In this document: positions 1 to 64,000 of the stretch, piece by piece
Numbering within the stretch: position 1 is the stretch's first letter
Layout of the letters: each line of letters opens with the position of its first letter
From: Candidatus Latescibacterota bacterium
Lineage (GTDB): Bacteria; Latescibacterota; CBDEFO01
Direction: 5' to 3'
NCBI GenBank assembly: GCA_965237525.1
Contig: CBDEFO010000007.1
Coordinates: 256,001-320,000, forward strand
DNA length: 64,000 nt
Notes under the pieces: generated by a model
What the model saw: the letters and a program-made list of their open reading frames with translations, nothing else
Databases searched by the model: none
What the model was told of the DNA's origin: nothing
Program-made: the position numbers and the translations under genes

Positions 1-675
1 ACAGCTGATCTTGATCAGATAAAGGCCTGGCTGGGATACAGAGCCATAGATGGTGTGACAACTAACCCTTCGATTATGCTTAAGAAAGGCATCTTTGACC
101 TTGAAGCCGGAGCAAAGGAGATAGCCCGGGTTATGGATCAACTCCCTGTCTCAGTGGAGGTCACGAGCAATGATCCTGAGGAGATGCTGGATCAGGCGAG
201 GGAGATTTCCCAGTGGGCGCTAAATATCGTAGTGAAGATCCCGATCATAAACGAAAATGGGAGGCCCTGCCTGGACGTTATCGGGACACTGGAGGATGAG
301 GGGATAAGAGTCAATGTCACGGCCTGTTTGTCCTACGGTCAGGCTATATTGGCGGCAAAGGTCGGAGCTACATATGTGAGTATCTTCGCAGGGCGGGTAT
401 CCGACGAGGGTCACGACGCCTCCAAACTCATCAGGATGGTGAGGGACTGGATAGACGACTGGGGATATAAAGCAAAGATCATAGTCGGGAGCATACGGGA
501 GGTCATCAACATTCAGGACGCCGCTGCTGCTGGAGCTCACGTGATAACTGTACCACCTGAGTTTATGCATAAGTTAGTAGATCATAAGTTGTCGAGGGCC
601 ACGGTGCAGGCCTTTGTCGAGGATGGTCAGAAGGCTCTTGCTATGATGATTGAGCAGATGGTCTCGAAACAGTAG
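1..675 (+). CDS. Transaldolase / fructose-6-phosphate aldolase family protein (5' end outside window)
   Basis: Frame open from base 1 (TADLDQI..DGVTTNPS); motifs VVKIP, VNVT, YVSIFAGR, GSIR, HVITVPP. Confidence 0.9.
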   Translation, partial: TADLDQIKAWLGYRAIDGVTTNPSIMLKKGIFDLEAGAKEIARVMDQLPVSVEVTSNDPEEMLDQAREISQWALNIVVKIPIINENGRPCLDVIGTLEDEGIRVNVTACLSYGQAILAAKVGATYVSIFAGRVSDEGHDASKLIRMVRDWIDDWGYKAKIIVGSIREVINIQDAAAAGAHVITVPPEFMHKLVDHKLSRATVQAFVEDGQKALAMMIEQMVSKQ

Positions 676-731
676 ACTGTATACAGTAGGCAGAAGACAG
701 GGCACCCCACCTATCCCTGTATGCTGTCTAC
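671..731. repeat. Family B element (AGTAGAC heptads..AGGGCA..CTGTATGCTGTCTAC)
   Basis: Related copies at about 12625-12655, 17331-17426, 27944-28017, 43934-44020, 46877-46919, 48995-49030, 49107-49154, 51444-51521 and 52789-52860. Confidence 0.75.
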
Positions 732-754
732 CTATTTAGTGGAGTGTCGAAGCG

Positions 755-1921
755 TTGGAATTGGTGTTCCTTCTTTCCCTTGCGACTGTGGTCTACGTAT
801 ATCTTGGTTATCCTTTCGCACTGATGGTTATAAGAGCCGTAAAGGGTAAGAAGCCCCCGATTGAATCTATCGGGGGTAAAAAGGATGATGTTACTCCTTC
901 GGTATCTTTAGTTATCTCTGCTCATAATGAACAAGAGGTTATTGGGAAGAAGATTGAAAATAGCCTCCTTTTAGACTATCCACGGGATAAATTGGAAATT
1001 GTGGTGGCTTCCGACTGTTCCTCCGATAGAACGAATGAGATCGTCCGAAGCTATTCGGATCAAGGGGTAATTCTGAATATTATTCCTCAAAGAGGAGGCA
1101 AAACCGTAGCCCAAAACGAGACTGTTCCTCTAACCGAGGGCGAAATCGTTATCTTCTCAGACGCCGATTCGATCTTTGAGAGGGATGTCATCTTAAGGCT
1201 CGCAACAAATTTCAGCGATCCAGAGGTAGGTGCCGTCTCGGGTCGGCTCCTCTATACCAATTCAAACGAATCGGCCATGAGTTCAGGAGAGAGCCTCTAC
1301 TGGAAGTACGAAAATTTGCTGAGGCGGTTGGAAAGCGATATAGGATCGTGCATCATGGCAAATGCAGCGATCTTTGCTATACGGCGTGAGTTTTACAGGC
1401 ATCTCGACCCGGGGTTTTCAGAGGATTTTGTGCTCCCTCTTTGGATATCTGCCGATGGCGCAAAGTCCCTGTTCGATCCGGAGGCTGTGTGTTTTGAAAG
1501 GACGGCTGTTACCCCAAAGGATGAGTCGTCCATGAGGATCAGGACCGCTCATGGGGATTCCTACGGTCTTTTCAAGTTGAAGTGCATGTTGTCGCCATTT
1601 CGACCCCTTTTGGCTTTTCAATCTATTTCCCATAAACTCCTGCGCTGGGCTGTGGGATTCTTTCTGATCTTGGCTTTCATCTCCAACGCCTTCCTTCTTC
1701 ACTCTTTCCCTTTGCTTCTTTATAAAATTACCTTCCTTTTGCAGTCTTTATTCTACCTGGCGGCTCTTGCCGGACTGATTCTGAACAGAAAAGGCAAAAA
1801 AATGCGCCTGTTCTACCTGCCCTATTATTTCTGCGTGGTCAATACAGCTGCGGTGATAGGCTTGATGAAAAGCATTCTGGGAGTACCGTACGTGACTATA
1901 TGGGAACAGAGATTAAGGTAG
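755..1921 (+). CDS. GT2 family glycosyltransferase, membrane-anchored
   Basis: N-terminal TM, SVSLVISAHNE, VASDCSSDRT, RGGK, IFSDAD, ED motif, C-terminal TMs. Confidence 0.9.
   Translation: MELVFLLSLATVVYVYLGYPFALMVIRAVKGKKPPIESIGGKKDDVTPSVSLVISAHNEQEVIGKKIENSLLLDYPRDKLEIVVASDCSSDRTNEIVRSYSDQGVILNIIPQRGGKTVAQNETVPLTEGEIVIFSDADSIFERDVILRLATNFSDPEVGAVSGRLLYTNSNESAMSSGESLYWKYENLLRRLESDIGSCIMANAAIFAIRREFYRHLDPGFSEDFVLPLWISADGAKSLFDPEAVCFERTAVTPKDESSMRIRTAHGDSYGLFKLKCMLSPFRPLLAFQSISHKLLRWAVGFFLILAFISNAFLLHSFPLLLYKITFLLQSLFYLAALAGLILNRKGKKMRLFYLPYYFCVVNTAAVIGLMKSILGVPYVTIWEQRLR
855..875. repeat. Family A 21-bp hairpin element, in frame in the GT2 gene
   Basis: CCCCGATTGAATCTATCGGGG, read as PPIESIGG. 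Confidence 0.85.
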
Positions 1922-1930
1922 GAGCTACAA

Positions 1931-2755
1931 ATGCGTCTCAAGGATAGGGTAGCTATCGTAACGGGAGGGGGCAGAGGAATCGGCAGCAGCATCTGTCTTG
2001 CCTTTGCGAGAGAAGGGGCATTCATCGTTGTGGCCGCCCGCACGAGCGCGAAGATCCAAGGGATATCGGCTGAAATTGAGATGCTGGGAGGACAAGCTCT
2101 TGCCCTGAAGACGGACGTATCTCAGAGGGAAGATGTGGGAAATATGGTGGATCGGACGATCCGAGAATTCGGAAAAGTGGATATATTAGTAAACAACGCA
2201 GGAGTCCAAGGACCCATCGGGGCTACGGTAGACACAGATATAGACTGTTGGATTGAAACTGTAAAGATCAATCTCATCGGATCGTATCTGTGTTCCAAGG
2301 CTGTTCTACCGTATATGATAAAGCAGAAAAGAGGAAAGATAATAAATCTTTCAGGAGGTGGATCCGTATCTCCAAGACCATTTTTTTCGGCATACGGCGT
2401 GTCCAAAGCTGCGCTCGTGCGATTTACTGAGACCTTGGCGGAAGAAGTTAAAGAGTTTAACATAGGTGTAAACGCCATAGCACCGGGCGCCATAAATACC
2501 AGTATGCTCGAGGAGGTACTGGAAGCAGGAGAGTCTGCTGGAGAGAAAGCTCTTGCTCAGGCACGAAGGCAGAAGGAGAGTGGGGGTGTTGCGGTGGAAA
2601 GACCGGCGGCCTTAGCCCTATTTTTGGCTTCAGATGAGTCGAACGGCCTGACCGGCAGGTTAATAAGCAGTGTCTATGACGATTGGGAGTCTATGAATAT
2701 CGCCCAGGTTATGTCGTCCGAACTGTATACAGTGCGCAGGATCGATCGGATATGA
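1931..2755 (+). CDS. Short-chain dehydrogenase/reductase (SDR)
   Basis: TGGGRGIG, NNAG, YGVSK catalytic motif, APG. Confidence 0.92.
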   Translation: MRLKDRVAIVTGGGRGIGSSICLAFAREGAFIVVAARTSAKIQGISAEIEMLGGQALALKTDVSQREDVGNMVDRTIREFGKVDILVNNAGVQGPIGATVDTDIDCWIETVKINLIGSYLCSKAVLPYMIKQKRGKIINLSGGGSVSPRPFFSAYGVSKAALVRFTETLAEEVKEFNIGVNAIAPGAINTSMLEEVLEAGESAGEKALAQARRQKESGGVAVERPAALALFLASDESNGLTGRLISSVYDDWESMNIAQVMSSELYTVRRIDRI

Positions 2756-3756
2756 AAATAGGTTTAGTAGGCGCGGGCGCTATAGGGCGAAGAAGAGCGG
2801 AGGTGGTCGGGGAGGATGAATCCACACAGATGGAAATCGTGGCTGATGTAGACGAGGAGAGGGCAAGGGAACTGGCCCAAAGGGTACGATGCAAATGGAC
2901 GACCGATCCTGTGGAAGTCGTAAACTGCGATGACGTGGATGCGGTGATTGTATCTGCCACGCCCAAATTTCTTTCTTTAATAAGTATAGCGGCTATGGAA
3001 AATGGTAAGCATGTCCTCTGTGAAAAGCCTCTGGGGAGGAACTCGAAGGAAGTCAAAGAGATGTGGGACGCAGCCTGTACAAACGGTGTGAGGCTCAAAT
3101 CGGGCTTCAATCACCGCTATCATCCGGGAATCCTTAAGGCCAGAGAATTGTTCGAGATGGGCGTTATCGGGGAGTTGAATTTTGTCCGCTGTCGCTACGG
3201 GCACGGAGGCAGACCAGGCTACGAGAGGGAATGGAGGGCAGACCCACAGATATCCGGAGGAGGCGAGTTGATAGATCAGGGGGTGCACGCTTTAGATCTC
3301 TTCCGCTGGTTTATGGGAGAGTTTAGCCAGGTTACAGGATTTATAAGCACCAGATTCTGGGACATCAGTCCCCTGGAGGACAACGCCTTCGCTCTCCTCA
3401 AGACGGATAGAGACCAGATAGCTTCGCTCCATGCAAGTTGGACGCAGTGGAAGAATATCTTCTCGTTTGAGATCTTCGGCGAGGATGGATATGTGATAGT
3501 AGACGGTTTAGGTGGCAACTACGGTAGGGAGAAAGCGACGCTCGGTATAAGGTCAAAGTCCTCCGATCCTCCAGAAGAGGAGGTCTTCGAGCTTGAAGGG
3601 CCCGACAGATCGTTTAGCTTGGAGTGGGAGGAGTTTGTGACGGCCATAAGGGATGATCGACGGATGTTAGCTGACGGATACGACGGTTGGCAGGCTATGA
3701 GAATGGTGGACGCTGTATATGAGTCTGCAAAGAATGGGTGTGTGGTGGAATTGTAG
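2752..3756 (+). CDS. Gfo/Idh/MocA family oxidoreductase
   Basis: Start taken at ATG 2752 (ATGA overlap with the SDR stop); GAGAIG, HVLCEKP, GGGELIDQGVH. Confidence 0.9.
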   Translation: MKIGLVGAGAIGRRRAEVVGEDESTQMEIVADVDEERARELAQRVRCKWTTDPVEVVNCDDVDAVIVSATPKFLSLISIAAMENGKHVLCEKPLGRNSKEVKEMWDAACTNGVRLKSGFNHRYHPGILKARELFEMGVIGELNFVRCRYGHGGRPGYEREWRADPQISGGGELIDQGVHALDLFRWFMGEFSQVTGFISTRFWDISPLEDNAFALLKTDRDQIASLHASWTQWKNIFSFEIFGEDGYVIVDGLGGNYGREKATLGIRSKSSDPPEEEVFELEGPDRSFSLEWEEFVTAIRDDRRMLADGYDGWQAMRMVDAVYESAKNGCVVEL

Positions 3757-3932
3757 GCAATATGTGTTGGTTGGCTCTTGCCTTGAGTTGTTGGGAGGCG
3801 GCGTGTCCGCTTTGCTGGGGAGCCAGCAAAGCACGAAGTGGGCAAAGCAATATCAACTTTTGTCGTTGATTTTGCTTGGAGGTTTGCCCCCGATTAGATC
3901 GGGGGTCACAATGTCCCTGAAACACGAAAGGT

Positions 3933-4943
3933 ATGTCAAACATGGAGTGGGTAGTATGCAATCTCTGCGGGAGCGACGAAAATAGGGTCGTATTTCAGGA
4001 GTTTGGATTGAATAACGTAAAGTGTCGCAAGTGTGGATTGGTCTATGTGAATCCCAGGCTCAGCCAGGAAGAACTCGACAACTTCTACCAGGGGGAGTTC
4101 TACAGCAAAGGCAAAGCAAGCCCGGAGCAAATGGCCGAAGTGTTCCCGGATTCGGAAAGGTTCGGCGTAGATAGAGAGGAATTAGCCTCTCAACTGGTGA
4201 GAATGTATACGACTTGCAAGCACGACCAAGAGAAGCGCACAGACGTTGATCTCCTTAAGATGCACGAGTTTGCGAAAATGCGAATGCTGTTAAAAGAAAT
4301 AAGTAGATACCAGCCGCGGGGCAGGTTCTTGGACATAGGATGCGGCTATGGATACCTCTTGAAGTTCGCTAAAGAAGAATATGGATATGAAACTTACGGG
4401 ATCGAGCCCAACGAACAGTTGGCAGAGACGTGCAGGGAGTCCAGAGGTCTGCCGAACATCTTTCACGGAACCTTACATGAGGCCGATTATGAGAGCGGAT
4501 ACTTTGACGTGGTGACCGTGACAGACGTACTTGAACATCTTCCTGATCCCAGTGCAGCGTTGAACGAAATTAACAGATTATTGGCGTCGGGAGGGATGCT
4601 CTTGATCAAAGTTCCCAACGCCGATTACCAGCTCCTGAAGGCCAATCTGATAACTAAGCTGGGACTGAAAAAGATGATGGAATCGATGATAGCGTTCTCA
4701 TGTCTTTTGATGCCGCAAGAACATATCTACAATTACTCCCAGAGGACCTTGCGGAAATATCTGAGAAAGGCCGGATTTGAGCAGTTAAAGCTGATTGTCC
4801 TTCCGAGCCGACTTACGGGTTTAAGTTGGATACGGGATTCTTTCCACAGACTCTACCATACGTTTGCTAGGCTTCTTTACCGTCTCAGCTTCGGCAGGCT
4901 CAATCTCTGCGTCTGGCTGGTTGTGCTGGCCCAGAAGAAGTAG
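3933..4943 (+). CDS. Class I SAM-dependent methyltransferase with N-terminal Cys motifs
   Basis: CNLCG..CRKCG, LDIGCGYG, DVLEHLPDP. Confidence 0.88.
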   Translation: MSNMEWVVCNLCGSDENRVVFQEFGLNNVKCRKCGLVYVNPRLSQEELDNFYQGEFYSKGKASPEQMAEVFPDSERFGVDREELASQLVRMYTTCKHDQEKRTDVDLLKMHEFAKMRMLLKEISRYQPRGRFLDIGCGYGYLLKFAKEEYGYETYGIEPNEQLAETCRESRGLPNIFHGTLHEADYESGYFDVVTVTDVLEHLPDPSAALNEINRLLASGGMLLIKVPNADYQLLKANLITKLGLKKMMESMIAFSCLLMPQEHIYNYSQRTLRKYLRKAGFEQLKLIVLPSRLTGLSWIRDSFHRLYHTFARLLYRLSFGRLNLCVWLVVLAQKK

Positions 4944-5011
4944 AGCCCCTCTGAAATATCTCGCTTCACCAACACAATCTGTCCTGTCTGAAAACTCACC
5001 GTCTCCTCACT

Positions 5012-7438
5012 ATGATAAAATACGTCCTATATTGTATCGTTGGCGTCTTGGCTCTGTGTCTTGGGATGTCCGAAGGAGGTGCCGAAGACCTTTTGCCAAT
5101 TGGGTCAGGAGGTTCTCTAGTCCGTAACGGGGACTGCGAGTTGGACAGTGACGGCGACGGCTTCCCGGACGGCTGGCATCATTCGGATCGAAAGTACAGC
5201 CCGAAAACCACTGAGGGCTGGGACTACCTAAACATGATCAATAATTCGGCAGATTACAGGTGGGAGGAGGGAGGATATAGAAGCAAAGAGTGTCTGTCAC
5301 TGGAGGTGGAATCAAAGATCTATTGGGGAGAGTGGGACGTAGAGGTTTCCGATGTTCAGCCTCATACCGACTATACACTTTCGTTCTGGTACTATCAGCC
5401 CGAACGCTTCGGTCTTCAGGTTTTGATCTTTGGACGGGACATCTACGTCAAGAGGGCGAGGGATTTTCGCCAGTGGATGTACTATAGCACTGTCGTAAAT
5501 TCTGGGGATTATTCCGGCGATTCGGTGATCGGATTTTTAGTTGAATATCCCAAGCAAAAGACAAAGGTGTTCATAGATAATGTGGAACTTTACAAAGGGC
5601 CGATAGAGCGTCCTGATGACAGGTGGAACTTTGGGAGCTTCATAGGTCGAAATGAAGCGAGGCTCACCTATTTCACATATGACAGAGGTTATATCTCCCC
5701 CGATATAGTGGCCCCCCTTTCCTTCGGATTGAGCTTACACTTTGTGGATCGAATGCCTCCCTCATTAACGGTAAATTTGCATCTGCCGTTGGAAGTGGAA
5801 GTTGTCGGATACGGAGCAAAATATTGGTCGAGCATCAAGGATTGGACCCGTCTGGAAAGGACTCCCATAGATCGGGACGGAAAGCCTTATACAAGATATT
5901 CCATAATTTATCCTGTGAACCGAAACGTCTTTACTCATCCGACGCATCCGGGTTTAAAGCCGATTGTATGGTATCTTGAGACGAACCTTGAGGAGGGAGA
6001 AATTGAAGCCTACTTTTCGCTCGAGTGGGATGGGGGCAGGCAAAAGGAGCAGCGACTGCCTTTGAGGATAATCAGGATCCCGAAAGCACCTCCTTTAAAG
6101 AGGCTCAGGATCATGGAGGATATATCGCCGGAGAATCTGTCGGATTGGCCCCGTCTGTTGACAGCTTTGCAGCGGATCGGCGTGAATCTGGTGATGTATA
6201 ATCCGCGCTGGACTCAAAGTTCTCCCTCTGATGATCGTATAAAAGCTGATGTAGAGAGGATTAAAGGAGCCGGATTTGGGATCGGCACTTGGTTGGATCT
6301 CGGGAGTGCGTACAGTTCGGACAGGGATTCGTGGGCTGTCAGTTTGGAGGGAGAGCCGATTACTCCCGATAGGACGCCTGTGTGTTTCACGGATAGAGGT
6401 CTGGCTTTCAAGGAGGCGTTGAGAATAGGCGAAAGGATAGTTGATTCGGGAATAAGGTTTATCTTTATGGACGATGAGGGAAAACCGTCGTGCTTCTGCG
6501 ATGCGTGTGTGGCAAGCTTCAAAGAGTACATGACCGAAATGGACATTGAATACGTAGAGCCCGTGAGTTTTGAAAGAAAGCCCAAGGATCATCCGGATCT
6601 GCACAGATTGTGGATGGATTTCGGCAGGTGGTCCTGTGCCCGGGCTGTGAGAGATTTCCGTCTGGAGCTTTCGAATTATATGGACGCCAGAGGTATCCTG
6701 GACAAACACTTGGAGATTCTGGACGGCGGGATGGCTATCCTTCCGTACGGTAGCATCAAGGACGGGAATTTGTCGCATCCATCCAGCGATTCCAAGGTTG
6801 TAAACAGCTTTGGAGAGGCGTTTGATTTCTATGGCGAGCAGTTGTATATAAATTGCTACGACACGTGGCTTAACGGATCTCCGAAGATGGCTGGAGACAG
6901 GCAGTCCCTCCTGACTTCGGTTTTTGGAGCCATCGGCCAGTTCTTCCCCCTTGCAAGCGCGGGCCTTACGTATATGGACCCGATGAACGACTTTCAGCCG
7001 CATAAAGTGATGAAGTATCAGCTTATGGAGATCCTGTCCGCCGGTGTGCGGGGGCTCTATGTCTATCCGTTTATGGACATAGACCCTATGGACATGATGT
7101 ATATAGCTCAGGTTGTGAATATGATCTCACCTGTAGAAGATATCGTATTCAACGGACTTCCGGAAAATATAGCGGATGTTTCTGACAGGAGTGTAAGTGC
7201 GCGCGCGCTTTTGTGGGGCGATGAGGCGTTAGTTTTGGTTTCCGATTACAGCACTATGGATGACACAGAAAAAGAAGTCACAGTCGTATGCCGCATGCAC
7301 AGCAGGTCTAATATAATAGATCTGGAAAGTGGGGATAAGATTTTGCCATTTTCTACCAGTCCTCTGACCTTCAAGGTCTTGCTGGGCAAAGAACGAGCCA
7401 GGATGTTCTATGTGGGACCAAGAGAGTTGCTGAGATAG
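5012..7438 (+). CDS. Exported hypothetical protein; possible carbohydrate-binding module plus glycoside-hydrolase-like barrel
   Basis: Signal peptide; LVRNGDCE..DGFPDGW..FIDNVEL resembles CBM4/9-like modules; later MDDE and CFCDAC. Function is inference. Confidence 0.55.
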   Translation: MIKYVLYCIVGVLALCLGMSEGGAEDLLPIGSGGSLVRNGDCELDSDGDGFPDGWHHSDRKYSPKTTEGWDYLNMINNSADYRWEEGGYRSKECLSLEVESKIYWGEWDVEVSDVQPHTDYTLSFWYYQPERFGLQVLIFGRDIYVKRARDFRQWMYYSTVVNSGDYSGDSVIGFLVEYPKQKTKVFIDNVELYKGPIERPDDRWNFGSFIGRNEARLTYFTYDRGYISPDIVAPLSFGLSLHFVDRMPPSLTVNLHLPLEVEVVGYGAKYWSSIKDWTRLERTPIDRDGKPYTRYSIIYPVNRNVFTHPTHPGLKPIVWYLETNLEEGEIEAYFSLEWDGGRQKEQRLPLRIIRIPKAPPLKRLRIMEDISPENLSDWPRLLTALQRIGVNLVMYNPRWTQSSPSDDRIKADVERIKGAGFGIGTWLDLGSAYSSDRDSWAVSLEGEPITPDRTPVCFTDRGLAFKEALRIGERIVDSGIRFIFMDDEGKPSCFCDACVASFKEYMTEMDIEYVEPVSFERKPKDHPDLHRLWMDFGRWSCARAVRDFRLELSNYMDARGILDKHLEILDGGMAILPYGSIKDGNLSHPSSDSKVVNSFGEAFDFYGEQLYINCYDTWLNGSPKMAGDRQSLLTSVFGAIGQFFPLASAGLTYMDPMNDFQPHKVMKYQLMEILSAGVRGLYVYPFMDIDPMDMMYIAQVVNMISPVEDIVFNGLPENIADVSDRSVSARALLWGDEALVLVSDYSTMDDTEKEVTVVCRMHSRSNIIDLESGDKILPFSTSPLTFKVLLGKERARMFYVGPRELLR

Positions 7439-7704
7439 CAAACACTCTGATTTGGAAAGGTAAAGTTCAAGTTCTCTAGAAGAGATAACAATTTGCCCGA
7501 ACGTACGTATTCGTAGTGATGACCACTTAGTCGCTTGTGTCTCCACTCCCTGATAATACACGCGGTGCCATGGTACCCTGCCCTCTACATTTAATTCAAG
7601 TTGCCTATTTCAAGGCCCCGTAGGTCGAACCCATGTGGGGGCAGTGGGGAGGGAGGTGTGGCAGCAAGCCACGACGTGCCTGAAGAACTCTTTGGGGAAA
7701 ACAG

Positions 7705-9000
7705 ATGTGGATACTATACGATCTTATCTTTCTTCTTGTTTTGATCTTAGCCTTGCCGTATATCCTGCTGATGGCGCTTTTAGGTCGAGAGAGGATGGCA
7801 GAAAGGCTGGGGTTAAAGTTGCCAACGGATATAGATGGGTTGTCCGATAAGAAGCTTATATGGGTACACGCGGCGTCTGTGGGCGAAATATCGGCTGCAA
7901 CTGCACTTGTAAGTGAGATAAAGAAGGTTCGTCCCGAATTGTACGTTGTAGTCTCTACGACTACGACGACGGGTCTTTATAGGGCAAAAGAGATAGTGTA
8001 TGGGGGAGACCTTTTCATGGTCGCCCCTTTTGACTTTTCCCCCATAGTCAACCGCGTCGTATACAGGTTAAGGCCAATGGCTCTGGTCATTATAGAGACT
8101 GAGATATGGCCCAATTTGATAAGGGCAGCTAAAAGGAGAGGATCTCAGGTCGCTATAGTTAGCGGCAGGTTGTCCCGGAAGGGATTCTTGCGGTACAGGA
8201 TAGCCGGAGGATGGTTTTCAAAGATACTGGCTTTGATAGACCTAGTCTGCGTTCAGTCGGAAGGGGACAAGGAGAGATTCGCCGCTCTGGGCGCGGATCA
8301 AAAGAGGATCAAGCTTACGGGCAATCTGAAGATAGATAGCCTGAAAGTAACATCAGATGCGAGAGGAAAAAAGTGCATCAGGGAAGCTTTCGGGTTTTCG
8401 GAAGATGGGAAAGTGTTGATAGCTGGCAGCACGAGACGGGGCGAGGAAGATATTATAGTGCGGGTCTTTGAGAAACTTTGCCGCCGATTCGACGATCTGT
8501 CCTTGATAATTGCTCCTCGCCATCTGGATAGGTTGAAAGAGGTTGAAGAAATAGTTCAAACATACAACCTTCCTTACCTAAGGTGGGCCGACGTGGTGCG
8601 GTCACTTTGTGTTGAAGGAAGTAACTCTCATGCGAAATATAGCGTTATAATTCTAGATACAGTGGGAGAGCTTGCGTCCGTGTACCGGTTGGCGGATGTG
8701 GCATTTGTAGGAGGAAGTCTGATGCCACTTGGGGGGCATAACCCGTTAGAGCCAGCGGCTGTGGGCATTCCTACCATATTCGGGAAGTACATGGAGCAGG
8801 AGGGAGCATCTATGCTTCTTGAGAGCGGAGCAGCGCTGAAGGTAGAGGATGAAGATGAACTCCTGATAGCCTTGGAGCGTCTCTTCGAGGATGAGGAAGA
8901 GCGGGAAAGGAGAGGAAGAGCCGGGATAGATGCCATTTCAAAAGCGCAGGGCGTCGCCCAAAGGACACTGGAACTTTTAGTGGCAAGAGGGATAATATAA
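7705..9000 (+). CDS. waaA: 3-deoxy-D-manno-octulosonic acid (Kdo) transferase
   Basis: IWVHAASVGE, IIETEIWPNL, GNLK, AGST, APRH, FVGGSL..GGHNPLEPA. Confidence 0.95.
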   Translation: MWILYDLIFLLVLILALPYILLMALLGRERMAERLGLKLPTDIDGLSDKKLIWVHAASVGEISAATALVSEIKKVRPELYVVVSTTTTTGLYRAKEIVYGGDLFMVAPFDFSPIVNRVVYRLRPMALVIIETEIWPNLIRAAKRRGSQVAIVSGRLSRKGFLRYRIAGGWFSKILALIDLVCVQSEGDKERFAALGADQKRIKLTGNLKIDSLKVTSDARGKKCIREAFGFSEDGKVLIAGSTRRGEEDIIVRVFEKLCRRFDDLSLIIAPRHLDRLKEVEEIVQTYNLPYLRWADVVRSLCVEGSNSHAKYSVIILDTVGELASVYRLADVAFVGGSLMPLGGHNPLEPAAVGIPTIFGKYMEQEGASMLLESGAALKVEDEDELLIALERLFEDEEERERRGRAGIDAISKAQGVAQRTLELLVARGII

Positions 9001-9072
9001 CGTAGACACCTTACGTGTTGCGGGCTTTATCAGCAGCAACAACTGCGTTATACTAATCCCATATTGGGAGCT

Positions 9073-10650
9073 TTACTTGGATACAATGTGTTGTGACTCT
9101 AAGATCGCCTGTGCTTCCTCCACACGATCAGAAGGAACTTGCACCACTACTTGGCCCTTCCCTAATCTTCGATGTATTGTTAGACTCGGAGCGGTGGGTC
9201 GGCTGGCTTCCCACAACGCCAAAGTTCCCACTGCACTGATGACTCTATTGGAAAATCCTACAGAGTCGATCCCCGCGTGATGGAGAATCCCCCTTACCAT
9301 TTCTCCGTCTATGTTGGTTTCCCCGGTGAAAACTGGAGCCCAGTCGACGATTTTTTGATTATCGTCTCCCTCAACCTTGGCATACATCTTTAGATGCGTT
9401 CGAACATGCTGGACAGCGTCTATACACACGGCGCTAATAATCAGCAGAGACGGCCCGAAAAATTTGCTCGTGTGAGGACGGACACCTAACCAATTCTCAA
9501 GGGCTAAGGGCGCCGCTGCTATCCCACATAGGAAAATAGCACCGGGCAAGATCGTTCTTTCCATGATTCTGTCAATATAATCTGTCATTTCTTCGTCCGA
9601 GCCCATCTCAGCGATTGCATACCCATATTGTTTAATTCTGTTGACTAAGTCTTTGGGGCTGAAGGTTACTGCGGTATACAGATACGTCAGAAAGATAATC
9701 AGTCCACAGTAGATGATCCAATATAAGACCGACTGCGATTCGATTTTAGGACCTTTAAACGAAAAAATCCAAGTCGTGAACGAGAGTATGAGAAGTTGTG
9801 CGAACTTAATCGGAATGATGCCCACCGCATTCACTCGGAGTGGTATTGTAGGAGCTAAATTTCCGGTACTCCGATTTTGTAAAGTCTGTTTGATATATTG
9901 TAGTGGGATGCTCCTTTTGGCGGATACTATAAAAATCGAAAGTACGATCAGTGCGAGCAGAACTGCGCTTGTAAGTATTTGGGATTGAAGAGCTTGAAGG
10001 AGCGTCTTACCGCTTACCAAGAAAGCGCCATATTCCCTTCTAAAGATATATGGCACCTCGGAGATAATATTCACTATGATCATCAACGCTACGCCATTTG
10101 CGATTCCTCTCTCAGTAATCTGATCTGCTACCCACACGAGGAACATCGTGCCTGATGTTATCGTTAGCACGGCTAATAAACGAAAGACCCACCCGGGGTG
10201 AGGCACTATGGACAAACCGGATCCAGATGGGGATCCTATACTTTCCCAAAAGGTGGCGAGGCTCCATGCTTGCGTTGCACATATCAGGGCGGTCATACCA
10301 TAAATGAGCCGGTCGAATATATTATTTTGTTCAATAGTGCCGTCACGGAGCCGTTTTAAATAGGGAACAACTCCGCTCATAAGAAGAATCAGGATGGAGG
10401 CGCTGATATAGGGCGTTATCCCAAGGGCGAATATAGTCACCTTGGAGAAGTTGCCCCCTGCGAACATATCGTACAGCTCAAATATCCCACTCTTTGGGCC
10501 TGTCCAGTACGCCAGTAGAGCCTTAGAATCAATACCCGGAATTATCACTAATCCCCCAGCCTTGTATATTACCAGCATAGCCAGGGTGAAAAGTATCTTT
10601 TTTCTCAATTGGGGGATCTTAAAGCTATTTTGAAGGCTCTTGAGCAGCAA
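9073..10650 (-). CDS. secY: Divergent SecY paralogue with extra C-terminal soluble domain
   Basis: KIPQLRKKILFT, IFALGITPYISASI, ITERGIANG, IPLRVN, SLLII; no ribosomal-protein genes nearby; about 100 aa extension. Confidence 0.85.
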   Translation of the reverse strand: MLLKSLQNSFKIPQLRKKILFTLAMLVIYKAGGLVIIPGIDSKALLAYWTGPKSGIFELYDMFAGGNFSKVTIFALGITPYISASILILLMSGVVPYLKRLRDGTIEQNNIFDRLIYGMTALICATQAWSLATFWESIGSPSGSGLSIVPHPGWVFRLLAVLTITSGTMFLVWVADQITERGIANGVALMIIVNIISEVPYIFRREYGAFLVSGKTLLQALQSQILTSAVLLALIVLSIFIVSAKRSIPLQYIKQTLQNRSTGNLAPTIPLRVNAVGIIPIKFAQLLILSFTTWIFSFKGPKIESQSVLYWIIYCGLIIFLTYLYTAVTFSPKDLVNRIKQYGYAIAEMGSDEEMTDYIDRIMERTILPGAIFLCGIAAAPLALENWLGVRPHTSKFFGPSLLIISAVCIDAVQHVRTHLKMYAKVEGDDNQKIVDWAPVFTGETNIDGEMVRGILHHAGIDSVGFSNRVISAVGTLALWEASRPTAPSLTIHRRLGKGQVVVQVPSDRVEEAQAILESQHIVSK

Positions 10651-10714
10651 CTACATCACCTCGATGCTTCCGCATACCGCAAGAAGTCAAGAACTTTTTG
10701 CGGTCTCCTTTCCA

Positions 10715-10939
10715 TCAAAACTGCCTCTTAGCGTCTTCTAAAGTTGTCTTTTGTTGTTCTCTATGGACCCAGTTGGAATCAGAGTCTCGCTTCAGTTTCA
10801 AGGGATCGGAAAAGTATCTCATAACCAGTCCAATAGGGGTTGCGAAGATGAAGTAAATGAGGGTGAGTATAACTCTCGCCTGGAAATTTCCTATTTTCTC
10901 TGCGATTATCTTCCATTTTTGCCAGAGCCTTTTAAGCAT
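10715..10939 (-). CDS. Small membrane protein, SxtJ-like
   Basis: IGNFQARVILTLIYFIFATPIGL..DPL..SNW..QF pattern. Confidence 0.7.
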   Translation of the reverse strand: MLKRLWQKWKIIAEKIGNFQARVILTLIYFIFATPIGLVMRYFSDPLKLKRDSDSNWVHREQQKTTLEDAKRQF

Positions 10940-10941
10940 CT

Positions 10942-11451
10942 TTAGCCCTTCCAGTTATTTTTCCCAACCGCCAATAGTGCAGATCGAATAAGTTGGGCGA
11001 TCTCATTTCCATTCGTCAGAGGACGACGCTCCGAAACAAACCGGCTAGATCCAATGGGGTCTCCGGCATACCGCGGAAAGAACTGGAAGTGTAAGTGGTT
11101 TATCTCACCGTCGCACATTGTGTTCAAGTAGACCTTTTCCGCGCCTAAAGCCTTCTTGATGGCGTTAACAACCTTGACACACATTTGGAAGACACGACAG
11201 GCCTCGTCCGCTGACAGGAAGGACATGTCCTTACGATGTGGTTTATAGACCAAGATTGTGTGCCCCTTCATTTGAGGATAAGACTCCAACACCACCTTAA
11301 AAAGATTATCCTCGTACACAATGTGCTGATCACGAAAGACCCGACGCGTTTCTAGGTCATAGCAGACGTAACAGACGCCCTGCCGTTTCAGTTCCTCAAT
11401 TCCATGAAGCAACTGCTTACGTTCTTGCTTCCAGTCGTTGGGATTGCTCAT
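10942..11451 (-). CDS. HIT family protein
   Basis: CYVC, GHTILV, HLHFQFFPRY (third His replaced by Gln). Confidence 0.8.
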   Translation of the reverse strand: MSNPNDWKQERKQLLHGIEELKRQGVCYVCYDLETRRVFRDQHIVYEDNLFKVVLESYPQMKGHTILVYKPHRKDMSFLSADEACRVFQMCVKVVNAIKKALGAEKVYLNTMCDGEINHLHFQFFPRYAGDPIGSSRFVSERRPLTNGNEIAQLIRSALLAVGKNNWKG

Positions 11452-12500
11452 CGCACTCCAAAGTCTAACTTCCCGTTCAGTCCGTCCGTATGTCTGTATT
11501 GCAATTTGCGATCTTTGATGAAGAATATGAGGGCTTCTGCCTTTTCGATATCCTCTATGAGTTCGATGCCCCTTTGTGGACCCATCACGAAGGCGGCTGT
11601 AGATAAGATGTCGGCCTCAAGAGCACTTTCCGCCCAGACAGTTGCACTTACGGACCTGTCGGAAGGATAGCCGGTTTTGGGATCCAGGATGTGGTGGTAT
11701 CTCTTTCCGTCCTGTTCGAAGAACTTCTCGTAGTCGCCCGATGTGGCTACGCATTCCAGATTAACTCCATAAACGCCTATTAGGGTGTCCGGGTCCCTGG
11801 GATGTTGCACGTAGACTCTCCACTTACTTCCATCGGGCTTGACGCCAAAGAAACCTATATCTCCTCCCGCCTCTATGAGGGCACCTTGAACTCCGCTTTG
11901 TTCAAGGACAGATAGGGCCTTATCCACTGCATAGCCCTTAGCGACAGCAGAAAGGTCGATTTGTGCTCCTGCTGTGATGCTAATACTATTACCTTCTATA
12001 TGAATATTTTCGTATCCGACCGATGTGAGCGCCTTGTCGATTTCGTGAGGAGCAGGGACTTTTGGAGGGACAACTTCTGCATTACGTTCTGAGTGGTGCG
12101 ACCACTGCGGAGAAAACCCCCATAGCCTTCCGAGAGAGCCGACAGTTATGTCGAAAGCTCCATTTGTAAGCTGCGCGGCTTTCTGGGATTCAGTTACAAC
12201 GTATAACAGTTCTTCGGAGACTGGGACAGGTCCATCTTGGGCTTTCGAGTTGATGAGCCAGAGTTCGCTCTTGTCCGAGTGGAAGCTCATCTTCTCTTCG
12301 ATCCTCTGGATCTCTCGAAAGGCGCTGTCAATGAGTTTTAACGCCTGCTCCTGGTCCTCTTCTGATACTGTGACCGCCACGAGTGTCCCCATCAGCGGAC
12401 GGAGGGCAGTTTCAGGGGACTTATCTCTTAATTTCCATTTCAACAGAACCGCTGCTAACAGAGCCACAAAGATGCAGATAAATATTTTAGCTTTAGGCAT
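11448..12500 (-). CDS. apbE: FAD:protein FMN transferase
   Basis: LMGT, GAFDITVG, DLSAVAKGYAVD, ATSGDYE, YHHILDPKTGYP, ADILSTA. Start set at ATG 12500 because the longer ORF begins inside a repeat. Confidence 0.92.
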   Translation of the reverse strand: MPKAKIFICIFVALLAAVLLKWKLRDKSPETALRPLMGTLVAVTVSEEDQEQALKLIDSAFREIQRIEEKMSFHSDKSELWLINSKAQDGPVPVSEELLYVVTESQKAAQLTNGAFDITVGSLGRLWGFSPQWSHHSERNAEVVPPKVPAPHEIDKALTSVGYENIHIEGNSISITAGAQIDLSAVAKGYAVDKALSVLEQSGVQGALIEAGGDIGFFGVKPDGSKWRVYVQHPRDPDTLIGVYGVNLECVATSGDYEKFFEQDGKRYHHILDPKTGYPSDRSVSATVWAESALEADILSTAAFVMGPQRGIELIEDIEKAEALIFFIKDRKLQYRHTDGLNGKLDFGVR

Positions 12501-13015
12501 CCCTATTGTATTAAGTAGCTTGACAAAATTTATCGGATATAAGTAAACAGGAACCTCCCTTGAGATTGCTTCGGGGGGAGCGCCCCTCGCAATGACCAAA
12601 GGACCAAGACAAGCAATCTCCGTTAGACTGCTTCCCCCTCCGTATGCTGCTACTATTTTGGATCTCTATAATCACCTCCAGATTATTTTGACCTGATACT
12701 TAATTACAGATTGTGACATATGGTCTGTAGTGTAGCCAAAGGCACGCTGAGAGCGGGTTAAGGCGAAGTAGGTTTCTGCTCTGGTTTATCATTTTGTCTG
12801 GCATTGCTGTCAAAGGACGGTTCGATTTGGTTGTTGTCCGTGGCTATTTGAACACCGACCTGATTATAGACCTGTTGCTGATCCAGGTCAAATTCTTCAA
12901 TCAAGCTTAGTCGGGAAATTGAAAACTAAAAAACCAGGCCCATAGGACGTGGGTTTCTATGTTCCACTAAAAATTTAACTTGCAATACAGATGGCGTTAT
13001 CTTCGATGACATCGC

Positions 13016-13339
13016 CTATTCCATGAAAAAGTACTGTTGCAGCCAGGTCAGACCGCCACCTTGTCCGCTTACGAGATCATCGGACTCGAAGAACTTCGCC
13101 ATCTTTGCCTCCCATTTTCGGCTGATCTTCCACTCGTCAAGTCGCTGAAAAATCCCGTCTAAGTTGTCCGCTTCGAGATAGCCGATGAGCAATCCATCGG
13201 GCCGGTAGAACAACGAGTAGTTTCGTATTCCCACATCGCGCATGGCCTCGATCAGCTCAGGCCAGACGCCCTGATGGACTTCGAGATATTCCTCGAGCAG
13301 TTCCTTCTTAACTTGCAGCGAAAAGCATCCGCGTTTCAT
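13016..13339 (-). CDS. L-rhamnose mutarotase family protein
   Basis: EEYLEVHQGVWPEL, GIRNYSLF, LIGYLE, KWEAKM. Confidence 0.88.
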   Translation of the reverse strand: MKRGCFSLQVKKELLEEYLEVHQGVWPELIEAMRDVGIRNYSLFYRPDGLLIGYLEADNLDGIFQRLDEWKISRKWEAKMAKFFESDDLVSGQGGGLTWLQQYFFME

Positions 13340-14176
13340 TCTTTCGCACCTTGTAATAAATCACGCAGCAAAATCGTTTCGGAGAGCGTGTCGACCTCAT
13401 TGCTAGGCTCCACATCGAAATATTCAAATTCAAGGCAAATGTACCCCGAATGCTTACAGCGACTCATCGTCTGCAATACGCGTTGGTAATGGATGGTGCT
13501 GTCCTTCAACGGTGTCTGATTACGCTCATTATAGGCGCCTCGGGCGTGGAAGTGGGAGGCATAACTGATGAGAGGCTCGATTTCACGATCGAAGAAGCTC
13601 TGGCACACAAAGTGGGAGTAGTCGAGCGTGAGCGTCAGGCCGGGCGTCAGCTTGACCAGTTGCTCCGCCTCTTTCGGCGTTGGAACAATAGATCCCACAT
13701 GCGGCTCAACGGAGAATACGACTCCCACCTGCTTTGCCTGTTCCAATCGCCAGGCCAATTCTTCCGCACTACGTTGCAGCGAATCTTTATGCGACTCTTT
13801 GTCCCAGTGAACGCCCGGCAGAGCGCTCATGTGGCGCCCGTTGCAGCGAACCGTGCACTCCAACACCCGCTGAAACGTGTCGCGAGATCGGCGACGGATA
13901 TTGGGGTCTGTGTGATTGGCCGCCATGGCCTCAACCGCCCCTGGTATCAGAAAGATATCCGATAGCTCCAGGCCGCACTGCTCAAGCTTGGCGGAAAGAT
14001 CGCAAGCCGCCTTGGGGACGTTCCTCACAATGTCCTTTGGCTGGACGTGCGAGCCGTCTGCAAAGACCCCGATGTCAACGCCCTCAAAACCCCAACTTCG
14101 CGATCAGATCCAGCGCATGCTCGAAAGGCAGCAGTGGAAAGGTAAAATCGGTACAAGCAAGCTTGAATTTCTTCAT
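13336..14176 (-). pseudogene. Sugar phosphate isomerase/epimerase (xylose-isomerase-like TIM barrel), +1 frameshift near 14086-14089
   Basis: ATG 14176 gives MKKFKLACTDFTFPLLPFEHALDLIAKLGF then TGA; removing one base of the A4 run joins EGVDIG.. to the ORF with VEPH, LDYSH, HFHARG, LEFE. Span is 3n+1. May be a sequencing error. Confidence 0.8.
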
Positions 14177-14324
14177 CCTGACTACCGATATCGAATCCTC
14201 CGTTGGTCGGCGTAAACCACAGTCTCACCAAATGACCGCGTTGCTGTTGGTACGCGCAGATTTGCATGCCGTTTCAATGATCTTCATCGCACTGAGACAG
14301 AGTATCACCGGCGAGCGGTTGAGT

Positions 14325-14369
14325 GTTCGCGGGCAGTGAAAGTCATTTCACTGCACATCGAACTTTTTT
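14325..14369. terminator. Stem-loop with T run between the ridA-like gene and the isomerase
   Basis: GTTCG..GCAGTGAAA-gtca-TTTCACTGC..CGAAC-TTTTTT; the T run lies on the + strand although the flanking genes are on -. Confidence 0.4.
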
Positions 14370-14388
14370 CATCATGCGGACGTCTCGC

Positions 14389-14763
14389 TTATGAGAGCAC
14401 CGCGATGCACGAAACTTCTACCCTCAAGTTGAAGGCTAATTTGCTAACCCCGACGGTGGCTCGTGCCGGCAGCCCACTGGTGCCGAAGTACTCGCTGTAG
14501 ACCTCGTTCATCTCATTGTAGTCGCCTTCCAGGTCAGACATATATATGTTGACCATCGTGACATCGTCCAGTGTAGCTCCGGCCTCCGCCAGTACTTCTT
14601 TAACATATTCCATGGTCTGACGCATCTCTGGCCCAACTCCTCCAGGCACCGGTTTATCGTTTCTGTCTAGGCCCAATTGGCCAGAGACAAACACCATATT
14701 CCCGCACCGCGTGCCGCGGCTGTAGGGCTTTCCAGCTACTTCGCTTAGGATCTCTCGTGGCAT
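14389..14763 (-). CDS. RidA/YjgF/Rid family protein
   Basis: PYS, VFVSGQ, MNEVYSEYF, PARATVGV, VEVSCIA. Confidence 0.92.
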   Translation of the reverse strand: MPREILSEVAGKPYSRGTRCGNMVFVSGQLGLDRNDKPVPGGVGPEMRQTMEYVKEVLAEAGATLDDVTMVNIYMSDLEGDYNEMNEVYSEYFGTSGLPARATVGVSKLAFNLRVEVSCIAVLS

Positions 14764-14800
14764 TGCTATTATCTCCTGTTGGAGAAAGTCAGCCCCCGAC

Positions 14801-14821
14801 CCCCAATAGATTCAATTGGGG
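14801..14821. repeat. Family A element, compensatory variant
   Basis: CCCCAATAGATTCAATTGGGG within CCGAC..GTCGG. Confidence 0.85.
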
Positions 14822-14851
14822 GTCGGTTCTCCTTCTGTCTTGAACACAGAC

Positions 14852-15847
14852 TCACCACTTCCACTTCTCCTTTAATTCGTCATTGACGACCGCACCTTCC
14901 GGCCATTTTCCCCGAGATAGGTCGATGATACATTGGGCGGCTTCGATGCCCATGTTTTCCATTGCCAGGGTGTCGTTGCCAGCGATGTGTGGGCAGACGA
15001 CGACGTTGTCGAACTGAAACAGGGGGTTGTTAGCATCGGTCGGCTGCTGTTCAAAGGCGTCGAGTCCAGCGCCGCCCAAGTGACCGGACTTCAGCGCATC
15101 CACCAAATCGCCCTCGACCACTAACCGGCCGCGGGCAGTGTTGATTAGCACGCTGCCCGGCTTCATCTTTGCGAGCTTTTCCCCGTCGATCATGCCGCAG
15201 GTCTCGTCTGTCAGCGGGCAGTGCAGGCTGACGTAGTCGGCGCGCGCAAGTAGCGTGTCGAGGTCAACGAATTCGATGTCATGTTGATCAGCAAATTCCT
15301 TATCCGGGTATATTTCCGCGGCGATGACGTTCATTCGCAGAGCCAACGCCCGAACAGCCGTGCTGCGGCCGATGCGGCCCAGACCGATGATTCCCAACGT
15401 CTTGCCTCGCACCGGCGCGATAGGGTTGCTGGGCCACCCGCCCGCCCGCATTGCCCTGTCGTTGGGGACGATCCATTTGGCAAGCGCTAACAGTAACGTA
15501 AGGGTGTGCTCCGCGACCGCCTCATGATTCGCATTTGGCGTAATAGTGACGACAACGCCGCGGGCCGTCGCAGCTGCAATATCGACCTGGTCGAACCCAA
15601 CTCCGGCCCGCGCAATGACGCACAATTCCGGCAACGCCGCCAGCACCCGTTCCGTGTAAGCCTCCCCCCAGGCAATAACCGCCGCCACTTTGCACAACAT
15701 CTGGATCGTCTCCTCTTCACTGCCTAAGCCGTGCGCAAAGCGACGGTCTTTAACCAAGCGAACTTCGAAGCCAGCATCCCAAAGCATGTCCAAGCAGGGC
15801 GCGGATTCGTCCAGAGTTCCATCGGAGCTAATCAGTACTGTCGACAT
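14852..15847 (-). CDS. D-isomer-specific 2-hydroxyacid dehydrogenase (SerA-like)
   Basis: RAGVGFD, AVAEH, GLGRIG, INTARG, GLDAFEQQP, CPHIAG. Confidence 0.9.
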   Translation of the reverse strand: MSTVLISSDGTLDESAPCLDMLWDAGFEVRLVKDRRFAHGLGSEEETIQMLCKVAAVIAWGEAYTERVLAALPELCVIARAGVGFDQVDIAAATARGVVVTITPNANHEAVAEHTLTLLLALAKWIVPNDRAMRAGGWPSNPIAPVRGKTLGIIGLGRIGRSTAVRALALRMNVIAAEIYPDKEFADQHDIEFVDLDTLLARADYVSLHCPLTDETCGMIDGEKLAKMKPGSVLINTARGRLVVEGDLVDALKSGHLGGAGLDAFEQQPTDANNPLFQFDNVVVCPHIAGNDTLAMENMGIEAAQCIIDLSRGKWPEGAVVNDELKEKWKW

Positions 15848-15892
15848 AATGACTCACCGTTGTTAGCCCGATTAATTCATAAACTTGGTGGA

Positions 15893-16033
15893 GTCATTGC
15901 GAGGAGCAAAGCGGTCCCCGATTGAGTCTATCGGGGAAGCAATCTCAAGGTTTTATAGTGGTCTCCTATGAGAGCCGGAGAGTATTACATCTACCACAGA
16001 ATCGAGATTGCTTCGCCTTCGGCTCGCAAGGAC
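15893..16033. repeat. Family C palindromic element (GTCATTGCGAG..AAGCAATCTC..GAGATTGCTTC..CTCGCAA(T/G)GAC)
   Basis: Related copies at 3787-3915, 12562-12620 and 49033-49100. Confidence 0.8.
15916..15936. repeat. Family A element nested in family C
   Basis: CCCCGATTGAGTCTATCGGGG. Confidence 0.85.
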
Positions 16034-16115
16034 ACCGAAGGTGGTAAAACAGCATAACTATAATATATTACAATCACTTAATTAATACACGTCCTTTTTT
16101 TGTGAATTATTCGGG

Positions 16116-17129
16116 TTAGTTCTTTCTTTTAATTAATTTCTTTAGAGAGGGGCAATCCAGCGGAACGAGGCCGTGCTTGCCACCGGCCGACCAGGTGACC
16201 TCACCCACATATACGCTGCCTTGCGAATCGACCCAAATGTCGTGCGGCGCGTAGAAGTCACTGGGCGCACACGGATGGTCGCCGCCGCCCCAGCGGGTTT
16301 GCAGCTCGCCGTCGCGATTGAACACGCTTACCCGCCCGCCGGTGGACTTAGGGTCGGGTGTCATCCAGGGAAAGAGCCCACACCGCCGGCCGACCTCAGC
16401 GACGAACACGTTGTCCTCAGAGTCAATAAAGAGCTCGCATGGCCTCACGACTTGCGTCCACTCGCTGAGAAACTCGCCGTCAGGCGTGAATATCTGCAGC
16501 CGGTTATTCTCGCGGTCGGCCACAAAAACCCTGCCAGTGCTGTCCACACCGATTCCGTGTGGCACGTGGAACTGGCCCGGTCCGTCACCCGACTCTCCCC
16601 ATGAAAACAGGAGTTCCCCGTCGGGGGAGAACCTGTGGATGCGGGCGTTGCCGTAGCCATCGCTGACGTACATCTCACCTTCTACCGAAAGCGCCAGGTT
16701 CGTCGGGTAATTGAAAGGAGGTCCAGGCTGTTTCATCGTGCGGTAGTCAAAATTCACCACTCCCGTATCACTCGGACAGCCGCTCGTTCCGAGTGTCAGT
16801 ATCACGTCTCCGCTGAGGGTGCACTTGCGGACCGTGTGGTCGAAGTCATCGGTAAAATACAACATGTCGTCCGTCCCGATCCAGATCCCGTGTGCTCTGG
16901 CGAACAGATCTTCTCCCCAGTCGTGTAAGAACTTTCCGTCGCGATCCAAGACGATGACCGGATGCTCGCCGCGGTTGAAGACGTACACTCGATCCTGTGA
17001 GTCAGTGGCGACCCCAGCCACATCAGCGTTGCTCAAAGCCGTGGGAAGTTGTCCCCAGCCGGGAACGACCTCGTACTGAAAGTTTCCGCCACCGACGAAC
17101 GTTTCGTCAGATCTGCTACTTGTTTCCAC
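16116..17129 (-). CDS. NHL-repeat beta-propeller, peptidyl-alpha-hydroxyglycine lyase-like
   Basis: Repeated PHG/VADRENNRLQIF blades, SDGYGNARIH; GTG start. Confidence 0.85.
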   Translation of the reverse strand: METSSRSDETFVGGGNFQYEVVPGWGQLPTALSNADVAGVATDSQDRVYVFNRGEHPVIVLDRDGKFLHDWGEDLFARAHGIWIGTDDMLYFTDDFDHTVRKCTLSGDVILTLGTSGCPSDTGVVNFDYRTMKQPGPPFNYPTNLALSVEGEMYVSDGYGNARIHRFSPDGELLFSWGESGDGPGQFHVPHGIGVDSTGRVFVADRENNRLQIFTPDGEFLSEWTQVVRPCELFIDSEDNVFVAEVGRRCGLFPWMTPDPKSTGGRVSVFNRDGELQTRWGGGDHPCAPSDFYAPHDIWVDSQGSVYVGEVTWSAGGKHGLVPLDCPSLKKLIKRKN

Positions 17130-17438
17130 GGTAGTTGCACCTCGTAAGTCTAACTAATCCAGGACCACGTAGGATTAGACACAGCGTTACCGTCGAAGCA
17201 ATAGACCGCACCGAAGTGCCCCTGTCATTAGCGGTGTTTCTCTTGATAGAAGCTCGAGTTTCATGGATGATCTTACTTCATAAACGTCGCTATATGTGGG
17301 CTGTGCTCTCAGCCCTGACCTTGTAGGTAATAGACAGTAGACAGCATACAGGGACTCCCCCTGCTCCTCCCCGACTACTGTCTATGGATGGGAGATGGTG
17401 CCCCTGTCTACTGTTTGCTGTTTACTTGCATTTGGGGA

Positions 17439-18410
17439 TCAACTGCGCCGTTGGGTCACGTATCTGACAGCTTCTTTAAGCGTATCCACAGCTTCCGATT
17501 CTTCAAAATATTCCAACCGGCTTACAGCCATCTGGACAAGTCTGCCGGCTTTTTCCCTGGCGTAGTCTATACCGCCCTTGGCATTGACAAAATCTATTAG
17601 GTCTTTCCAATCGTCAGATCCTTCAAGGCCGTTCTGGATCTTTTGCTTTATTTCATCAGCCTCTCCGTCCCTGCAATTGGAAAACGCTCTGATGAGGGGA
17701 AGCGTAACTTTGCCGTCTTTAATGTCGTGACCCACCGGTTTTCCCACGACGCTCGAATCTCCTGTGAAATCCAGAAGATCATCTGTTATCTGGTAGGCCA
17801 ATCCGAGGTCCTCTCCGTACTTGGTCATAACCTCGATACTGTCAGGCGAAGCTCCGCCTAGGATAGCCCCGGACCTGGTGGCTGCGGACAGGAGCGAAGC
17901 GGTCTTATCACTTATGATCTGGAAATAGGTCTGCTCGCTCATGTCCAGTTTGAGTTTCTGCTCAATCTCCAGGATTTCGCCTCTGGAGATGCGTTCTGTA
18001 GCTGTGGATATGGCCCTGTTGACCGTGTTGGAACCTATGTCCACAAGAAGACATAATGCTTTTGAAAAGAGAAAGTCGCCCATAAGGACGGAGACCTGAT
18101 TGTCCCAAATGGAGTTGACCGAACGACCGCCCCTTCTCATCTGAGAAGAGTCTATCACATCGTCGTGAGTGAGGGTCGCTGTGTGTATGAGTTCGACTAC
18201 TACAGCCGCATCTACGACAGAAGCATTTATCTTTCCGGCGGCTTTGGCTGTCAGCAGGGTCAAAGCAGGACGGAACCTCTTGCCCCTGATCAATAGCAGG
18301 TATTGGGCTATCTGATGGACCAGATTGACTTCAGAACTGAGGGCGTCTTTGAGGCGCTCTTCAAAGAGTTCCATCTCAGCCCTTATGGGCTCAATTATTC
18401 TTTCCAGCAT
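17439..18410 (-). CDS. Polyprenyl diphosphate synthase (IspB-like)
   Basis: GKRFRP, HDDVID..RRG, GDFL, KTA, YQITDDLLD, GKP. Confidence 0.93.
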   Translation of the reverse strand: MLERIIEPIRAEMELFEERLKDALSSEVNLVHQIAQYLLLIRGKRFRPALTLLTAKAAGKINASVVDAAVVVELIHTATLTHDDVIDSSQMRRGGRSVNSIWDNQVSVLMGDFLFSKALCLLVDIGSNTVNRAISTATERISRGEILEIEQKLKLDMSEQTYFQIISDKTASLLSAATRSGAILGGASPDSIEVMTKYGEDLGLAYQITDDLLDFTGDSSVVGKPVGHDIKDGKVTLPLIRAFSNCRDGEADEIKQKIQNGLEGSDDWKDLIDFVNAKGGIDYAREKAGRLVQMAVSRLEYFEESEAVDTLKEAVRYVTQRRS

Positions 18411-18565
18411 ATACGTATAGTGTACGCCTTTAAGTTAAAGGGTACGCCTTTAAATTAAAAGGATGAACAACGCAGAAATCATAACTTAACAAAAAATTCT
18501 CACCTTGTCAAATGAAATTCCTCCTGCAAGGTAAAGAAAATTCGGACTATCAATCGAAAACAGGA

Positions 18566-21500
18566 TCATCGAGTCTTTGGAGAGGAATCGAAAATTTCGT
18601 CGAATATCTCTCTGTTTAAGATCATGAACTCTTCGAGTCTCTTCAGGAAATTCTTGGAGCCTCTGTATCCTAGGGATCGGGAGAGCCTCCAGAGCCCCTC
18701 TTCGTCTTTAGGGAGGGTATTTCTGGATGTCTCGTCCACAATTCTTAAGGCTTTGAGGACGGAGCATATAAGAGAGTGGGATCGGATAAGACGGTCAGCT
18801 TTATCTTTTGATATGAGCCTGTGCTTTTGGAGGCTTCTAAGGATTTGAAGGGTCCTTGTGGATTTGAGATCGGGATAAGATCGCGCGTCTTTGATTTGAA
18901 GCACCTGGGCGATGAACTCTATGTCTGTGATACCGCCGATCCCAGATTTGATGTTTATGAAGTCCTTGTATTTGATGCGGGAGTTATCTTCTATTTTAAG
19001 GCGCATTTTTCGTGTGTTATCCAAGAAGTTTTGATCTGCACCGCCTTCAAAGAGGAAGCAGTATATCTCTTTCTGGACGACATCGCAGAGTTTTGGGTCT
19101 CCTGATACGCATCTTGCTCTTGTAAGGGCGAGTCTTTCCCAGTCTGATGCTCTGTTCCTCAGGTATTTTCTGTACGCGTCAAAGGATATTGCCAGGTTGG
19201 CATTTCTGCCCTCAGGCCTTAATCTGGCGTCAACTTTGTATATGCGGTTGTTCTGGAGTGTCCCGATTATGGCTTGGGACAGTTCGATGAAGAACTGTAT
19301 ATTCCCTGTTTTTCCCTTCCAGCCGCCGGATGTGTATCCGTCGTGCGAGTAGATAAAGAATAAATCGAGGTCCGAACCGAAGTTAAGTTCATACCCCCCG
19401 AGTTTACCGAGGGCTAAAATAGCGAATTTGGACTCTTCTTTGTCTTCGGAAAGAGGGTGTCCGTATCTTTCGGCGAGCTTACCGAGAGAGAACCCGTAAA
19501 CCTCTTCAAGGATCGTCTCTGCAAGGAGGGAAAGTTGCCCAAAAGTCTCCTCTGTGGAGGATAGTCCGAGTGTGTCTCTTGCCCCTATTCGGAGGATGTG
19601 GCGATCTTTGAATGTGCAAAGACGGAGCAGAATGAGGTCTCTATCCTGGACCTGGGATATGAAGTGCGACAGGGAGGATTTGAAGTCCTCAAGCTCGTAG
19701 TTTCTATTTATGACATTGGGTAGAAGGAGCCAATCTAAGAGTCCGGGGTCTCTGGATAGGAGGTCACAGAGGAACTTGCTCTTGGAGCAAAGAGATATAA
19801 CAAGGTCGAGGAATTCTTCGTCTTCAGAGAGGAGATGGTATAGGGTGTTGGGCGCTCCGTAGGCTCTTATGATCTTTCCAAGACCTGTAAGAGTCGAAAC
19901 TGGATCGGGGGACGCTGAGAGTCTAGAGAGGAGTTTAGGGGCAAGCTGGATAAAGCTCGTCTGAGCATTGGAGTCCTGGAGTTTGGGGAGGTGCCCGAAG
20001 GCCAGGAGAATCAGGTCTCTGTGAGCAGACCTTGTGTCGCCAAAACCGAGACTCCTGAGGAATCTTAAGGCTGTGGTGTCTCCTATCTGGGAGTTAAGGA
20101 GATTCTGGATTCTTATATCTATATCCTCGTGGCTATCTTGGATGAATATCTCATTGTAGATAGCGTTCACGTTTTGAGTATGAATTTCCAGCTGACTATC
20201 TAACTGGTGGCTATCCTTCAAATCAAGACTGAGGGCAAGGGCGCGCAATCGAAGGGGATCGTCGGGGAGTTCGTAGGAATCCACGTTGTGAAATAGTTGG
20301 AGCCTGTGCTCGATCCTTCTGAAGAAGATGTAGGCATCCTTCAACTTTTGGGCTTCGTCACTTTCCAGATAGCCGATGCCAGAAAGGGATGCTATAGCTT
20401 TAAGCGTGTTGTTGCTGGAGAGTTGTGGTTTGTGAGAGCCCGTCAAAAGTTGAAGACATTGGACTATAAATTCGATATCCCTGATCCCACCGGATCGGAG
20501 CTTGAGATCGGAATCGGACTTTTCCCCTGTGCCGATGGCAGCTTCAATTTTATCTTTAATATTTTTGATCTCTGCTACTGGTATGCCGGATGGGATCTCA
20601 GAATAGACGAAGGGGCGGACTATCTTCAGGAAGGCCTCAGCAAGCTCAGGGTCTGCGGCGCAATATCTGGCCTTAATGAGCATCTGGCGCTCCCAGGTGC
20701 GTCCTCTTGAACTGTAGTAGTATCCGTAGCTGGAAAGAGATCTGGCAAAAGAGCCGGCACTGCCATCGGGGCGCAGCCTAGTGTCCACGCGGTAGAGGAA
20801 TCCCTCGCGCGTGGAGTCTGAGGCGGATTTTATGATCTGTTCGGAGAGTCTATTGAAAAATTCGTAGTTGCTTATGGATTTGACGGATGGAGATGGGAGC
20901 CTTGTCTCTCCTTCGTCAGAATAGACGAAGATGATGTCTATGTCAGAGCTGAAGTTGAGTTCTTGCCCTCCGAGCTTGCCGAGTCCGATAATGGCAAACC
21001 TTGCTTTCTCCGTGTTGTTTTGGATGGGGTCTCCGTATCTTTGAATCATCTCTTCGTATGAGAGTTCGTAGAGGATCTGGAGGACTGCGTCGGCAAGGGC
21101 GGAAAGCTCTCTCCCTACCGATTGGATATCCGTTTTACCTATTATCTCTCCTGTTCCTATCCTCAAAAGTTCCCGTCTATATAGCCGCCGGAGGGACAGG
21201 AGCTTATGTTCTTTGTCCTTGAAGATAGATATTTCGGATGCTAATCCCCTAAAAAGTTGAGACCTGTTAGATCCCTCCGATACGCGCTCGGGGTCGTCTG
21301 TAAGCCAGTAGAAATATTGTGGGTTTCGGATGAGTATGTCCGATAGGAACTGGCCGGTTGCGAGTATGGAAGCCAGCTGAAAGGAGAGTTCGGGACGATC
21401 TTCCAAAAGGGAGTAAAACCCCGATCTGTCCAGGACAGCGGCCGAAAGCCTGGTAAGGTTATTCAGACATAGGTCCGGATCGGGAGAAAGCAAGATCTCC

Positions 21501-21661
21501 TCGATGAGGTTTGGAGGTAGCGATAAAGGGAAGGATGGAGTTCCGGTAAGTTCCATGAGATTCCTCAGCGCTTTTTCCGTCTGTCTGAATCCAAGTTCGG
21601 CGAGGATCGCTTTTGCCTCTTGGGGGTCTCTCTTTAGGAAATTGTGATCTATCGGTCTCAT
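18566..21661 (-). CDS. glnE: Bifunctional glutamine synthetase adenylyltransferase/deadenylylase
   Basis: Two nucleotidyltransferase halves: GKLGGQELNFSSDID..VDTRLRPDG..GGIRDIEF and GKLGGYELNFGSDLD..VDARLRPEG..GGITDIEF. Confidence 0.93.
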   Translation of the reverse strand: MRPIDHNFLKRDPQEAKAILAELGFRQTEKALRNLMELTGTPSFPLSLPPNLIEEILLSPDPDLCLNNLTRLSAAVLDRSGFYSLLEDRPELSFQLASILATGQFLSDILIRNPQYFYWLTDDPERVSEGSNRSQLFRGLASEISIFKDKEHKLLSLRRLYRRELLRIGTGEIIGKTDIQSVGRELSALADAVLQILYELSYEEMIQRYGDPIQNNTEKARFAIIGLGKLGGQELNFSSDIDIIFVYSDEGETRLPSPSVKSISNYEFFNRLSEQIIKSASDSTREGFLYRVDTRLRPDGSAGSFARSLSSYGYYYSSRGRTWERQMLIKARYCAADPELAEAFLKIVRPFVYSEIPSGIPVAEIKNIKDKIEAAIGTGEKSDSDLKLRSGGIRDIEFIVQCLQLLTGSHKPQLSSNNTLKAIASLSGIGYLESDEAQKLKDAYIFFRRIEHRLQLFHNVDSYELPDDPLRLRALALSLDLKDSHQLDSQLEIHTQNVNAIYNEIFIQDSHEDIDIRIQNLLNSQIGDTTALRFLRSLGFGDTRSAHRDLILLAFGHLPKLQDSNAQTSFIQLAPKLLSRLSASPDPVSTLTGLGKIIRAYGAPNTLYHLLSEDEEFLDLVISLCSKSKFLCDLLSRDPGLLDWLLLPNVINRNYELEDFKSSLSHFISQVQDRDLILLRLCTFKDRHILRIGARDTLGLSSTEETFGQLSLLAETILEEVYGFSLGKLAERYGHPLSEDKEESKFAILALGKLGGYELNFGSDLDLFFIYSHDGYTSGGWKGKTGNIQFFIELSQAIIGTLQNNRIYKVDARLRPEGRNANLAISFDAYRKYLRNRASDWERLALTRARCVSGDPKLCDVVQKEIYCFLFEGGADQNFLDNTRKMRLKIEDNSRIKYKDFINIKSGIGGITDIEFIAQVLQIKDARSYPDLKSTRTLQILRSLQKHRLISKDKADRLIRSHSLICSVLKALRIVDETSRNTLPKDEEGLWRLSRSLGYRGSKNFLKRLEEFMILNREIFDEIFDSSPKTR

Positions 21662-21746
21662 TGTTGTCTATTGATCGGTGATGGGAAAAGAGGATTTCAC
21701 TTTTAAGCGTAGTTATCTCCAATCCATACTATTTCCCTTTTGGGGA

Positions 21747-23291
21747 TCAGAGTGGGATGTTCCCGTGCTTTTTGGGGGGATTGGACTGGGATTTGTTTTT
21801 GAGCATACTGAGCGCGGATATGAGCTTTGGGCGGGTATCTTGAGGTTCTATAATATCGTCTATGTAGCCCAATTGGGCAGCTATATAGGGATTGGCGAAT
21901 TTCGCGTTGTATTCCTCTGTGAGCTTACATCTGAGGGAATCTGGGTCGTCTGCACGAGCAAGTTCCCGCCTGTAGAGTATATTGACGGCGCCCTGGGCGC
22001 CCATCACTGCCATTTCGGCTGTGGGCCAGGCTACGTTGTAGTCCCCCCTGATGTGTTTGCTGGACATAACGTCGTAGGCACCTCCGTAGGCCTTTCTGGT
22101 TATGACAGTGAGTTTTGGAACGGTGGCTTCACAGTAGGAGTACAGGAGCTTGGCCCCGTGTCTTATTATGCCTCCGAACTCCTGTTCTGTTCCGGGCAGA
22201 AAGCCGGGGACGTCTTCAAATGTAATAAGCGGGATATTGAAGGCGTCACAAAAGCGTACAAAGCGAGCGGCTTTTGTGGAAGATCGTATGTCCAGGACTC
22301 CCGCCAGGACTCTGGGTTGGTTGCCGACGATTCCAACTGATCTTCCGCCAAGACGCGCAAAGCCTACAATTATGTTTTTGGCAAAGTGGGAATGCACTTC
22401 GAAGAACTCTCCATCGTCAACAATCTTCTTTACGACCTGGATCATGTCGTAGGGCTTAGCAGGGTCAGCGGGAACTATACTGTTCAGTTCACCGTCTCTT
22501 CGGTCCCAGGGATCTGACATCTTCAAAAGGGGAGGGTCTTCGAGGTTGTTCTGAGGTATATAGCTCAAAAGCTTGCGTATCTGAGAAAGGCATTCGTAGT
22601 CGTTCTGGGCGATGAAGTGTGCCACACCACTTTTTGAGTTGTGAGTAAGAGCGCCTCCAAGTTCTTCGGCGGTTACCTCTTCGTTAGTGACGGATTTTAT
22701 GACATCGGGGCCTGTGACGAACATGTAGCTTGTGCCCTCGACCATAAGCGTAAAGTCAGTGATGGCGGGGGAGTAGACGGCCCCACCTGCGCAGGGTCCC
22801 ATTATGGCGGAGATCTGGGGAATGACGCCTGAGGCCATTGTGTTTCTCAAGAAAATTTCTGCGTATCCCCCTAAGCTGGCTACACCCTCCTGGATTCGGG
22901 CGCCGCCTGAGTCGTTAAGTCCGATTATGGGGGCTCCATTTTCGAGGGCAAGGTCCATAAGTCTGCAGATCTTCTGAGCATTTGCCTCGCTTATTGTGCC
23001 TCCTAATACGGTGAAGTCATGGGCAAAGACGTAGACGAGGCGACCATCTATGTAGCCGTAACCGGCTACGACGCCGTCTCCAGGGTAGGTCCTTTTGTGC
23101 ATGTCAAAGTCGGTGCAGCGATGGGTTACGAATACTCCGAGTTCTTCAAAGCTGCCCCTGTCCAAAAGGAGGTTGATCCTTTCTCTGGCTGTGAGTTTGC
23201 CGCGCTGGTGCATCTTCTCTATAGCCTCAGAGCCACCGCCTTCTAACGCTTTCTCTCTGAGCTTATTCAGTTCTTGTGTTTTCTCGTTCAT
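21747..23291 (-). CDS. Acyl-CoA carboxylase carboxyltransferase (beta) subunit, PccB-like
   Basis: [52 protein letters not shown]. Confidence 0.95.
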
Positions 23292-23297
23292 AGAGCC

Positions 23298-23796
23298 TTA
23301 AGATCCTTGTGTGAGGACTTCCATCATGTTGAGCATAGCGCCCCATTGTCTGTCGTTCATCTTTTCTACAGTCTCAATGAGGATGGGGATGTCTTTGTCC
23401 TCCATCTGATAGCTTTTGAGAAAAACTTTGCGCCATTTGCTATTCTTAAGCGCATCGCGGATGTCAGGTTCCTTGAGGGCTTCTAGTATCTGCGGATCGA
23501 GTATTTCTTTCTGGGAAAGTAAATATTCCACGATGGGATCGTTCATGATTCTATTAATCTGTTCGAAGAGCTTGCGGGCAGGCCCAGAAGATCTTTCCTT
23601 GTAAGCCAAAAGGAGGAGTTTCGTCTCGTCGAGATCCAGAACCTTAGCTAATTTAATACATAATTTCGTCTGACGGTATCTTCTCATCTTTCTCGATCTG
23701 TCCTATGTAGGTATCCCATACGCCTATGCGGTCGCCCAATTCCCTCTGGCTAAATCTGTTTTTCCTTTCCTCTCTGATAATTTCTCCAAGTGTCAT
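23298..23796 (-). pseudogene. XRE-family HTH transcriptional regulator, +1 frameshift near 23664-23666
   Basis: ATG 23796 gives MTLGEIIREERKNRFSQRELGDRIGVWDTYIGQIEKDEKIPSDE; deleting one base of the T3 run continues LCIKLAKVLDLD.. to the stop at 23298. Span is 3n+1. Confidence 0.82.
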
Positions 23797-23960
23797 CTGT
23801 AATCCCTTCCAAAGAGTGGAAATGTAACTTCAATATGGAATCCTAACAGTAATTTAATCCAAAAATCGAATTAAGCCAAGAAAAAAGTGCTATGCAGGTG
23901 TTCTATATATTTGTATGGAGAACGATTTTTGAAATTTTTTTAGAAAGAAACATTTTTTCC

Positions 23961-23989
23961 TTGACAACACACTCAATAGTGTGTATATC
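23961..23989 (+). promoter_or_regulatory. Sigma70-type promoter overlapped by a palindromic operator
   Basis: TTGACA (23961-23966), 17 bp, TATATC; the spacer holds the perfect inverted repeat ACACACT-caat-AGTGTGT. Confidence 0.6.
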
Positions 23990-24104
23990 CTATGCTGGCG
24001 TGAGAAGATCACACTGTGTAGTGGGGTAAATACACTGTCTGGTGTGTGTATCTACGCAAGTGTAAGCGGCTTATAGCCATAGGTCATATACACTGTTAAG
24101 TGTG
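23967..24104. promoter_or_regulatory. Four YACACT-N4-(A/G)GTG(T/G)G operator-like palindromes
   Basis: Copies start at 23968, 24010, 24031 and 24089. Confidence 0.65.
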
Positions 24105-24428
24105 GACAATAAACAGTTACTATATGGATATAATATATTGTTTTATAATAACTTAATAGAACTCTAAAGCTTGATCGTCTGCACATCTTCAAGTGTCATA
24201 AAGGCTTAGGATATGTTTCGTATGGTGAAGTAACTTGAGCAAGACGCTTGGACATAGCTGCTGGGACAGATAGTACGGCAATTGTCACCACAGAGGCTCA
24301 GATTTCAAGATGGAAAGGGCCGTATTGTTGGATCATAATTGTGGCCGGGTGCTCTCTGTTCAGTTGAACTATTTTGCAGATCTTCTGGGTGTAGTATTCA
24401 GAACCACAAAAAAATTTAGGAGGAAAAG

Positions 24429-24830
24429 ATGCCTATAGAAAATGAGGATTTTATGCAGATCAGGGACGTAGTACACGAGATTGTGAGCAAATCTCAGGAA
24501 AAATTAGCTACGATGATTGCCAATCAGTTCTTGAAGATAGAGGATGGGCTTTCCAGGATCAGGGAGGAGTACTCAGCCTCTGAATCGGACATTTCGGATG
24601 TTGAGATGGATCACGATCTTCTGAAGATGAAGGTACAGGGGATGGAGATGGGAATAAATGAGGGCAGGGAGATTAACGCAAAGTTGGGAAGACAGATGAA
24701 TTACATTGAAAAGGAATTGAAGGAGATAAGATTGGGCCTGAGCGTTCTTTCAAAGAATGGTGCAGGAAGCGTCGATATTGAGACCTTTGAAAGGAGGATA
24801 CAGAGGATGGAGGAAGTGGTTTTCAGTTGA
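24429..24830 (+). CDS. Hypothetical coiled-coil protein
   Basis: Strong RBS AGGAGG; heptad-like, E/K-rich sequence. Confidence 0.7.
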   Translation: MPIENEDFMQIRDVVHEIVSKSQEKLATMIANQFLKIEDGLSRIREEYSASESDISDVEMDHDLLKMKVQGMEMGINEGREINAKLGRQMNYIEKELKEIRLGLSVLSKNGAGSVDIETFERRIQRMEEVVFS

Positions 24831-24853
24831 CAGGGGAAGAACAAATCTGCTTA

Positions 24854-25663
24854 TTATCTCCCACGTTTGATCTTAATGAGATCACCTCTTTTTATGTTTA
24901 AGATCTTGTGAGCATTTCCGTCCGTAATGGATATTTCCAGAAGTACCGCGCTTCCAAATATAGCGAGGGGCTTTTGTTTTCCCCCTTGCGGTGGTCGTGC
25001 CGCTTCTGCATACGAGTGGGAAATAGAGTTTATGGAGTGTTGTCCAGCCAGTATCCGGAAGGGATGGTTGGAGGTAAAGGCGTCGAATTTGTCTTTGGAG
25101 ATGTCTGTGACGAGATTGCCAAAGGCGTCTATGTGGATGACGTGGCACGTAAGCACATCCTGAAAGATCGTAGGTTCCGGGATGGGCAGTTGAACTATTT
25201 GCGAGAGTCTTGGACCAAATTGTGGGGGACTTACTCCTTTAGATAGATGCGCCGCGGCGGGGGCAAAGATATCGCGCCCGTGAAAGGTGTCGCTTACATC
25301 GGGAAGCGTTAAATCGGGATTGGAGATCTCGTAAGCGTCCTCTTTCTGGAAGTCTTCCAAGACGAGGCTGAATATGCCGTTGTCGGGTCCTACAAAGGCA
25401 TAGCGATCGGTCTGGAGAATGATGGGTTTTCTCTCTCCTCCGACTCCTGGGTCTACGACGGCTATATGAATTGTATCTTTGGGAAAGTGAAGACAGGCGT
25501 TTAGAAGAACAAAGGCGGCATCGAGAATGTCATGGGGGGGTACCTGATGGGTGATGTCTATTATTTGGGCGTCGGGATTGATATTCAGGATGACACCCTT
25601 CATAGCTCCGACGAAGTAGTCCTGGTCTTGGAAATCTGTGGTAAGTGTTATTATAGAGTTCAC
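24854..25663 (-). CDS. SAM hydrolase / SAM-dependent halogenase family (DUF62)
   Basis: ITLTTDF, DITH, VVDPGVG, GPDNG, TFHGRDIFAPAAA, HIDAFGN. Confidence 0.92.
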   Translation of the reverse strand: MNSIITLTTDFQDQDYFVGAMKGVILNINPDAQIIDITHQVPPHDILDAAFVLLNACLHFPKDTIHIAVVDPGVGGERKPIILQTDRYAFVGPDNGIFSLVLEDFQKEDAYEISNPDLTLPDVSDTFHGRDIFAPAAAHLSKGVSPPQFGPRLSQIVQLPIPEPTIFQDVLTCHVIHIDAFGNLVTDISKDKFDAFTSNHPFRILAGQHSINSISHSYAEAARPPQGGKQKPLAIFGSAVLLEISITDGNAHKILNIKRGDLIKIKRGR

Positions 25664-25804
25664 CTTGTGATTCCAGTCTGAAGGATAAAATGCCTCATAA
25701 GTATTTCAAATGCGCTTTCGTATACCCTTTGAGAGTCTATTTCAGATCGGTGTTCCTAGAATAGTTTTGATCTATGTCAGAAGTACTCTCATGGTAATTT
25801 TGAA

Positions 25805-28024
25805 TCAGTCCTGCCTTATGACGGCTATCTTTCCCGTCTCTACTTTATCGCCGTTTTGGTCCCTTATTATGTAGAAGTAAGTACCTGATGCGATGAAGAA
25901 GCCCCGTCCGTTTGTTCCGTCCCATTTGAGGAATCTGTCGTTTCGGGAGTCTTGTTTTTCCCATACAAGTTCTCCAGATAGTGTAAATATTGACACGGTG
26001 GATCTTATGGGAAGACCGGAAAAGGTAACTCTGGCGCCTTCCGTTCGGGAGATGATAAAGGGATTGGGATATACTATCTGTTTAGGGGACATATATTGCA
26101 GGGCTTCGTAGATAGTGTTGTTATCCTCCTTTTCCTCGGCTACTTCGTTGTCAGGATCTACTTGGATAAGGAGGTTTACATCGCCGGGTCTGTTCCAAGG
26201 GACTTTGAAGACGTAATTGCCGCCACCAGAAATGGGGGCATTAACCCTTTTGGACAAAATTGTTGTGCATTCTGTGGAGTCCGGTTTGCAGATTGAGAGT
26301 TTAACAGTAAAGTCTTTCTCTACTGATGATGTGCTGATGTTGTTTACGGGGACTATGAGGGCTTCTTCTTGTTCGGAGAAGCGGACGTGACCCTTTAAGG
26401 CGCCGACTTCGCGCTCGTCGCGTCCGAAGATGGCAAGGTCAGGCATTTCATCCTGGGGTTCCTCTCCGATGGCTAACTGGGCAAGACCAGCTACGCAGAG
26501 CTTTGCTACTTTGGATACTAAAGGGAAATTGAGGCTGTCGGCGACGTCGTCTATGGTGTGAAAGTGTCTGTTGAACTGGGGAAAGTGACCCAGTGTGTCA
26601 GGCCGAAGGGCGTGTCTGTTGGGCAGGAAGTTTTCGATGCCCATAACGGCGTCGTATCCGAATCTCCAGAAGGATTCGTGGTCGCTGAAGCCCGCATTGG
26701 GATCCACGAGGGTATCTACTATCAGGTCAATGTCGTAGGTATCTTTCGCCTGAAGGAGAAGATCTATAATCCAAGCAGAGCTTCGGTTGCCCACTATCTC
26801 GACTCTGTCGAAGTGGCTATTGAATCCTAACATATCCAGATTGATGACTCCGATAATGTTTTCGTCACTTTTAGTAGCGTTGCTGACGAAGTTGAGACTC
26901 CCCCACAGTCCCAGTTCCTCTCCTGAGAAGGCTATGAATTTTATGGTCCAAGGGAACTCCAACTGCGAGAGTATCCTTGCAGCCTCGATAAGGGTGGCGA
27001 TTCCAGTGGCATTGTCGTCTGATCCCGGAGTAGGTTCTGTCCTCCATCCTGCCCAATTTACCTTGCCGGAGCCTCCAATAGCGTCGTAGTGTCCCACGAT
27101 AGCGTAGTATCCAGAGCTGGGATCCTGTCCATGTAGCGTTCCGACCACGTTGTACAGCGTATATTCTTCGTAGCCGCTGCGCACGAAGGGAATAAGCTCG
27201 ACCGATCCTTCCGGCAGGGCGTCTTCGAGCTGATCCATGATGTAGCCTGCGGCGTGGTCGCGGGTTTCGGGACGGAGCGCAAATCTCGTGCGGAGATTGG
27301 ATTTTTCGTTGTTGTATCTTCCGTTATTTTTGGTGATGTCAAAGTAGGTCAAATTGGCTACATCCTTTTCTATTCTCTCTGCACTTACCTGCTGGAGAAG
27401 GGACGCTATCCGAGGGCTGGCTTTGTGGGGAAGCGCCGTTTTGCCTGATGGAGGAGGGAACCATCCCCTAAGGCTGATGTTGTGCGGAAGGGGCTGGATA
27501 TAGTGTGCATGCAGGTAAGGTTCGAGGAGACAGAGGGCGTCCGGAGAAATTTTGAGGATCGCAGGTCCGTACGGAGTAGTGGCAACGTGCAAGGTGCGAC
27601 AAAAGCGAGATATTTCTGGAAGATGGCTTTCATCTATCAGCGCACAGTAGTACTCGTCAGGGCCCTCGCCTCGGTCGAGTATCTGGACGTCCCAGCCCTG
27701 TCCCCGATTGAATCTATCGGGGATCAAAAATTGGAGTTGATCCGGATGGACGGATACAAGGACTGCGTTCTGGGAGCAATGGCGGATGTCCAGCTTGTAG
27801 GATTCTATAGTTGCGAGGTCGTTTAGATTATCCCAGTGGATTTTGATCAGAACGGATGAGCTATCGTCGGCACATAGGCCTGAGGGTGCGAAGAGCGTCA
27901 AGAGAAATAGAGAGCAGACAATAGGCAGCAGGCACGGCAAAAAAGTAGACAGTAGACAGTAGACAGTAGAAAGGGCACTTCCTCTCCTCTGCATGCTGTA
28001 TATTGCTTGCTGTCTACACTTCAT
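25805..28024 (-). CDS. Exported M28 family peptidase with CARDB-like and FlgD/T9SS-like C-terminal domains
   Basis: GHYD, GSDDNATG, GEELGLWGS, NLDM, SDHESFW, HTIDD; VDPDNEVAEEKEDNN; YPNPF..WDGTN..SGTYFY. Start uncertain because the N-terminus is repeat-derived. Confidence 0.88.
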   Translation of the reverse strand: MKCRQQAIYSMQRRGSALSTVYCLLSTFLPCLLPIVCSLFLLTLFAPSGLCADDSSSVLIKIHWDNLNDLATIESYKLDIRHCSQNAVLVSVHPDQLQFLIPDRFNRGQGWDVQILDRGEGPDEYYCALIDESHLPEISRFCRTLHVATTPYGPAILKISPDALCLLEPYLHAHYIQPLPHNISLRGWFPPPSGKTALPHKASPRIASLLQQVSAERIEKDVANLTYFDITKNNGRYNNEKSNLRTRFALRPETRDHAAGYIMDQLEDALPEGSVELIPFVRSGYEEYTLYNVVGTLHGQDPSSGYYAIVGHYDAIGGSGKVNWAGWRTEPTPGSDDNATGIATLIEAARILSQLEFPWTIKFIAFSGEELGLWGSLNFVSNATKSDENIIGVINLDMLGFNSHFDRVEIVGNRSSAWIIDLLLQAKDTYDIDLIVDTLVDPNAGFSDHESFWRFGYDAVMGIENFLPNRHALRPDTLGHFPQFNRHFHTIDDVADSLNFPLVSKVAKLCVAGLAQLAIGEEPQDEMPDLAIFGRDEREVGALKGHVRFSEQEEALIVPVNNISTSSVEKDFTVKLSICKPDSTECTTILSKRVNAPISGGGNYVFKVPWNRPGDVNLLIQVDPDNEVAEEKEDNNTIYEALQYMSPKQIVYPNPFIISRTEGARVTFSGLPIRSTVSIFTLSGELVWEKQDSRNDRFLKWDGTNGRGFFIASGTYFYIIRDQNGDKVETGKIAVIRQD
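27702..27722. repeat. Family A element, in frame in the M28 peptidase gene
   Basis: CCCCGATTGAATCTATCGGGG, read on - as PDRFNRG. Confidence 0.85.
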
Positions 28025-28031
28025 ATTCTGC

Positions 28032-28523
28032 CTATTTTTGTCTCCTGGATATGCGGTCGGCCAGGATATGGATCACGTTGGGAAGATAGAGTCCCATAAG
28101 GACAGCAATTGCAATTCGAATGTCTATATCTCTGGATTTGATTTTGGATATATCTATGTCCAGGTCAAAGACGTAGTGTATGATCGTTATCAGGGCTGTG
28201 GCTACAAGGGCAAGATAGACAATTCTGGTGAGTGTGCCGAAGACTATTGAGTGGGATAATCCTCTGTGCTTGAATATGCGGGAGTAGGGCCACCATAGTA
28301 CTATGAGTATACCCCAGTTCGTGCGAGAACGAGATCTAAAAAGGTCCAGGTCAGGTGACAGGAATAGGGATGAGAAGGAGTAGGAGAGGACAAAGATGAT
28401 CATGAACGTGAGTATCTCCTCATCTTTGAATTGGCTGAGCAGGTGTTTGTATGTGTACAAAAGTCCAATGAATATTGTCAGGACCATGAGATCGAGTCTT
28501 AGGTGGACTCTTCCTGAGGGCAT
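28032..28523 (-). CDS. Putative metal-binding membrane protein (DUF2227-like)
   Basis: MPSGRVH, FLSPDLD, WWPY, HRGLSH, GTLTR, HILAD. Confidence 0.85.
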   Translation of the reverse strand: MPSGRVHLRLDLMVLTIFIGLLYTYKHLLSQFKDEEILTFMIIFVLSYSFSSLFLSPDLDLFRSRSRTNWGILIVLWWPYSRIFKHRGLSHSIVFGTLTRIVYLALVATALITIIHYVFDLDIDISKIKSRDIDIRIAIAVLMGLYLPNVIHILADRISRRQK

Positions 28524-28598
28524 CTTGAGAATTCTCCACATATAGCGGATGGGCTTTCAGGTCGCAGTGGACACTCCGCTTTTATTGATATATTCTAA

Positions 28599-30117
28599 AA
28601 GCCTTGTGAAATAGTTATGTCCCAGGCAGCGTCTGAAGCGCCGATTATGGGTCAAAGAGTAGCATATCGTATCGTTTTGCTGTGGAATAAGCAAAATAGT
28701 CTTATCAGAGTTCTGGTCAGCAAGGAACAGGAGCTGTTTGAAGAACAGGATGCACTGTCTTTGACAGACAGGGCACACATAGACGCTTTCCCCCTTCTTA
28801 TGAAAGATACAAGCCTCTTGAGATTCTGTACTGTTGCAACAAGATTCAACTGTTCATTCAGTGAGGCTGGTCCTCTATAACGGGCTCGTCCCATACCGTG
28901 TTGTTGCCTGGCTTCAGCAAAGATATGTTCACTGCGTTTACGGAGTCTCCGGGAGAGTTTGTAGTCAGCTGTTAATGAGATAGACCGTGCATGATTTCTG
29001 GCTTTCGCCTCTCGCACTTTTCTATCCCGTTCGGCCTGAATATGTGCTGAATTTGTCTTGTTTTTCCATGTAGGAATCGGTTCAATCTTCTCATCGGCTC
29101 GCAGAGGAATATGGGGTATGATTCCCCGGTCAAGTACATCAGCGATAAAATTACCAGAACCGTAACCGGTATCGGCACTAAGTGTCTGAATGTCTTTGGG
29201 CATGGTGTATGTTTCAAGGTCATCTACCATCTTAAGGGCACTTTCGGGCTCTGCTGTCCCTGTCGCCTGCGTGCCCTGAGTCTCAAGGATTACTCTGCTT
29301 TTTGTGTCGATCAGATCATGGCCCATAAACGAGAGAAAAGCCCCTTTGCCCTTCGATTTGCTGTATAAGCGCGCGTCGGGGTCTGTAGTCGAACGGTGTG
29401 TTTGGTTCGTCCACTTTTCACCATGAAAGTCTTTATCCTGAGGATGCCCGGACCTACCCTTTGTCTTATCACCTTCAAAACCGATTCCCTTGAGATAATC
29501 ATCAAGAGAAACAGGGGGTTCTATCGGCTCAATACTTTTCACTGAAGCATCAGCTTGTATCTGAGTGCCGTCGACACTAAGGTGTTTACCGCTCACAAGA
29601 CCGACATCTATGCAACACTGGACTACCTGACGCATTATCCGTTCAAACAACCCACTGGATGCCCACTTGTGATTGCGAAGCTTGTTGATCGTGCTCCTAT
29701 CCGGAACCGCATCATCAAATGTCTGATGACAAAACAACCGATATGCCGCATGCATCCCCACTTCCTGACAGAGCCGATTCTCACTCAAATTATACAGATA
29801 GCCAATAAGGATCATTCGAACAACTAATTCAGGATCAATACCGGGTCTGCCATTGTCAGGGCAATAACAATCTGATACAACGTCTCGTACAAATGAAAAA
29901 TCAACTGCCTCATCAATCTGACGAAGGATATGATCCTCGGGAACTAAATCCTCCATCTGAAAATAGTGAAACATCGGATTTGTCTGTTCCTGCTCTTGTG
30001 GGGTCATTGTTTCCTCCATGTATAATATTATCAATAACATAATATAATACATCGGAGCTGCTTTATCAATGCTTGTTCTATACTACTTTCTGAATCTAAG
30101 GGTTTTTCACAAGGCTT
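28599..30117 (-). mobile_element. IS1182-family insertion sequence, 1519 bp, 13-bp IRs, 4-bp target duplication
   Basis: IRs AAGCCTTGTGAAA (28599-28611) and TTTCACAAGGCTT (30105-30117); CTAA directly outside both ends (28595-28598, 30118-30121). Confidence 0.9.
28652..30007 (-). CDS. IS1182-family DDE transposase
   Basis: LVPEDHILR, NGRPGIDP, VPDRSTI, VDGT, STTDPDA, ADTGY, EHIFAE, NLKRL; ATG 30007 follows GGAGG. Confidence 0.9.
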   Translation of the reverse strand: MTPQEQEQTNPMFHYFQMEDLVPEDHILRQIDEAVDFSFVRDVVSDCYCPDNGRPGIDPELVVRMILIGYLYNLSENRLCQEVGMHAAYRLFCHQTFDDAVPDRSTINKLRNHKWASSGLFERIMRQVVQCCIDVGLVSGKHLSVDGTQIQADASVKSIEPIEPPVSLDDYLKGIGFEGDKTKGRSGHPQDKDFHGEKWTNQTHRSTTDPDARLYSKSKGKGAFLSFMGHDLIDTKSRVILETQGTQATGTAEPESALKMVDDLETYTMPKDIQTLSADTGYGSGNFIADVLDRGIIPHIPLRADEKIEPIPTWKNKTNSAHIQAERDRKVREAKARNHARSISLTADYKLSRRLRKRSEHIFAEARQQHGMGRARYRGPASLNEQLNLVATVQNLKRLVSFIRRGKASMCALSVKDSASCSSNSSCSLLTRTLIRLFCLFHSKTIRYATL

Positions 30118-31124
30118 CTAAGATTTCATCTTTATATGCGAAAAGGGCGGGGGTCCCTCCTGTGTGCAGATATACTACTGTGTGTTCAGGTTTAAGCCTG
30201 CCTTTTCTTATGTGATCTATGAGGCCTGCGACGGCTTTGGCAGTATAGACAGGGTCTAATATGATCCCTTCGGTTCGAGCAAAGAGCACAAGGGCAGAAA
30301 GCCCATCGTCTGTGACTATGCCGTAGGATTCTCCGCCGTAGTCGCAGTAGTAGTCTATGTCTTGATCTTTAAAGTTGAGATTTATGTCGAGAAACCCTGC
30401 AAGTTGACTGCACGATTCTGATAGCCGAGCGCGGGATTGATCGTTGTCTCCGGGGCTTGGGCTCATACCGACGACTTCGTAGTCAAGGCCGAGTGCCCTG
30501 GCTCCTACTGCAAGTCCGTTTAGGGTGCTATCTCCTGAGCAGGTATATATGTAGTCAGGAGATATACCCTCTTGGTCAAACTGGTCTAAAAGTTCGAGCG
30601 TGCAGTCTACGTAGGCTACAGCTCTTAAAATTGAGTTGTCGGAGCTGGTGTTGTAGGGCTTTTTGCCTTCCTTTTTTAGGTCTTCCATCATCTGTTGTGC
30701 CACCTGTTCCTGTGGTTCAAGGAGCCTTACATCGGCGCCGAGTATGTAGTCCAAAAGGAGATTGCCCTGAATCTCTTTTGACTTTTCGCCCTTTCGGCCG
30801 GTTACTACGGCACTCATACCGAGTTTGGCCGCTGCTGCTGCCGTCTGTCTGGACTGGTTGGACTGCGCCGCCGCGCCGTGCACCAGAACGTCGGCCTTTT
30901 CCTTGGACCGCAGGAGCAAGAGAAAAGGCGAGCTGCCGTGCTTTGTTGCCTCCGAAGGCGAGGCCAGTAAGATCGTCGCGCTTTATATATATCTTCGGTC
31001 CGCCGAGGGCGCGGCTGAGTCTCGGGCACTCCTGAAGGGGCGTAGGGAGCGCCGCTATATCAATGCGGGGCAACTTTGAGAGGATGTCTTTCAGTTGCCC
31101 TCTTGTGATCGGTGTATTGAGCAT
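30107..31124 (-). pseudogene. D-cysteine desulfhydrase / ACC deaminase family PLP enzyme, +1 frameshift near 30897-30906, C-terminus cut by the IS
   Basis: [20 protein letters not shown] in one frame; QSN, GNLLLD, LDPVYTAKA, HTGG in the next. Span is 3n+1. Confidence 0.85.
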
Positions 31125-31487
31125 GGGTATCCCTTAGATTACGATTGTGGTTCAGAAAAAGTGTTGTATTCATCTTAGGTCTGTGAAAGCAAGTTAAGAG
31201 AAATAGTCTGAGCATCCCTCGTACAAGCCTGCCTTGCTTAAATTTTTTCTTTTTCGTCCTTTGTTACATCAAATGATTGCGACTGGACATAAACATATCA
31301 TTTTGATTAATAATAAGTTATAGAAAATCCAGTCAGCTTGATTTTTTGAAGAGACACGAAAGGCATTTAAGGCACTCGTTCATCACGAGGTAACCATAAA
31401 AGCCTTTCGGTCTAATGTGTGGCATTGCGGCTAACGTCTTTCATGGGGTGTTAACTGAAGTTTGCCTACATACCCAAATTTGATAGC

Positions 31488-32418
31488 CTACCAAGGAGTG
31501 TCAGCAAAGTATTCTCTAATCTCGAAGCCATCGTTCTCATCGAATTTTCCGATGGTGTTATAGGAGTTAGTCAACTCCCATCTCCAAGAGTGATCGTTTT
31601 GCTGTTCCCACACGACTTCCGGAAAGGGACAAAACATACCAGTTGGCAAAGGAACTTTTGGACGCCAGTGATGCAGAATCAAGCAATGAAGACCGTTTGC
31701 CAGGACGTTGCCGATTAAGAGTGTCAAACCAGTCGCAGGCTACTACAGCAGACAGATTGGGGTGCTGTGGAGAGGCGCATTCATCTGGCAACATGACGCC
31801 GCCAGGGGGTTGGAGTTTAGACAGTTTCCGCGGGAAATCTTCATTGAGATTTCCATCGCCTAACGATGCGCCATATGCCGCTTGTTCGATATTCGACGAC
31901 TTCAAAGTATGATCGCCCAGGAATACCAATAGAAGTAAGGGCATATTCGTACTCTTGTACTTGTTTGACTTCTCAGAGATTCGGTCTGCGATCTTCTTCG
32001 CTCTGTCGCCTCTATCTACCGTGCCAAGACTGTATTCTGTTTGGCAGAATATCGTACGAGTCGGGTTGTATGTTAGAAACACATCCAGGAGAAACTCCGT
32101 TCGGCCTGCACTCACCTTGAAATCGGGGGTCAATCCTCCTACCTGCGGGTGATACTTCGGATTCAACTGCATTCGGAAGAGCAACTCATGGGCTACGAGT
32201 TCATGAATGAGTGCATCGATGTCTGTCTCGTCTGCCTTCTGGACTCTTGTCAGAATCTGAGATTGCGTCTTCTGCTCAAGTCTCTCAAAACACTTGGCAA
32301 TGAAATTCCGTGTCTCCGTAGCTGCCCGGCCAGGGTCATTTGCCAACCATGCTGCCCAAGGGGATTTGTTCAGGTTTCGTCGCAGATATTCGATGAACAC
32401 TTTTCGATCTATTGTCAA
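31488..32418 (-). pseudogene. Hypothetical protein, possibly PD-(D/E)xK nuclease-like, +1 frameshift near 31691-31698
   Basis: The 283-aa ORF (..HEL..TPDF..LLDV..) joins the downstream frame (LHCLILHHW..) on removing one base. Span is 3n+1. Fold call is a weak inference. Confidence 0.5.
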
Positions 32419-32542
32419 ATTTCAGTTAACTTGCTTATATCCGAACTATGTCACATATCTTTCCATTTTCCTGTGCTATCCGAAGTTTGGACCTACATTA
32501 CTCTGGGTGAACTCCAGGACATCCACCTTTTCGGTTTTCAGT

Positions 32543-32563
32543 CCCCGGTTGATGCTATCGGGG
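32543..32563. repeat. Family A element, intergenic
   Basis: CCCCGGTTGATGCTATCGGGG. Confidence 0.75.
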
Positions 32564-32606
32564 ATTCATCTTTTGTCGATAGATTATCGTAAATCGCACT
32601 GTTCCC

Positions 32607-33731
32607 TTAGGTCTCAATCGGGACGGATTTTGCGGATGATTTCCTCTTCGTCGCTCTGATGTGCTTTGGTTTTCCTCTTTGGCGGCGGGACTTTATGAGT
32701 TCTGCAACTATGCTGACCGCTATCTCTTCTGGGTTATCGGCATTTATGTCTATGCCGATGGGGCCGTGGACGGCGTCAAGTAGCTCTTTTGGAATGCCTC
32801 TTTTTTCGAGCTTTTTCCACATAAGGGCTATTTTCCTTGTGCTGCCTATCATCCCTATGTATCTGGCTTCGGTCCAGACTGCCTGCTCGATGACCTTTTC
32901 ATCCCATTGGTGTCCCCTTGTGACGGCGACAAGATAGGATGAGTCGTCTATTAGGAGCTTTTCCACGACGCCGTCGAACTCATCTACTATGACCTCGTCG
33001 GCATCGGGGAATCTCTCGAAGTTGGCAAAGAAGGGCCTGTCGTCTATTATGACGATCCTGAACCCTGCTGTCTTGGCAATTCTTCCTATGGCTTTTGAAA
33101 CGTGACCTCCTCCGAATATATAGAGAGTGGGATCAGGGAGGATGGCTTCGAGGAATACTCTGAAGGTTACATCACTGTCGGGCTGGTGTATGTCTATATC
33201 GAGGACTTTGAGTGTATCTTCGTCCACCACACTCTGGGCTTCCTCTTCGATTCGGCGGTCGAGCTCTTCTGAACCGAGTGTCCCTATTGTATCTCCATCC
33301 CTTTTTACGAGCATCTTTCTGAGTTCTTTGGGATCTTCGGAGACCAGCGTGGCAAGCGCGGCGTACCCTCTTTCTGATTTAAGCTTTACTATCTCTCTGA
33401 AAATCTCGTTAGAACCTTCGGAGGATATGGGCTCTGTAAAGATCTCTACGCTGCCGCCGCAGTTCAGGCCTTCTTCTCCGGCGTGCTTTTCTGTCAGGAT
33501 AAAGCTTTGGAGTCTCGGGGTTCCCTCTGCCATGACAGTCTGGGCCTCCCTCCAGACCTCAGCTTCCATGCAGCCTCCTCCGACTGTTCCTACGATCTTG
33601 CCGTCGCTTTTGGCAAGCATTTTGGCCTTTTTGCTCATAGGCAAAGAGCCGAAGCTGGAGACTATGGTGGAAAGGGCACCCTTTTCGCCTCTTTCTATTA
33701 GATTTATGAGTTCTACAAATACTTCTTCCAT
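32607..33731 (-). CDS. XdhC/CoxF family molybdenum cofactor chaperone
   Basis: GTVGGGCME, CGG, FGGGHV, DDRP, VTRGH..D, YIGMIGS, GPIGIDI..PEEIAVSI. Confidence 0.92.
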   Translation of the reverse strand: MEEVFVELINLIERGEKGALSTIVSSFGSLPMSKKAKMLAKSDGKIVGTVGGGCMEAEVWREAQTVMAEGTPRLQSFILTEKHAGEEGLNCGGSVEIFTEPISSEGSNEIFREIVKLKSERGYAALATLVSEDPKELRKMLVKRDGDTIGTLGSEELDRRIEEEAQSVVDEDTLKVLDIDIHQPDSDVTFRVFLEAILPDPTLYIFGGGHVSKAIGRIAKTAGFRIVIIDDRPFFANFERFPDADEVIVDEFDGVVEKLLIDDSSYLVAVTRGHQWDEKVIEQAVWTEARYIGMIGSTRKIALMWKKLEKRGIPKELLDAVHGPIGIDINADNPEEIAVSIVAELIKSRRQRGKPKHIRATKRKSSAKSVPIET

Positions 33732-33782
33732 CTTAATTATTCACCTCCGGTAAACTGGGCGAATACATGTCTGCACCCTGAT

Positions 33783-36140
33783 TTATCTTCGTCTTTGCCG
33801 AGTGGGTCCCCTGCTTTTTAGGGATTTGACTATCTTTTCGGGAGTAATTGGAAGTTCTTTGATTCTGACTCCGACGGCGTTGTATATGGCGTTTGCTACC
33901 GCTGGTGTGGCGGGGATTATGGATTGTTCTCCAACGTCTTTGGAGCCGTACGGTCCATCGCCGGTTTTGTCCTCTACGAGTATGGCTTCGATCTGAGGCA
34001 CATCCAGGGCGCAGGGTATCTTGCCACTTAGTGCGTTGCTGCCTGCCTCCGTAGCGAAGTGGTTGGGGTATTCATCTAATATGGCCTGTCCTATGCCCTG
34101 GACAGCTCCGCCCTGGATCTGCCCTTCGACACAGAGGGGATTCAAGGCGAAACCCACGTCCTGGGCTGCAACGAAGCGCAGGATCTTGACAAATCCAGTT
34201 TCGGGATCTACTTCAACGTCGGCTATCTCTGCTACGAAGGCGGGCTCATCGGGGAGGTCGCCGACCGATCCGATGCCCATTACAGGACCTATCTTGGGGT
34301 TTGAAAGGCTTATCTTTATAAGTTCACCTATGCTTATCTTTTTCTTCGATGAGCTCTTCAGATAGACGTGACCTCCTTTGAGTTCGAGATCGCTCCTGCT
34401 GGCTTCAAGTCTCTCGACAGCAAGGTCGAAGAGCCTTCTCTTAAGGTCCCGTGAAGCTTTTCTCACGGCCCTGCCCACAGCTCTTGTGCCCGTGCTGCAT
34501 GCGCTGGATGTCGAATGGGGTGCAGAATCGGTGTCCAGCGTGGTGATCGTGATATCTTCCACGGAGACACCCATCTCCTCAGCAGCGATCTGGGCCAGGG
34601 CTGTATCTGAGCCTGAGAGGTCTATGGCGCCTGTGTTGACGCAGACTGTGCCGTCTTGGTTGAGTTTGATGTACACGCTGGAGGCGAGTCCCTTCGAAAG
34701 CCAGTATCCGCATCCGATACCTCTTCCCCGACAAGGGTCAGTCGCCGACCCCCTTCCGAGTTTGCGGCTCTTTAAGCCCCCTGCGCGCTTCAAAGCTGCT
34801 CTGAATGTCCGGTACATTCCATCGCCTTGAAGGGTTTCGCCTGAAAGGGGCATATCGAAAGAACTTTTTGCAGAGAAGGGGAGTCGGTCGCCTTTTCTTA
34901 AGAAATTCTTGAGTCTGATTTCAACAGGACTAAGGTTCAGTTTTGCGGCTATCTCCTCTATTTGAGTTTCGATGGCAAAGCAAATCTGGGGATGTGCAGA
35001 GGCGCGGTATCCTCCGCAGCTTTGCTTGTTGGTATAGACGCAGTAGGCTTCTATTTTAAGATTGGGGATCCTGTAAGGCCCTGCACCGCTCTGGGAGCCT
35101 GTCTGGGTGGTGATGGGACCGTAGCCGCTGTAGGCTCCGGTGTCGAAGATCATCTTCATCTTTCTGGAAAGAAAAGTCCCGTCTTTTGTTACGCCGGTTT
35201 CGATTTCGACATGGACGGGATGTCTCGGTCTGGAGCAGAGGAAACTTTCTCTTCGAGTCAGGACAATTTTGACAGCGCGTCTGGCTTTGAGGGCTAAAAG
35301 GGCGCAGGACGGCTCTATCAGGGGGGTAAGATCTCCTCCGAAGCCGCCTCCGACGGCAGCAGGGATGACTCTGATCTTTGTCATGGGTATCTGGAGTGCC
35401 TTTGAGAGCACTTCTCTTACTAGGAAGTGCCCCTGTGTGGAGGTCCAGATGGTGAGTTTGCCGTTTTCATCCACATCGACAAGGACTGCATGAGGCTCGA
35501 TTCCGGCGTGATAAAACACGGGGATTCTGTACGTATCTTTGAAAACGTAATCTGATCCTTTCAATCCTGCTTGGACATCTCCCTGCTCCAGGACGTAGAA
35601 TCCGAGTACGTTTCTCCGTTTTCCTTTTCCCGGTTGATTGGAGTTCCCCAAAGGTATCGAAGAACTTTCTGGGGAAAAGCAAAATTCGGTCTGGTATTCA
35701 CTTAAGTGTTTGTGGATTACGGGAGCGTCGGGCTCGATGGCTTCCGAGGGGTCTTGTACAGAGGGGAGAACCTCGTATTGCACTTCTATATGTTCTATTG
35801 CATCCTCGGCTGTGGATAGGTCTTTAGCGGCGACAGCGGCGATGCTTTCCCCCTGGTAGCGGACTTTGTCTTTTGCGAAGATGCGGGCGTCTTTGTATAT
35901 CCCTCCAAAGAGGACATTGGGCGCGTCTTTATATGTGGTAAGGGTTACAACACCGGGCAGAGCTTGGGCGCGGGATGTATCGATGTCCAGTATCCTTGCG
36001 TGCGGATGGGGACTTGTTAATATCTTCCCGTAAAGCATTCCGGGGAGTTTGAAGTCCGATGCGTATTTCAATTGTCCTGTGAGCTTGGAGGCGCCTTCGA
36101 GTCTGGGTATAGATTTTCCGACTACGGATAGGTCTGGCAT
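33783..36140 (-). CDS. Xanthine dehydrogenase family molybdopterin-binding large subunit
   Basis: SPHPHARI, IEPH, STQ, VGGGFGG, GQIQGG..QGIG, GPYGSKDVGE, ANAI..LPITPE. Confidence 0.92.
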   Translation of the reverse strand: MPDLSVVGKSIPRLEGASKLTGQLKYASDFKLPGMLYGKILTSPHPHARILDIDTSRAQALPGVVTLTTYKDAPNVLFGGIYKDARIFAKDKVRYQGESIAAVAAKDLSTAEDAIEHIEVQYEVLPSVQDPSEAIEPDAPVIHKHLSEYQTEFCFSPESSSIPLGNSNQPGKGKRRNVLGFYVLEQGDVQAGLKGSDYVFKDTYRIPVFYHAGIEPHAVLVDVDENGKLTIWTSTQGHFLVREVLSKALQIPMTKIRVIPAAVGGGFGGDLTPLIEPSCALLALKARRAVKIVLTRRESFLCSRPRHPVHVEIETGVTKDGTFLSRKMKMIFDTGAYSGYGPITTQTGSQSGAGPYRIPNLKIEAYCVYTNKQSCGGYRASAHPQICFAIETQIEEIAAKLNLSPVEIRLKNFLRKGDRLPFSAKSSFDMPLSGETLQGDGMYRTFRAALKRAGGLKSRKLGRGSATDPCRGRGIGCGYWLSKGLASSVYIKLNQDGTVCVNTGAIDLSGSDTALAQIAAEEMGVSVEDITITTLDTDSAPHSTSSACSTGTRAVGRAVRKASRDLKRRLFDLAVERLEASRSDLELKGGHVYLKSSSKKKISIGELIKISLSNPKIGPVMGIGSVGDLPDEPAFVAEIADVEVDPETGFVKILRFVAAQDVGFALNPLCVEGQIQGGAVQGIGQAILDEYPNHFATEAGSNALSGKIPCALDVPQIEAILVEDKTGDGPYGSKDVGEQSIIPATPAVANAIYNAVGVRIKELPITPEKIVKSLKSRGPTRQRRR

Positions 36141-36149
36141 CTATAATCC

Positions 36150-36620
36150 TTATAATTTTCTGGCTCGGCTTACGGAAGCTATAGCTTCTACAATCTTGGT
36201 GTAGCCGCTGCAACTACACAGATTTCCAGCTATCCCCATTCTGATCTCCTCTTCTGTCGCTTTGGGGTACATTTCGAGGAGGTTTTTGGCTGCAAGCACC
36301 ATTCCGGGTATGCAGAATCCGCACTGGATGCCGCCGTATTCGGCAAAGGCCTGCTGAATCGGACTCAATTTATCCGGACTGGCGATTCCTTCTATGGTCG
36401 TGATATTCTTTCCTTGGGCTTCCACAGCGAGGATAAGACAGCTATTGACGAGCAATCCGTCCATTATTATACTGCAGGCCCCGCATTCGCCGGAACCGCA
36501 TCCCTCCTTTGCACCGGTTAGATCAAGTTCGTCACGAAGAAAGTCCAAAAGCGTTATCTGATGTTCAGCCAAGCCCTCTCTTTTCTCTTTATTTACAGTA
36601 AGCTCGATCAAGTATTTCAT
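36150..36620 (-). CDS. 2Fe-2S small subunit (CoxS/XdhA-type)
   Basis: GCGSGECGACS, NSCL, QCGFCIPG, GNLCSC. Confidence 0.93.
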   Translation of the reverse strand: MKYLIELTVNKEKREGLAEHQITLLDFLRDELDLTGAKEGCGSGECGACSIIMDGLLVNSCLILAVEAQGKNITTIEGIASPDKLSPIQQAFAEYGGIQCGFCIPGMVLAAKNLLEMYPKATEEEIRMGIAGNLCSCSGYTKIVEAIASVSRARKL

Positions 36621-36667
36621 TTCGATTCGTCTAAATTATTAAGTTGGGGAGGTGCACTTTCTATTGG

Positions 36668-37540
36668 CTACTTTGTTTTCGCCTCCTCCAGTGCTCTGCA
36701 GAGGACTCTTTTTGTGAGGACCTTGACTAACTCCCTTCGGTATTCGGCTGTGCATCTTCTGTCGTCTGTGGGCTTTGCCTCTCTTGAGGCTATCAGGGCT
36801 GTATTTGCTATTGCTTCGGGGGTAAGTGTCCTGTCTTTCAGGGATCTTTCGGCCCTTTTAGCTCTTATAGGTTTGGAAGCGACAGCCCCGAGCGCGATTC
36901 TTACGTCGGCGCAAATCGCCTCGATCCTTCCCAATACTACCGTTGCTGCTGCGTTGACGAGGCTCGTATCTATTGCGCCTCTGGCCTGTCTTGCAAAGGC
37001 TGCTCCTGTGCGCTTTCTGGGATTGGGGATATGTATCTCTGTCAAAAGTTCGGATTTTCTAAGGGCGGTCTTGCCCGGTCCCTTGAAGAATTCGTCGGCT
37101 GCAACCCATCTTTCGCCTTTTGGTCCAGCTATTTTGAAGCCGGCCCCAAAGGCTATAAGGGCAATTGCAGGTTCCGATGTGGGGGAGGCGTTGCAGAGAT
37201 TCCCTCCTATGGTGCCTCTATTTCTGGTCTGTATTGAACCGATCTTATTGACGGCTTCTGCAAGGGCACTGTAGTGATCCCGAACGGGTAGAGATTCTGT
37301 GATTTCTCTGTATGTGATTAAAGCTCCGATTCTCATGCCGTTTCTGGTGTTGTATTTTATGTATTTTAGGTTGGGGATCTTTTTAATGTCCACTACATAA
37401 ACAGGTGTGATCTTTCTCTGGCGCATCAAAAGTACCAGGTCTGTACCTCCGGCAAGGATTTTAACTTTGCCGCCGTATTTTAGAAGCAGCGATACGGCTT
37501 CATCGAGGCTTTCAGGCTCAAGGTACTGGAATCGCTTCAT
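36668..37540 (-). CDS. FAD-binding medium subunit (CoxM-type)
   Basis: AGGTDL, RIGA, QTRNRGTIGGN..ASP, DDRR..EYR; start at ATG 37540. Confidence 0.92.
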   Translation of the reverse strand: MKRFQYLEPESLDEAVSLLLKYGGKVKILAGGTDLVLLMRQRKITPVYVVDIKKIPNLKYIKYNTRNGMRIGALITYREITESLPVRDHYSALAEAVNKIGSIQTRNRGTIGGNLCNASPTSEPAIALIAFGAGFKIAGPKGERWVAADEFFKGPGKTALRKSELLTEIHIPNPRKRTGAAFARQARGAIDTSLVNAAATVVLGRIEAICADVRIALGAVASKPIRAKRAERSLKDRTLTPEAIANTALIASREAKPTDDRRCTAEYRRELVKVLTKRVLCRALEEAKTK

Positions 37541-37650
37541 GCGTCCCTCCATTATGAGAAGGATTGGAGTTGAGGTAGAATTTCGGTTTTTCCTGTTCAG
37601 CCACCAAGGCACAAAGACAATAAATTTGTGTCATTGTGGCCTACCTTTAA

Positions 37651-38839
37651 TCAACTCCATGTCCTTTTGAGGGTCCTTCCCAGATTTAAGAGGCTCTCCA
37701 AGTTGTGCGCCGGGAGGAAATAATCTACATAGCTCAGCGATGTCTTCATTCCGGCGCAGAGGGGCTGATAATCGGGATTCCCCAAGAGTGGATTGAGCCA
37801 GATTATCCTGTAGGCTCTCCTCTTTAAAAGCTCCATTTCTCTTTTCAGAAGGTCCGTTCCTCCCCTGTCCCAGCCGTCACTAACTATTATGACGACGGTT
37901 TTGGAGTTGATCAAGTCTCTACCGAATTTGGAATTGAATTCTAAAGAGGCATTTGCCGATGTTCGTGCCGCCCGACCAGTCGGGTGTCCTTTCAAATATC
38001 TTTCTTAGAGATGTCTCGACTTCCACCGTGCTTAGCAGGTCAGTGATGACTGTTAGTCTGGTGCTGAAGACTGCTACTTGAGCGTCGGGGATCTCCTTCT
38101 GGATGCCGTACATAAACTGAAGGACGAATCTGGAGTAGAAGTCCATTGAGCCGCTGACATCGCATATCAAGGCCAGTTTGTTCTTTTTTATCTTTCTTCT
38201 CTTCTTGATGATTTCGATGGTGTCCTTACCATATCTTATGTTTTTGCGCCAGGTACGGCGAAAGTCAACCTGGCCTCCTTTGATACTGGGCCTTCTTCTG
38301 CGACTAAGTTTGGTGGCTATATTCGGGGCTAATTTGGCTATGGTTCTCCTTGTATCCTCTACCTCTTTTTCGGAAAGCTTGTCAAATGCCTTTTTGGCGA
38401 GGGTCTCGTCGGGGCTGTAGCTTACAGTTTGGTTTTCTTTGTCGCTCCCTTCCTGTGGATCGTTTGACCGTTCGGTCAACTGTATGAACTCGGATTTGCG
38501 ACCTGTATGGTCGATAATCTGATCTTCCTCCTGCACTAGTTTATCGTCTACTGGCTCTGTGGATGGAAGGTGTTCCCAGGAGGTCTGGAAGACTCTGTCG
38601 AAGGTCTCTATATCCTCTACTCTGGAGATGAGATTGGCTTTAGCTGTATGGTAGAAGTCCCTCCTATCTCTAATATCTACGCAGTCGAAGCTCCTGAAAA
38701 GGTCTATCATGCGGCCCGAGGTGACCTCAATTCCGGCTTCTCTAAGGGTTCTGACAAAAGAGAGAATCCATCCCAACAGGCTGTGCCGCTCCTGTTTTAC
38801 CCCAAGAAGTTCTTCGACCACCTCACGTTTTCTTATCAC
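37651..38839 (-). pseudogene. CoxE-like VWA domain protein, +1 frameshift near 37943-37945
   Basis: DVSGSM, FSTRL, WSGGTNIG then, in the next frame, SDGWD and IIWLNPL; GTG 38839 follows AGGAG. Span is 3n+1. Confidence 0.85.
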
Positions 38840-38920
38840 TTTCTCCTCACTACCGGCGGGAAGCGGGTGGTAGCAATGCACGCAGTGCCCAGGCCGCCTT
38901 TTTGGAGATCCCTTTCTGGA

Positions 38921-39883
38921 TCAATCGGATCTGGTTGTGCGGTTTGCGGGTCCTTGGGAGAATATGGGAGCGTGGCCAAGGATGTTCTCCTTTCCGACGG
39001 TGATTTTGACTCTGTCTATGATCGTGGGAAGTCCTTCCTGTCGTATCTTCTGGACGTCGTCCTGGTATTTGAATATGCAACCTAAAGTGGCGTCTGTCGT
39101 CTCAGAGTCCAGATCGCTGATCCCGAGCGAGATGAGGGCAAGACCCCAATCTATAGTCTCAGCTATGCCCGGACGCTTGTAGAAGTCTCTTGTCCTCATC
39201 AACTGCATGAAGGAACATATCTGCTTATTAAGTTTCTCTTCTATGCCTGGAACTTTGGTCTTGACGATTTGGAGTTCCTTTTCGACGGTCGGATAGTCTA
39301 TCCAAAGATAAAGGCATCTGCGCTTAAGGGCATCGTGAATTTCTCGTGTGCGGTTTGACGTGAGGACAACATATGGTACCGTTGGGGCTTTTATGGTCCC
39401 TATTTCGGGGATTGTAATCTGGAAGTCTGAAAGGATTTCTAATAAGAAGGCTTCAAATTCGTCGTCAGTTCGGTCTATTTCGTCTATTAGTAGGACAGGG
39501 GGCTTCCCGTCGTTTTGTATGGCCTCCAAAAGGGGGCGTTTGAGGAGGAAATCCTGGCTGAATATCACCTTTTCCGTTTGTTCTCTAAGTGTGTCTTCGG
39601 GTTCAGCAAGCCTTATGGCGAGCATCTGCTTGGGGTAGTTCCACTCGTAGAGAGAGGTGTTGACGTCGAGTCCCTCGTAACACTGGAGGCGTATAAGCTT
39701 GGTGTTGAGGACCTTGGACATTACCTTGGCAACTTCAGTCTTGCCGACGCCCGCTTCTCCCTCAAGGAAAATAGGCTTTTTTAGAGAGTCCGCGAGATAC
39801 ACTGTGGTGGCAAGTGATCTATCGCTGATATAGCCCGCCTCCGAAAAAGATTGTTGAACCTCTTCTATAGATTCGAACACCAT
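38921..39883 (-). CDS. CoxD-like MoxR AAA+ ATPase
   Basis: GEAGVGKTE, LQCYEG, YEWNY, LIDEID, TSNRTRE..DALKRRC. Confidence 0.93.
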   Translation of the reverse strand: MVFESIEEVQQSFSEAGYISDRSLATTVYLADSLKKPIFLEGEAGVGKTEVAKVMSKVLNTKLIRLQCYEGLDVNTSLYEWNYPKQMLAIRLAEPEDTLREQTEKVIFSQDFLLKRPLLEAIQNDGKPPVLLIDEIDRTDDEFEAFLLEILSDFQITIPEIGTIKAPTVPYVVLTSNRTREIHDALKRRCLYLWIDYPTVEKELQIVKTKVPGIEEKLNKQICSFMQLMRTRDFYKRPGIAETIDWGLALISLGISDLDSETTDATLGCIFKYQDDVQKIRQEGLPTIIDRVKITVGKENILGHAPIFSQGPANRTTRSD

Positions 39884-40296
39884 ATACTTTTGATTTCTCC
39901 GTTGAATTGCTGTTGCAAGGATATGTCTATTTTCTTAAGGAATTTATGAAAGTTAGAAAATAGAGGGACAGAGTCGGTACAACCTAAACATACGGCCAAA
40001 ACGAGGCTTAGTCAAGGACAATTCGTCCAAGTGGAAGGCCGCTCGCTGTAGTAATATAACAGGATAACTGGATCTTACCAAGCATCTTTTCAGAGTATGT
40101 CAGATCCCTAAAAGGGGAACTGCTGACAGAATTAGTCTTGACATGGACCGATTTCACTTGACTTTAAAGCAGAACTTTCATAAGTTGACGTGGTGGACAA
40201 CCCATACATCGGGAGGCTATTTCAGAAAATCCAAAACTGTTCTTGTCAGATGGTAGAAATCTTCGACATCAGTAATTCATAAGTTGCAAAAACTAC

Positions 40297-40325
40297 TTGA
40301 CCTTTGCTGTTTAATTTTCTATATT
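40297..40325 (+). promoter_or_regulatory. Putative sigma70 promoter
   Basis: TTGACC-17 bp-TATATT upstream of the + strand gene run. Confidence 0.5.
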
Positions 40326-40420
40326 TGAACTCGCAATAGAGAATTTCCAAGAATCAGGAAACTTTTAGAAGTCTATTGCTTCTAAAGTCCTATAGCTGAT
40401 AGACAAACGGGGGGACATCT

Positions 40421-40921
40421 TTGGAAGGAGTTTTGAAAGTGAGAAGACTTTTGATATGTCTGATAGCGATTCTATCTGTTTGGGGGTTGTCGTACGGGGA
40501 ATTAGGGGTAAAGCCTGAGGCTTTGAACGTGCCAAAGGAAAGTGCTCCTGGGATCAATCTTGACAGGGTGGGGAAGACCCTGGGTGGACTAAAGGGGTTG
40601 CTGGACCCGCAGAGGCTGTCTAGGTCGCAAAGCTACAGCATGGGTTTTTATTCGGGTAGCGGATCGAGCGGAATGGAGGGGATATATCTGAATAAGATGG
40701 AGTACAGAGCCTCTAACGCTCTTTCATTCAAAATGGACGTCGGCTTTCTCTACGGTTCAGGATCGCTCTTCAATCGGCTATCGGGACCAAATGAGGGTAA
40801 GATAGTGATTCCGAGGATGGGCTTTGAATACAGACCGACGAGCTATTTTAGTATCAGGATGGAGTACAGCAATCTTCCGGGGAGATATTACCGGTATAGA
40901 GACGATCTTTTGGATCGCTGA
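40421..40921 (+). CDS. Exported hypothetical protein
   Basis: Signal-peptide-like N-terminus, beta-strand-like body; start uncertain. Confidence 0.6.
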   Translation: MEGVLKVRRLLICLIAILSVWGLSYGELGVKPEALNVPKESAPGINLDRVGKTLGGLKGLLDPQRLSRSQSYSMGFYSGSGSSGMEGIYLNKMEYRASNALSFKMDVGFLYGSGSLFNRLSGPNEGKIVIPRMGFEYRPTSYFSIRMEYSNLPGRYYRYRDDLLDR

Positions 40922-41049
40922 AAGGAGCGGAGCGAAGATTGACTGGGACTTTAAGTTGGATATGGTAAGTTAGGATTTTTTCTATAAGGGACTTACGCAT
41001 TTTTTGCGGTTGTCCCTTTTCTTGTTAGTGGGATGAAGGTTCTTTCAGG

Positions 41050-41508
41050 ATGTCTCAAGGGCATAGAAAGGAAAGGAAAGGGGAAAAAGTCTCAAGACTC
41101 CTTGTGCGGTCGGTTCTAGTCCTTCTTGCGGCGATATGTGTCTTATCTGTCGGAATATCGCAAAGGGGAAAAGATCAGACGGTTGCGTGGGAGCATAGTG
41201 GCTCTCAGGTCATCCGCTTGGAGGTTCTGAACGGATGTGGCACGAATGGAATAGGGAGGACAATTGGTGATTTCTTAAGACTTGAGGGGTTCGATGTCCT
41301 AAGTGTGGCTAACGCTCGAAGCTTCGATTTCCCCGAGACTATTGTGGTAGATAGAAAGGGATCGATAAAAAGCGCTGAAAGGGCCGCAAGGGCGTTAGGG
41401 ACAAAAAATTGGATTCAGCAGATAGACCCGGATCGCTACAAAGTGGTGGATGTGTCTGTTGTGGTGGGCAAGGATTACAGAAAACTTTTGATAGATCTGT
41501 CTGATTAA
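41050..41508 (+). CDS. LytR C-terminal domain protein
   Basis: TM then EVLNGCGTNG, GFDV..NA, DVSVVVGKDY; typical neighbour of rsfS. Confidence 0.85.
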   Translation: MSQGHRKERKGEKVSRLLVRSVLVLLAAICVLSVGISQRGKDQTVAWEHSGSQVIRLEVLNGCGTNGIGRTIGDFLRLEGFDVLSVANARSFDFPETIVVDRKGSIKSAERAARALGTKNWIQQIDPDRYKVVDVSVVVGKDYRKLLIDLSD

Positions 41509-41540
41509 CGGGACATCCATTATATTATGGAGGTGATTTT

Positions 41541-41930
41541 TTGGGACTCAATACGCTGGATGTTTTGGACGTTCTGGTGGAATTAGCAAGGTCTAAGGGC
41601 GCAGAAGATATAGTGATTATGGATCTAAGGGATGTGACAGATACTACAGATTATTTTGTGATATGTACTGGGAATTCGGACGTTCACATAAGGACCCTGA
41701 CGGACAGCCTCATAGAGGGGATAAAGAAGGCGGGCGAAAGGCCGTGGTACGTCGAGGGCTACTCCAATCTAAGGTGGGTTTTGATAGATTTTGTGAACGT
41801 GGTGGTTCACATATTCGGTCGACAAGCGCGCCAGTTTTACGCTCTGGAAAGGTTGTGGGGCGACGCACAGATAGAGCGGGTAGATGATGGCGAGAAGGTG
41901 ATGGATAGGGAAAAGACGGCATTTTGTTGA
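41541..41930 (+). CDS. rsfS: Ribosome silencing factor
   Basis: KGAEDI..D, DYFVICTG, WVLID..VVVHIF..FYALERLWGDA. Confidence 0.95.
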   Translation: MGLNTLDVLDVLVELARSKGAEDIVIMDLRDVTDTTDYFVICTGNSDVHIRTLTDSLIEGIKKAGERPWYVEGYSNLRWVLIDFVNVVVHIFGRQARQFYALERLWGDAQIERVDDGEKVMDREKTAFC

Positions 41931-41976
41931 ATCGGTAACGGCCTCTTCTTTTTTCGGCACAATAGTAGGGTTCTTT

Positions 41977-42888
41977 ATGAGTCTTTTAGTAGTCGGATCG
42001 GTAGCTTTGGATACGGTCGAAACTCCGTTCGGCAGGGTGAAAGATGCTCCTGGGGGATCAGCCCTCTATTTTTCGGCCGCTGCCAGCTATTTTTGCAGTG
42101 TTAAGGTGGTCGGTGTCGTAGGGAACGATTTTCCCGTGGAGAGCGTGGATTTTCTAAGGAAGAGGAATGTGAATTTAGACGGGCTTCACGTTTCAGATGG
42201 GGATACGTTCAGATGGTCGGGTCGGTATGGATATGATCTGAATGAAAGGGAGACTATAGAGACGCGACTTAATGTATTTGCGTCTTTTCAGCCGAAGATC
42301 CTCGAAAGCTACAGAGACTCTGAGTATGTTTTTCTGGCGAATATAGACCCTCAGCTTCAACTGGACGTTTTAAAGCAGGTAAGCCGGCCCAAGCTCGTGG
42401 CGTGCGATACTATGAACTTCTGGATAGAGGGGGAAAAAGACCAACTTTTGAAGGTGCTGGGGAAGGCGGATGTTGTGATAATGAACGACTTGGAGGTAAG
42501 GGAACTTGCAGCAGAGCCGGATCTTCTTAAGGCTTCTCGGAGGTTTCTGGATATTGGGCCAGATGTAGTGATCGTGAAGAAGGGGGAGCATGGGGCCATC
42601 ATGGTCTCAAAGGATTCCTTTTTTGCGATTCCCGCGTTTCCGACGGAGTTGGTATTTGATCCGACAGGAGCGGGGGATTCGTTTGCGGGGGGACTAATGG
42701 GATACCTTGCAAGTTCTGAAGACGTGAGCGAGATGAATTTAAGGAGGGCAATGGTCTATGGGAGCGTGATGGCATCTTTCAACGTGGAGAGGTTCAGCTT
42801 TGAGAGGCTGAAGGACTTAAAGGATGAGGAGATAAAAGAGAGATTCAGGGAATTTAAGCGGATTACCTATTTTGAAGAAGTGTCATAG
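41977..42888 (+). CDS. PfkB family carbohydrate/nucleoside kinase
   Basis: VGSVALD, GGSA, KKGEHG, DPTGAGDSFAGG. Confidence 0.9.
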   Translation: MSLLVVGSVALDTVETPFGRVKDAPGGSALYFSAAASYFCSVKVVGVVGNDFPVESVDFLRKRNVNLDGLHVSDGDTFRWSGRYGYDLNERETIETRLNVFASFQPKILESYRDSEYVFLANIDPQLQLDVLKQVSRPKLVACDTMNFWIEGEKDQLLKVLGKADVVIMNDLEVRELAAEPDLLKASRRFLDIGPDVVIVKKGEHGAIMVSKDSFFAIPAFPTELVFDPTGAGDSFAGGLMGYLASSEDVSEMNLRRAMVYGSVMASFNVERFSFERLKDLKDEEIKERFREFKRITYFEEVS

Positions 42889-42907
42889 GGGGCACGGACG
42901 TGGGTTT

Positions 42908-44017
42908 ATGGTAAAGACCTTAGAGTGGATCGGCGATGCCTTGAGGCTGATAGATCAGACGAGGCTCCCAAACGAAGTGGTATATATAGATTGCAGGGAT
43001 GTGGAGACAGTGGCAAGGGCAATTGAGGTCCTCTCTGTAAGAGGTGCGCCTGCAATAGGCGTGGCTGCGGCCTACGGCACAGTGATAGGGGCGATCGAAG
43101 CACAGAGGGAGAGCGGCGGCGTTGAGAGGATAAAGATGGCAATTGAGCGTCTGGAAAAGACAAGGCCCACGGCCCGGAATCTCTTCTGGGCCTTGGAGAG
43201 GATGAAAAATGTGTTGAAAAGGGTCGAGCAGGAGGACGTGCGGACAGTCAGAGACGCTCTTTTGAATGAGGCCAATTCTATCTATATCGAGGATAGGGAA
43301 ATCTGCAGGAAGATCGGAGAAAACGGCTCCAGACTCTTAAAGGATAATAATTCAGTTTTGACTCACTGCAACGCTGGAGCTCTGGCTACTGCAGGTGCTG
43401 GGACTGCTCTTTCTGTGATATACACGGCCGTAGAGCAGGGCAAGACAATCCGGGTCTTTGCAGATGAGACGAGACCTCTCCTGCAGGGAGCAAGGCTGAC
43501 GGCGTGGGAATTGATGGAAAGTGGCGTGGACGTGACGCTCATATGTGACAGCATGGTAGGATCCGTGATGAAGAGCAAAATGGTGGACTGTGTGGTCGTG
43601 GGGGCAGATAGGATAGCTTCAAACGGGGACGTGGCGAACAAGATAGGTACTTATTCTGTGGCGGTGCTGGCCAAAGAACACGGCATACCGTTTTACGTGG
43701 CGGCCCCCCTTTCCACGCTGGACATGGATATAGAGTGCGGGGATCAGATCCCTATCGAAGAGAGAAAACCGCAGGAGGTGACGGAGGGCTTCGGAAAGAG
43801 GACAGCTCCTTTTGACGTCAAGGTCTACAGCCCGGCTTTCGATGTGACTCCGAATTCTTATGTGTCGGCTATCATCTCTGAGAAGGGGATCGCAAGGGGA
43901 AATTACAATGTGGTGTTAAGGAACTGGGCAAAAACAGAAGACAGTAGGCCTCGACCCCCAATAGATTCAATTGGGAGTTCAATCGGTGGTAGACAGGGCG
44001 CCTCACCCGCTGTATGA
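42908..44017 (+). CDS. mtnA: S-methyl-5-thioribose-1-phosphate isomerase with repeat-derived C-terminal tail
   Basis: DQTRLP, VRGAPAIG, RPTA, THCNAGALAT, ETRP..QGARLTAWEL, GADRI..ANKIGTY, PAFDVTP. Confidence 0.95.
   Translation: MVKTLEWIGDALRLIDQTRLPNEVVYIDCRDVETVARAIEVLSVRGAPAIGVAAAYGTVIGAIEAQRESGGVERIKMAIERLEKTRPTARNLFWALERMKNVLKRVEQEDVRTVRDALLNEANSIYIEDREICRKIGENGSRLLKDNNSVLTHCNAGALATAGAGTALSVIYTAVEQGKTIRVFADETRPLLQGARLTAWELMESGVDVTLICDSMVGSVMKSKMVDCVVVGADRIASNGDVANKIGTYSVAVLAKEHGIPFYVAAPLSTLDMDIECGDQIPIEERKPQEVTEGFGKRTAPFDVKVYSPAFDVTPNSYVSAIISEKGIARGNYNVVLRNWAKTEDSRPRPPIDSIGSSIGGRQGASPAV
43956..43976. repeat. Family A element in the mtnA tail
   Basis: CCCCAATAGATTCAATTGGGA, read as PPIDSIG. 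Confidence 0.8.
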
Positions 44018-44254
44018 TGTTCTCCTTCGGCGCCTGTTTTGACGGCTCTGCGCGCGTGCTTTCAATAGCCCATTTGGCCATGCTGGTGTCTACCCTACAC
44101 GGAGGTAACCTCCTTGTGTTTTTGATGCGAAGATGCCTCATGTAAATAAAATGAAATGGTTAATTTGAACTTGGTAAGAATGTAACGTAACTTCCTCTTA
44201 ATTTTACAATCGGGATTCTTCATCCCGATTGTACACATGAGCTTTTGACAGGTT

Positions 44255-45178
44255 ATGAGATCGTATTATAGATTTTTCGTTTTGCTAGGGGTTCTGGCTT
44301 CTTTTGTGCTGCCTTATCAGTCGGCGTACGGTCAAGATGGCGCTATAGCGCATAGCTCCTATGCTATAGATGCTATTGTAGATACGAGCATTACGACCAC
44401 CGCGTCCCCGATTGAACCTATCGGGGATGGAGCAAGAAGGATAAAAAACGGCGCGTTCGAAGTGGGAGAGAAGCTGGTCTATTCGATACAGTTCGGGCTT
44501 ATTCAGGCCGGAAAATCGGTGGTGGAGATTGCAGGGATAGAAGTGGTGAACGGGAGAAGGTGTTATCGTGTGGTCTCTACTACAGAGTCTAACAAGGCTT
44601 TTTCAGTGTTCTACAGAGTCAGAGATAGGGTTGAGTCGTTTATAGACGTGGAGGGGATATATCCCTGGAAGTTTGAGAAGCATTTGAGGGAGGGAACATA
44701 TAGGGCTGACAGGTCGGTTATCTACGACCAGATAAATCACTTGGCAATCACAAATGGAGATACGATCTCGGTGCCTCCGTACGTTCAGGACGGACTTTCA
44801 GCGTTCTATTATATAAGGACCCAAGAGCTTGAAGTAGGACAGACCCTTTTGGTGGACAATCATGATAATGCGAAGGTCTATCCTCTGAAGGTAAAGGTGC
44901 TGAGGAGAGATGTGATAAAGACTAAGTTAGGAAAGTTGGCTTGTCTGGTGATAGAACCTATGCTGAAGTCGGGGGCGCTCTTTAAGCACCAGGGAAGGCT
45001 GACTGTGTGGCTGACGGACGATGACAGAAAGATTCCGGTCCGTATGAAGAGCAAGATAGTGATAGGACACATTGACGTTAGGCTTGTGGAATATAGCATC
45101 AATGGGGAAAACAGAGAGAATGTCGAAATACAGGCAGACAGATCTTGGGAAAGTAAGGATGCACCCGTTCGGGAATAG
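44255..45178 (+). CDS. DUF3108-like exported protein
   Basis: Signal peptide, GEKLVY, FYRVRD, QDGLSAFYYIR, VWLTDD..IPV. Confidence 0.75.
   Translation: MRSYYRFFVLLGVLASFVLPYQSAYGQDGAIAHSSYAIDAIVDTSITTTASPIEPIGDGARRIKNGAFEVGEKLVYSIQFGLIQAGKSVVEIAGIEVVNGRRCYRVVSTTESNKAFSVFYRVRDRVESFIDVEGIYPWKFEKHLREGTYRADRSVIYDQINHLAITNGDTISVPPYVQDGLSAFYYIRTQELEVGQTLLVDNHDNAKVYPLKVKVLRRDVIKTKLGKLACLVIEPMLKSGALFKHQGRLTVWLTDDDRKIPVRMKSKIVIGHIDVRLVEYSINGENRENVEIQADRSWESKDAPVRE
44406..44426. repeat. Family A element, in frame in the DUF3108-like gene
   Basis: CCCCGATTGAACCTATCGGGG, read as SPIEPIGD. Confidence 0.85.
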
Positions 45179-46067
45179 GAAGAGCAAGGTCTTGGTAGAA
45201 GATTTTGCATCTGTTTTTGCAGCGGGAGGAGGCTTCAAAGAATTTATAGATTCTCTGCCGAACATCTTGAAGGGGAAAGATCTGCGGGATGTGGTAGAGG
45301 GGGTCGTCTCCTCAAGGAGAGGAAAAAAGCCCGTAGTATGGATGATCGGCGCGCACATTATTAAGTGCGGGTTGAATCCTATTTTAATAGACCTGATGGA
45401 AAGAGGCTTCATAAGCCACTTGGCGATGAACGGGGCAGGGGCGATTCACGACTCCGAAGTTGCGCTGTGGGGAAAGACGTCTGAGGACGTGCTGGAGAAC
45501 CTGGAGAATGGGTCGTTCGGAATGTCCGAAGATACGGGCAGATTTGTAAATGGAGCAGCATGCAAGGCCATGGCCGAGAAATTGGGATACGGCGAATCGC
45601 TTGGCAGGGAACTTCACCAAGTTGAGGCGGAAAATCTGAACCTAAGCCTTCTTGCTTCAGGATATAGGCTGTCAATTCCGGTGACAGTTCACGTGGCTTT
45701 GGGAACCGATATTGTGCATCAGCAGCCTACGGCTGACGGCGCGGCGTTCGGGGACTCCAGCTACAGGGATTTTAAGATATTTACTGCTTCCCTTGAGAAT
45801 ATAGAGGGAGGAGCTGTGTTGAATGTGGGTTCGGCCGTAATCATGCCTGAGGTATTCCTGAAGGCTTTATGTGTGGTAAGGAATTTGGGTCATAAGGCGC
45901 AAGACTTTATGCCTGTCAATTTTGATATGATAGATCACTATCGTACGAAGGTAAATGTGGTTGATAGGCCGACGGCAAGGGGTTTTTCTATCATAGGGCA
46001 TCACGAGATAATGATCCCGCTCTTGGCGGCGACCGTAAAGTGCCTCTGGGAGGAGGAACAAAGGTGA
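45120..46067 (+). CDS. Conserved hypothetical protein
   Basis: GAHIIKCG, AMNGAGAIHD, GTDIVH, GSAVIMPEVFLKA, GHHEIMIP; ATG 45120. Confidence 0.75.
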   Translation: MSKYRQTDLGKVRMHPFGNRKSKVLVEDFASVFAAGGGFKEFIDSLPNILKGKDLRDVVEGVVSSRRGKKPVVWMIGAHIIKCGLNPILIDLMERGFISHLAMNGAGAIHDSEVALWGKTSEDVLENLENGSFGMSEDTGRFVNGAACKAMAEKLGYGESLGRELHQVEAENLNLSLLASGYRLSIPVTVHVALGTDIVHQQPTADGAAFGDSSYRDFKIFTASLENIEGGAVLNVGSAVIMPEVFLKALCVVRNLGHKAQDFMPVNFDMIDHYRTKVNVVDRPTARGFSIIGHHEIMIPLLAATVKCLWEEEQR

Positions 46068-46858
46068 TTGTTCGGTTGAGATTTGTGGGGATCGTAATAG
46101 CGTCTTTGATCCTTGCGGTCGGTTGTTCGGGTACCAGGAAAGATGTAGTAAAGATGCCTCCTGCATGGGAGGATTTTGATCTGGGATCTTTAGACGATGA
46201 CGATATAGTGATAAGACCTGATGTGGCCCCTGAGGAGAACACCATGGAGGAAACAGCCTCTTTTGCTCCTGGAGTTGAGAAGGAGATCTTGCAGGATGAT
46301 CCCGTGCCTTCAGGTGATACGCTTAGCTATGAGATAGTTGACGGTTACAGGGTCCAGATTTTTGCTGGCATCGATCGGGGTATGGCAGAAAGGGTAAAGG
46401 GGGAGGCGTTGGAAAAACTTAACGTAGGAATATATGTTGAGTATGATCCGCCCCTTTACCGGGTGAGAATAGGAGATTGCAGGACAGTGGAGGAGGTGCA
46501 GAGCTTGGCAGCTGAGGCTAAGCTGAAGGGCTACAGCGACGCCTTCTGGGCTCCTACACAGATAAATGTCACGAAAGAGATGAAGACAATTAAGGAGGAG
46601 GCAGAGGGCTTTCGGATCCAGATAATGATGCTTGAAAATGCAGATACTGCGCAGAAGGTAAGGCAGGAGGCGGAAGAACTGTTCAATATAGGCGTCTACG
46701 TGGACTTTGAGCCTGCGTTTTATAAGGTCAGGATCGGTGATTTCACTGACAGGTCTGAGGCTGAGGTGACACTGGAGATTGTCAGGTCAAAGGGATATAG
46801 AGATGCTTTTGTTGTTACATCTAAGGTCTGGGTGGAAAGGATAGTGGAGGGGGAATAG
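46064..46858 (+). CDS. Lipoprotein with two SPOR domains
   Basis: Lipobox-like AVGC; GYRVQI..YRVRIG..DAF and GFRIQI..YKVRIG..DAF. Confidence 0.85.
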   Translation: MIVRLRFVGIVIASLILAVGCSGTRKDVVKMPPAWEDFDLGSLDDDDIVIRPDVAPEENTMEETASFAPGVEKEILQDDPVPSGDTLSYEIVDGYRVQIFAGIDRGMAERVKGEALEKLNVGIYVEYDPPLYRVRIGDCRTVEEVQSLAAEAKLKGYSDAFWAPTQINVTKEMKTIKEEAEGFRIQIMMLENADTAQKVRQEAEELFNIGVYVDFEPAFYKVRIGDFTDRSEAEVTLEIVRSKGYRDAFVVTSKVWVERIVEGE

Positions 46859-46953
46859 ATAAGGATATGCCAAGAGAGTAGACAGCAAACAGAGATGAGG
46901 GGAGATTACCCTATCTACTCGTTTTCTGAGTTCTTAGCTGCCAGAGGGAGGCG

Positions 46954-48981
46954 ATGTTGAAAGTTAAACTGCAGGTGTTATCACTGTTGGTTGTTCTAAC
47001 AGGAGGATGTGGGCTATCGGGCTTAGTTGGGATTCAACGCAATAATCAATCGGAGGCCCCGAGAAGTTCTTCGATACCTGTTGATGAAAAGGAGCTAGTT
47101 ATATCAGAGCCAGACTCAGTATATGCACCTGTGGTTGAGATTTCAGATGAAGAGAGAATTAGGATGGCGCAAGATATGATCGGAAGGGCGGTAAAAGTGC
47201 ATAAGGCGGGGGACGCAGATGGGGCGCAGAACGAGTTGGATGCAGCTTCTTTATTGCTTTCTGGTTGTGAAGTGGGAATGGAATCAGAGCCTGAGCTTTT
47301 TAAGAGTTTCGTGGAAGCCATAAAATCTTTGGAGGAAGAGTATAAGAGACTGATTCCGGACGTGTCAGCCCTGTCTGCAGAGAGTCCATTGTCCGTGTTT
47401 TTGGAGGGGATGGACGAGGAAGTTAAGGGAGACGGAGATTTACATCAATTTATTTTGGTGAGCCAAATAGCCAAGGCGTGCGACATCCAGATAGATTATA
47501 ATATGAAGGTCAAAAGAACTATCGAATATTTTCAGACCAAGGCCAAAGAGATTTTCCGCCAGAGACTGAGGCGATCTGGAAGATATTTGGGCATGATGCG
47601 GGGAATATTTGAAGAAGAGGGTTTGCCATTAGATCTGATCTATCTTTCTATGATTGAAAGCGGTTTTAAGCCTCAGGCTTACTCGAAAGCAGGAGCCGCG
47701 GGATTGTGGCAGTTTATACCTTCTACGGGGCTCCTCTACGGGCTCAGGAGAGACTGGGGAATAGATGAAAGGAGAGATCCTATAAAGTCCACAGTAGCAG
47801 CTGCCAGGCATCTGAAGGATCTTTACACTCATCTGGAGGATTGGCGACTGGCAGTAGCTGCGTACAACTGCGGCCGCGGGAGGTTGAATAGAGCGGTAAG
47901 TAAGGCTAAATCCAGAAACTTTTGGGATCTGGATCTCCCAAGGGAGACAAAAAACTTCGTGCCGGCTTTTATGGCCGCGGTGGTTATGTCAAAAAATCCC
48001 GAAGCATTCGGATTCGACGATTTAGTATATGATCCTCCGATAGAGTACGACGAAGTAGAGGTTCCCTGGGGGATGAGTCTTTTGGTTGCAGCCGAGTGTG
48101 CCGGGACATCATACCAGGAGATAAAGTCATTAAATCCTGAGCTGAGGCGTAATTATGTGCCTATGAACGTAAAGAGTTACAGGCTTATGATACCCAAGGG
48201 TGCGATGGAAAAATTTGTGCTCAATTATGATGAGCTCCCTAGTAGCAAAAAGGTCATCTGGCAAAGGTACAGGATCAAAAGGGGAGACAGCATCTGGCGC
48301 ATAGCAAGAAAGTTCAATACATCCCAGAAGGCTATCGTCTATGCTAATTCATTGAAAAACCCGAACAGGATCAGACATGGAAAGTATCTTATGATACCTG
48401 TGCCTGACGGTAAGATAGATTTAGCAAGGCTCTCGAACTTAGAGCCTGCACAGTATGGCGGGTATGATAAAGATGTTCATTTGGTAGTAAAGGGGGACAA
48501 TCTGACTAAGATCGCCCTTATGTACGGCACCAGTACGAACAAGCTTTTGAAGTTGAACGGTATGTCGGCCAGACAGTATATCCATCCTGGGGATAGGATC
48601 ATCCTTCGCGAGCAAACAGATGGTGACAAGGATGGAAAGGCGTCTAAAACGCTTGTGATATATACGGTGGAAAAGGGGGACAATCTGACTAAGATCGCCC
48701 TTATGTACGGCACCAGTACGAACAAGCTTTTGAAGTTGAACGGTATGTCGGCCAGACAGTATATCCATCCTGGGGATAGGATTATCCTTCGCGAGCAAAC
48801 AGATGGTGACAAGGATGGAAAGGCGTCTAAAACGCTTGTGATATATACAGTGGAAAAGGGGGACACGCTCTGGGAGATATCTTTGAGATTGGGCATAGGC
48901 GTCAAGGATATTGCAACGTGGAATGGAATCCACAAATTGGAAAGGATATATCCGGGCGATAAGCTGAAGATATGGAGGTAA
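46954..48981 (+). CDS. mltD: MltD-like lytic murein transglycosylase with four LysM domains
   Basis: Lipobox, IESGF, AAGLWQF, DERRDP, AAYNCG, ETKNFVP; LysM repeats. Confidence 0.9.
   Translation: MLKVKLQVLSLLVVLTGGCGLSGLVGIQRNNQSEAPRSSSIPVDEKELVISEPDSVYAPVVEISDEERIRMAQDMIGRAVKVHKAGDADGAQNELDAASLLLSGCEVGMESEPELFKSFVEAIKSLEEEYKRLIPDVSALSAESPLSVFLEGMDEEVKGDGDLHQFILVSQIAKACDIQIDYNMKVKRTIEYFQTKAKEIFRQRLRRSGRYLGMMRGIFEEEGLPLDLIYLSMIESGFKPQAYSKAGAAGLWQFIPSTGLLYGLRRDWGIDERRDPIKSTVAAARHLKDLYTHLEDWRLAVAAYNCGRGRLNRAVSKAKSRNFWDLDLPRETKNFVPAFMAAVVMSKNPEAFGFDDLVYDPPIEYDEVEVPWGMSLLVAAECAGTSYQEIKSLNPELRRNYVPMNVKSYRLMIPKGAMEKFVLNYDELPSSKKVIWQRYRIKRGDSIWRIARKFNTSQKAIVYANSLKNPNRIRHGKYLMIPVPDGKIDLARLSNLEPAQYGGYDKDVHLVVKGDNLTKIALMYGTSTNKLLKLNGMSARQYIHPGDRIILREQTDGDKDGKASKTLVIYTVEKGDNLTKIALMYGTSTNKLLKLNGMSARQYIHPGDRIILREQTDGDKDGKASKTLVIYTVEKGDTLWEISLRLGIGVKDIATWNGIHKLERIYPGDKLKIWR
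48489..48864 (+). repeat. 183-bp tandem duplication of a LysM module
   Basis: AAAGGGGGAC recurs at 48489, 48672 and 48855; the units differ at two synonymous sites I could see. Confidence 0.92.
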
Positions 48982-49047
48982 TCCCCATTGAATCAGTAGA
49001 AAGTAGGCAGGACGCCTCCTTTCCCCTCAACTGTCATTGCGAGGCGG

Positions 49048-49089
49048 CGTGCCCGCTGTGCTGGGGTGGCAGCAAGCCACGGAGTGGGC
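49048..49089. repeat. Family D element (GTGCCCGC..GGCAGCAAGCCACG(A/G)AGTGGG)
   Basis: Related copies at 3802-3842, 7652-7681 and 38855-38898; partial copies at 54818-54833 and 55968-55983. Confidence 0.65.
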
Positions 49090-49173
49090 CAGGCGATCTC
49101 GTAGTCAGTAGACAGGGCCTCGTTCCCTCTGCCGGCACGCCCTGTACTGTTTACTTAGAAAAAGGTCGCTTTA

Positions 49174-49668
49174 GTGAGGACAATAAGAGACATCCTTTTG
49201 ATGACGCTGGTTTTAGTAGTTCAACTGTCGTACGCTTCAAATGTCTCAGTGTTTGGCTTCAGTCCTGATCTTATACTCCTTGTTTTGGTCTATATAGGGC
49301 TATCGAGAGGGCAGATGGAGGCGGTGCTCTTTGGGTTTTTTGCTGGGTTTATTCAGGACGTGTACTCTGCTGAGCCTTTGGGGATTAACGCTCTATCTAA
49401 ATCTCTTGTGGGATTTGCCGTGGGATACGGGCGAGGTAATGTGGTAATAGAAAGTTCCCTGGTGCGGGCCTTTATAATATTTGGCACGGTTGTCCTGCAC
49501 GATATTATCTATTTGCTATGTTACTCGGTATGTTGTTTGAGTCGAGATGTAGTTAGGACATTTTTTGCGTTCTTTCAGCAGGGCTTGGGAACTGCTCTTT
49601 ACAGCACAGTTTTGGGGATAGCGATCTGGTCTTTCGCCGCTTTAGGATTGAAACGGGATGATTTATGA
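49174..49668 (+). CDS. mreD: Rod shape-determining protein MreD
   Basis: PDL, FGFFAGFIQD, GINALSK; directly upstream of mrdA. Confidence 0.88.
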   Translation: MRTIRDILLMTLVLVVQLSYASNVSVFGFSPDLILLVLVYIGLSRGQMEAVLFGFFAGFIQDVYSAEPLGINALSKSLVGFAVGYGRGNVVIESSLVRAFIIFGTVVLHDIIYLLCYSVCCLSRDVVRTFFAFFQQGLGTALYSTVLGIAIWSFAALGLKRDDL

Positions 49669-51509
49669 CGGTTCCTGGATACAGATTTAGGGACGCTTCC
49701 TTTATAGAAAGGAAAGCAAAATTAAGTATATGGTTCATGCTGTCTTTATTTATTCTGTTGGTGGGGAAGCTCTTTTATCTTCAGGTGATGGCTTCAAAGC
49801 GCTACGGAGATGAATCTCAGGGGAATATAGAACGTTCAGTCCCGATAGAGGCGGCACGAGGGCTGATCAAGGACAGAAATGGGAAGATATTGGTGGATAA
49901 TCAACCCTCTTACACTATCTCTTACGTGGGGGAAAATATACAACAAAGAGCAATAGAGAACATAAGGAACCTTACTGGTCTGGATGGTGCTATAGAGGAT
50001 AGGAAGATAGGGCCATTTATGATCTTTCAACCCGTTAAGTTGATGAGAGATGTTGGATTTGAGGTGGCTTCTGTTGTGCAGGAAAACAGGGATGATCTGC
50101 CGGGTGTAGAGATACAGTTGGATGCGAAAAGAAGATATCTGATGGAGAAGTTTGTGTCTCACGTGTTGGGGTACGTGGGGGTAATAAGCCAGAGGGAACT
50201 GGAGAAACTCAAGTCGGAGGGATATCTCAGGGATCAGTGGTTGGGCAAAAAGGGGGTTGAATTGGTTTATGAGAATGTCTTAAAGGGGCAAAACGGCGTC
50301 CAGTGGAGAGAGGTGAACGCTGTGGAGAGGGTTATAAGGGTGATTCCAGGCAGGGGGAAGGAGCCTAAGCCAGGGAACGATGTGTGGATGACCATAGATA
50401 AGAACCTTCAGGAGGCGGCTGAAAGGGCGTTTCCGGACAGCGGACAAGGGAGTTTAGTAGCTATTGACCCGCGCACCGGGGAGGTATTGGCGATGGTCAG
50501 CAGGCCGAACTTTGATCCGAACGAGTTTGCGTCAGGGATGAGCAAGAAAGAGTGGGACCTTCTCCGAAACGATCCTGGTCGCCCCCTTTTAAACAGGACA
50601 ATTCAAGGGCTCTATCCTCCAGGTTCGACGTTCAAATTGATAATGGCAGCAGCCGCGCTTGAAATGGAGATCGTAGATGAAGGAAAGAGGATGCCGACTC
50701 CGTGTAGGGGCGTGATGACTTATGGAGATAGACACTTTAAGTGTTGGAGCGAGAAGGGACACGGAAGTTTAGACCTCCATGAGGCGATAAAACAGTCGTG
50801 CGATATCTATTTTTACCAGTTGGGCGTGCAGGTGGGGCTGGAAAGTTGGGTCAATTACGCTAAGAAATTCGGATTCGAAAAGGAGACCGGGATAGACTTA
50901 GATGGAGAGGAGAACGGGCTTATCCCCACAAGGGAATATTTTGACGCGGTTTATGGAAAGAGGGGATGGTCTGGTGGGGCTCTGTTGAATCTAGCTATCG
51001 GTCAGGGAGAGACTCTGGTAAGTCCGATTCAGATGGCGTGTTTTATCGGAGGTATAGCTACCAAGGGGAAGGTGGCACGTCCTCATCTTTATAAGGGATC
51101 TGCTGCGCCGGAGGGTTCGTGGTCTCCGGAGCCGCAAAATGAATTTAGAAAGATCAGTGGTGTCTCGCAAGAGACGTTTGAAGTAATGGGAAGGGCGCTT
51201 TTGGGAGTTGTTGAGGAAAAGAGAGGCACGGGTCGGCTCGCAAGGGTGAAGGGATACAAGGTTGCGGGAAAGACCGGGACATCCCAAAACCCTCACGGAG
51301 AAGATCACGCGTGGTTTATAGGGTTCGCTCCGTTTGAGGATCCGATCATCGCTGTGGCCGCTATAGTTGAAAATTCAGGTCATGGGGGAAGTGTGGCGGC
51401 TCCTTTAGTGGGCCAGATCATAGAGACCTATCTGAAGCAAATAAGTGGACGGCAAACAGTAGACAGCATGCAGGCAGGAGGAGAGCATGCCCTGTCTACG
51501 GTCCACTGA
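49665..51509 (+). CDS. mrdA: Penicillin-binding protein 2 with repeat-derived C-terminal tail
   Basis: RGLIKDRNG, YPPGSTFK, SCDIYFY, GKTGT, DHAWF. Confidence 0.95.
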   Translation: MTVPGYRFRDASFIERKAKLSIWFMLSLFILLVGKLFYLQVMASKRYGDESQGNIERSVPIEAARGLIKDRNGKILVDNQPSYTISYVGENIQQRAIENIRNLTGLDGAIEDRKIGPFMIFQPVKLMRDVGFEVASVVQENRDDLPGVEIQLDAKRRYLMEKFVSHVLGYVGVISQRELEKLKSEGYLRDQWLGKKGVELVYENVLKGQNGVQWREVNAVERVIRVIPGRGKEPKPGNDVWMTIDKNLQEAAERAFPDSGQGSLVAIDPRTGEVLAMVSRPNFDPNEFASGMSKKEWDLLRNDPGRPLLNRTIQGLYPPGSTFKLIMAAAALEMEIVDEGKRMPTPCRGVMTYGDRHFKCWSEKGHGSLDLHEAIKQSCDIYFYQLGVQVGLESWVNYAKKFGFEKETGIDLDGEENGLIPTREYFDAVYGKRGWSGGALLNLAIGQGETLVSPIQMACFIGGIATKGKVARPHLYKGSAAPEGSWSPEPQNEFRKISGVSQETFEVMGRALLGVVEEKRGTGRLARVKGYKVAGKTGTSQNPHGEDHAWFIGFAPFEDPIIAVAAIVENSGHGGSVAAPLVGQIIETYLKQISGRQTVDSMQAGGEHALSTVH

Positions 51510-51524
51510 CTGCTGTCTACTTGT

Positions 51525-52784
51525 TTGGTGGAGATTAAGATGTTAAATGGTGAAGTCTTCAAAAAGAATATTGATTTTGTCCTTTTGGGAGCAGCTCTGC
51601 TTATAGTTGTAGTAGGGATAGTGGCTATCTACAGCGCCACGCATAATGAGGATAATGATCTTAAGGGCATATATAAAAAGCAGATTCTATGGGCGGTTCT
51701 GGGGTTGGGAGCGATGGCTTTCTCTGTAGCCATTCCGAACAAATTTTTCTACGCTTTTGCCTACGTGATATTCGGAATATCGGTGATCTTGCTGATCCTT
51801 TTATTTCTTTGGGGGGCAAGTGTGGCAAATGCCACCAGATGGTTCAGCCTTGGACCTCTGAAGTTCCAGCCTTCGGAGCTTGCCAAGATAGGCTTGGTTA
51901 TAGCGCTGGCCAGATTTTTGTCTTTGAAGGATTGGAGTCTGGAAAAACCGAGTCGTCTTATAGTTCCGCTCGTTATGACTTTGATTCCCATGGCCTTGAT
52001 AGCTAAGCAGCCTGATTTAGGAACGGCTTTGGTCTTTGGCGCGATTTTCTTTTCTATGCTCTACTGGGCCGGTGCAAGGTTCATCTATCTCTTTGCGATA
52101 CTTTCTCCTCTTTTGAGCTGTACGTTCGCACTATACGGCGAAGAGATCGGATCGGCGCTGTGGTGGGGGCTTTTCTTCGTTGTCTTGATAGGGGCTATAT
52201 GGTTTTGGAGGCCGCGACCGTGGATTACAGCGTTATTGCTTATGCTGAATGTGGGTGTAGGGGCAGCGACTCCTTATATATGGGAGCGCCTGCATGATTA
52301 TCAGCGTCAAAGGATACTGGCGTTTATAAACCCTGCGATGGATCCTCTGGGCGCGCGCTATCAGGTGTCTCAGTCAAAAGTGGCGATAGGTTCTGGAGGA
52401 ATGTGGGGGAAAGGCTTTTTGAATGGGACTCAGACAAACTTTGGCTTTTTACCGCTCGGTCACACGGACTCTATCTTCTCTGTCATAGGGGAAGAGCACG
52501 GATTCTTAGGCTCTATTGTCCTGCTGGCTCTGCTGTATCTTATTGTATGGCGGGCGATAAAGATCGCTTCTTCTGTCAAGAACAAGTTCTCCGGTCTTCT
52601 GGCAATAGGGCTGGCCTCGATATTGGTCTTTCACGTGTTTGTGAACGTGGGGATGACTTTGGATTTAATGCCCGTGACGGGTCTTCCATTGCCCTTTTTG
52701 AGTTATGGGGGGTCTTCGCTCTTAACAAACATGATTTTAGTGGGATTATTGCTTAACGTAAGCGTGCGAAGGCACGAATATTAA
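51525..52784 (+). CDS. rodA: Rod shape-determining protein RodA
   Basis: FQPSE, QPDLGT, AIGSGG..GKG, HTD, PVTGLPLPFLSYGGSS; start may be 51540. Confidence 0.95.
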   Translation: MVEIKMLNGEVFKKNIDFVLLGAALLIVVVGIVAIYSATHNEDNDLKGIYKKQILWAVLGLGAMAFSVAIPNKFFYAFAYVIFGISVILLILLFLWGASVANATRWFSLGPLKFQPSELAKIGLVIALARFLSLKDWSLEKPSRLIVPLVMTLIPMALIAKQPDLGTALVFGAIFFSMLYWAGARFIYLFAILSPLLSCTFALYGEEIGSALWWGLFFVVLIGAIWFWRPRPWITALLLMLNVGVGAATPYIWERLHDYQRQRILAFINPAMDPLGARYQVSQSKVAIGSGGMWGKGFLNGTQTNFGFLPLGHTDSIFSVIGEEHGFLGSIVLLALLYLIVWRAIKIASSVKNKFSGLLAIGLASILVFHVFVNVGMTLDLMPVTGLPLPFLSYGGSSLLTNMILVGLLLNVSVRRHEY

Positions 52785-52800
52785 GCAAATAGACCGTAGC

Positions 52801-52838
52801 CCCCGATTGTCCCCGTTAGATTCAATCGGGGTTCGGGG
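52801..52838. repeat. Family A element nested in another family A copy
   Basis: CCCCGATTGT[CCCCGTTAGATTCAATCGGGG]TTCGGGG. Confidence 0.8.
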
Positions 52839-52919
52839 AGGACAGGGTACTTCACCCCCCAATTACTCAAGCACTATTGTTACCGGACACTCAAAATCGG
52901 GGGAAGGAGCAAGAAACTG

Positions 52920-53723
52920 ATGCGTTCCGTTTTATTCGAGATTTCTACGCCTTTGGGGCATCTTCAGATAAGAGGATATGGGTTGATGCTGGCTTTTGCT
53001 TTTCTGTGTGGAATCTATCTGGCGGTCAGAAGAGGGAAGCAGGTTGGGATCAAACGGGCGGATATTGTGGATCTGTCGCTGTATATTATAATAGCGGCCG
53101 TAATAGGCGCAAGATTTGCCTATGTCCTCTTTCACTGGAACGAGTTTTCAGAGAGTCCTTTGGATATTGTAAATCCTTTTGGGGGTGATAGCATAGGAAT
53201 ATCGGGATTGGTCTTCTACGGGGGATTAATACTGTCTATCTTTGCGAGCGTGGTCTATACGCGAAAAAGAAATATATCCTTTTGGAAAATGGCCGATGTG
53301 ATGGCCCCTTCGATTGCTCTGGGCATATTCTTTACGAGAATCGGTTGTTTTCTGAACGGGTGTTGCTTCGGAAGGGAGTGCGATCTTGCATGGGGTGTTG
53401 TATTCCCCGATGAGAGTCTTGCGGGTTATATTTTTCCTGATGTCCAGATACACCCGACTCAGATATATTCCTCTTTATACGGTCTGGGGATATTCGGGAT
53501 TTTGATATTCATAGAGAGGTTCAAAAGTTTCGATGGCTTTACGTTTTGGTCTTTTGTAGGGCTCTATTCGATAGCCCGGTTCTCAGTGGATTTCTTGCGC
53601 TACTACGATAGTATGATCTTATTTAATATCGGTAATGTTCCCATTAATGCGAATCAGGGCTTAAGCGCGGTTTTGTTCTTCACCGCTTGCGGGATGTTCC
53701 TTGTGTTAAGAAAAGCAAAGTAA
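52920..53723 (+). CDS. lgt: Prolipoprotein diacylglyceryl transferase
   Basis: YG, GARFAYV, GLVFYGG, RIGCFLNGCCFG, HPTQIY, RF..DFLR. Confidence 0.93.
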   Translation: MRSVLFEISTPLGHLQIRGYGLMLAFAFLCGIYLAVRRGKQVGIKRADIVDLSLYIIIAAVIGARFAYVLFHWNEFSESPLDIVNPFGGDSIGISGLVFYGGLILSIFASVVYTRKRNISFWKMADVMAPSIALGIFFTRIGCFLNGCCFGRECDLAWGVVFPDESLAGYIFPDVQIHPTQIYSSLYGLGIFGILIFIERFKSFDGFTFWSFVGLYSIARFSVDFLRYYDSMILFNIGNVPINANQGLSAVLFFTACGMFLVLRKAK

Positions 53724-53789
53724 AGCGGTAGTACGGCGGAATCGTCAGAGATTTTAACTATACTACGACTCTTAAAAAGGGAGGGGATT

Positions 53790-54767
53790 ATGTCGGATAC
53801 GCCGCTTGTTAGGGTAGGTGTACTTACCAGCCAAAGATTTGTCCACATCAGTGGAATATGGGGACCTATTATTTATCCCTATGGCGAGGCAGAATTCAAG
53901 GGGGTCAAAACTCGAATGACGGGGATGGTAATGACTCATGTGTGGGATATGGACAGAGAAGGATCACAGGAGTTTGCCAGAATCTACGGAGGTATGGAGG
54001 TAGTAGATAATTACTACGATATGGTGGGTAAGGTAGATGGCATCATCCTTTCTGATTTCGACTCGTGCATCCACTTCAAGGAGTTGACGAAGCCTTATCT
54101 TGAGGCTGGTGTTCCCATTTTCATCAATCGGCCTTTTGCCATGAACCTTGAAGATGCTCGGTATATGATAGATCTTGCCAAAGAGCACAACACTCCGATT
54201 ATGACCGGATCGTCGTTTGAGTACGCCCCTGAGGTTGAGTATATCAGAAGAACAGTGAAGGAGATAGAGCCGATCAGGGGGTATACAGCCGCCAACTCTA
54301 TGTCGGATTATCCATCCCACGGGAGTCACGGCCCGCTCTTTGTCTACTCCTGTATTGGAGGTGGTATAAAGAGCGTGTCCTATCAGACTCCCGATTGGAG
54401 GACTTACAACGGGATAATCGTTATCGAGTATGAGGGTAGAGATGGAGGCAAGCCGTTCTACGGATGTATACAGGAGATATCTGGCACGTGGGGATGGATA
54501 AGAGTCTTTGGAGAGAGGACATTTGAACAGTTTATAGGGAGCGATCTATCCTTCTGGGTGCCCATAGTTCTGGAGATGCAGAGCATGTTTGAGACGAGAG
54601 AGATGCCCGAATCTTATGACGCTATCTATGAGAAGACGCAGCTCTTTCTTGCGGGCTTCAAGTCTCATGTTGAGTGTGGTGGTGCGCCTGTTGCTCTGTC
54701 AGAGATAGGGGATTGGACGGCCCCTCTTGTGAATCCAGATCCGTATCCGGATGGGTACTTCACATAG
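53790..54767 (+). CDS. Gfo/Idh/MocA-like oxidoreductase, copy 1
   Basis: THVWD, VDGII, PYLEAGVPIFINRPFA, GSS; Rossmann-like N-terminal half. Confidence 0.7.
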   Translation: MSDTPLVRVGVLTSQRFVHISGIWGPIIYPYGEAEFKGVKTRMTGMVMTHVWDMDREGSQEFARIYGGMEVVDNYYDMVGKVDGIILSDFDSCIHFKELTKPYLEAGVPIFINRPFAMNLEDARYMIDLAKEHNTPIMTGSSFEYAPEVEYIRRTVKEIEPIRGYTAANSMSDYPSHGSHGPLFVYSCIGGGIKSVSYQTPDWRTYNGIIVIEYEGRDGGKPFYGCIQEISGTWGWIRVFGERTFEQFIGSDLSFWVPIVLEMQSMFETREMPESYDAIYEKTQLFLAGFKSHVECGGAPVALSEIGDWTAPLVNPDPYPDGYFT

Positions 54768-54939
54768 GTGGCCGCAGGAGGAATTGACCTGGACGGTACT
54801 CCCAACAAGTTCTGGAACAAGCTCCGAAGTGGGTCGAAGAACTTTTGGGGGGAGGGGAAATTGGGGGTCTGGTAGAAGAAATTACGTGTAGAGGTTTCCT
54901 CAAAGCCACCCGGTTTATAATCGAAAAGGAGAGGGAATT

Positions 54940-55917
54940 ATGTCTGATACGCCTCTTGTGAGGGTAGGTATACTTACCAGTCAAAGGTTTGTCCACATCA
55001 GTGGAATATGGGGACCTATAATTCAGCCGTATTGCGAGCTGGAGGGTGAAGGGTCCAAGACTCGAATGACGGGCATGGTAATGACTCATGTGTGGGATAT
55101 GGACAGAGAAGGTGCACAGGAGTTTGCCGGAATCTACGGAGGTATAGAGGTAGTAGATGAGTACTACGATATGGTGGGTAAGGTAGATGGCGTTATCCTC
55201 TCTGATTTCGATTCGTGCATCCGCTATAAGGAGTTGACGAAGCCCTATCTTGAGGCTGGTGTTCCCATTTTCATCAATCGGCCTTTTGCCATGAACCTGG
55301 AAGATGCTCGGTATATGATAGATCTTGCCAAGAAGCACAACACTCCGATTATGACCGGATCGTCGTTTGAGTATGCCCCTGAGGTCGAGTATATCAGAAG
55401 AACAGTGAAGGAGATAGAGCCGATCAGGGGGTATACAGCCGCCAACTCTATGTCGGATTATCCATCTCACGGGAGTCACGGCCCGCTCTTTGTCTACTCC
55501 TGTATTGGAGGAGATATCAAGAGTGTATCCTATCAGACTCCCGATTGGAGGACACCCAACGGGATAATCGTTATCGAGTATGAGGGTAGAGATGGAGGCA
55601 AGCCGTTCTACGGATGTATACAGGAGATATCTGGCACATGGGGATGGATAAGGGTCTTTGGAGAGAGGACATTTGAACAGTTTATAGGGAGCGATCTATC
55701 CTTCTGGGTGCCCATAGTTCTGGAGATGCAGAGCATGTTTGAGACGAGAGAGATGCCCGAATCTTATGACGCTATCTATGAGAAGACGCAGCTCTTTCTT
55801 GCGGGCTTCAAGTCTCATGTTGAGTGTGGTGGTGCGCCTGTTGCTCTGTCAGAGATAGGGGATTGGACAGCTCCTCTTTTGAATCCTGACCCATATCCAG
55901 ATGGATACTTCGGATAG
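54940..55917 (+). CDS. Gfo/Idh/MocA-like oxidoreductase, copy 2
   Basis: 325 aa, about 19 substitutions versus copy 1. Confidence 0.7.
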   Translation: MSDTPLVRVGILTSQRFVHISGIWGPIIQPYCELEGEGSKTRMTGMVMTHVWDMDREGAQEFAGIYGGIEVVDEYYDMVGKVDGVILSDFDSCIRYKELTKPYLEAGVPIFINRPFAMNLEDARYMIDLAKKHNTPIMTGSSFEYAPEVEYIRRTVKEIEPIRGYTAANSMSDYPSHGSHGPLFVYSCIGGDIKSVSYQTPDWRTPNGIIVIEYEGRDGGKPFYGCIQEISGTWGWIRVFGERTFEQFIGSDLSFWVPIVLEMQSMFETREMPESYDAIYEKTQLFLAGFKSHVECGGAPVALSEIGDWTAPLLNPDPYPDGYFG

Positions 55918-56089
55918 GTGGACGCAGAATGAAATGAGATGGATGGGACTCCCAAGAAGTTCAAGAATAAGCCACGAAGTGGGTCGAAGAACTTTTGGGG
56001 GGAGGGGGAATTGGGGATCTGGTAGAAGATACTACGCGTAGAGGTTTCCTCAAAGCCACCCGGTTTATAATCGAAAAGGAGAGGGAATT

Positions 56090-57067
56090 ATGTCTGATAT
56101 GCCTCTTGTCAGAGTCGGTGTACTTACCAGTCAAAGGTTTGTCCACATCAATGGAATATGGGGACCTATAATTAATCCCTACGGCGAGGCAGAATTCAAG
56201 GGGGCCAAAACTCGAATGACGGGGATGGCAATGACTCATGTGTGGGATATGGACAGAGAAGGTGCACAGGAGTTTGCCAGAATCTATGGAGGCATAGAAG
56301 TAGTAGATAATTACTACGATATGGTGGGGAAGGTAGATGGCGTCATCCTTTCTGATTTCGATTCGTGCATCCGCTTCAAGGAGTTGACGAAGCCTTATCT
56401 TGAGGCTGGTGTTCCCATTTTCATCAATCGGCCTTTTGCCATGAACCTGGAAGATGCTCGGTATATGATAGATCTTGCCAAGAAGCACAACACTCCGATT
56501 ATGACCGGATCGTCATTTGAGTATGCCCCTGAGGTCGAGTATATCAGAAGAACAGTGAAGGAGATAGAGCCGATCAGGGGGTATACAGCCGCCAACTCTA
56601 TGTCGGATTATCCATCCCACGGGAGTCACGGCCCGCTCTTTGTCTACTCCTGTATTGGAGGTGGTATAAAGAGCGTGTCCTATCAGACTCCCGATTGGCG
56701 GACTCCCAACGGGATAATCGTTATCGAGTATGAGGGTAGAGATGGAGGCAAGCCGTTCTACGGATGTATACAGGAGATATCTGGCACGTGGGGATGGATA
56801 AGAGTCTTTGGAGAGAGGACATTCGAACAGTTTTTAGGGAACGATCTACCCTTCTGGGTGCCCATAGTTCTGGAGATGCAGAGCATGTTTGAGACGAGAG
56901 AGATGCCCGAATCTTATGACGCTATCTATGAGAAGACGCAGCTCTTTCTTGCAGGCTTCAAGTCTCATGTTGAGTGTGGTGGTGCGCCTGTTGCTCTGTC
57001 AGAGATAGGGGATTGGACAGCTCCTCTTTTGAATCCCGACCCATATCCAGATGGATACTTCGGATAG
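56090..57067 (+). CDS. Gfo/Idh/MocA-like oxidoreductase, copy 3
   Basis: 325 aa, near-identical to copies 1 and 2. Confidence 0.7.
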   Translation: MSDMPLVRVGVLTSQRFVHINGIWGPIINPYGEAEFKGAKTRMTGMAMTHVWDMDREGAQEFARIYGGIEVVDNYYDMVGKVDGVILSDFDSCIRFKELTKPYLEAGVPIFINRPFAMNLEDARYMIDLAKKHNTPIMTGSSFEYAPEVEYIRRTVKEIEPIRGYTAANSMSDYPSHGSHGPLFVYSCIGGGIKSVSYQTPDWRTPNGIIVIEYEGRDGGKPFYGCIQEISGTWGWIRVFGERTFEQFLGNDLPFWVPIVLEMQSMFETREMPESYDAIYEKTQLFLAGFKSHVECGGAPVALSEIGDWTAPLLNPDPYPDGYFG

Positions 57068-57082
57068 TTGCTGGAGGATGGG

Positions 57083-57751
57083 ATGTGCGATCTTTCCCTT
57101 AAGACGAAGATGATAGCTGATGCTTTGGAAAGGATGTTCGGCCGACCCCAATGGGAGGGCGAAGGCAATGCGCTGGAGAGCTTGATAAGGACTGTTCTTT
57201 CTCAGAACACCAACGACATAAATAGAGATAGAGCATATTGTGCCTTGAGAGACAGGTTTCCAACGTGGGAGGATGTACTGGAGGCCGATGCCCAAGAGAT
57301 AGCTGATGTTATCAAAGTGGGAGGCCTGGCGAATCAGAAGAGCGTCAGGATAGTGGAAATACTGACCTGGATCAAGGAGACTTACGGAAAGCTGAACATA
57401 GATTTCGTATGTGGTATGGAGACAGACAAGGCTATTGATCTCTTCTGCTCGCGGAAAGGGATTGGTCCCAAGACTGTAGGTGTAATGCTAATGTCTGGGT
57501 GCGGCACGGATATTTTCCCTATAGATACACATATTCACAGGATCACAAGGAGATTGGGGCTTGTGCCTCAACACTGTACAGCAGAAAGGGCGTATGATCT
57601 TATGTCGGAGCTTGTTCCCGATGGGAGGTCGTATTCGCTGCACACAAATATGATACGTTTCGGGCGAAATGTATGCCACGCCCGGAATCCCGAATGTGAG
57701 GGATGCCCGCTCTACGATGACTGCGTCTGGGTTAAGGAGAACAGGTCTTAG
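57083..57751 (+). CDS. nth: Endonuclease III (HhH-GPD) family DNA glycosylase
   Basis: LSQNT, GIGPKT, FPIDTH, CHARNPECEGCPLYDDC 4Fe-4S motif. Confidence 0.88.
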   Translation: MCDLSLKTKMIADALERMFGRPQWEGEGNALESLIRTVLSQNTNDINRDRAYCALRDRFPTWEDVLEADAQEIADVIKVGGLANQKSVRIVEILTWIKETYGKLNIDFVCGMETDKAIDLFCSRKGIGPKTVGVMLMSGCGTDIFPIDTHIHRITRRLGLVPQHCTAERAYDLMSELVPDGRSYSLHTNMIRFGRNVCHARNPECEGCPLYDDCVWVKENRS

Positions 57752-57814
57752 CTACAGATCTTAAGAGGCCGAAGCCCCGGGCTCTGCGCGCCTGCCCAGA
57801 GTCTACCAAGTGCC

Positions 57815-58531
57815 GTGCCAGCAGAAGAAAGCTCTGGTTCCATGGAATACGACGCTGTCATTTTCGATCTCTTCGGGACATTGGTTGACACCTTTCCCTT
57901 TCGGGAACACGAGCTTATGCTGTCTGAAATGGCTGCTGCCCTTTCCGCGTCTCCCCACGATTTCTCCCGCTTGTGGGTCGAAACTTTCAACGAGCGGGGG
58001 ACAGGGGCTTTTCCGACCCTGGAGGCCAATATTGAGTATATCTGTCGGGTTCTGGCTCTGCCTTCGGAATCTGCTCGGGTCACAGCAGTCGCCCGCATAC
58101 GGGTCGATTTTACACGGCGCATCCTCACACCGCGGCCTGACGCGGTGGAGACGCTGGCTCAACTGAGGGTATCAGGCTACAAAATAGGGCTCATCAGCGA
58201 CTGTTCGCCAGAAGTTCCGCTCCTCTGGAAAGACACACCCTTTTCTCGGCTGGTGGATGCTCCTATCTTCTCGTGTGCGGTGGGCCTCAGGAAGCCTGAT
58301 CCTCGCATGTATCAACTCGCGTGTGAGCGGCTGGCAGTTATGTCGCAGAACTGTCTCTACGTAGGCGATGGAAGCAGCCGTGAGCTAACCGGAGCTTCTC
58401 AATTCGGCATGCACTCGGTTCTTATTCGTGTTCCCTACCAAGACACCTATGATGTTCACCGTCCGGATGCGGAGGAATGGCAGGGGCCTACGGTCTCGGC
58501 GTTGAAAGATGTCATGACACTGTTAGAATAA
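57815..58531 (+). CDS. HAD superfamily hydrolase
   Basis: FDLFGTL, LISD, KPDP, YVGDG; start may be 57842. Confidence 0.88.
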   Translation: MPAEESSGSMEYDAVIFDLFGTLVDTFPFREHELMLSEMAAALSASPHDFSRLWVETFNERGTGAFPTLEANIEYICRVLALPSESARVTAVARIRVDFTRRILTPRPDAVETLAQLRVSGYKIGLISDCSPEVPLLWKDTPFSRLVDAPIFSCAVGLRKPDPRMYQLACERLAVMSQNCLYVGDGSSRELTGASQFGMHSVLIRVPYQDTYDVHRPDAEEWQGPTVSALKDVMTLLE

Positions 58532-58606
58532 TTGCAATCTTGTCGACATTGGTTGCCGCGGATACGAGGTTTTCAGCCAGATACTTATATGGACAGAGAT
58601 AGCTAA

Positions 58607-59551
58607 ATGAGATATATGGTTACGGGGGCTGCGGGATTTATAGGGTCGCATATAGCTCAAAGGTTGTTAGAGGAAGGGCACGAAGTGATGGGGATAGATT
58701 GTTTTGCGGATTATTACGCAAAGGAGGTCAAGGAGGACAGGGTCAAGACACTTGTGGATTATGATAGGATGGAGTTTATGAGGGGAGATCTGCTGGAGTT
58801 GGATTTGAGGCCTTTACTGGACGGTGTGGATGTCGTGTTTCACGAAGCTGCACAGCCGGGAGTGAGGTCTGGATGGGGCAAGGATTTTAACCTCTATGTG
58901 GATAATAACATAAATGCCACGCAGAGGTTGTTAGACGCGTTGAAGGTATGTGATGTAAAGAGGGTTGTGTACGCTTCTTCCTCCTCTGTCTATGGCGATG
59001 CTCTTCAACTTCCGACGAGCGAAGAGGCTCCTTTGATGCCTCTTTCTCCTTACGGTGTGACCAAGGTAGCAGGCGAAAAATTGTGTAATCTTTACTGGAA
59101 GAATTTCGGCGTACCTGTGGTGATTTTGAGGTATTTCACAGTGTTTGGGCCAAAGCCGCGGCCTGATATGGCTTTCTGCATCTTTGTCAGAGCGATTTTA
59201 GAGGGAAAGACTTTGAGGGTAAACGGAGATGGGGAGCAGTCGAGAGGGTTTACATATGTGTCAGATGTGGTGGACGCCAATATACGCGCCTCCGAGGCTG
59301 ATTGTACAGGGGAGGTCTTCAATATCGGGGGTGGTGACAGTATCATTTTAAAGAAGATGATAGAGGTTTTAATGGAGGTAATAGGAAAGAGGACAGACGT
59401 GGAGTATGAGGAGAGCCAAAGGGGTGAGGCGAGGCACACACTTGCGGACATCAGCAAGGCCAGAAGGATGCTTGGGTTTGTACCGAAAGTGGATTTTAAG
59501 GGGGGAGCGATGTTGTCTATTCCGTCGGTGAAGGAATTCTACAAGTTGTAA
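58607..59551 (+). CDS. NAD-dependent nucleotide-sugar epimerase/dehydratase
   Basis: TGAAGFIG, HEAAQPGVR, ASSSSVYG, YGVTK, RPDMA. Confidence 0.92.
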   Translation: MRYMVTGAAGFIGSHIAQRLLEEGHEVMGIDCFADYYAKEVKEDRVKTLVDYDRMEFMRGDLLELDLRPLLDGVDVVFHEAAQPGVRSGWGKDFNLYVDNNINATQRLLDALKVCDVKRVVYASSSSVYGDALQLPTSEEAPLMPLSPYGVTKVAGEKLCNLYWKNFGVPVVILRYFTVFGPKPRPDMAFCIFVRAILEGKTLRVNGDGEQSRGFTYVSDVVDANIRASEADCTGEVFNIGGGDSIILKKMIEVLMEVIGKRTDVEYEESQRGEARHTLADISKARRMLGFVPKVDFKGGAMLSIPSVKEFYKL

Positions 59552-59579
59552 ATATAACTGTCATTTATTGTTCATCAAC

Positions 59580-59600
59580 CTCCGACAGATTAAATCGGGG
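59580..59600. repeat. Family A element, degenerate
   Basis: CTCCGACAGATTAAATCGGGG. Confidence 0.65.
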
Positions 59601-59626
59601 GCTAAAAGCACAAAAGGGGAGGGAGA

Positions 59627-60826
59627 ATGTCTAACAGAATATGTGGTTTAGGTCATTGGTCGGTTCTGCTGATTTCATCCTTTATACTACTGGTATCTGT
59701 GGATGGAGCCCACGGTTCAACATCCCGTCTGAGGTCTTTGGGAAATGAGACGAGGATATTAAAGGACGATACGAATATCTTCGTATATCCATCATTAGTT
59801 ATGGAATATCCGCAGGTGATCGCTGAGCCTTTCGACCTGGGGGATTCGCTGAGTTGGGCCGGGGCGACGTATAAGATAGGCAAGACGAGCACTGTGGGGA
59901 TAATGTTCAGGCGTCCACTTCGAAATGCGGAGGAACTGAGCGATTTTCTGGCGAACGCTACTACTTCTGAGGCTTTCTCCAGCGTTCCGGCAGACTCCAG
60001 GGAGCGTCTTTCGAGGATGGATCTGAGCTCGTGGTTCGATTTTATGTACGGGATGAGCCTCTCAGAAGGCCTGGATATAGGGGGGCAGGTGAGCCTGTCG
60101 TACGATGCTGAAGGGAATGGGACGGAAACGACGGCTTCTGCTTTTGAGGTGACATTAGGTCTGTCCGCAGACATGGGGGAGAATTCGTCTTTGGACGTGG
60201 CTGTGGGGTTTAATCGTCAGAGTTTCGAGGATGATGAAGTGGACAGCATCATAGCCGAAAGCGAAGGTGGGACAGGAGCAAATATAGAGGTAAGACTCTT
60301 TTTACCTGCGGGAGAAAGAGCCGAATTAGTCCCCCTTTTGAGCTTTTCTGTGGGGGGGATAGATGTGGCTCCTAACAAGACGGATTTTGTAGATGTGGAA
60401 GTAGGGATAGGAGCAAGGTCCGAAGTGGCAGAGGGGACGATTGCTATATTCGGAGTTATTTTGGGCTTCAATTCTGAGGAGAGGGAGGTTCCAGGACAGC
60501 CGAAGGTGAATAACACCACTGTGCTGCTCCCCAAGTTGGTGGCCGCAGGTGAGACGATGCTCTCGGACTCTTTTGCTATGAGGGTTGGCATCGAGCGGGA
60601 GGCGACTTTCGGAAAGACTGAAAAGGTAGTGGACGGTAAGGTGATTGAGACTACGACGTTTGACACAGATTTTGATCTTCAGTTCGGATTCGGGTTCAAG
60701 TTCGGGAGAATCGATCTGGATGGCGTCGTTGAAAAGGATCTGTTTCGAGATGGACCAGATTTCATAGGTGGAAGTCGAAATAAGGGAGGGTTCTTCAGTA
60801 ACGCTACTATAACTTATGATTTTTAA
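59627..60826 (+). CDS. Putative outer-membrane beta-barrel protein
   Basis: Signal peptide, alternating amphipathic strands, C-terminal YDF. Confidence 0.7.
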   Translation: MSNRICGLGHWSVLLISSFILLVSVDGAHGSTSRLRSLGNETRILKDDTNIFVYPSLVMEYPQVIAEPFDLGDSLSWAGATYKIGKTSTVGIMFRRPLRNAEELSDFLANATTSEAFSSVPADSRERLSRMDLSSWFDFMYGMSLSEGLDIGGQVSLSYDAEGNGTETTASAFEVTLGLSADMGENSSLDVAVGFNRQSFEDDEVDSIIAESEGGTGANIEVRLFLPAGERAELVPLLSFSVGGIDVAPNKTDFVDVEVGIGARSEVAEGTIAIFGVILGFNSEEREVPGQPKVNNTTVLLPKLVAAGETMLSDSFAMRVGIEREATFGKTEKVVDGKVIETTTFDTDFDLQFGFGFKFGRIDLDGVVEKDLFRDGPDFIGGSRNKGGFFSNATITYDF

Positions 60827-60834
60827 CGGTTCTA

Positions 60835-61953
60835 ATGCTTGTAAATAGACAGAAGATCGTATCACTTGCGGTGTGCAGTTGGATATTTTTGGGGCTATTT
60901 GATCTATCACACGCAAGAGGGCTGAATACTAAAGGACAGGTATCGGTCTACAGGATATCCCGTTTTAACAGAGTGGAGGGACCATTTGCAGGTACTACTC
61001 TCTTAATAGGTGATCCGGAAAAGACTATGTTCTCCACAACCTGGGGCCGTGCCTTATCTCTTACAAAGTGGACTTACGATGCGGGCGGCAAGAAATCATT
61101 TTTTGAAGGCAGCAGCTTCTGTCTGGAAGGGAATGTCTACAATGTTGTGGATACGGCGGACAGGGACATAGTCGGGGATCAGGAGTCTACTTCGTTGGCT
61201 TTTTTCTTCGGAGTGGCCTCGAGGGATTACTACGTTCGCAAGGGCTACAGCACAGGTGCAACTCTCAAGGTAGGTAAAAGGAATGTGTTCCACGTAGGAT
61301 ACAGTGATGATGAGTACAGGGGTATAGCCAAAGAGACGGATTTCAGCGTGTACAGGAAGGGGAGGACTAAAAAGGCAAATTGGGAGTCTGATGGCGCGGA
61401 AGGGATCAGGGAGTTTGTGGGTGGGGATATGAGGAGTATATCTTTTTCGTACAATTTGAATATCAGCGTGGATTGGAGCTTTAAGGCTTCTTTTAAGGCA
61501 TCTGGACATGGCCTGGGCGGTGATTTCGATTTTAACAGGTATGTTTTGGAAATAAGAAGATACAGTAGGTTGAGGGATAGTCAGTGGCTCGACTTCAGAT
61601 TTGTTGGAGGAAGTGCAGACTCAGAGCTTCCACTTTTTGAGAGCTTTCAGTTAGGTGGAATAGGGACTATGGCTGGATATGGGTACAAGGAGTTTGAAGG
61701 GGATAGAATCCTCCTTCTAAACGTGGAATATCGAGCCGGGAATAAGCTGTTGAGAGTAGCTCCGTTTGGGGATGCAGGCTATGTGTGGGATAAGTCTGAG
61801 GATATAGATCTGACAGATGTAAGATGGGATTTGGGCCTGGGAGCAGAGATAGGCACTTTTGATGGTGGTTTAATAAGGGTAAGTTGGGCTCATCCTGTGG
61901 GTAGGGACGAAGGTGAGGGAAGATGGCAGTTGAGATTGGACAGGACGTTTTGA
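60835..61953 (+). CDS. Omp85/BamA-like barrel domain protein without POTRA domains
   Basis: FNRVEG, FQLGGIGTMAGY, NVEYR, FGDAG, C-terminal F. Confidence 0.65.
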   Translation: MLVNRQKIVSLAVCSWIFLGLFDLSHARGLNTKGQVSVYRISRFNRVEGPFAGTTLLIGDPEKTMFSTTWGRALSLTKWTYDAGGKKSFFEGSSFCLEGNVYNVVDTADRDIVGDQESTSLAFFFGVASRDYYVRKGYSTGATLKVGKRNVFHVGYSDDEYRGIAKETDFSVYRKGRTKKANWESDGAEGIREFVGGDMRSISFSYNLNISVDWSFKASFKASGHGLGGDFDFNRYVLEIRRYSRLRDSQWLDFRFVGGSADSELPLFESFQLGGIGTMAGYGYKEFEGDRILLLNVEYRAGNKLLRVAPFGDAGYVWDKSEDIDLTDVRWDLGLGAEIGTFDGGLIRVSWAHPVGRDEGEGRWQLRLDRTF

Positions 61954-62420
61954 AGATAATAAGAGAGGTCAAAAGGCATATAAATAAGGACGATGAAGTC
62001 TATGAATGTCAGCTTCTACACAGAGATGAGGGATATCTAGTTCTGCTCTTTGTAAACGACACAGCAGGGAATATAGGCGAGGTGTTCTTCGATGCAGGAT
62101 CAAGGACTGTAGCACACTATTGGGCGGATAGGGGGTATGTATTGTGGAGGATGTACGGCCCTTCCGGAGATTTGAAGGGGCACAGCTTCCACATATGCGT
62201 GGATGTAAAGATAAATGAGGATTACGTAAGTTATCTGGATCTACTCTTGGATCTATGGTTTTACCCCAACGGCAGCTATTTGATCCTAGATGAGGATGAA
62301 GTGGATGACTGCAAAAGGAGAGGTTTGATAGACGACAGGGCATTAGGATGGATCGAAAAACAAAAGGCTTTGATAACTGATAAGTTTGACAAGATAGTCA
62401 ATGATATATGGATGAATTGA
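61923..62420 (+). CDS. DUF402-like protein
   Basis: YLDLLLDLW..YLILDEDE acidic motif; start uncertain. Confidence 0.7.
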   Translation: MAVEIGQDVLKIIREVKRHINKDDEVYECQLLHRDEGYLVLLFVNDTAGNIGEVFFDAGSRTVAHYWADRGYVLWRMYGPSGDLKGHSFHICVDVKINEDYVSYLDLLLDLWFYPNGSYLILDEDEVDDCKRRGLIDDRALGWIEKQKALITDKFDKIVNDIWMN

Positions 62421-62460
62421 GGATTTGTAAATAGTATGACGTTGCGCAAAAACATTATAT

Positions 62461-62492
62461 ATAGATGAGGCACTGCTGTCTCATCTATTTTT
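62461..62492 (+). terminator. Putative intrinsic terminator
   Basis: ATAGATGAGGCA-ctgc-TGTCTCATCTAT followed by a T run, after the DUF402 gene. Confidence 0.6.
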
Positions 62493-62629
62493 GTTCAGCA
62501 GTGCAGTCAGTTGCGATCTGTCGGGAACTTTGAAGGAGTTTGGGAGTCTTTCTGGTAGTCTGAGTAGATCTTTTTCTTGCGTTTGGGAGGTAATTCTGTT
62601 AATACGAAGTTTCATCCTCAGATTTCCTG

Positions 62630-62658
62630 TTGACAGTATATACACAATCGATTAGATT
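62630..62658 (+). promoter_or_regulatory. Putative topA promoter
   Basis: TTGACA-17 bp-TAGATT. Confidence 0.6.
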
Positions 62659-62751
62659 TAATCTCACATAGAGATAGTCAAATTTGACGTTACAATGGCA
62701 TCGTGCATTTCTATGAGTTCTTAGTAGAACTTATCAGTTGGTGAAATAGAT

Positions 62752-64000
62752 ATGACAACTAGAAAAAAAGTAGATGGTAGGAGATCGTTAGTGGTTGTGG
62801 AATCTCCTGCTAAGGCCAAGACTATAAATAAATTCTTGGGGAAGGATTTTGCTGTAAGGGCGTGTATGGGTCACGTGCGGGATCTTCCTCAAAGAGAGTT
62901 GGGGATAGATATAGCTGACGGCTTTAAGCCCAAGTATCAGATCATAAAGGGCAGGGAGAAGGTTTTAGCTGAGTTGAAGAAGGAGGCAAAGGTATCCGAT
63001 AGGGTACTTCTGGCAACTGACCCTGACAGGGAAGGGGAGGCGATTGCCTGGCACGTGGCTCAGGTTATATCTAAAAAGGGGGATGGTGTCTACAGGATTA
63101 CGTTTAATCAGATTACTCAAAGTGCAGTGTCGGAGGCGCTGGAGAACCCATTAGGGTTGGATTTGAGGAAGGTGAACGCTCAGCAGGCTCGCAGGGTGCT
63201 GGATAGGCTCGTGGGTTATAAGGTCAGCCCTGTCCTGTGGAAGGCTATGTATAGGGGTTTGAGCGCGGGGAGGGTTCAGTCTGTGGCGCTCAGAATGGTG
63301 TGCGAAAGAGAGGAAGAAATAAGCTGCTTCGTGATCGAGGAGTACTGGTCCATAACTGCAAAGCTAAAGGGGAAAGATACATTTCCTTTTAACGCCAAGT
63401 TGATTCGGAAGGGCGAAAGTGATGCGGACATCTCGAACGGGGAAGAGGCTGAGGAAATTGTGAAGGAGTTGAAGGATAGCGTATTCAAGGTGTTGGACGT
63501 GAGAAAGGGGCAGCAGAAAAGAAATCCCCCTCCGCCCTTTATTACGAGTACTCTTCAGCAGGATGCTGCAACGACGTTAAGATTTTCGAGCGATAGAACG
63601 ATGAGAGTGGCTCAGGAGCTCTATGAGGGGATTGAGCTTGAGGGCGAGTCCGTAGGATTGATCACGTATATGAGGACCGATTCAGTGAGGGTGGCGCCTG
63701 AGGCCGTAAGCGAAGCGAGGGAGTACATAGCATCGGCCTGGGGTGGGGATTACGTGCCGATGAATGCCAGGAGCTACAAAGTTAAGAAGGGGGCGCAGGA
63801 CGCTCATGAGGCGATAAGACCGACTTCTGTAAAAACGGATATTAAGTCGGCCAAGAGATTCCTAACTCCCGATCAGACAAAATTGTACGAATTGATATGG
63901 AAGCGGTTCGTGGCGTCTCAGATGAAATCTGCGATTTTGGATGTTATATCTGTAGATATAGGGGCAGTGGATTACATATTCAGGGCCTCGGGGTCCTCGG
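62752..64000 (+). CDS. topA: DNA topoisomerase I (3' end outside window)
   Basis: VVESPAKAKTI, GHVRDLP, ATDPDREGEAIAWH, SAGRVQS, ITYMRTDS, AQDAHEAIRPT. Confidence 0.97.
   Translation, partial: MTTRKKVDGRRSLVVVESPAKAKTINKFLGKDFAVRACMGHVRDLPQRELGIDIADGFKPKYQIIKGREKVLAELKKEAKVSDRVLLATDPDREGEAIAWHVAQVISKKGDGVYRITFNQITQSAVSEALENPLGLDLRKVNAQQARRVLDRLVGYKVSPVLWKAMYRGLSAGRVQSVALRMVCEREEEISCFVIEEYWSITAKLKGKDTFPFNAKLIRKGESDADISNGEEAEEIVKELKDSVFKVLDVRKGQQKRNPPPPFITSTLQQDAATTLRFSSDRTMRVAQELYEGIELEGESVGLITYMRTDSVRVAPEAVSEAREYIASAWGGDYVPMNARSYKVKKGAQDAHEAIRPTSVKTDIKSAKRFLTPDQTKLYELIWKRFVASQMKSAILDVISVDIGAVDYIFRASGSS

Follow-up and report, generated by a model that had tools for sequence, protein, structure and literature searches.

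How does a hairpin only two dozen nucleotides long come to lie at many places in one stretch of bacterial DNA, including inside genes that it does not break? The window analyzed here, 64,000 nt of the genome we call G000, had been the subject of a sequence-only reading that listed nine copies of a 21-nt core and proposed a minimal, non-autonomous hairpin element adding 7-amino-acid peptides to protein linkers. All nine 21-mers are present where they were reported with 0-3 mismatches, compared with a mean of 0.01 matches in 100 shuffles. The earlier description also holds for the short copy (3887-3905), for the split outer copy (52801-52838) and for the T-A or C-G pairs at the flanks, and four of the six frames through the core are indeed open. 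Two reported half copies, at 32612 and 48983, proved to be partial matches of 9-12 nt and were not counted (at 32612 the sister genome G001 has the same sequence as the window, and at 48983 the two genomes differ by 3 nt). The repeat unit is 23 nt (Y-core-R) and forms a hairpin with an 8-bp stem and a 7-nt loop. Its occurrences in the window are as follows.

854..876, plus strand: unit C-core-G within GT2 (gene 755-1921) at amino acids 34-41, in the linker that precedes the catalytic domain; filled in G001 too
3887..3905, no strand assigned: short intergenic variant, 4 nt under core length, loop of 3 nt
14800..14822, minus strand: intergenic unit with a compensatory A-T pair; arm remnants of an outer copy on both sides
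15863..16118, plus strand: MITE-like host element of ~255 bp with terminal inverted repeats
15915..15937, plus strand: unit T-core-A in the MITE, within its GTCATTGCGAG-type palindrome; a net +20 relative to empty copies
27701..27723, plus strand: unit in the M28 peptidase gene (25805-28024, minus strand); 5 target bases replaced, net +18 bp
32542..32564, plus strand: diverged intergenic unit (3 mismatches) downstream of xdhC
43955..43977, minus strand: unit in the C-terminal extension of mtnA (42908-44017), nested in an outer copy and heptamer arms
44405..44427, plus strand: unit in the DUF3108 gene (44255-45178), in the variable linker from the N-terminal hydrophobic segment to the DUF3108 domain
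52801..52838, plus strand: outer copy split by an inner unit (52810-52832, minus strand); 6 outer bases replaced
59579..59601, minus strand: diverged intergenic unit; absent from the matching G001 stretch, where the alignment is ragged

The genome-wide comparison with shuffled sequence that the earlier reading had proposed gives 552 hairpin copies in G000 and none in 3 shuffles. These copies occupy 477 distinct flank contexts, and 117 of them are identical in sequence. The terminal pair of the unit is T-A in 270 of the 552 and C-G in 169. Stem covariation, claimed from the window, is borne out across the genome, where one G-C pair of the stem has become A-T in 20 copies and T-A in 9; single-side changes at the same pair also occur (GG 14, GT 11, AC 11). 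The loop is asymmetric and conserved, and the predicted DNA fold of the unit has a free energy of -7 to -8 kcal/mol. G000 has 21 hairpins of the shorter kind (4 nt less, loop of 3 nt), and the same count of loop variants found no hairpins with loops of 4-5 nt.

Copies are depleted in genes. According to a simple in-house gene caller, 428 of the 552 are intergenic (78%) and 97 lie inside called genes (18%), which is the tally that the sequence-only reading had called for. With more than three-quarters of its copies in spacers, the element resembles a REP in its behavior, its genic copies being a filtered minority. The 97 genic copies use all four open frames (20, 34, 25 and 18), and thus no single peptide is favored.

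Evidence for movement, with the hairpin inserted as a unit, comes from G001, which is ~95% identical to G000. Among 205 G000 sites with a well-matched pair of flanks in G001, 49 are empty there and 42 differ in length; in the reverse comparison, 40 of 196 G001 sites are empty in G000. Over 90 distinct empty sites, the most frequent net gains are +18 (8), +19 (13), +20 (9) and +27 (7), and none is +23 or +24. Intergenic gains are mostly +19 or +20, with 3-4 target bases replaced. Target bases are deleted in most events, and a 4-nt duplication of the flank is seen at just 25 of the 552 copies. In the +27 class, the added bases form a 4-nt duplication or near-duplication in three of seven cases and a CAGG/CCTG-like tail in four of seven, and such a tail is more readily explained as donor flank than as fill-in at a staggered cut. 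The repeat is real and mobile, but a module of 7 codons it is not.

The four genic copies in the window lie in Pfam-supported ORFs (GT2, M28, DUF3108 and IF-2B/MtnA). The M28 copy had been described as a 21-nt core whose removal leaves a clean frame. Instead, the empty allele in G001 is 18 bp shorter, and filling has turned K-D into IPDRFNRG. Four of five distant M28 orthologues show a 6-amino-acid gap at this position, and the fifth has a longer one. The filled allele also appears in a sequencing run from another study; contigs of four sequencing runs, with patchy cover, included no empty allele among the matches listed, and a protein homologue search with the M28 N-terminus returned only itself. 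The GT2 protein is ~6 amino acids longer than two of three distant homologues and ~7 longer than the third. Thus the expected gap in orthologues was recovered for M28 (+6 amino acids) and GT2 (~+6). It was not recovered for DUF3108, whose linker is unalignable, or for mtnA, where the unit sits in a C-terminal extension that orthologues lack. The GT2 and DUF3108 copies do sit in linkers, but the mtnA copy does not.

Ten filled/empty pairs fall in confidently called genes, with gains of +18 (4), +21 (1) and +27 (5). All ten keep the reading frame, compared with 7 of 36 intergenic events (Fisher p = 5e-6; 40 of the 90 empty sites, with net gains outside 15-35, were excluded). In five of the ten the filled allele is in G001 and the gene was called from the empty allele, and so those five are not circular. 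Two +19 events sit in weakly called ORFs, and an IS keeps a frameshifting +20 copy at 10 of the 14 occurrences of the site. Because frame is kept in every genic event and in a minority of intergenic ones, the in-frame copies are a selected minority.

Insertion into genes in frame is consequently genuine, as had been claimed, and is documented by the ten genic pairs, by M28 and by PheS, which carries 6 additional amino acids that distant orthologues lack. The companion idea of an element built to add 7 amino acids fails, since the unit is 23 nt, the common gains of +19 and +20 shift the frame, and the genic survivors are mostly +18 and +27. Gaps of ~7 amino acids relative to distant PDB homologues in GlmM, MeaB and one of two ProA proteins suggest that +21 may be commoner among older sites. 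An apparent in-frame design can thus be an artefact of selection, in which rare +18 and +27 products stay in genes, PheS included. In MAG proteins of this kind, the peptides SPIESIGD, SPIDSIGD, PDRFNRG and PRLNLSG are best read as marks of the element and not as functional motifs.

Copies of the hairpin are themselves targets, with a preferred site of entry. Of 32 nested copies, 24 replace nucleotides 12-15 of the outer copy exactly, in orientations of 15 versus 9, and this self-nesting settles the polarity of the filled and empty states. A gain of +19 is the rule for intergenic self-nesting (the same 24 of 32), with +17 and +18 occurring as well; within genes, self-nesting of +18 is found twice. 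Larger elements serve as hosts too. The ~255-bp MITE has 53 long copies in G000 and carries the hairpin in 38. Because the unit at 15915..15937 is a net +20 relative to empty MITE copies, it is a passenger in that element.

We favor, at a probability of roughly 60%, a 23-nt hairpin, present or absent between sister genomes, that spreads non-autonomously through a trans-acting nuclease or transposase and is then subject to selection for frame. This retains the minimal, non-autonomous and hairpin-conserved character of the original proposal and discards its 7-amino-acid design. The trans-acting enzyme, whose existence and geometry we infer, would make a short staggered break in the target. A copy of the hairpin, perhaps as a single-stranded intermediate, would be captured at the break, and repair would then trim 3-5 target bases or add 3-4. 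Selection would likely purge frameshifting copies from needed genes, so that +18 and +27 products (6 or 9 amino acids) would remain at apparent loops and linkers.

No mobilizing enzyme had been evident in the window, and our wider searches agree. The carriers of the hairpin are this genus and the genomes G041-G044. Y1_Tnp (RAYT) has no match in the two genomes of the genus (G000 and G001, 97-98% complete), and the hairpin is absent from all 20 Y1_Tnp loci examined, of 27 matches, in other carriers. No protein family recurs beside 116 hairpin loci of other organisms, and G000 genes with copies on both sides are ordinary housekeeping or IS genes, as judged by their N-termini. The one small GIY-YIG gene of G000 (C4:479836-480159) was rejected: it is flanked by a different repeat, has no hairpin within ~4 kb, and no small counterpart was found in G001. 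As shared enzymes, PF13366 (present in one of five genomes) and DUF559 (not found in G001 or G041) were also set aside, and the four-helix-bundle family PF05635 has no member in G000. Viral contigs yielded no exact match to the hairpin.

An identical core does occur in Deltaproteobacteria MAGs, so that one sequence has been amplified in two phyla. This raises the more speculative prospect, which we hold only tentatively, of a class of cross-phylum 23-nt replicators. A horizontally moving enzyme would read the hairpin and its asymmetric loop, open a 4-base target window (hairpin copies included) and insert one hairpin there, leaving a junction of minus 4 or plus 4; neither TIR/TSD transposition nor RAYT doublets would be involved. 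If so, these replicators would rank with the smallest mobile DNAs and would steadily supply essential proteins with insertions of 6 and 9 residues.

An unlikely alternative dispenses with a dedicated enzyme. Host repair or replication would, through template switching or gene conversion, place copies of the hairpin at breaks, guided by microhomology of 2-4 nt and, in repeat families, by longer homology. Such a process would account for the 184 of 552 copies that lie in or beside other repeats (32 self, 99 GTCATTGCGAG-type and 53 heptamer), given that GTCATTGCGAG-type and heptamer repeats are each met at ~2% of random intergenic sites. It also suits the bases immediately outside the unit, which are often altered too and suggest conversion, the several empty sites that read TCGA or ACGT and so match the base of the stem, and the lack of an enzyme family common to all carriers among those tested. 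However, unique targets without flank homology have been entered (M28, rmlD and a glycosyltransferase), Ku was not found in any of five genomes searched, and the spread of one sequence with a conserved asymmetric loop through two phyla suggests a protein that reads that sequence.

Spread by reverse transcription of a small hairpin RNA, with capture of the product at breaks, is improbable. The computed RNA fold of the unit is stable (-12.2 to -14.0 kcal/mol) and RVT_1 is matched in G001 and G042, but it is not matched in G000, G041 or G044, and copies in co-oriented spacers are divided 176 to 174 between the strands, with no preference for the transcribed one. Also improbable is an old element under loss, with most empty alleles being footprints of hairpin excision. 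The TCGA and ACGT sites could be such deletion footprints, nested doubles collapse by 12 nt between G000 and G001, and the 4-nt-shorter variant could be counted in its favor. Against this, where the host is the hairpin itself, a heptamer or a GTCATTGCGAG repeat, the empty allele gives back the host repeat and not the stem base, 117 copies are identical, and distant orthologues of M28 and PheS lack the peptide. A signal under host selection (a terminator, a protein-binding site or a DNA-uptake sequence) or a peptide module made for the purpose, prompted by the high copy number, conserved stem and tolerance of copies in PheS, ProA, GlmM and SecA, is largely refuted, because convergent-gene spacers are not enriched (53 of 470 copies, about their share of spacer DNA), G000 copies show no orientation bias relative to transcription or GC skew, about one-quarter of comparable sites are empty in the ~95% identical sister genome, and copies arrive by insertion rather than substitution with all four open frames in use.

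For the favored trans-acting enzyme, as for a repair route, the ~50 clean filled/empty pairs, with their spectrum of 23 minus 3-5 or plus 3-4 and never 23, and the fixed self-insertion site offer a set of substrates and products from which to find the agent. They also bear on how very short repeats, REP singlets and SDRs among them, move. Our literature search, which covered open text, found no description of this sequence, though the figures and supplements of PMC3733652 could list it.

Among known systems, the element matches REPs in the broad sense, being a 20-40-bp imperfect palindrome with 552 copies, 428 of them intergenic. CGTC and GTAG REPs are palindromes of 20-40 bp in hundreds of copies, mostly intergenic and some in frame in genes, with CGTC REPs having 8-9-bp stems, a 4-5-nt loop and no dedicated transposase (Di Nocera et al. 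2013, PMC3733652). GTAG is adjacent to just 28 of the 552 hairpin copies, and CGTC, TGTC or CCTC to 4 (43 with a 2-nt gap). Unlike CGTC REPs, with their 4-5-nt loop and CCA tail, our hairpin has a 7-nt loop; it occurs as singlets and not head-to-head dimers, and it enters GTCATTGCGAG-type repeats and is not one itself. REPINs resemble it as short non-autonomous hairpin DNA spread across spacers, but their description treats the inverted doublet as the unit and singlets as relics (Bertels and Rainey 2011, PMC3116915). Here, only 23 of the 74 neighboring pairs less than 400 bp apart are inverted, singlets are polymorphic, and both genus genomes lack a detected RAYT. RPEs share in-frame residence in unrelated housekeeping genes. 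RPE-1 is ~150 bp and three families have nearly half of their copies in ORFs, as summarized from Ogata et al. (2000, 2002) in PMC10969869, whereas our unit is 23 nt and 18% genic, and the window holds no Rfam match (gathering score) and no tRNA match. The rarity of the 4-nt duplication (25 of 552) sets the unit apart from a MITE with a fixed target-site duplication.

A close likeness, by feature list and not by sequence, and across different phyla, is to the small dispersed repeats (SDRs) of Nostoc and its relatives. Those are reportedly hairpins of 21-27 nt with compensatory changes, said to be mobile, to nest within their own copies and to occur in heptamer arrays and mini-transposons. To our knowledge, no enzyme is known for the cyanobacterial SDRs. 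The hairpin described here shares their length, covarying stem, self-nesting, residence in heptamer arrays and in a mini-transposon, mobility, and lack of an enzyme found. For SDR5, insertion within HIP1 is depicted as precise (PMC4390886); relative to that account, our 23-nt hairpin differs in losing or gaining 3-5 bases at the junction, and its net gain is never +23.

All nine copies of the hairpin that the sequence-only reading had listed in the window are in place, far above chance expectation. The genome-wide scan that it proposed, allowing up to three mismatches, recovered 552 copies (117 exact) in the source genome, G000 (4.58 Mb, eight contigs), against 0 in three local shuffles. The base on either side of the core covaries (T-A in 270 copies, C-G in 169, T-G in 41, and C-A in 29), so the unit is 23 nt long, with an 8-bp stem and a 7-nt loop. 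About 55 copies are passengers of larger repeats, and the distinct flank contexts number 477. There are also 21 copies of a variant that is shorter by exactly 4 nt.

The hairpin is depleted in genes. Our own simple gene caller (4,518 genes, 82% coding) places 428 copies between genes and 97 within them, with another 27 crossing a gene edge; by arithmetic on these counts, the density per base is about 20-fold lower in genes than between them. Mid-gene positions in confidently scored genes account for 45 copies. In four neighboring paralogous genes (G000:C8:739909, 742875, 745617, and 752608), the hairpin is read in frame in the hydrophobic region at the N terminus.

Insertion as a unit is visible on comparison with the sister genome of the same genus, G001, of which 120 regions (about 2.4 of 4.5 Mb) were aligned; identity within the window is 93-96%. 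Among 551 copies examined, 288 lacked an orthologous pair of flanks within the sampled regions and 58 were excluded for repeated flanks or identity below 88%. The remaining 205 comprise 114 sites common to both genomes, 49 empty in G001, and 42 of different length. In the reverse comparison, 40 of 196 G001 sites are empty in G000. Net gain, the excess of the filled over the empty allele, is 15-35 bp at 50 of 90 distinct empty sites; the other 40, which are nested doubles, MITE passengers, or larger indels, were excluded from the frame test. Intergenic gains are most often +19 (11) or +20 (9), then +18 (4), with the rest scattered. Those in confident genes are +18 (4), +21 (1), and +27 (5), and in four weakly called ORFs +15, +19, +19, and +27. 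A gain of +23 or +24 is seen at none of the 90 sites. The extra bases of the +27 class are a 4-nt duplication or near-duplication (three cases) or a CAGG/CCTG-like tail (four). The shorter variant may reflect the same 4-nt loss as in the junctions, or simple slippage. These sizes do not support the earlier proposal of a 21-bp module that adds seven codons.

Genes impose a reading-frame filter. Only 7 of 36 intergenic gains are multiples of three, compared with all 10 filled/empty pairs in confident genes, a figure that is partly circular for G000-filled copies, whose genes were called in G000. All five genic events filled in G001 keep frame. Conversely, at 2 of 22 G000 sites classed as nongenic or weak, the frame in G001 is clearly longer (223 versus 181 amino acids, and 279 versus 60, the second site being ambiguous), and thus frameshifting hits do occur. 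One frameshifting hairpin is fixed in an IS family (10 of 14 copies). With 7/36 of gains in frame and 4/6 frames open, insertions into genes could survive in about 13% of cases. The density measured in genes is only about 5% of that between genes; therefore, either the majority of in-frame hits disappear as well or the element has a preference for repeats.

The suggestion that four genes in the window carry in-frame insertions stands in part, though not at the proposed length of seven residues. For the M28 peptidase, the G001 allele is empty and 18 bp shorter (K-D becomes IPDRFNRG when filled), four of five distant orthologues have the same six-residue gap and the fifth a longer one, and the filled allele recurs in a contig from another study's run. 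The other three hairpins are common to both genomes. In GT2, the linker preceding the catalytic domain is about 6-7 residues longer than that of three distant homologues. The DUF3108 copy lies in a linker that cannot be aligned. MtnA is extended at its C terminus into a composite repeat: four of five orthologues stop short of the hairpin, and the tail of the fifth differs. Elsewhere, PheS exceeds two PDB chains by 6 residues, ProA exceeds one chain by 7 and another by 2, and GlmM and MeaB each exceed one distant chain by about 7. Such gaps to distant homologues are approximate, and further +21 sites could exist among the older copies. Further hosts include SecA (C-terminal linker), RmlD, an ABC exporter, and an RND pump.

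The hairpin has a fixed target within itself. Of 32 copies inside another hairpin, 24 replace exactly nucleotides 12-15 of the outer hairpin, with both orientations represented, and several such sites are un-nested in the sister genome. Other repeats are also frequent neighbors: 99 copies, about 38 of them carried along by a 255-bp MITE, lie beside GTCATTGCGAG-type palindromes and 53 beside CTGTCTA-type heptamers, compared with about 2% each for random intergenic sites.

Repeats and other features of the window
15863-16118: MITE-like element, about 255 bp, terminal inverted repeats; G000 has 53 long copies, G001 many
672-711, 17323-17362, 27907-27984, 51445-51527: CTGTCTA/TAGACAG heptamer repeats, composite inverted elements
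about 28595-30120: IS of about 1.5 kb with a 466-aa ORF (28652-30052), presumably IS1182-like by resemblance; 135 near-full copies in G000
48483-48848: lytic transglycosylase gene whose LysM region contains a 183-bp tandem duplication (98%)
53774-57067: GFO/IDH/MocA oxidoreductase gene in three tandem copies of 1,150 bp; identity 87-91% where compared
about 9000-17400: mostly no syntenic match in G001; probably an island or indel

The M28 ORF has one heptamer pair at its start. A 1.65-kb element with the MITE's ends (G000:C7 near 62570, minus strand) contains a broken transposase-like gene and may be the MITE's parent.

We favor, at a probability of roughly 60%, a model in which an enzyme acting in trans spreads the hairpin. 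A single-stranded copy would be captured at a short staggered break, and the ends of the junction would be trimmed or extended by 3-5 bases. Profile searches of carrier genomes and inspection of genes beside copies and of Y1_Tnp loci revealed no mobilising enzyme, extending to a wider hunt what had been noted for the window. Spread through host repair with microhomology is unlikely. RNA-mediated spread, net loss, and a host function are each less probable again; a terminator or signal role in particular is disfavored because copies have no bias in transcribed strand, convergent spacers, or GC skew. Separately, a small GIY-YIG nuclease gene (G000:C4:479836-480159) sits between inverted GTCATTCCCG-type palindromes, and a search of G001 found no small counterpart.

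The hairpin is a real, mobile element that crosses phyla. Within its own phylum, only G000 and G001 carry it among 41 genomes, and the identical core is present in Deltaproteobacteria and Thermodesulfobacteriota MAGs. It was found in 96 metagenome stretches, 12 of 64 loci with the core belonged to other organisms, and a search of viral contigs found none. Four of five genomes outside the genus have 8-54 strand matches each (reversed controls, 0). There the hairpin again lies within other repeats and at times in ORFs; frames of at least 150 amino acids contain 14 of the 70 distinct sites. One of these carriers, G041, is a 2.4-Mb MAG full of small repeats, with 11 four-helix-bundle (PF05635) and 10 Y1_Tnp matches.

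Our literature search found no published description of this sequence, though supplementary files could contain one. In its general features, the hairpin works like the SDRs of cyanobacteria, and it lacks the defining features of MITEs. It is a REP in the broad sense, but not a GTAG REP or REPIN, nor a CGTC REP, by the defining features in the available parts of the sources (PMC3733652, PMC3116915 for GTAG REPs and REPINs; PMC3733652 for the broad sense and CGTC REPs). As far as the accessible portion of PMC10969869 describes RPEs, the hairpin resembles them in its in-frame life within genes but is far shorter. The present analysis adds a spectrum of junction sizes, a fixed site of self-insertion, and a measurement of the frame filter.
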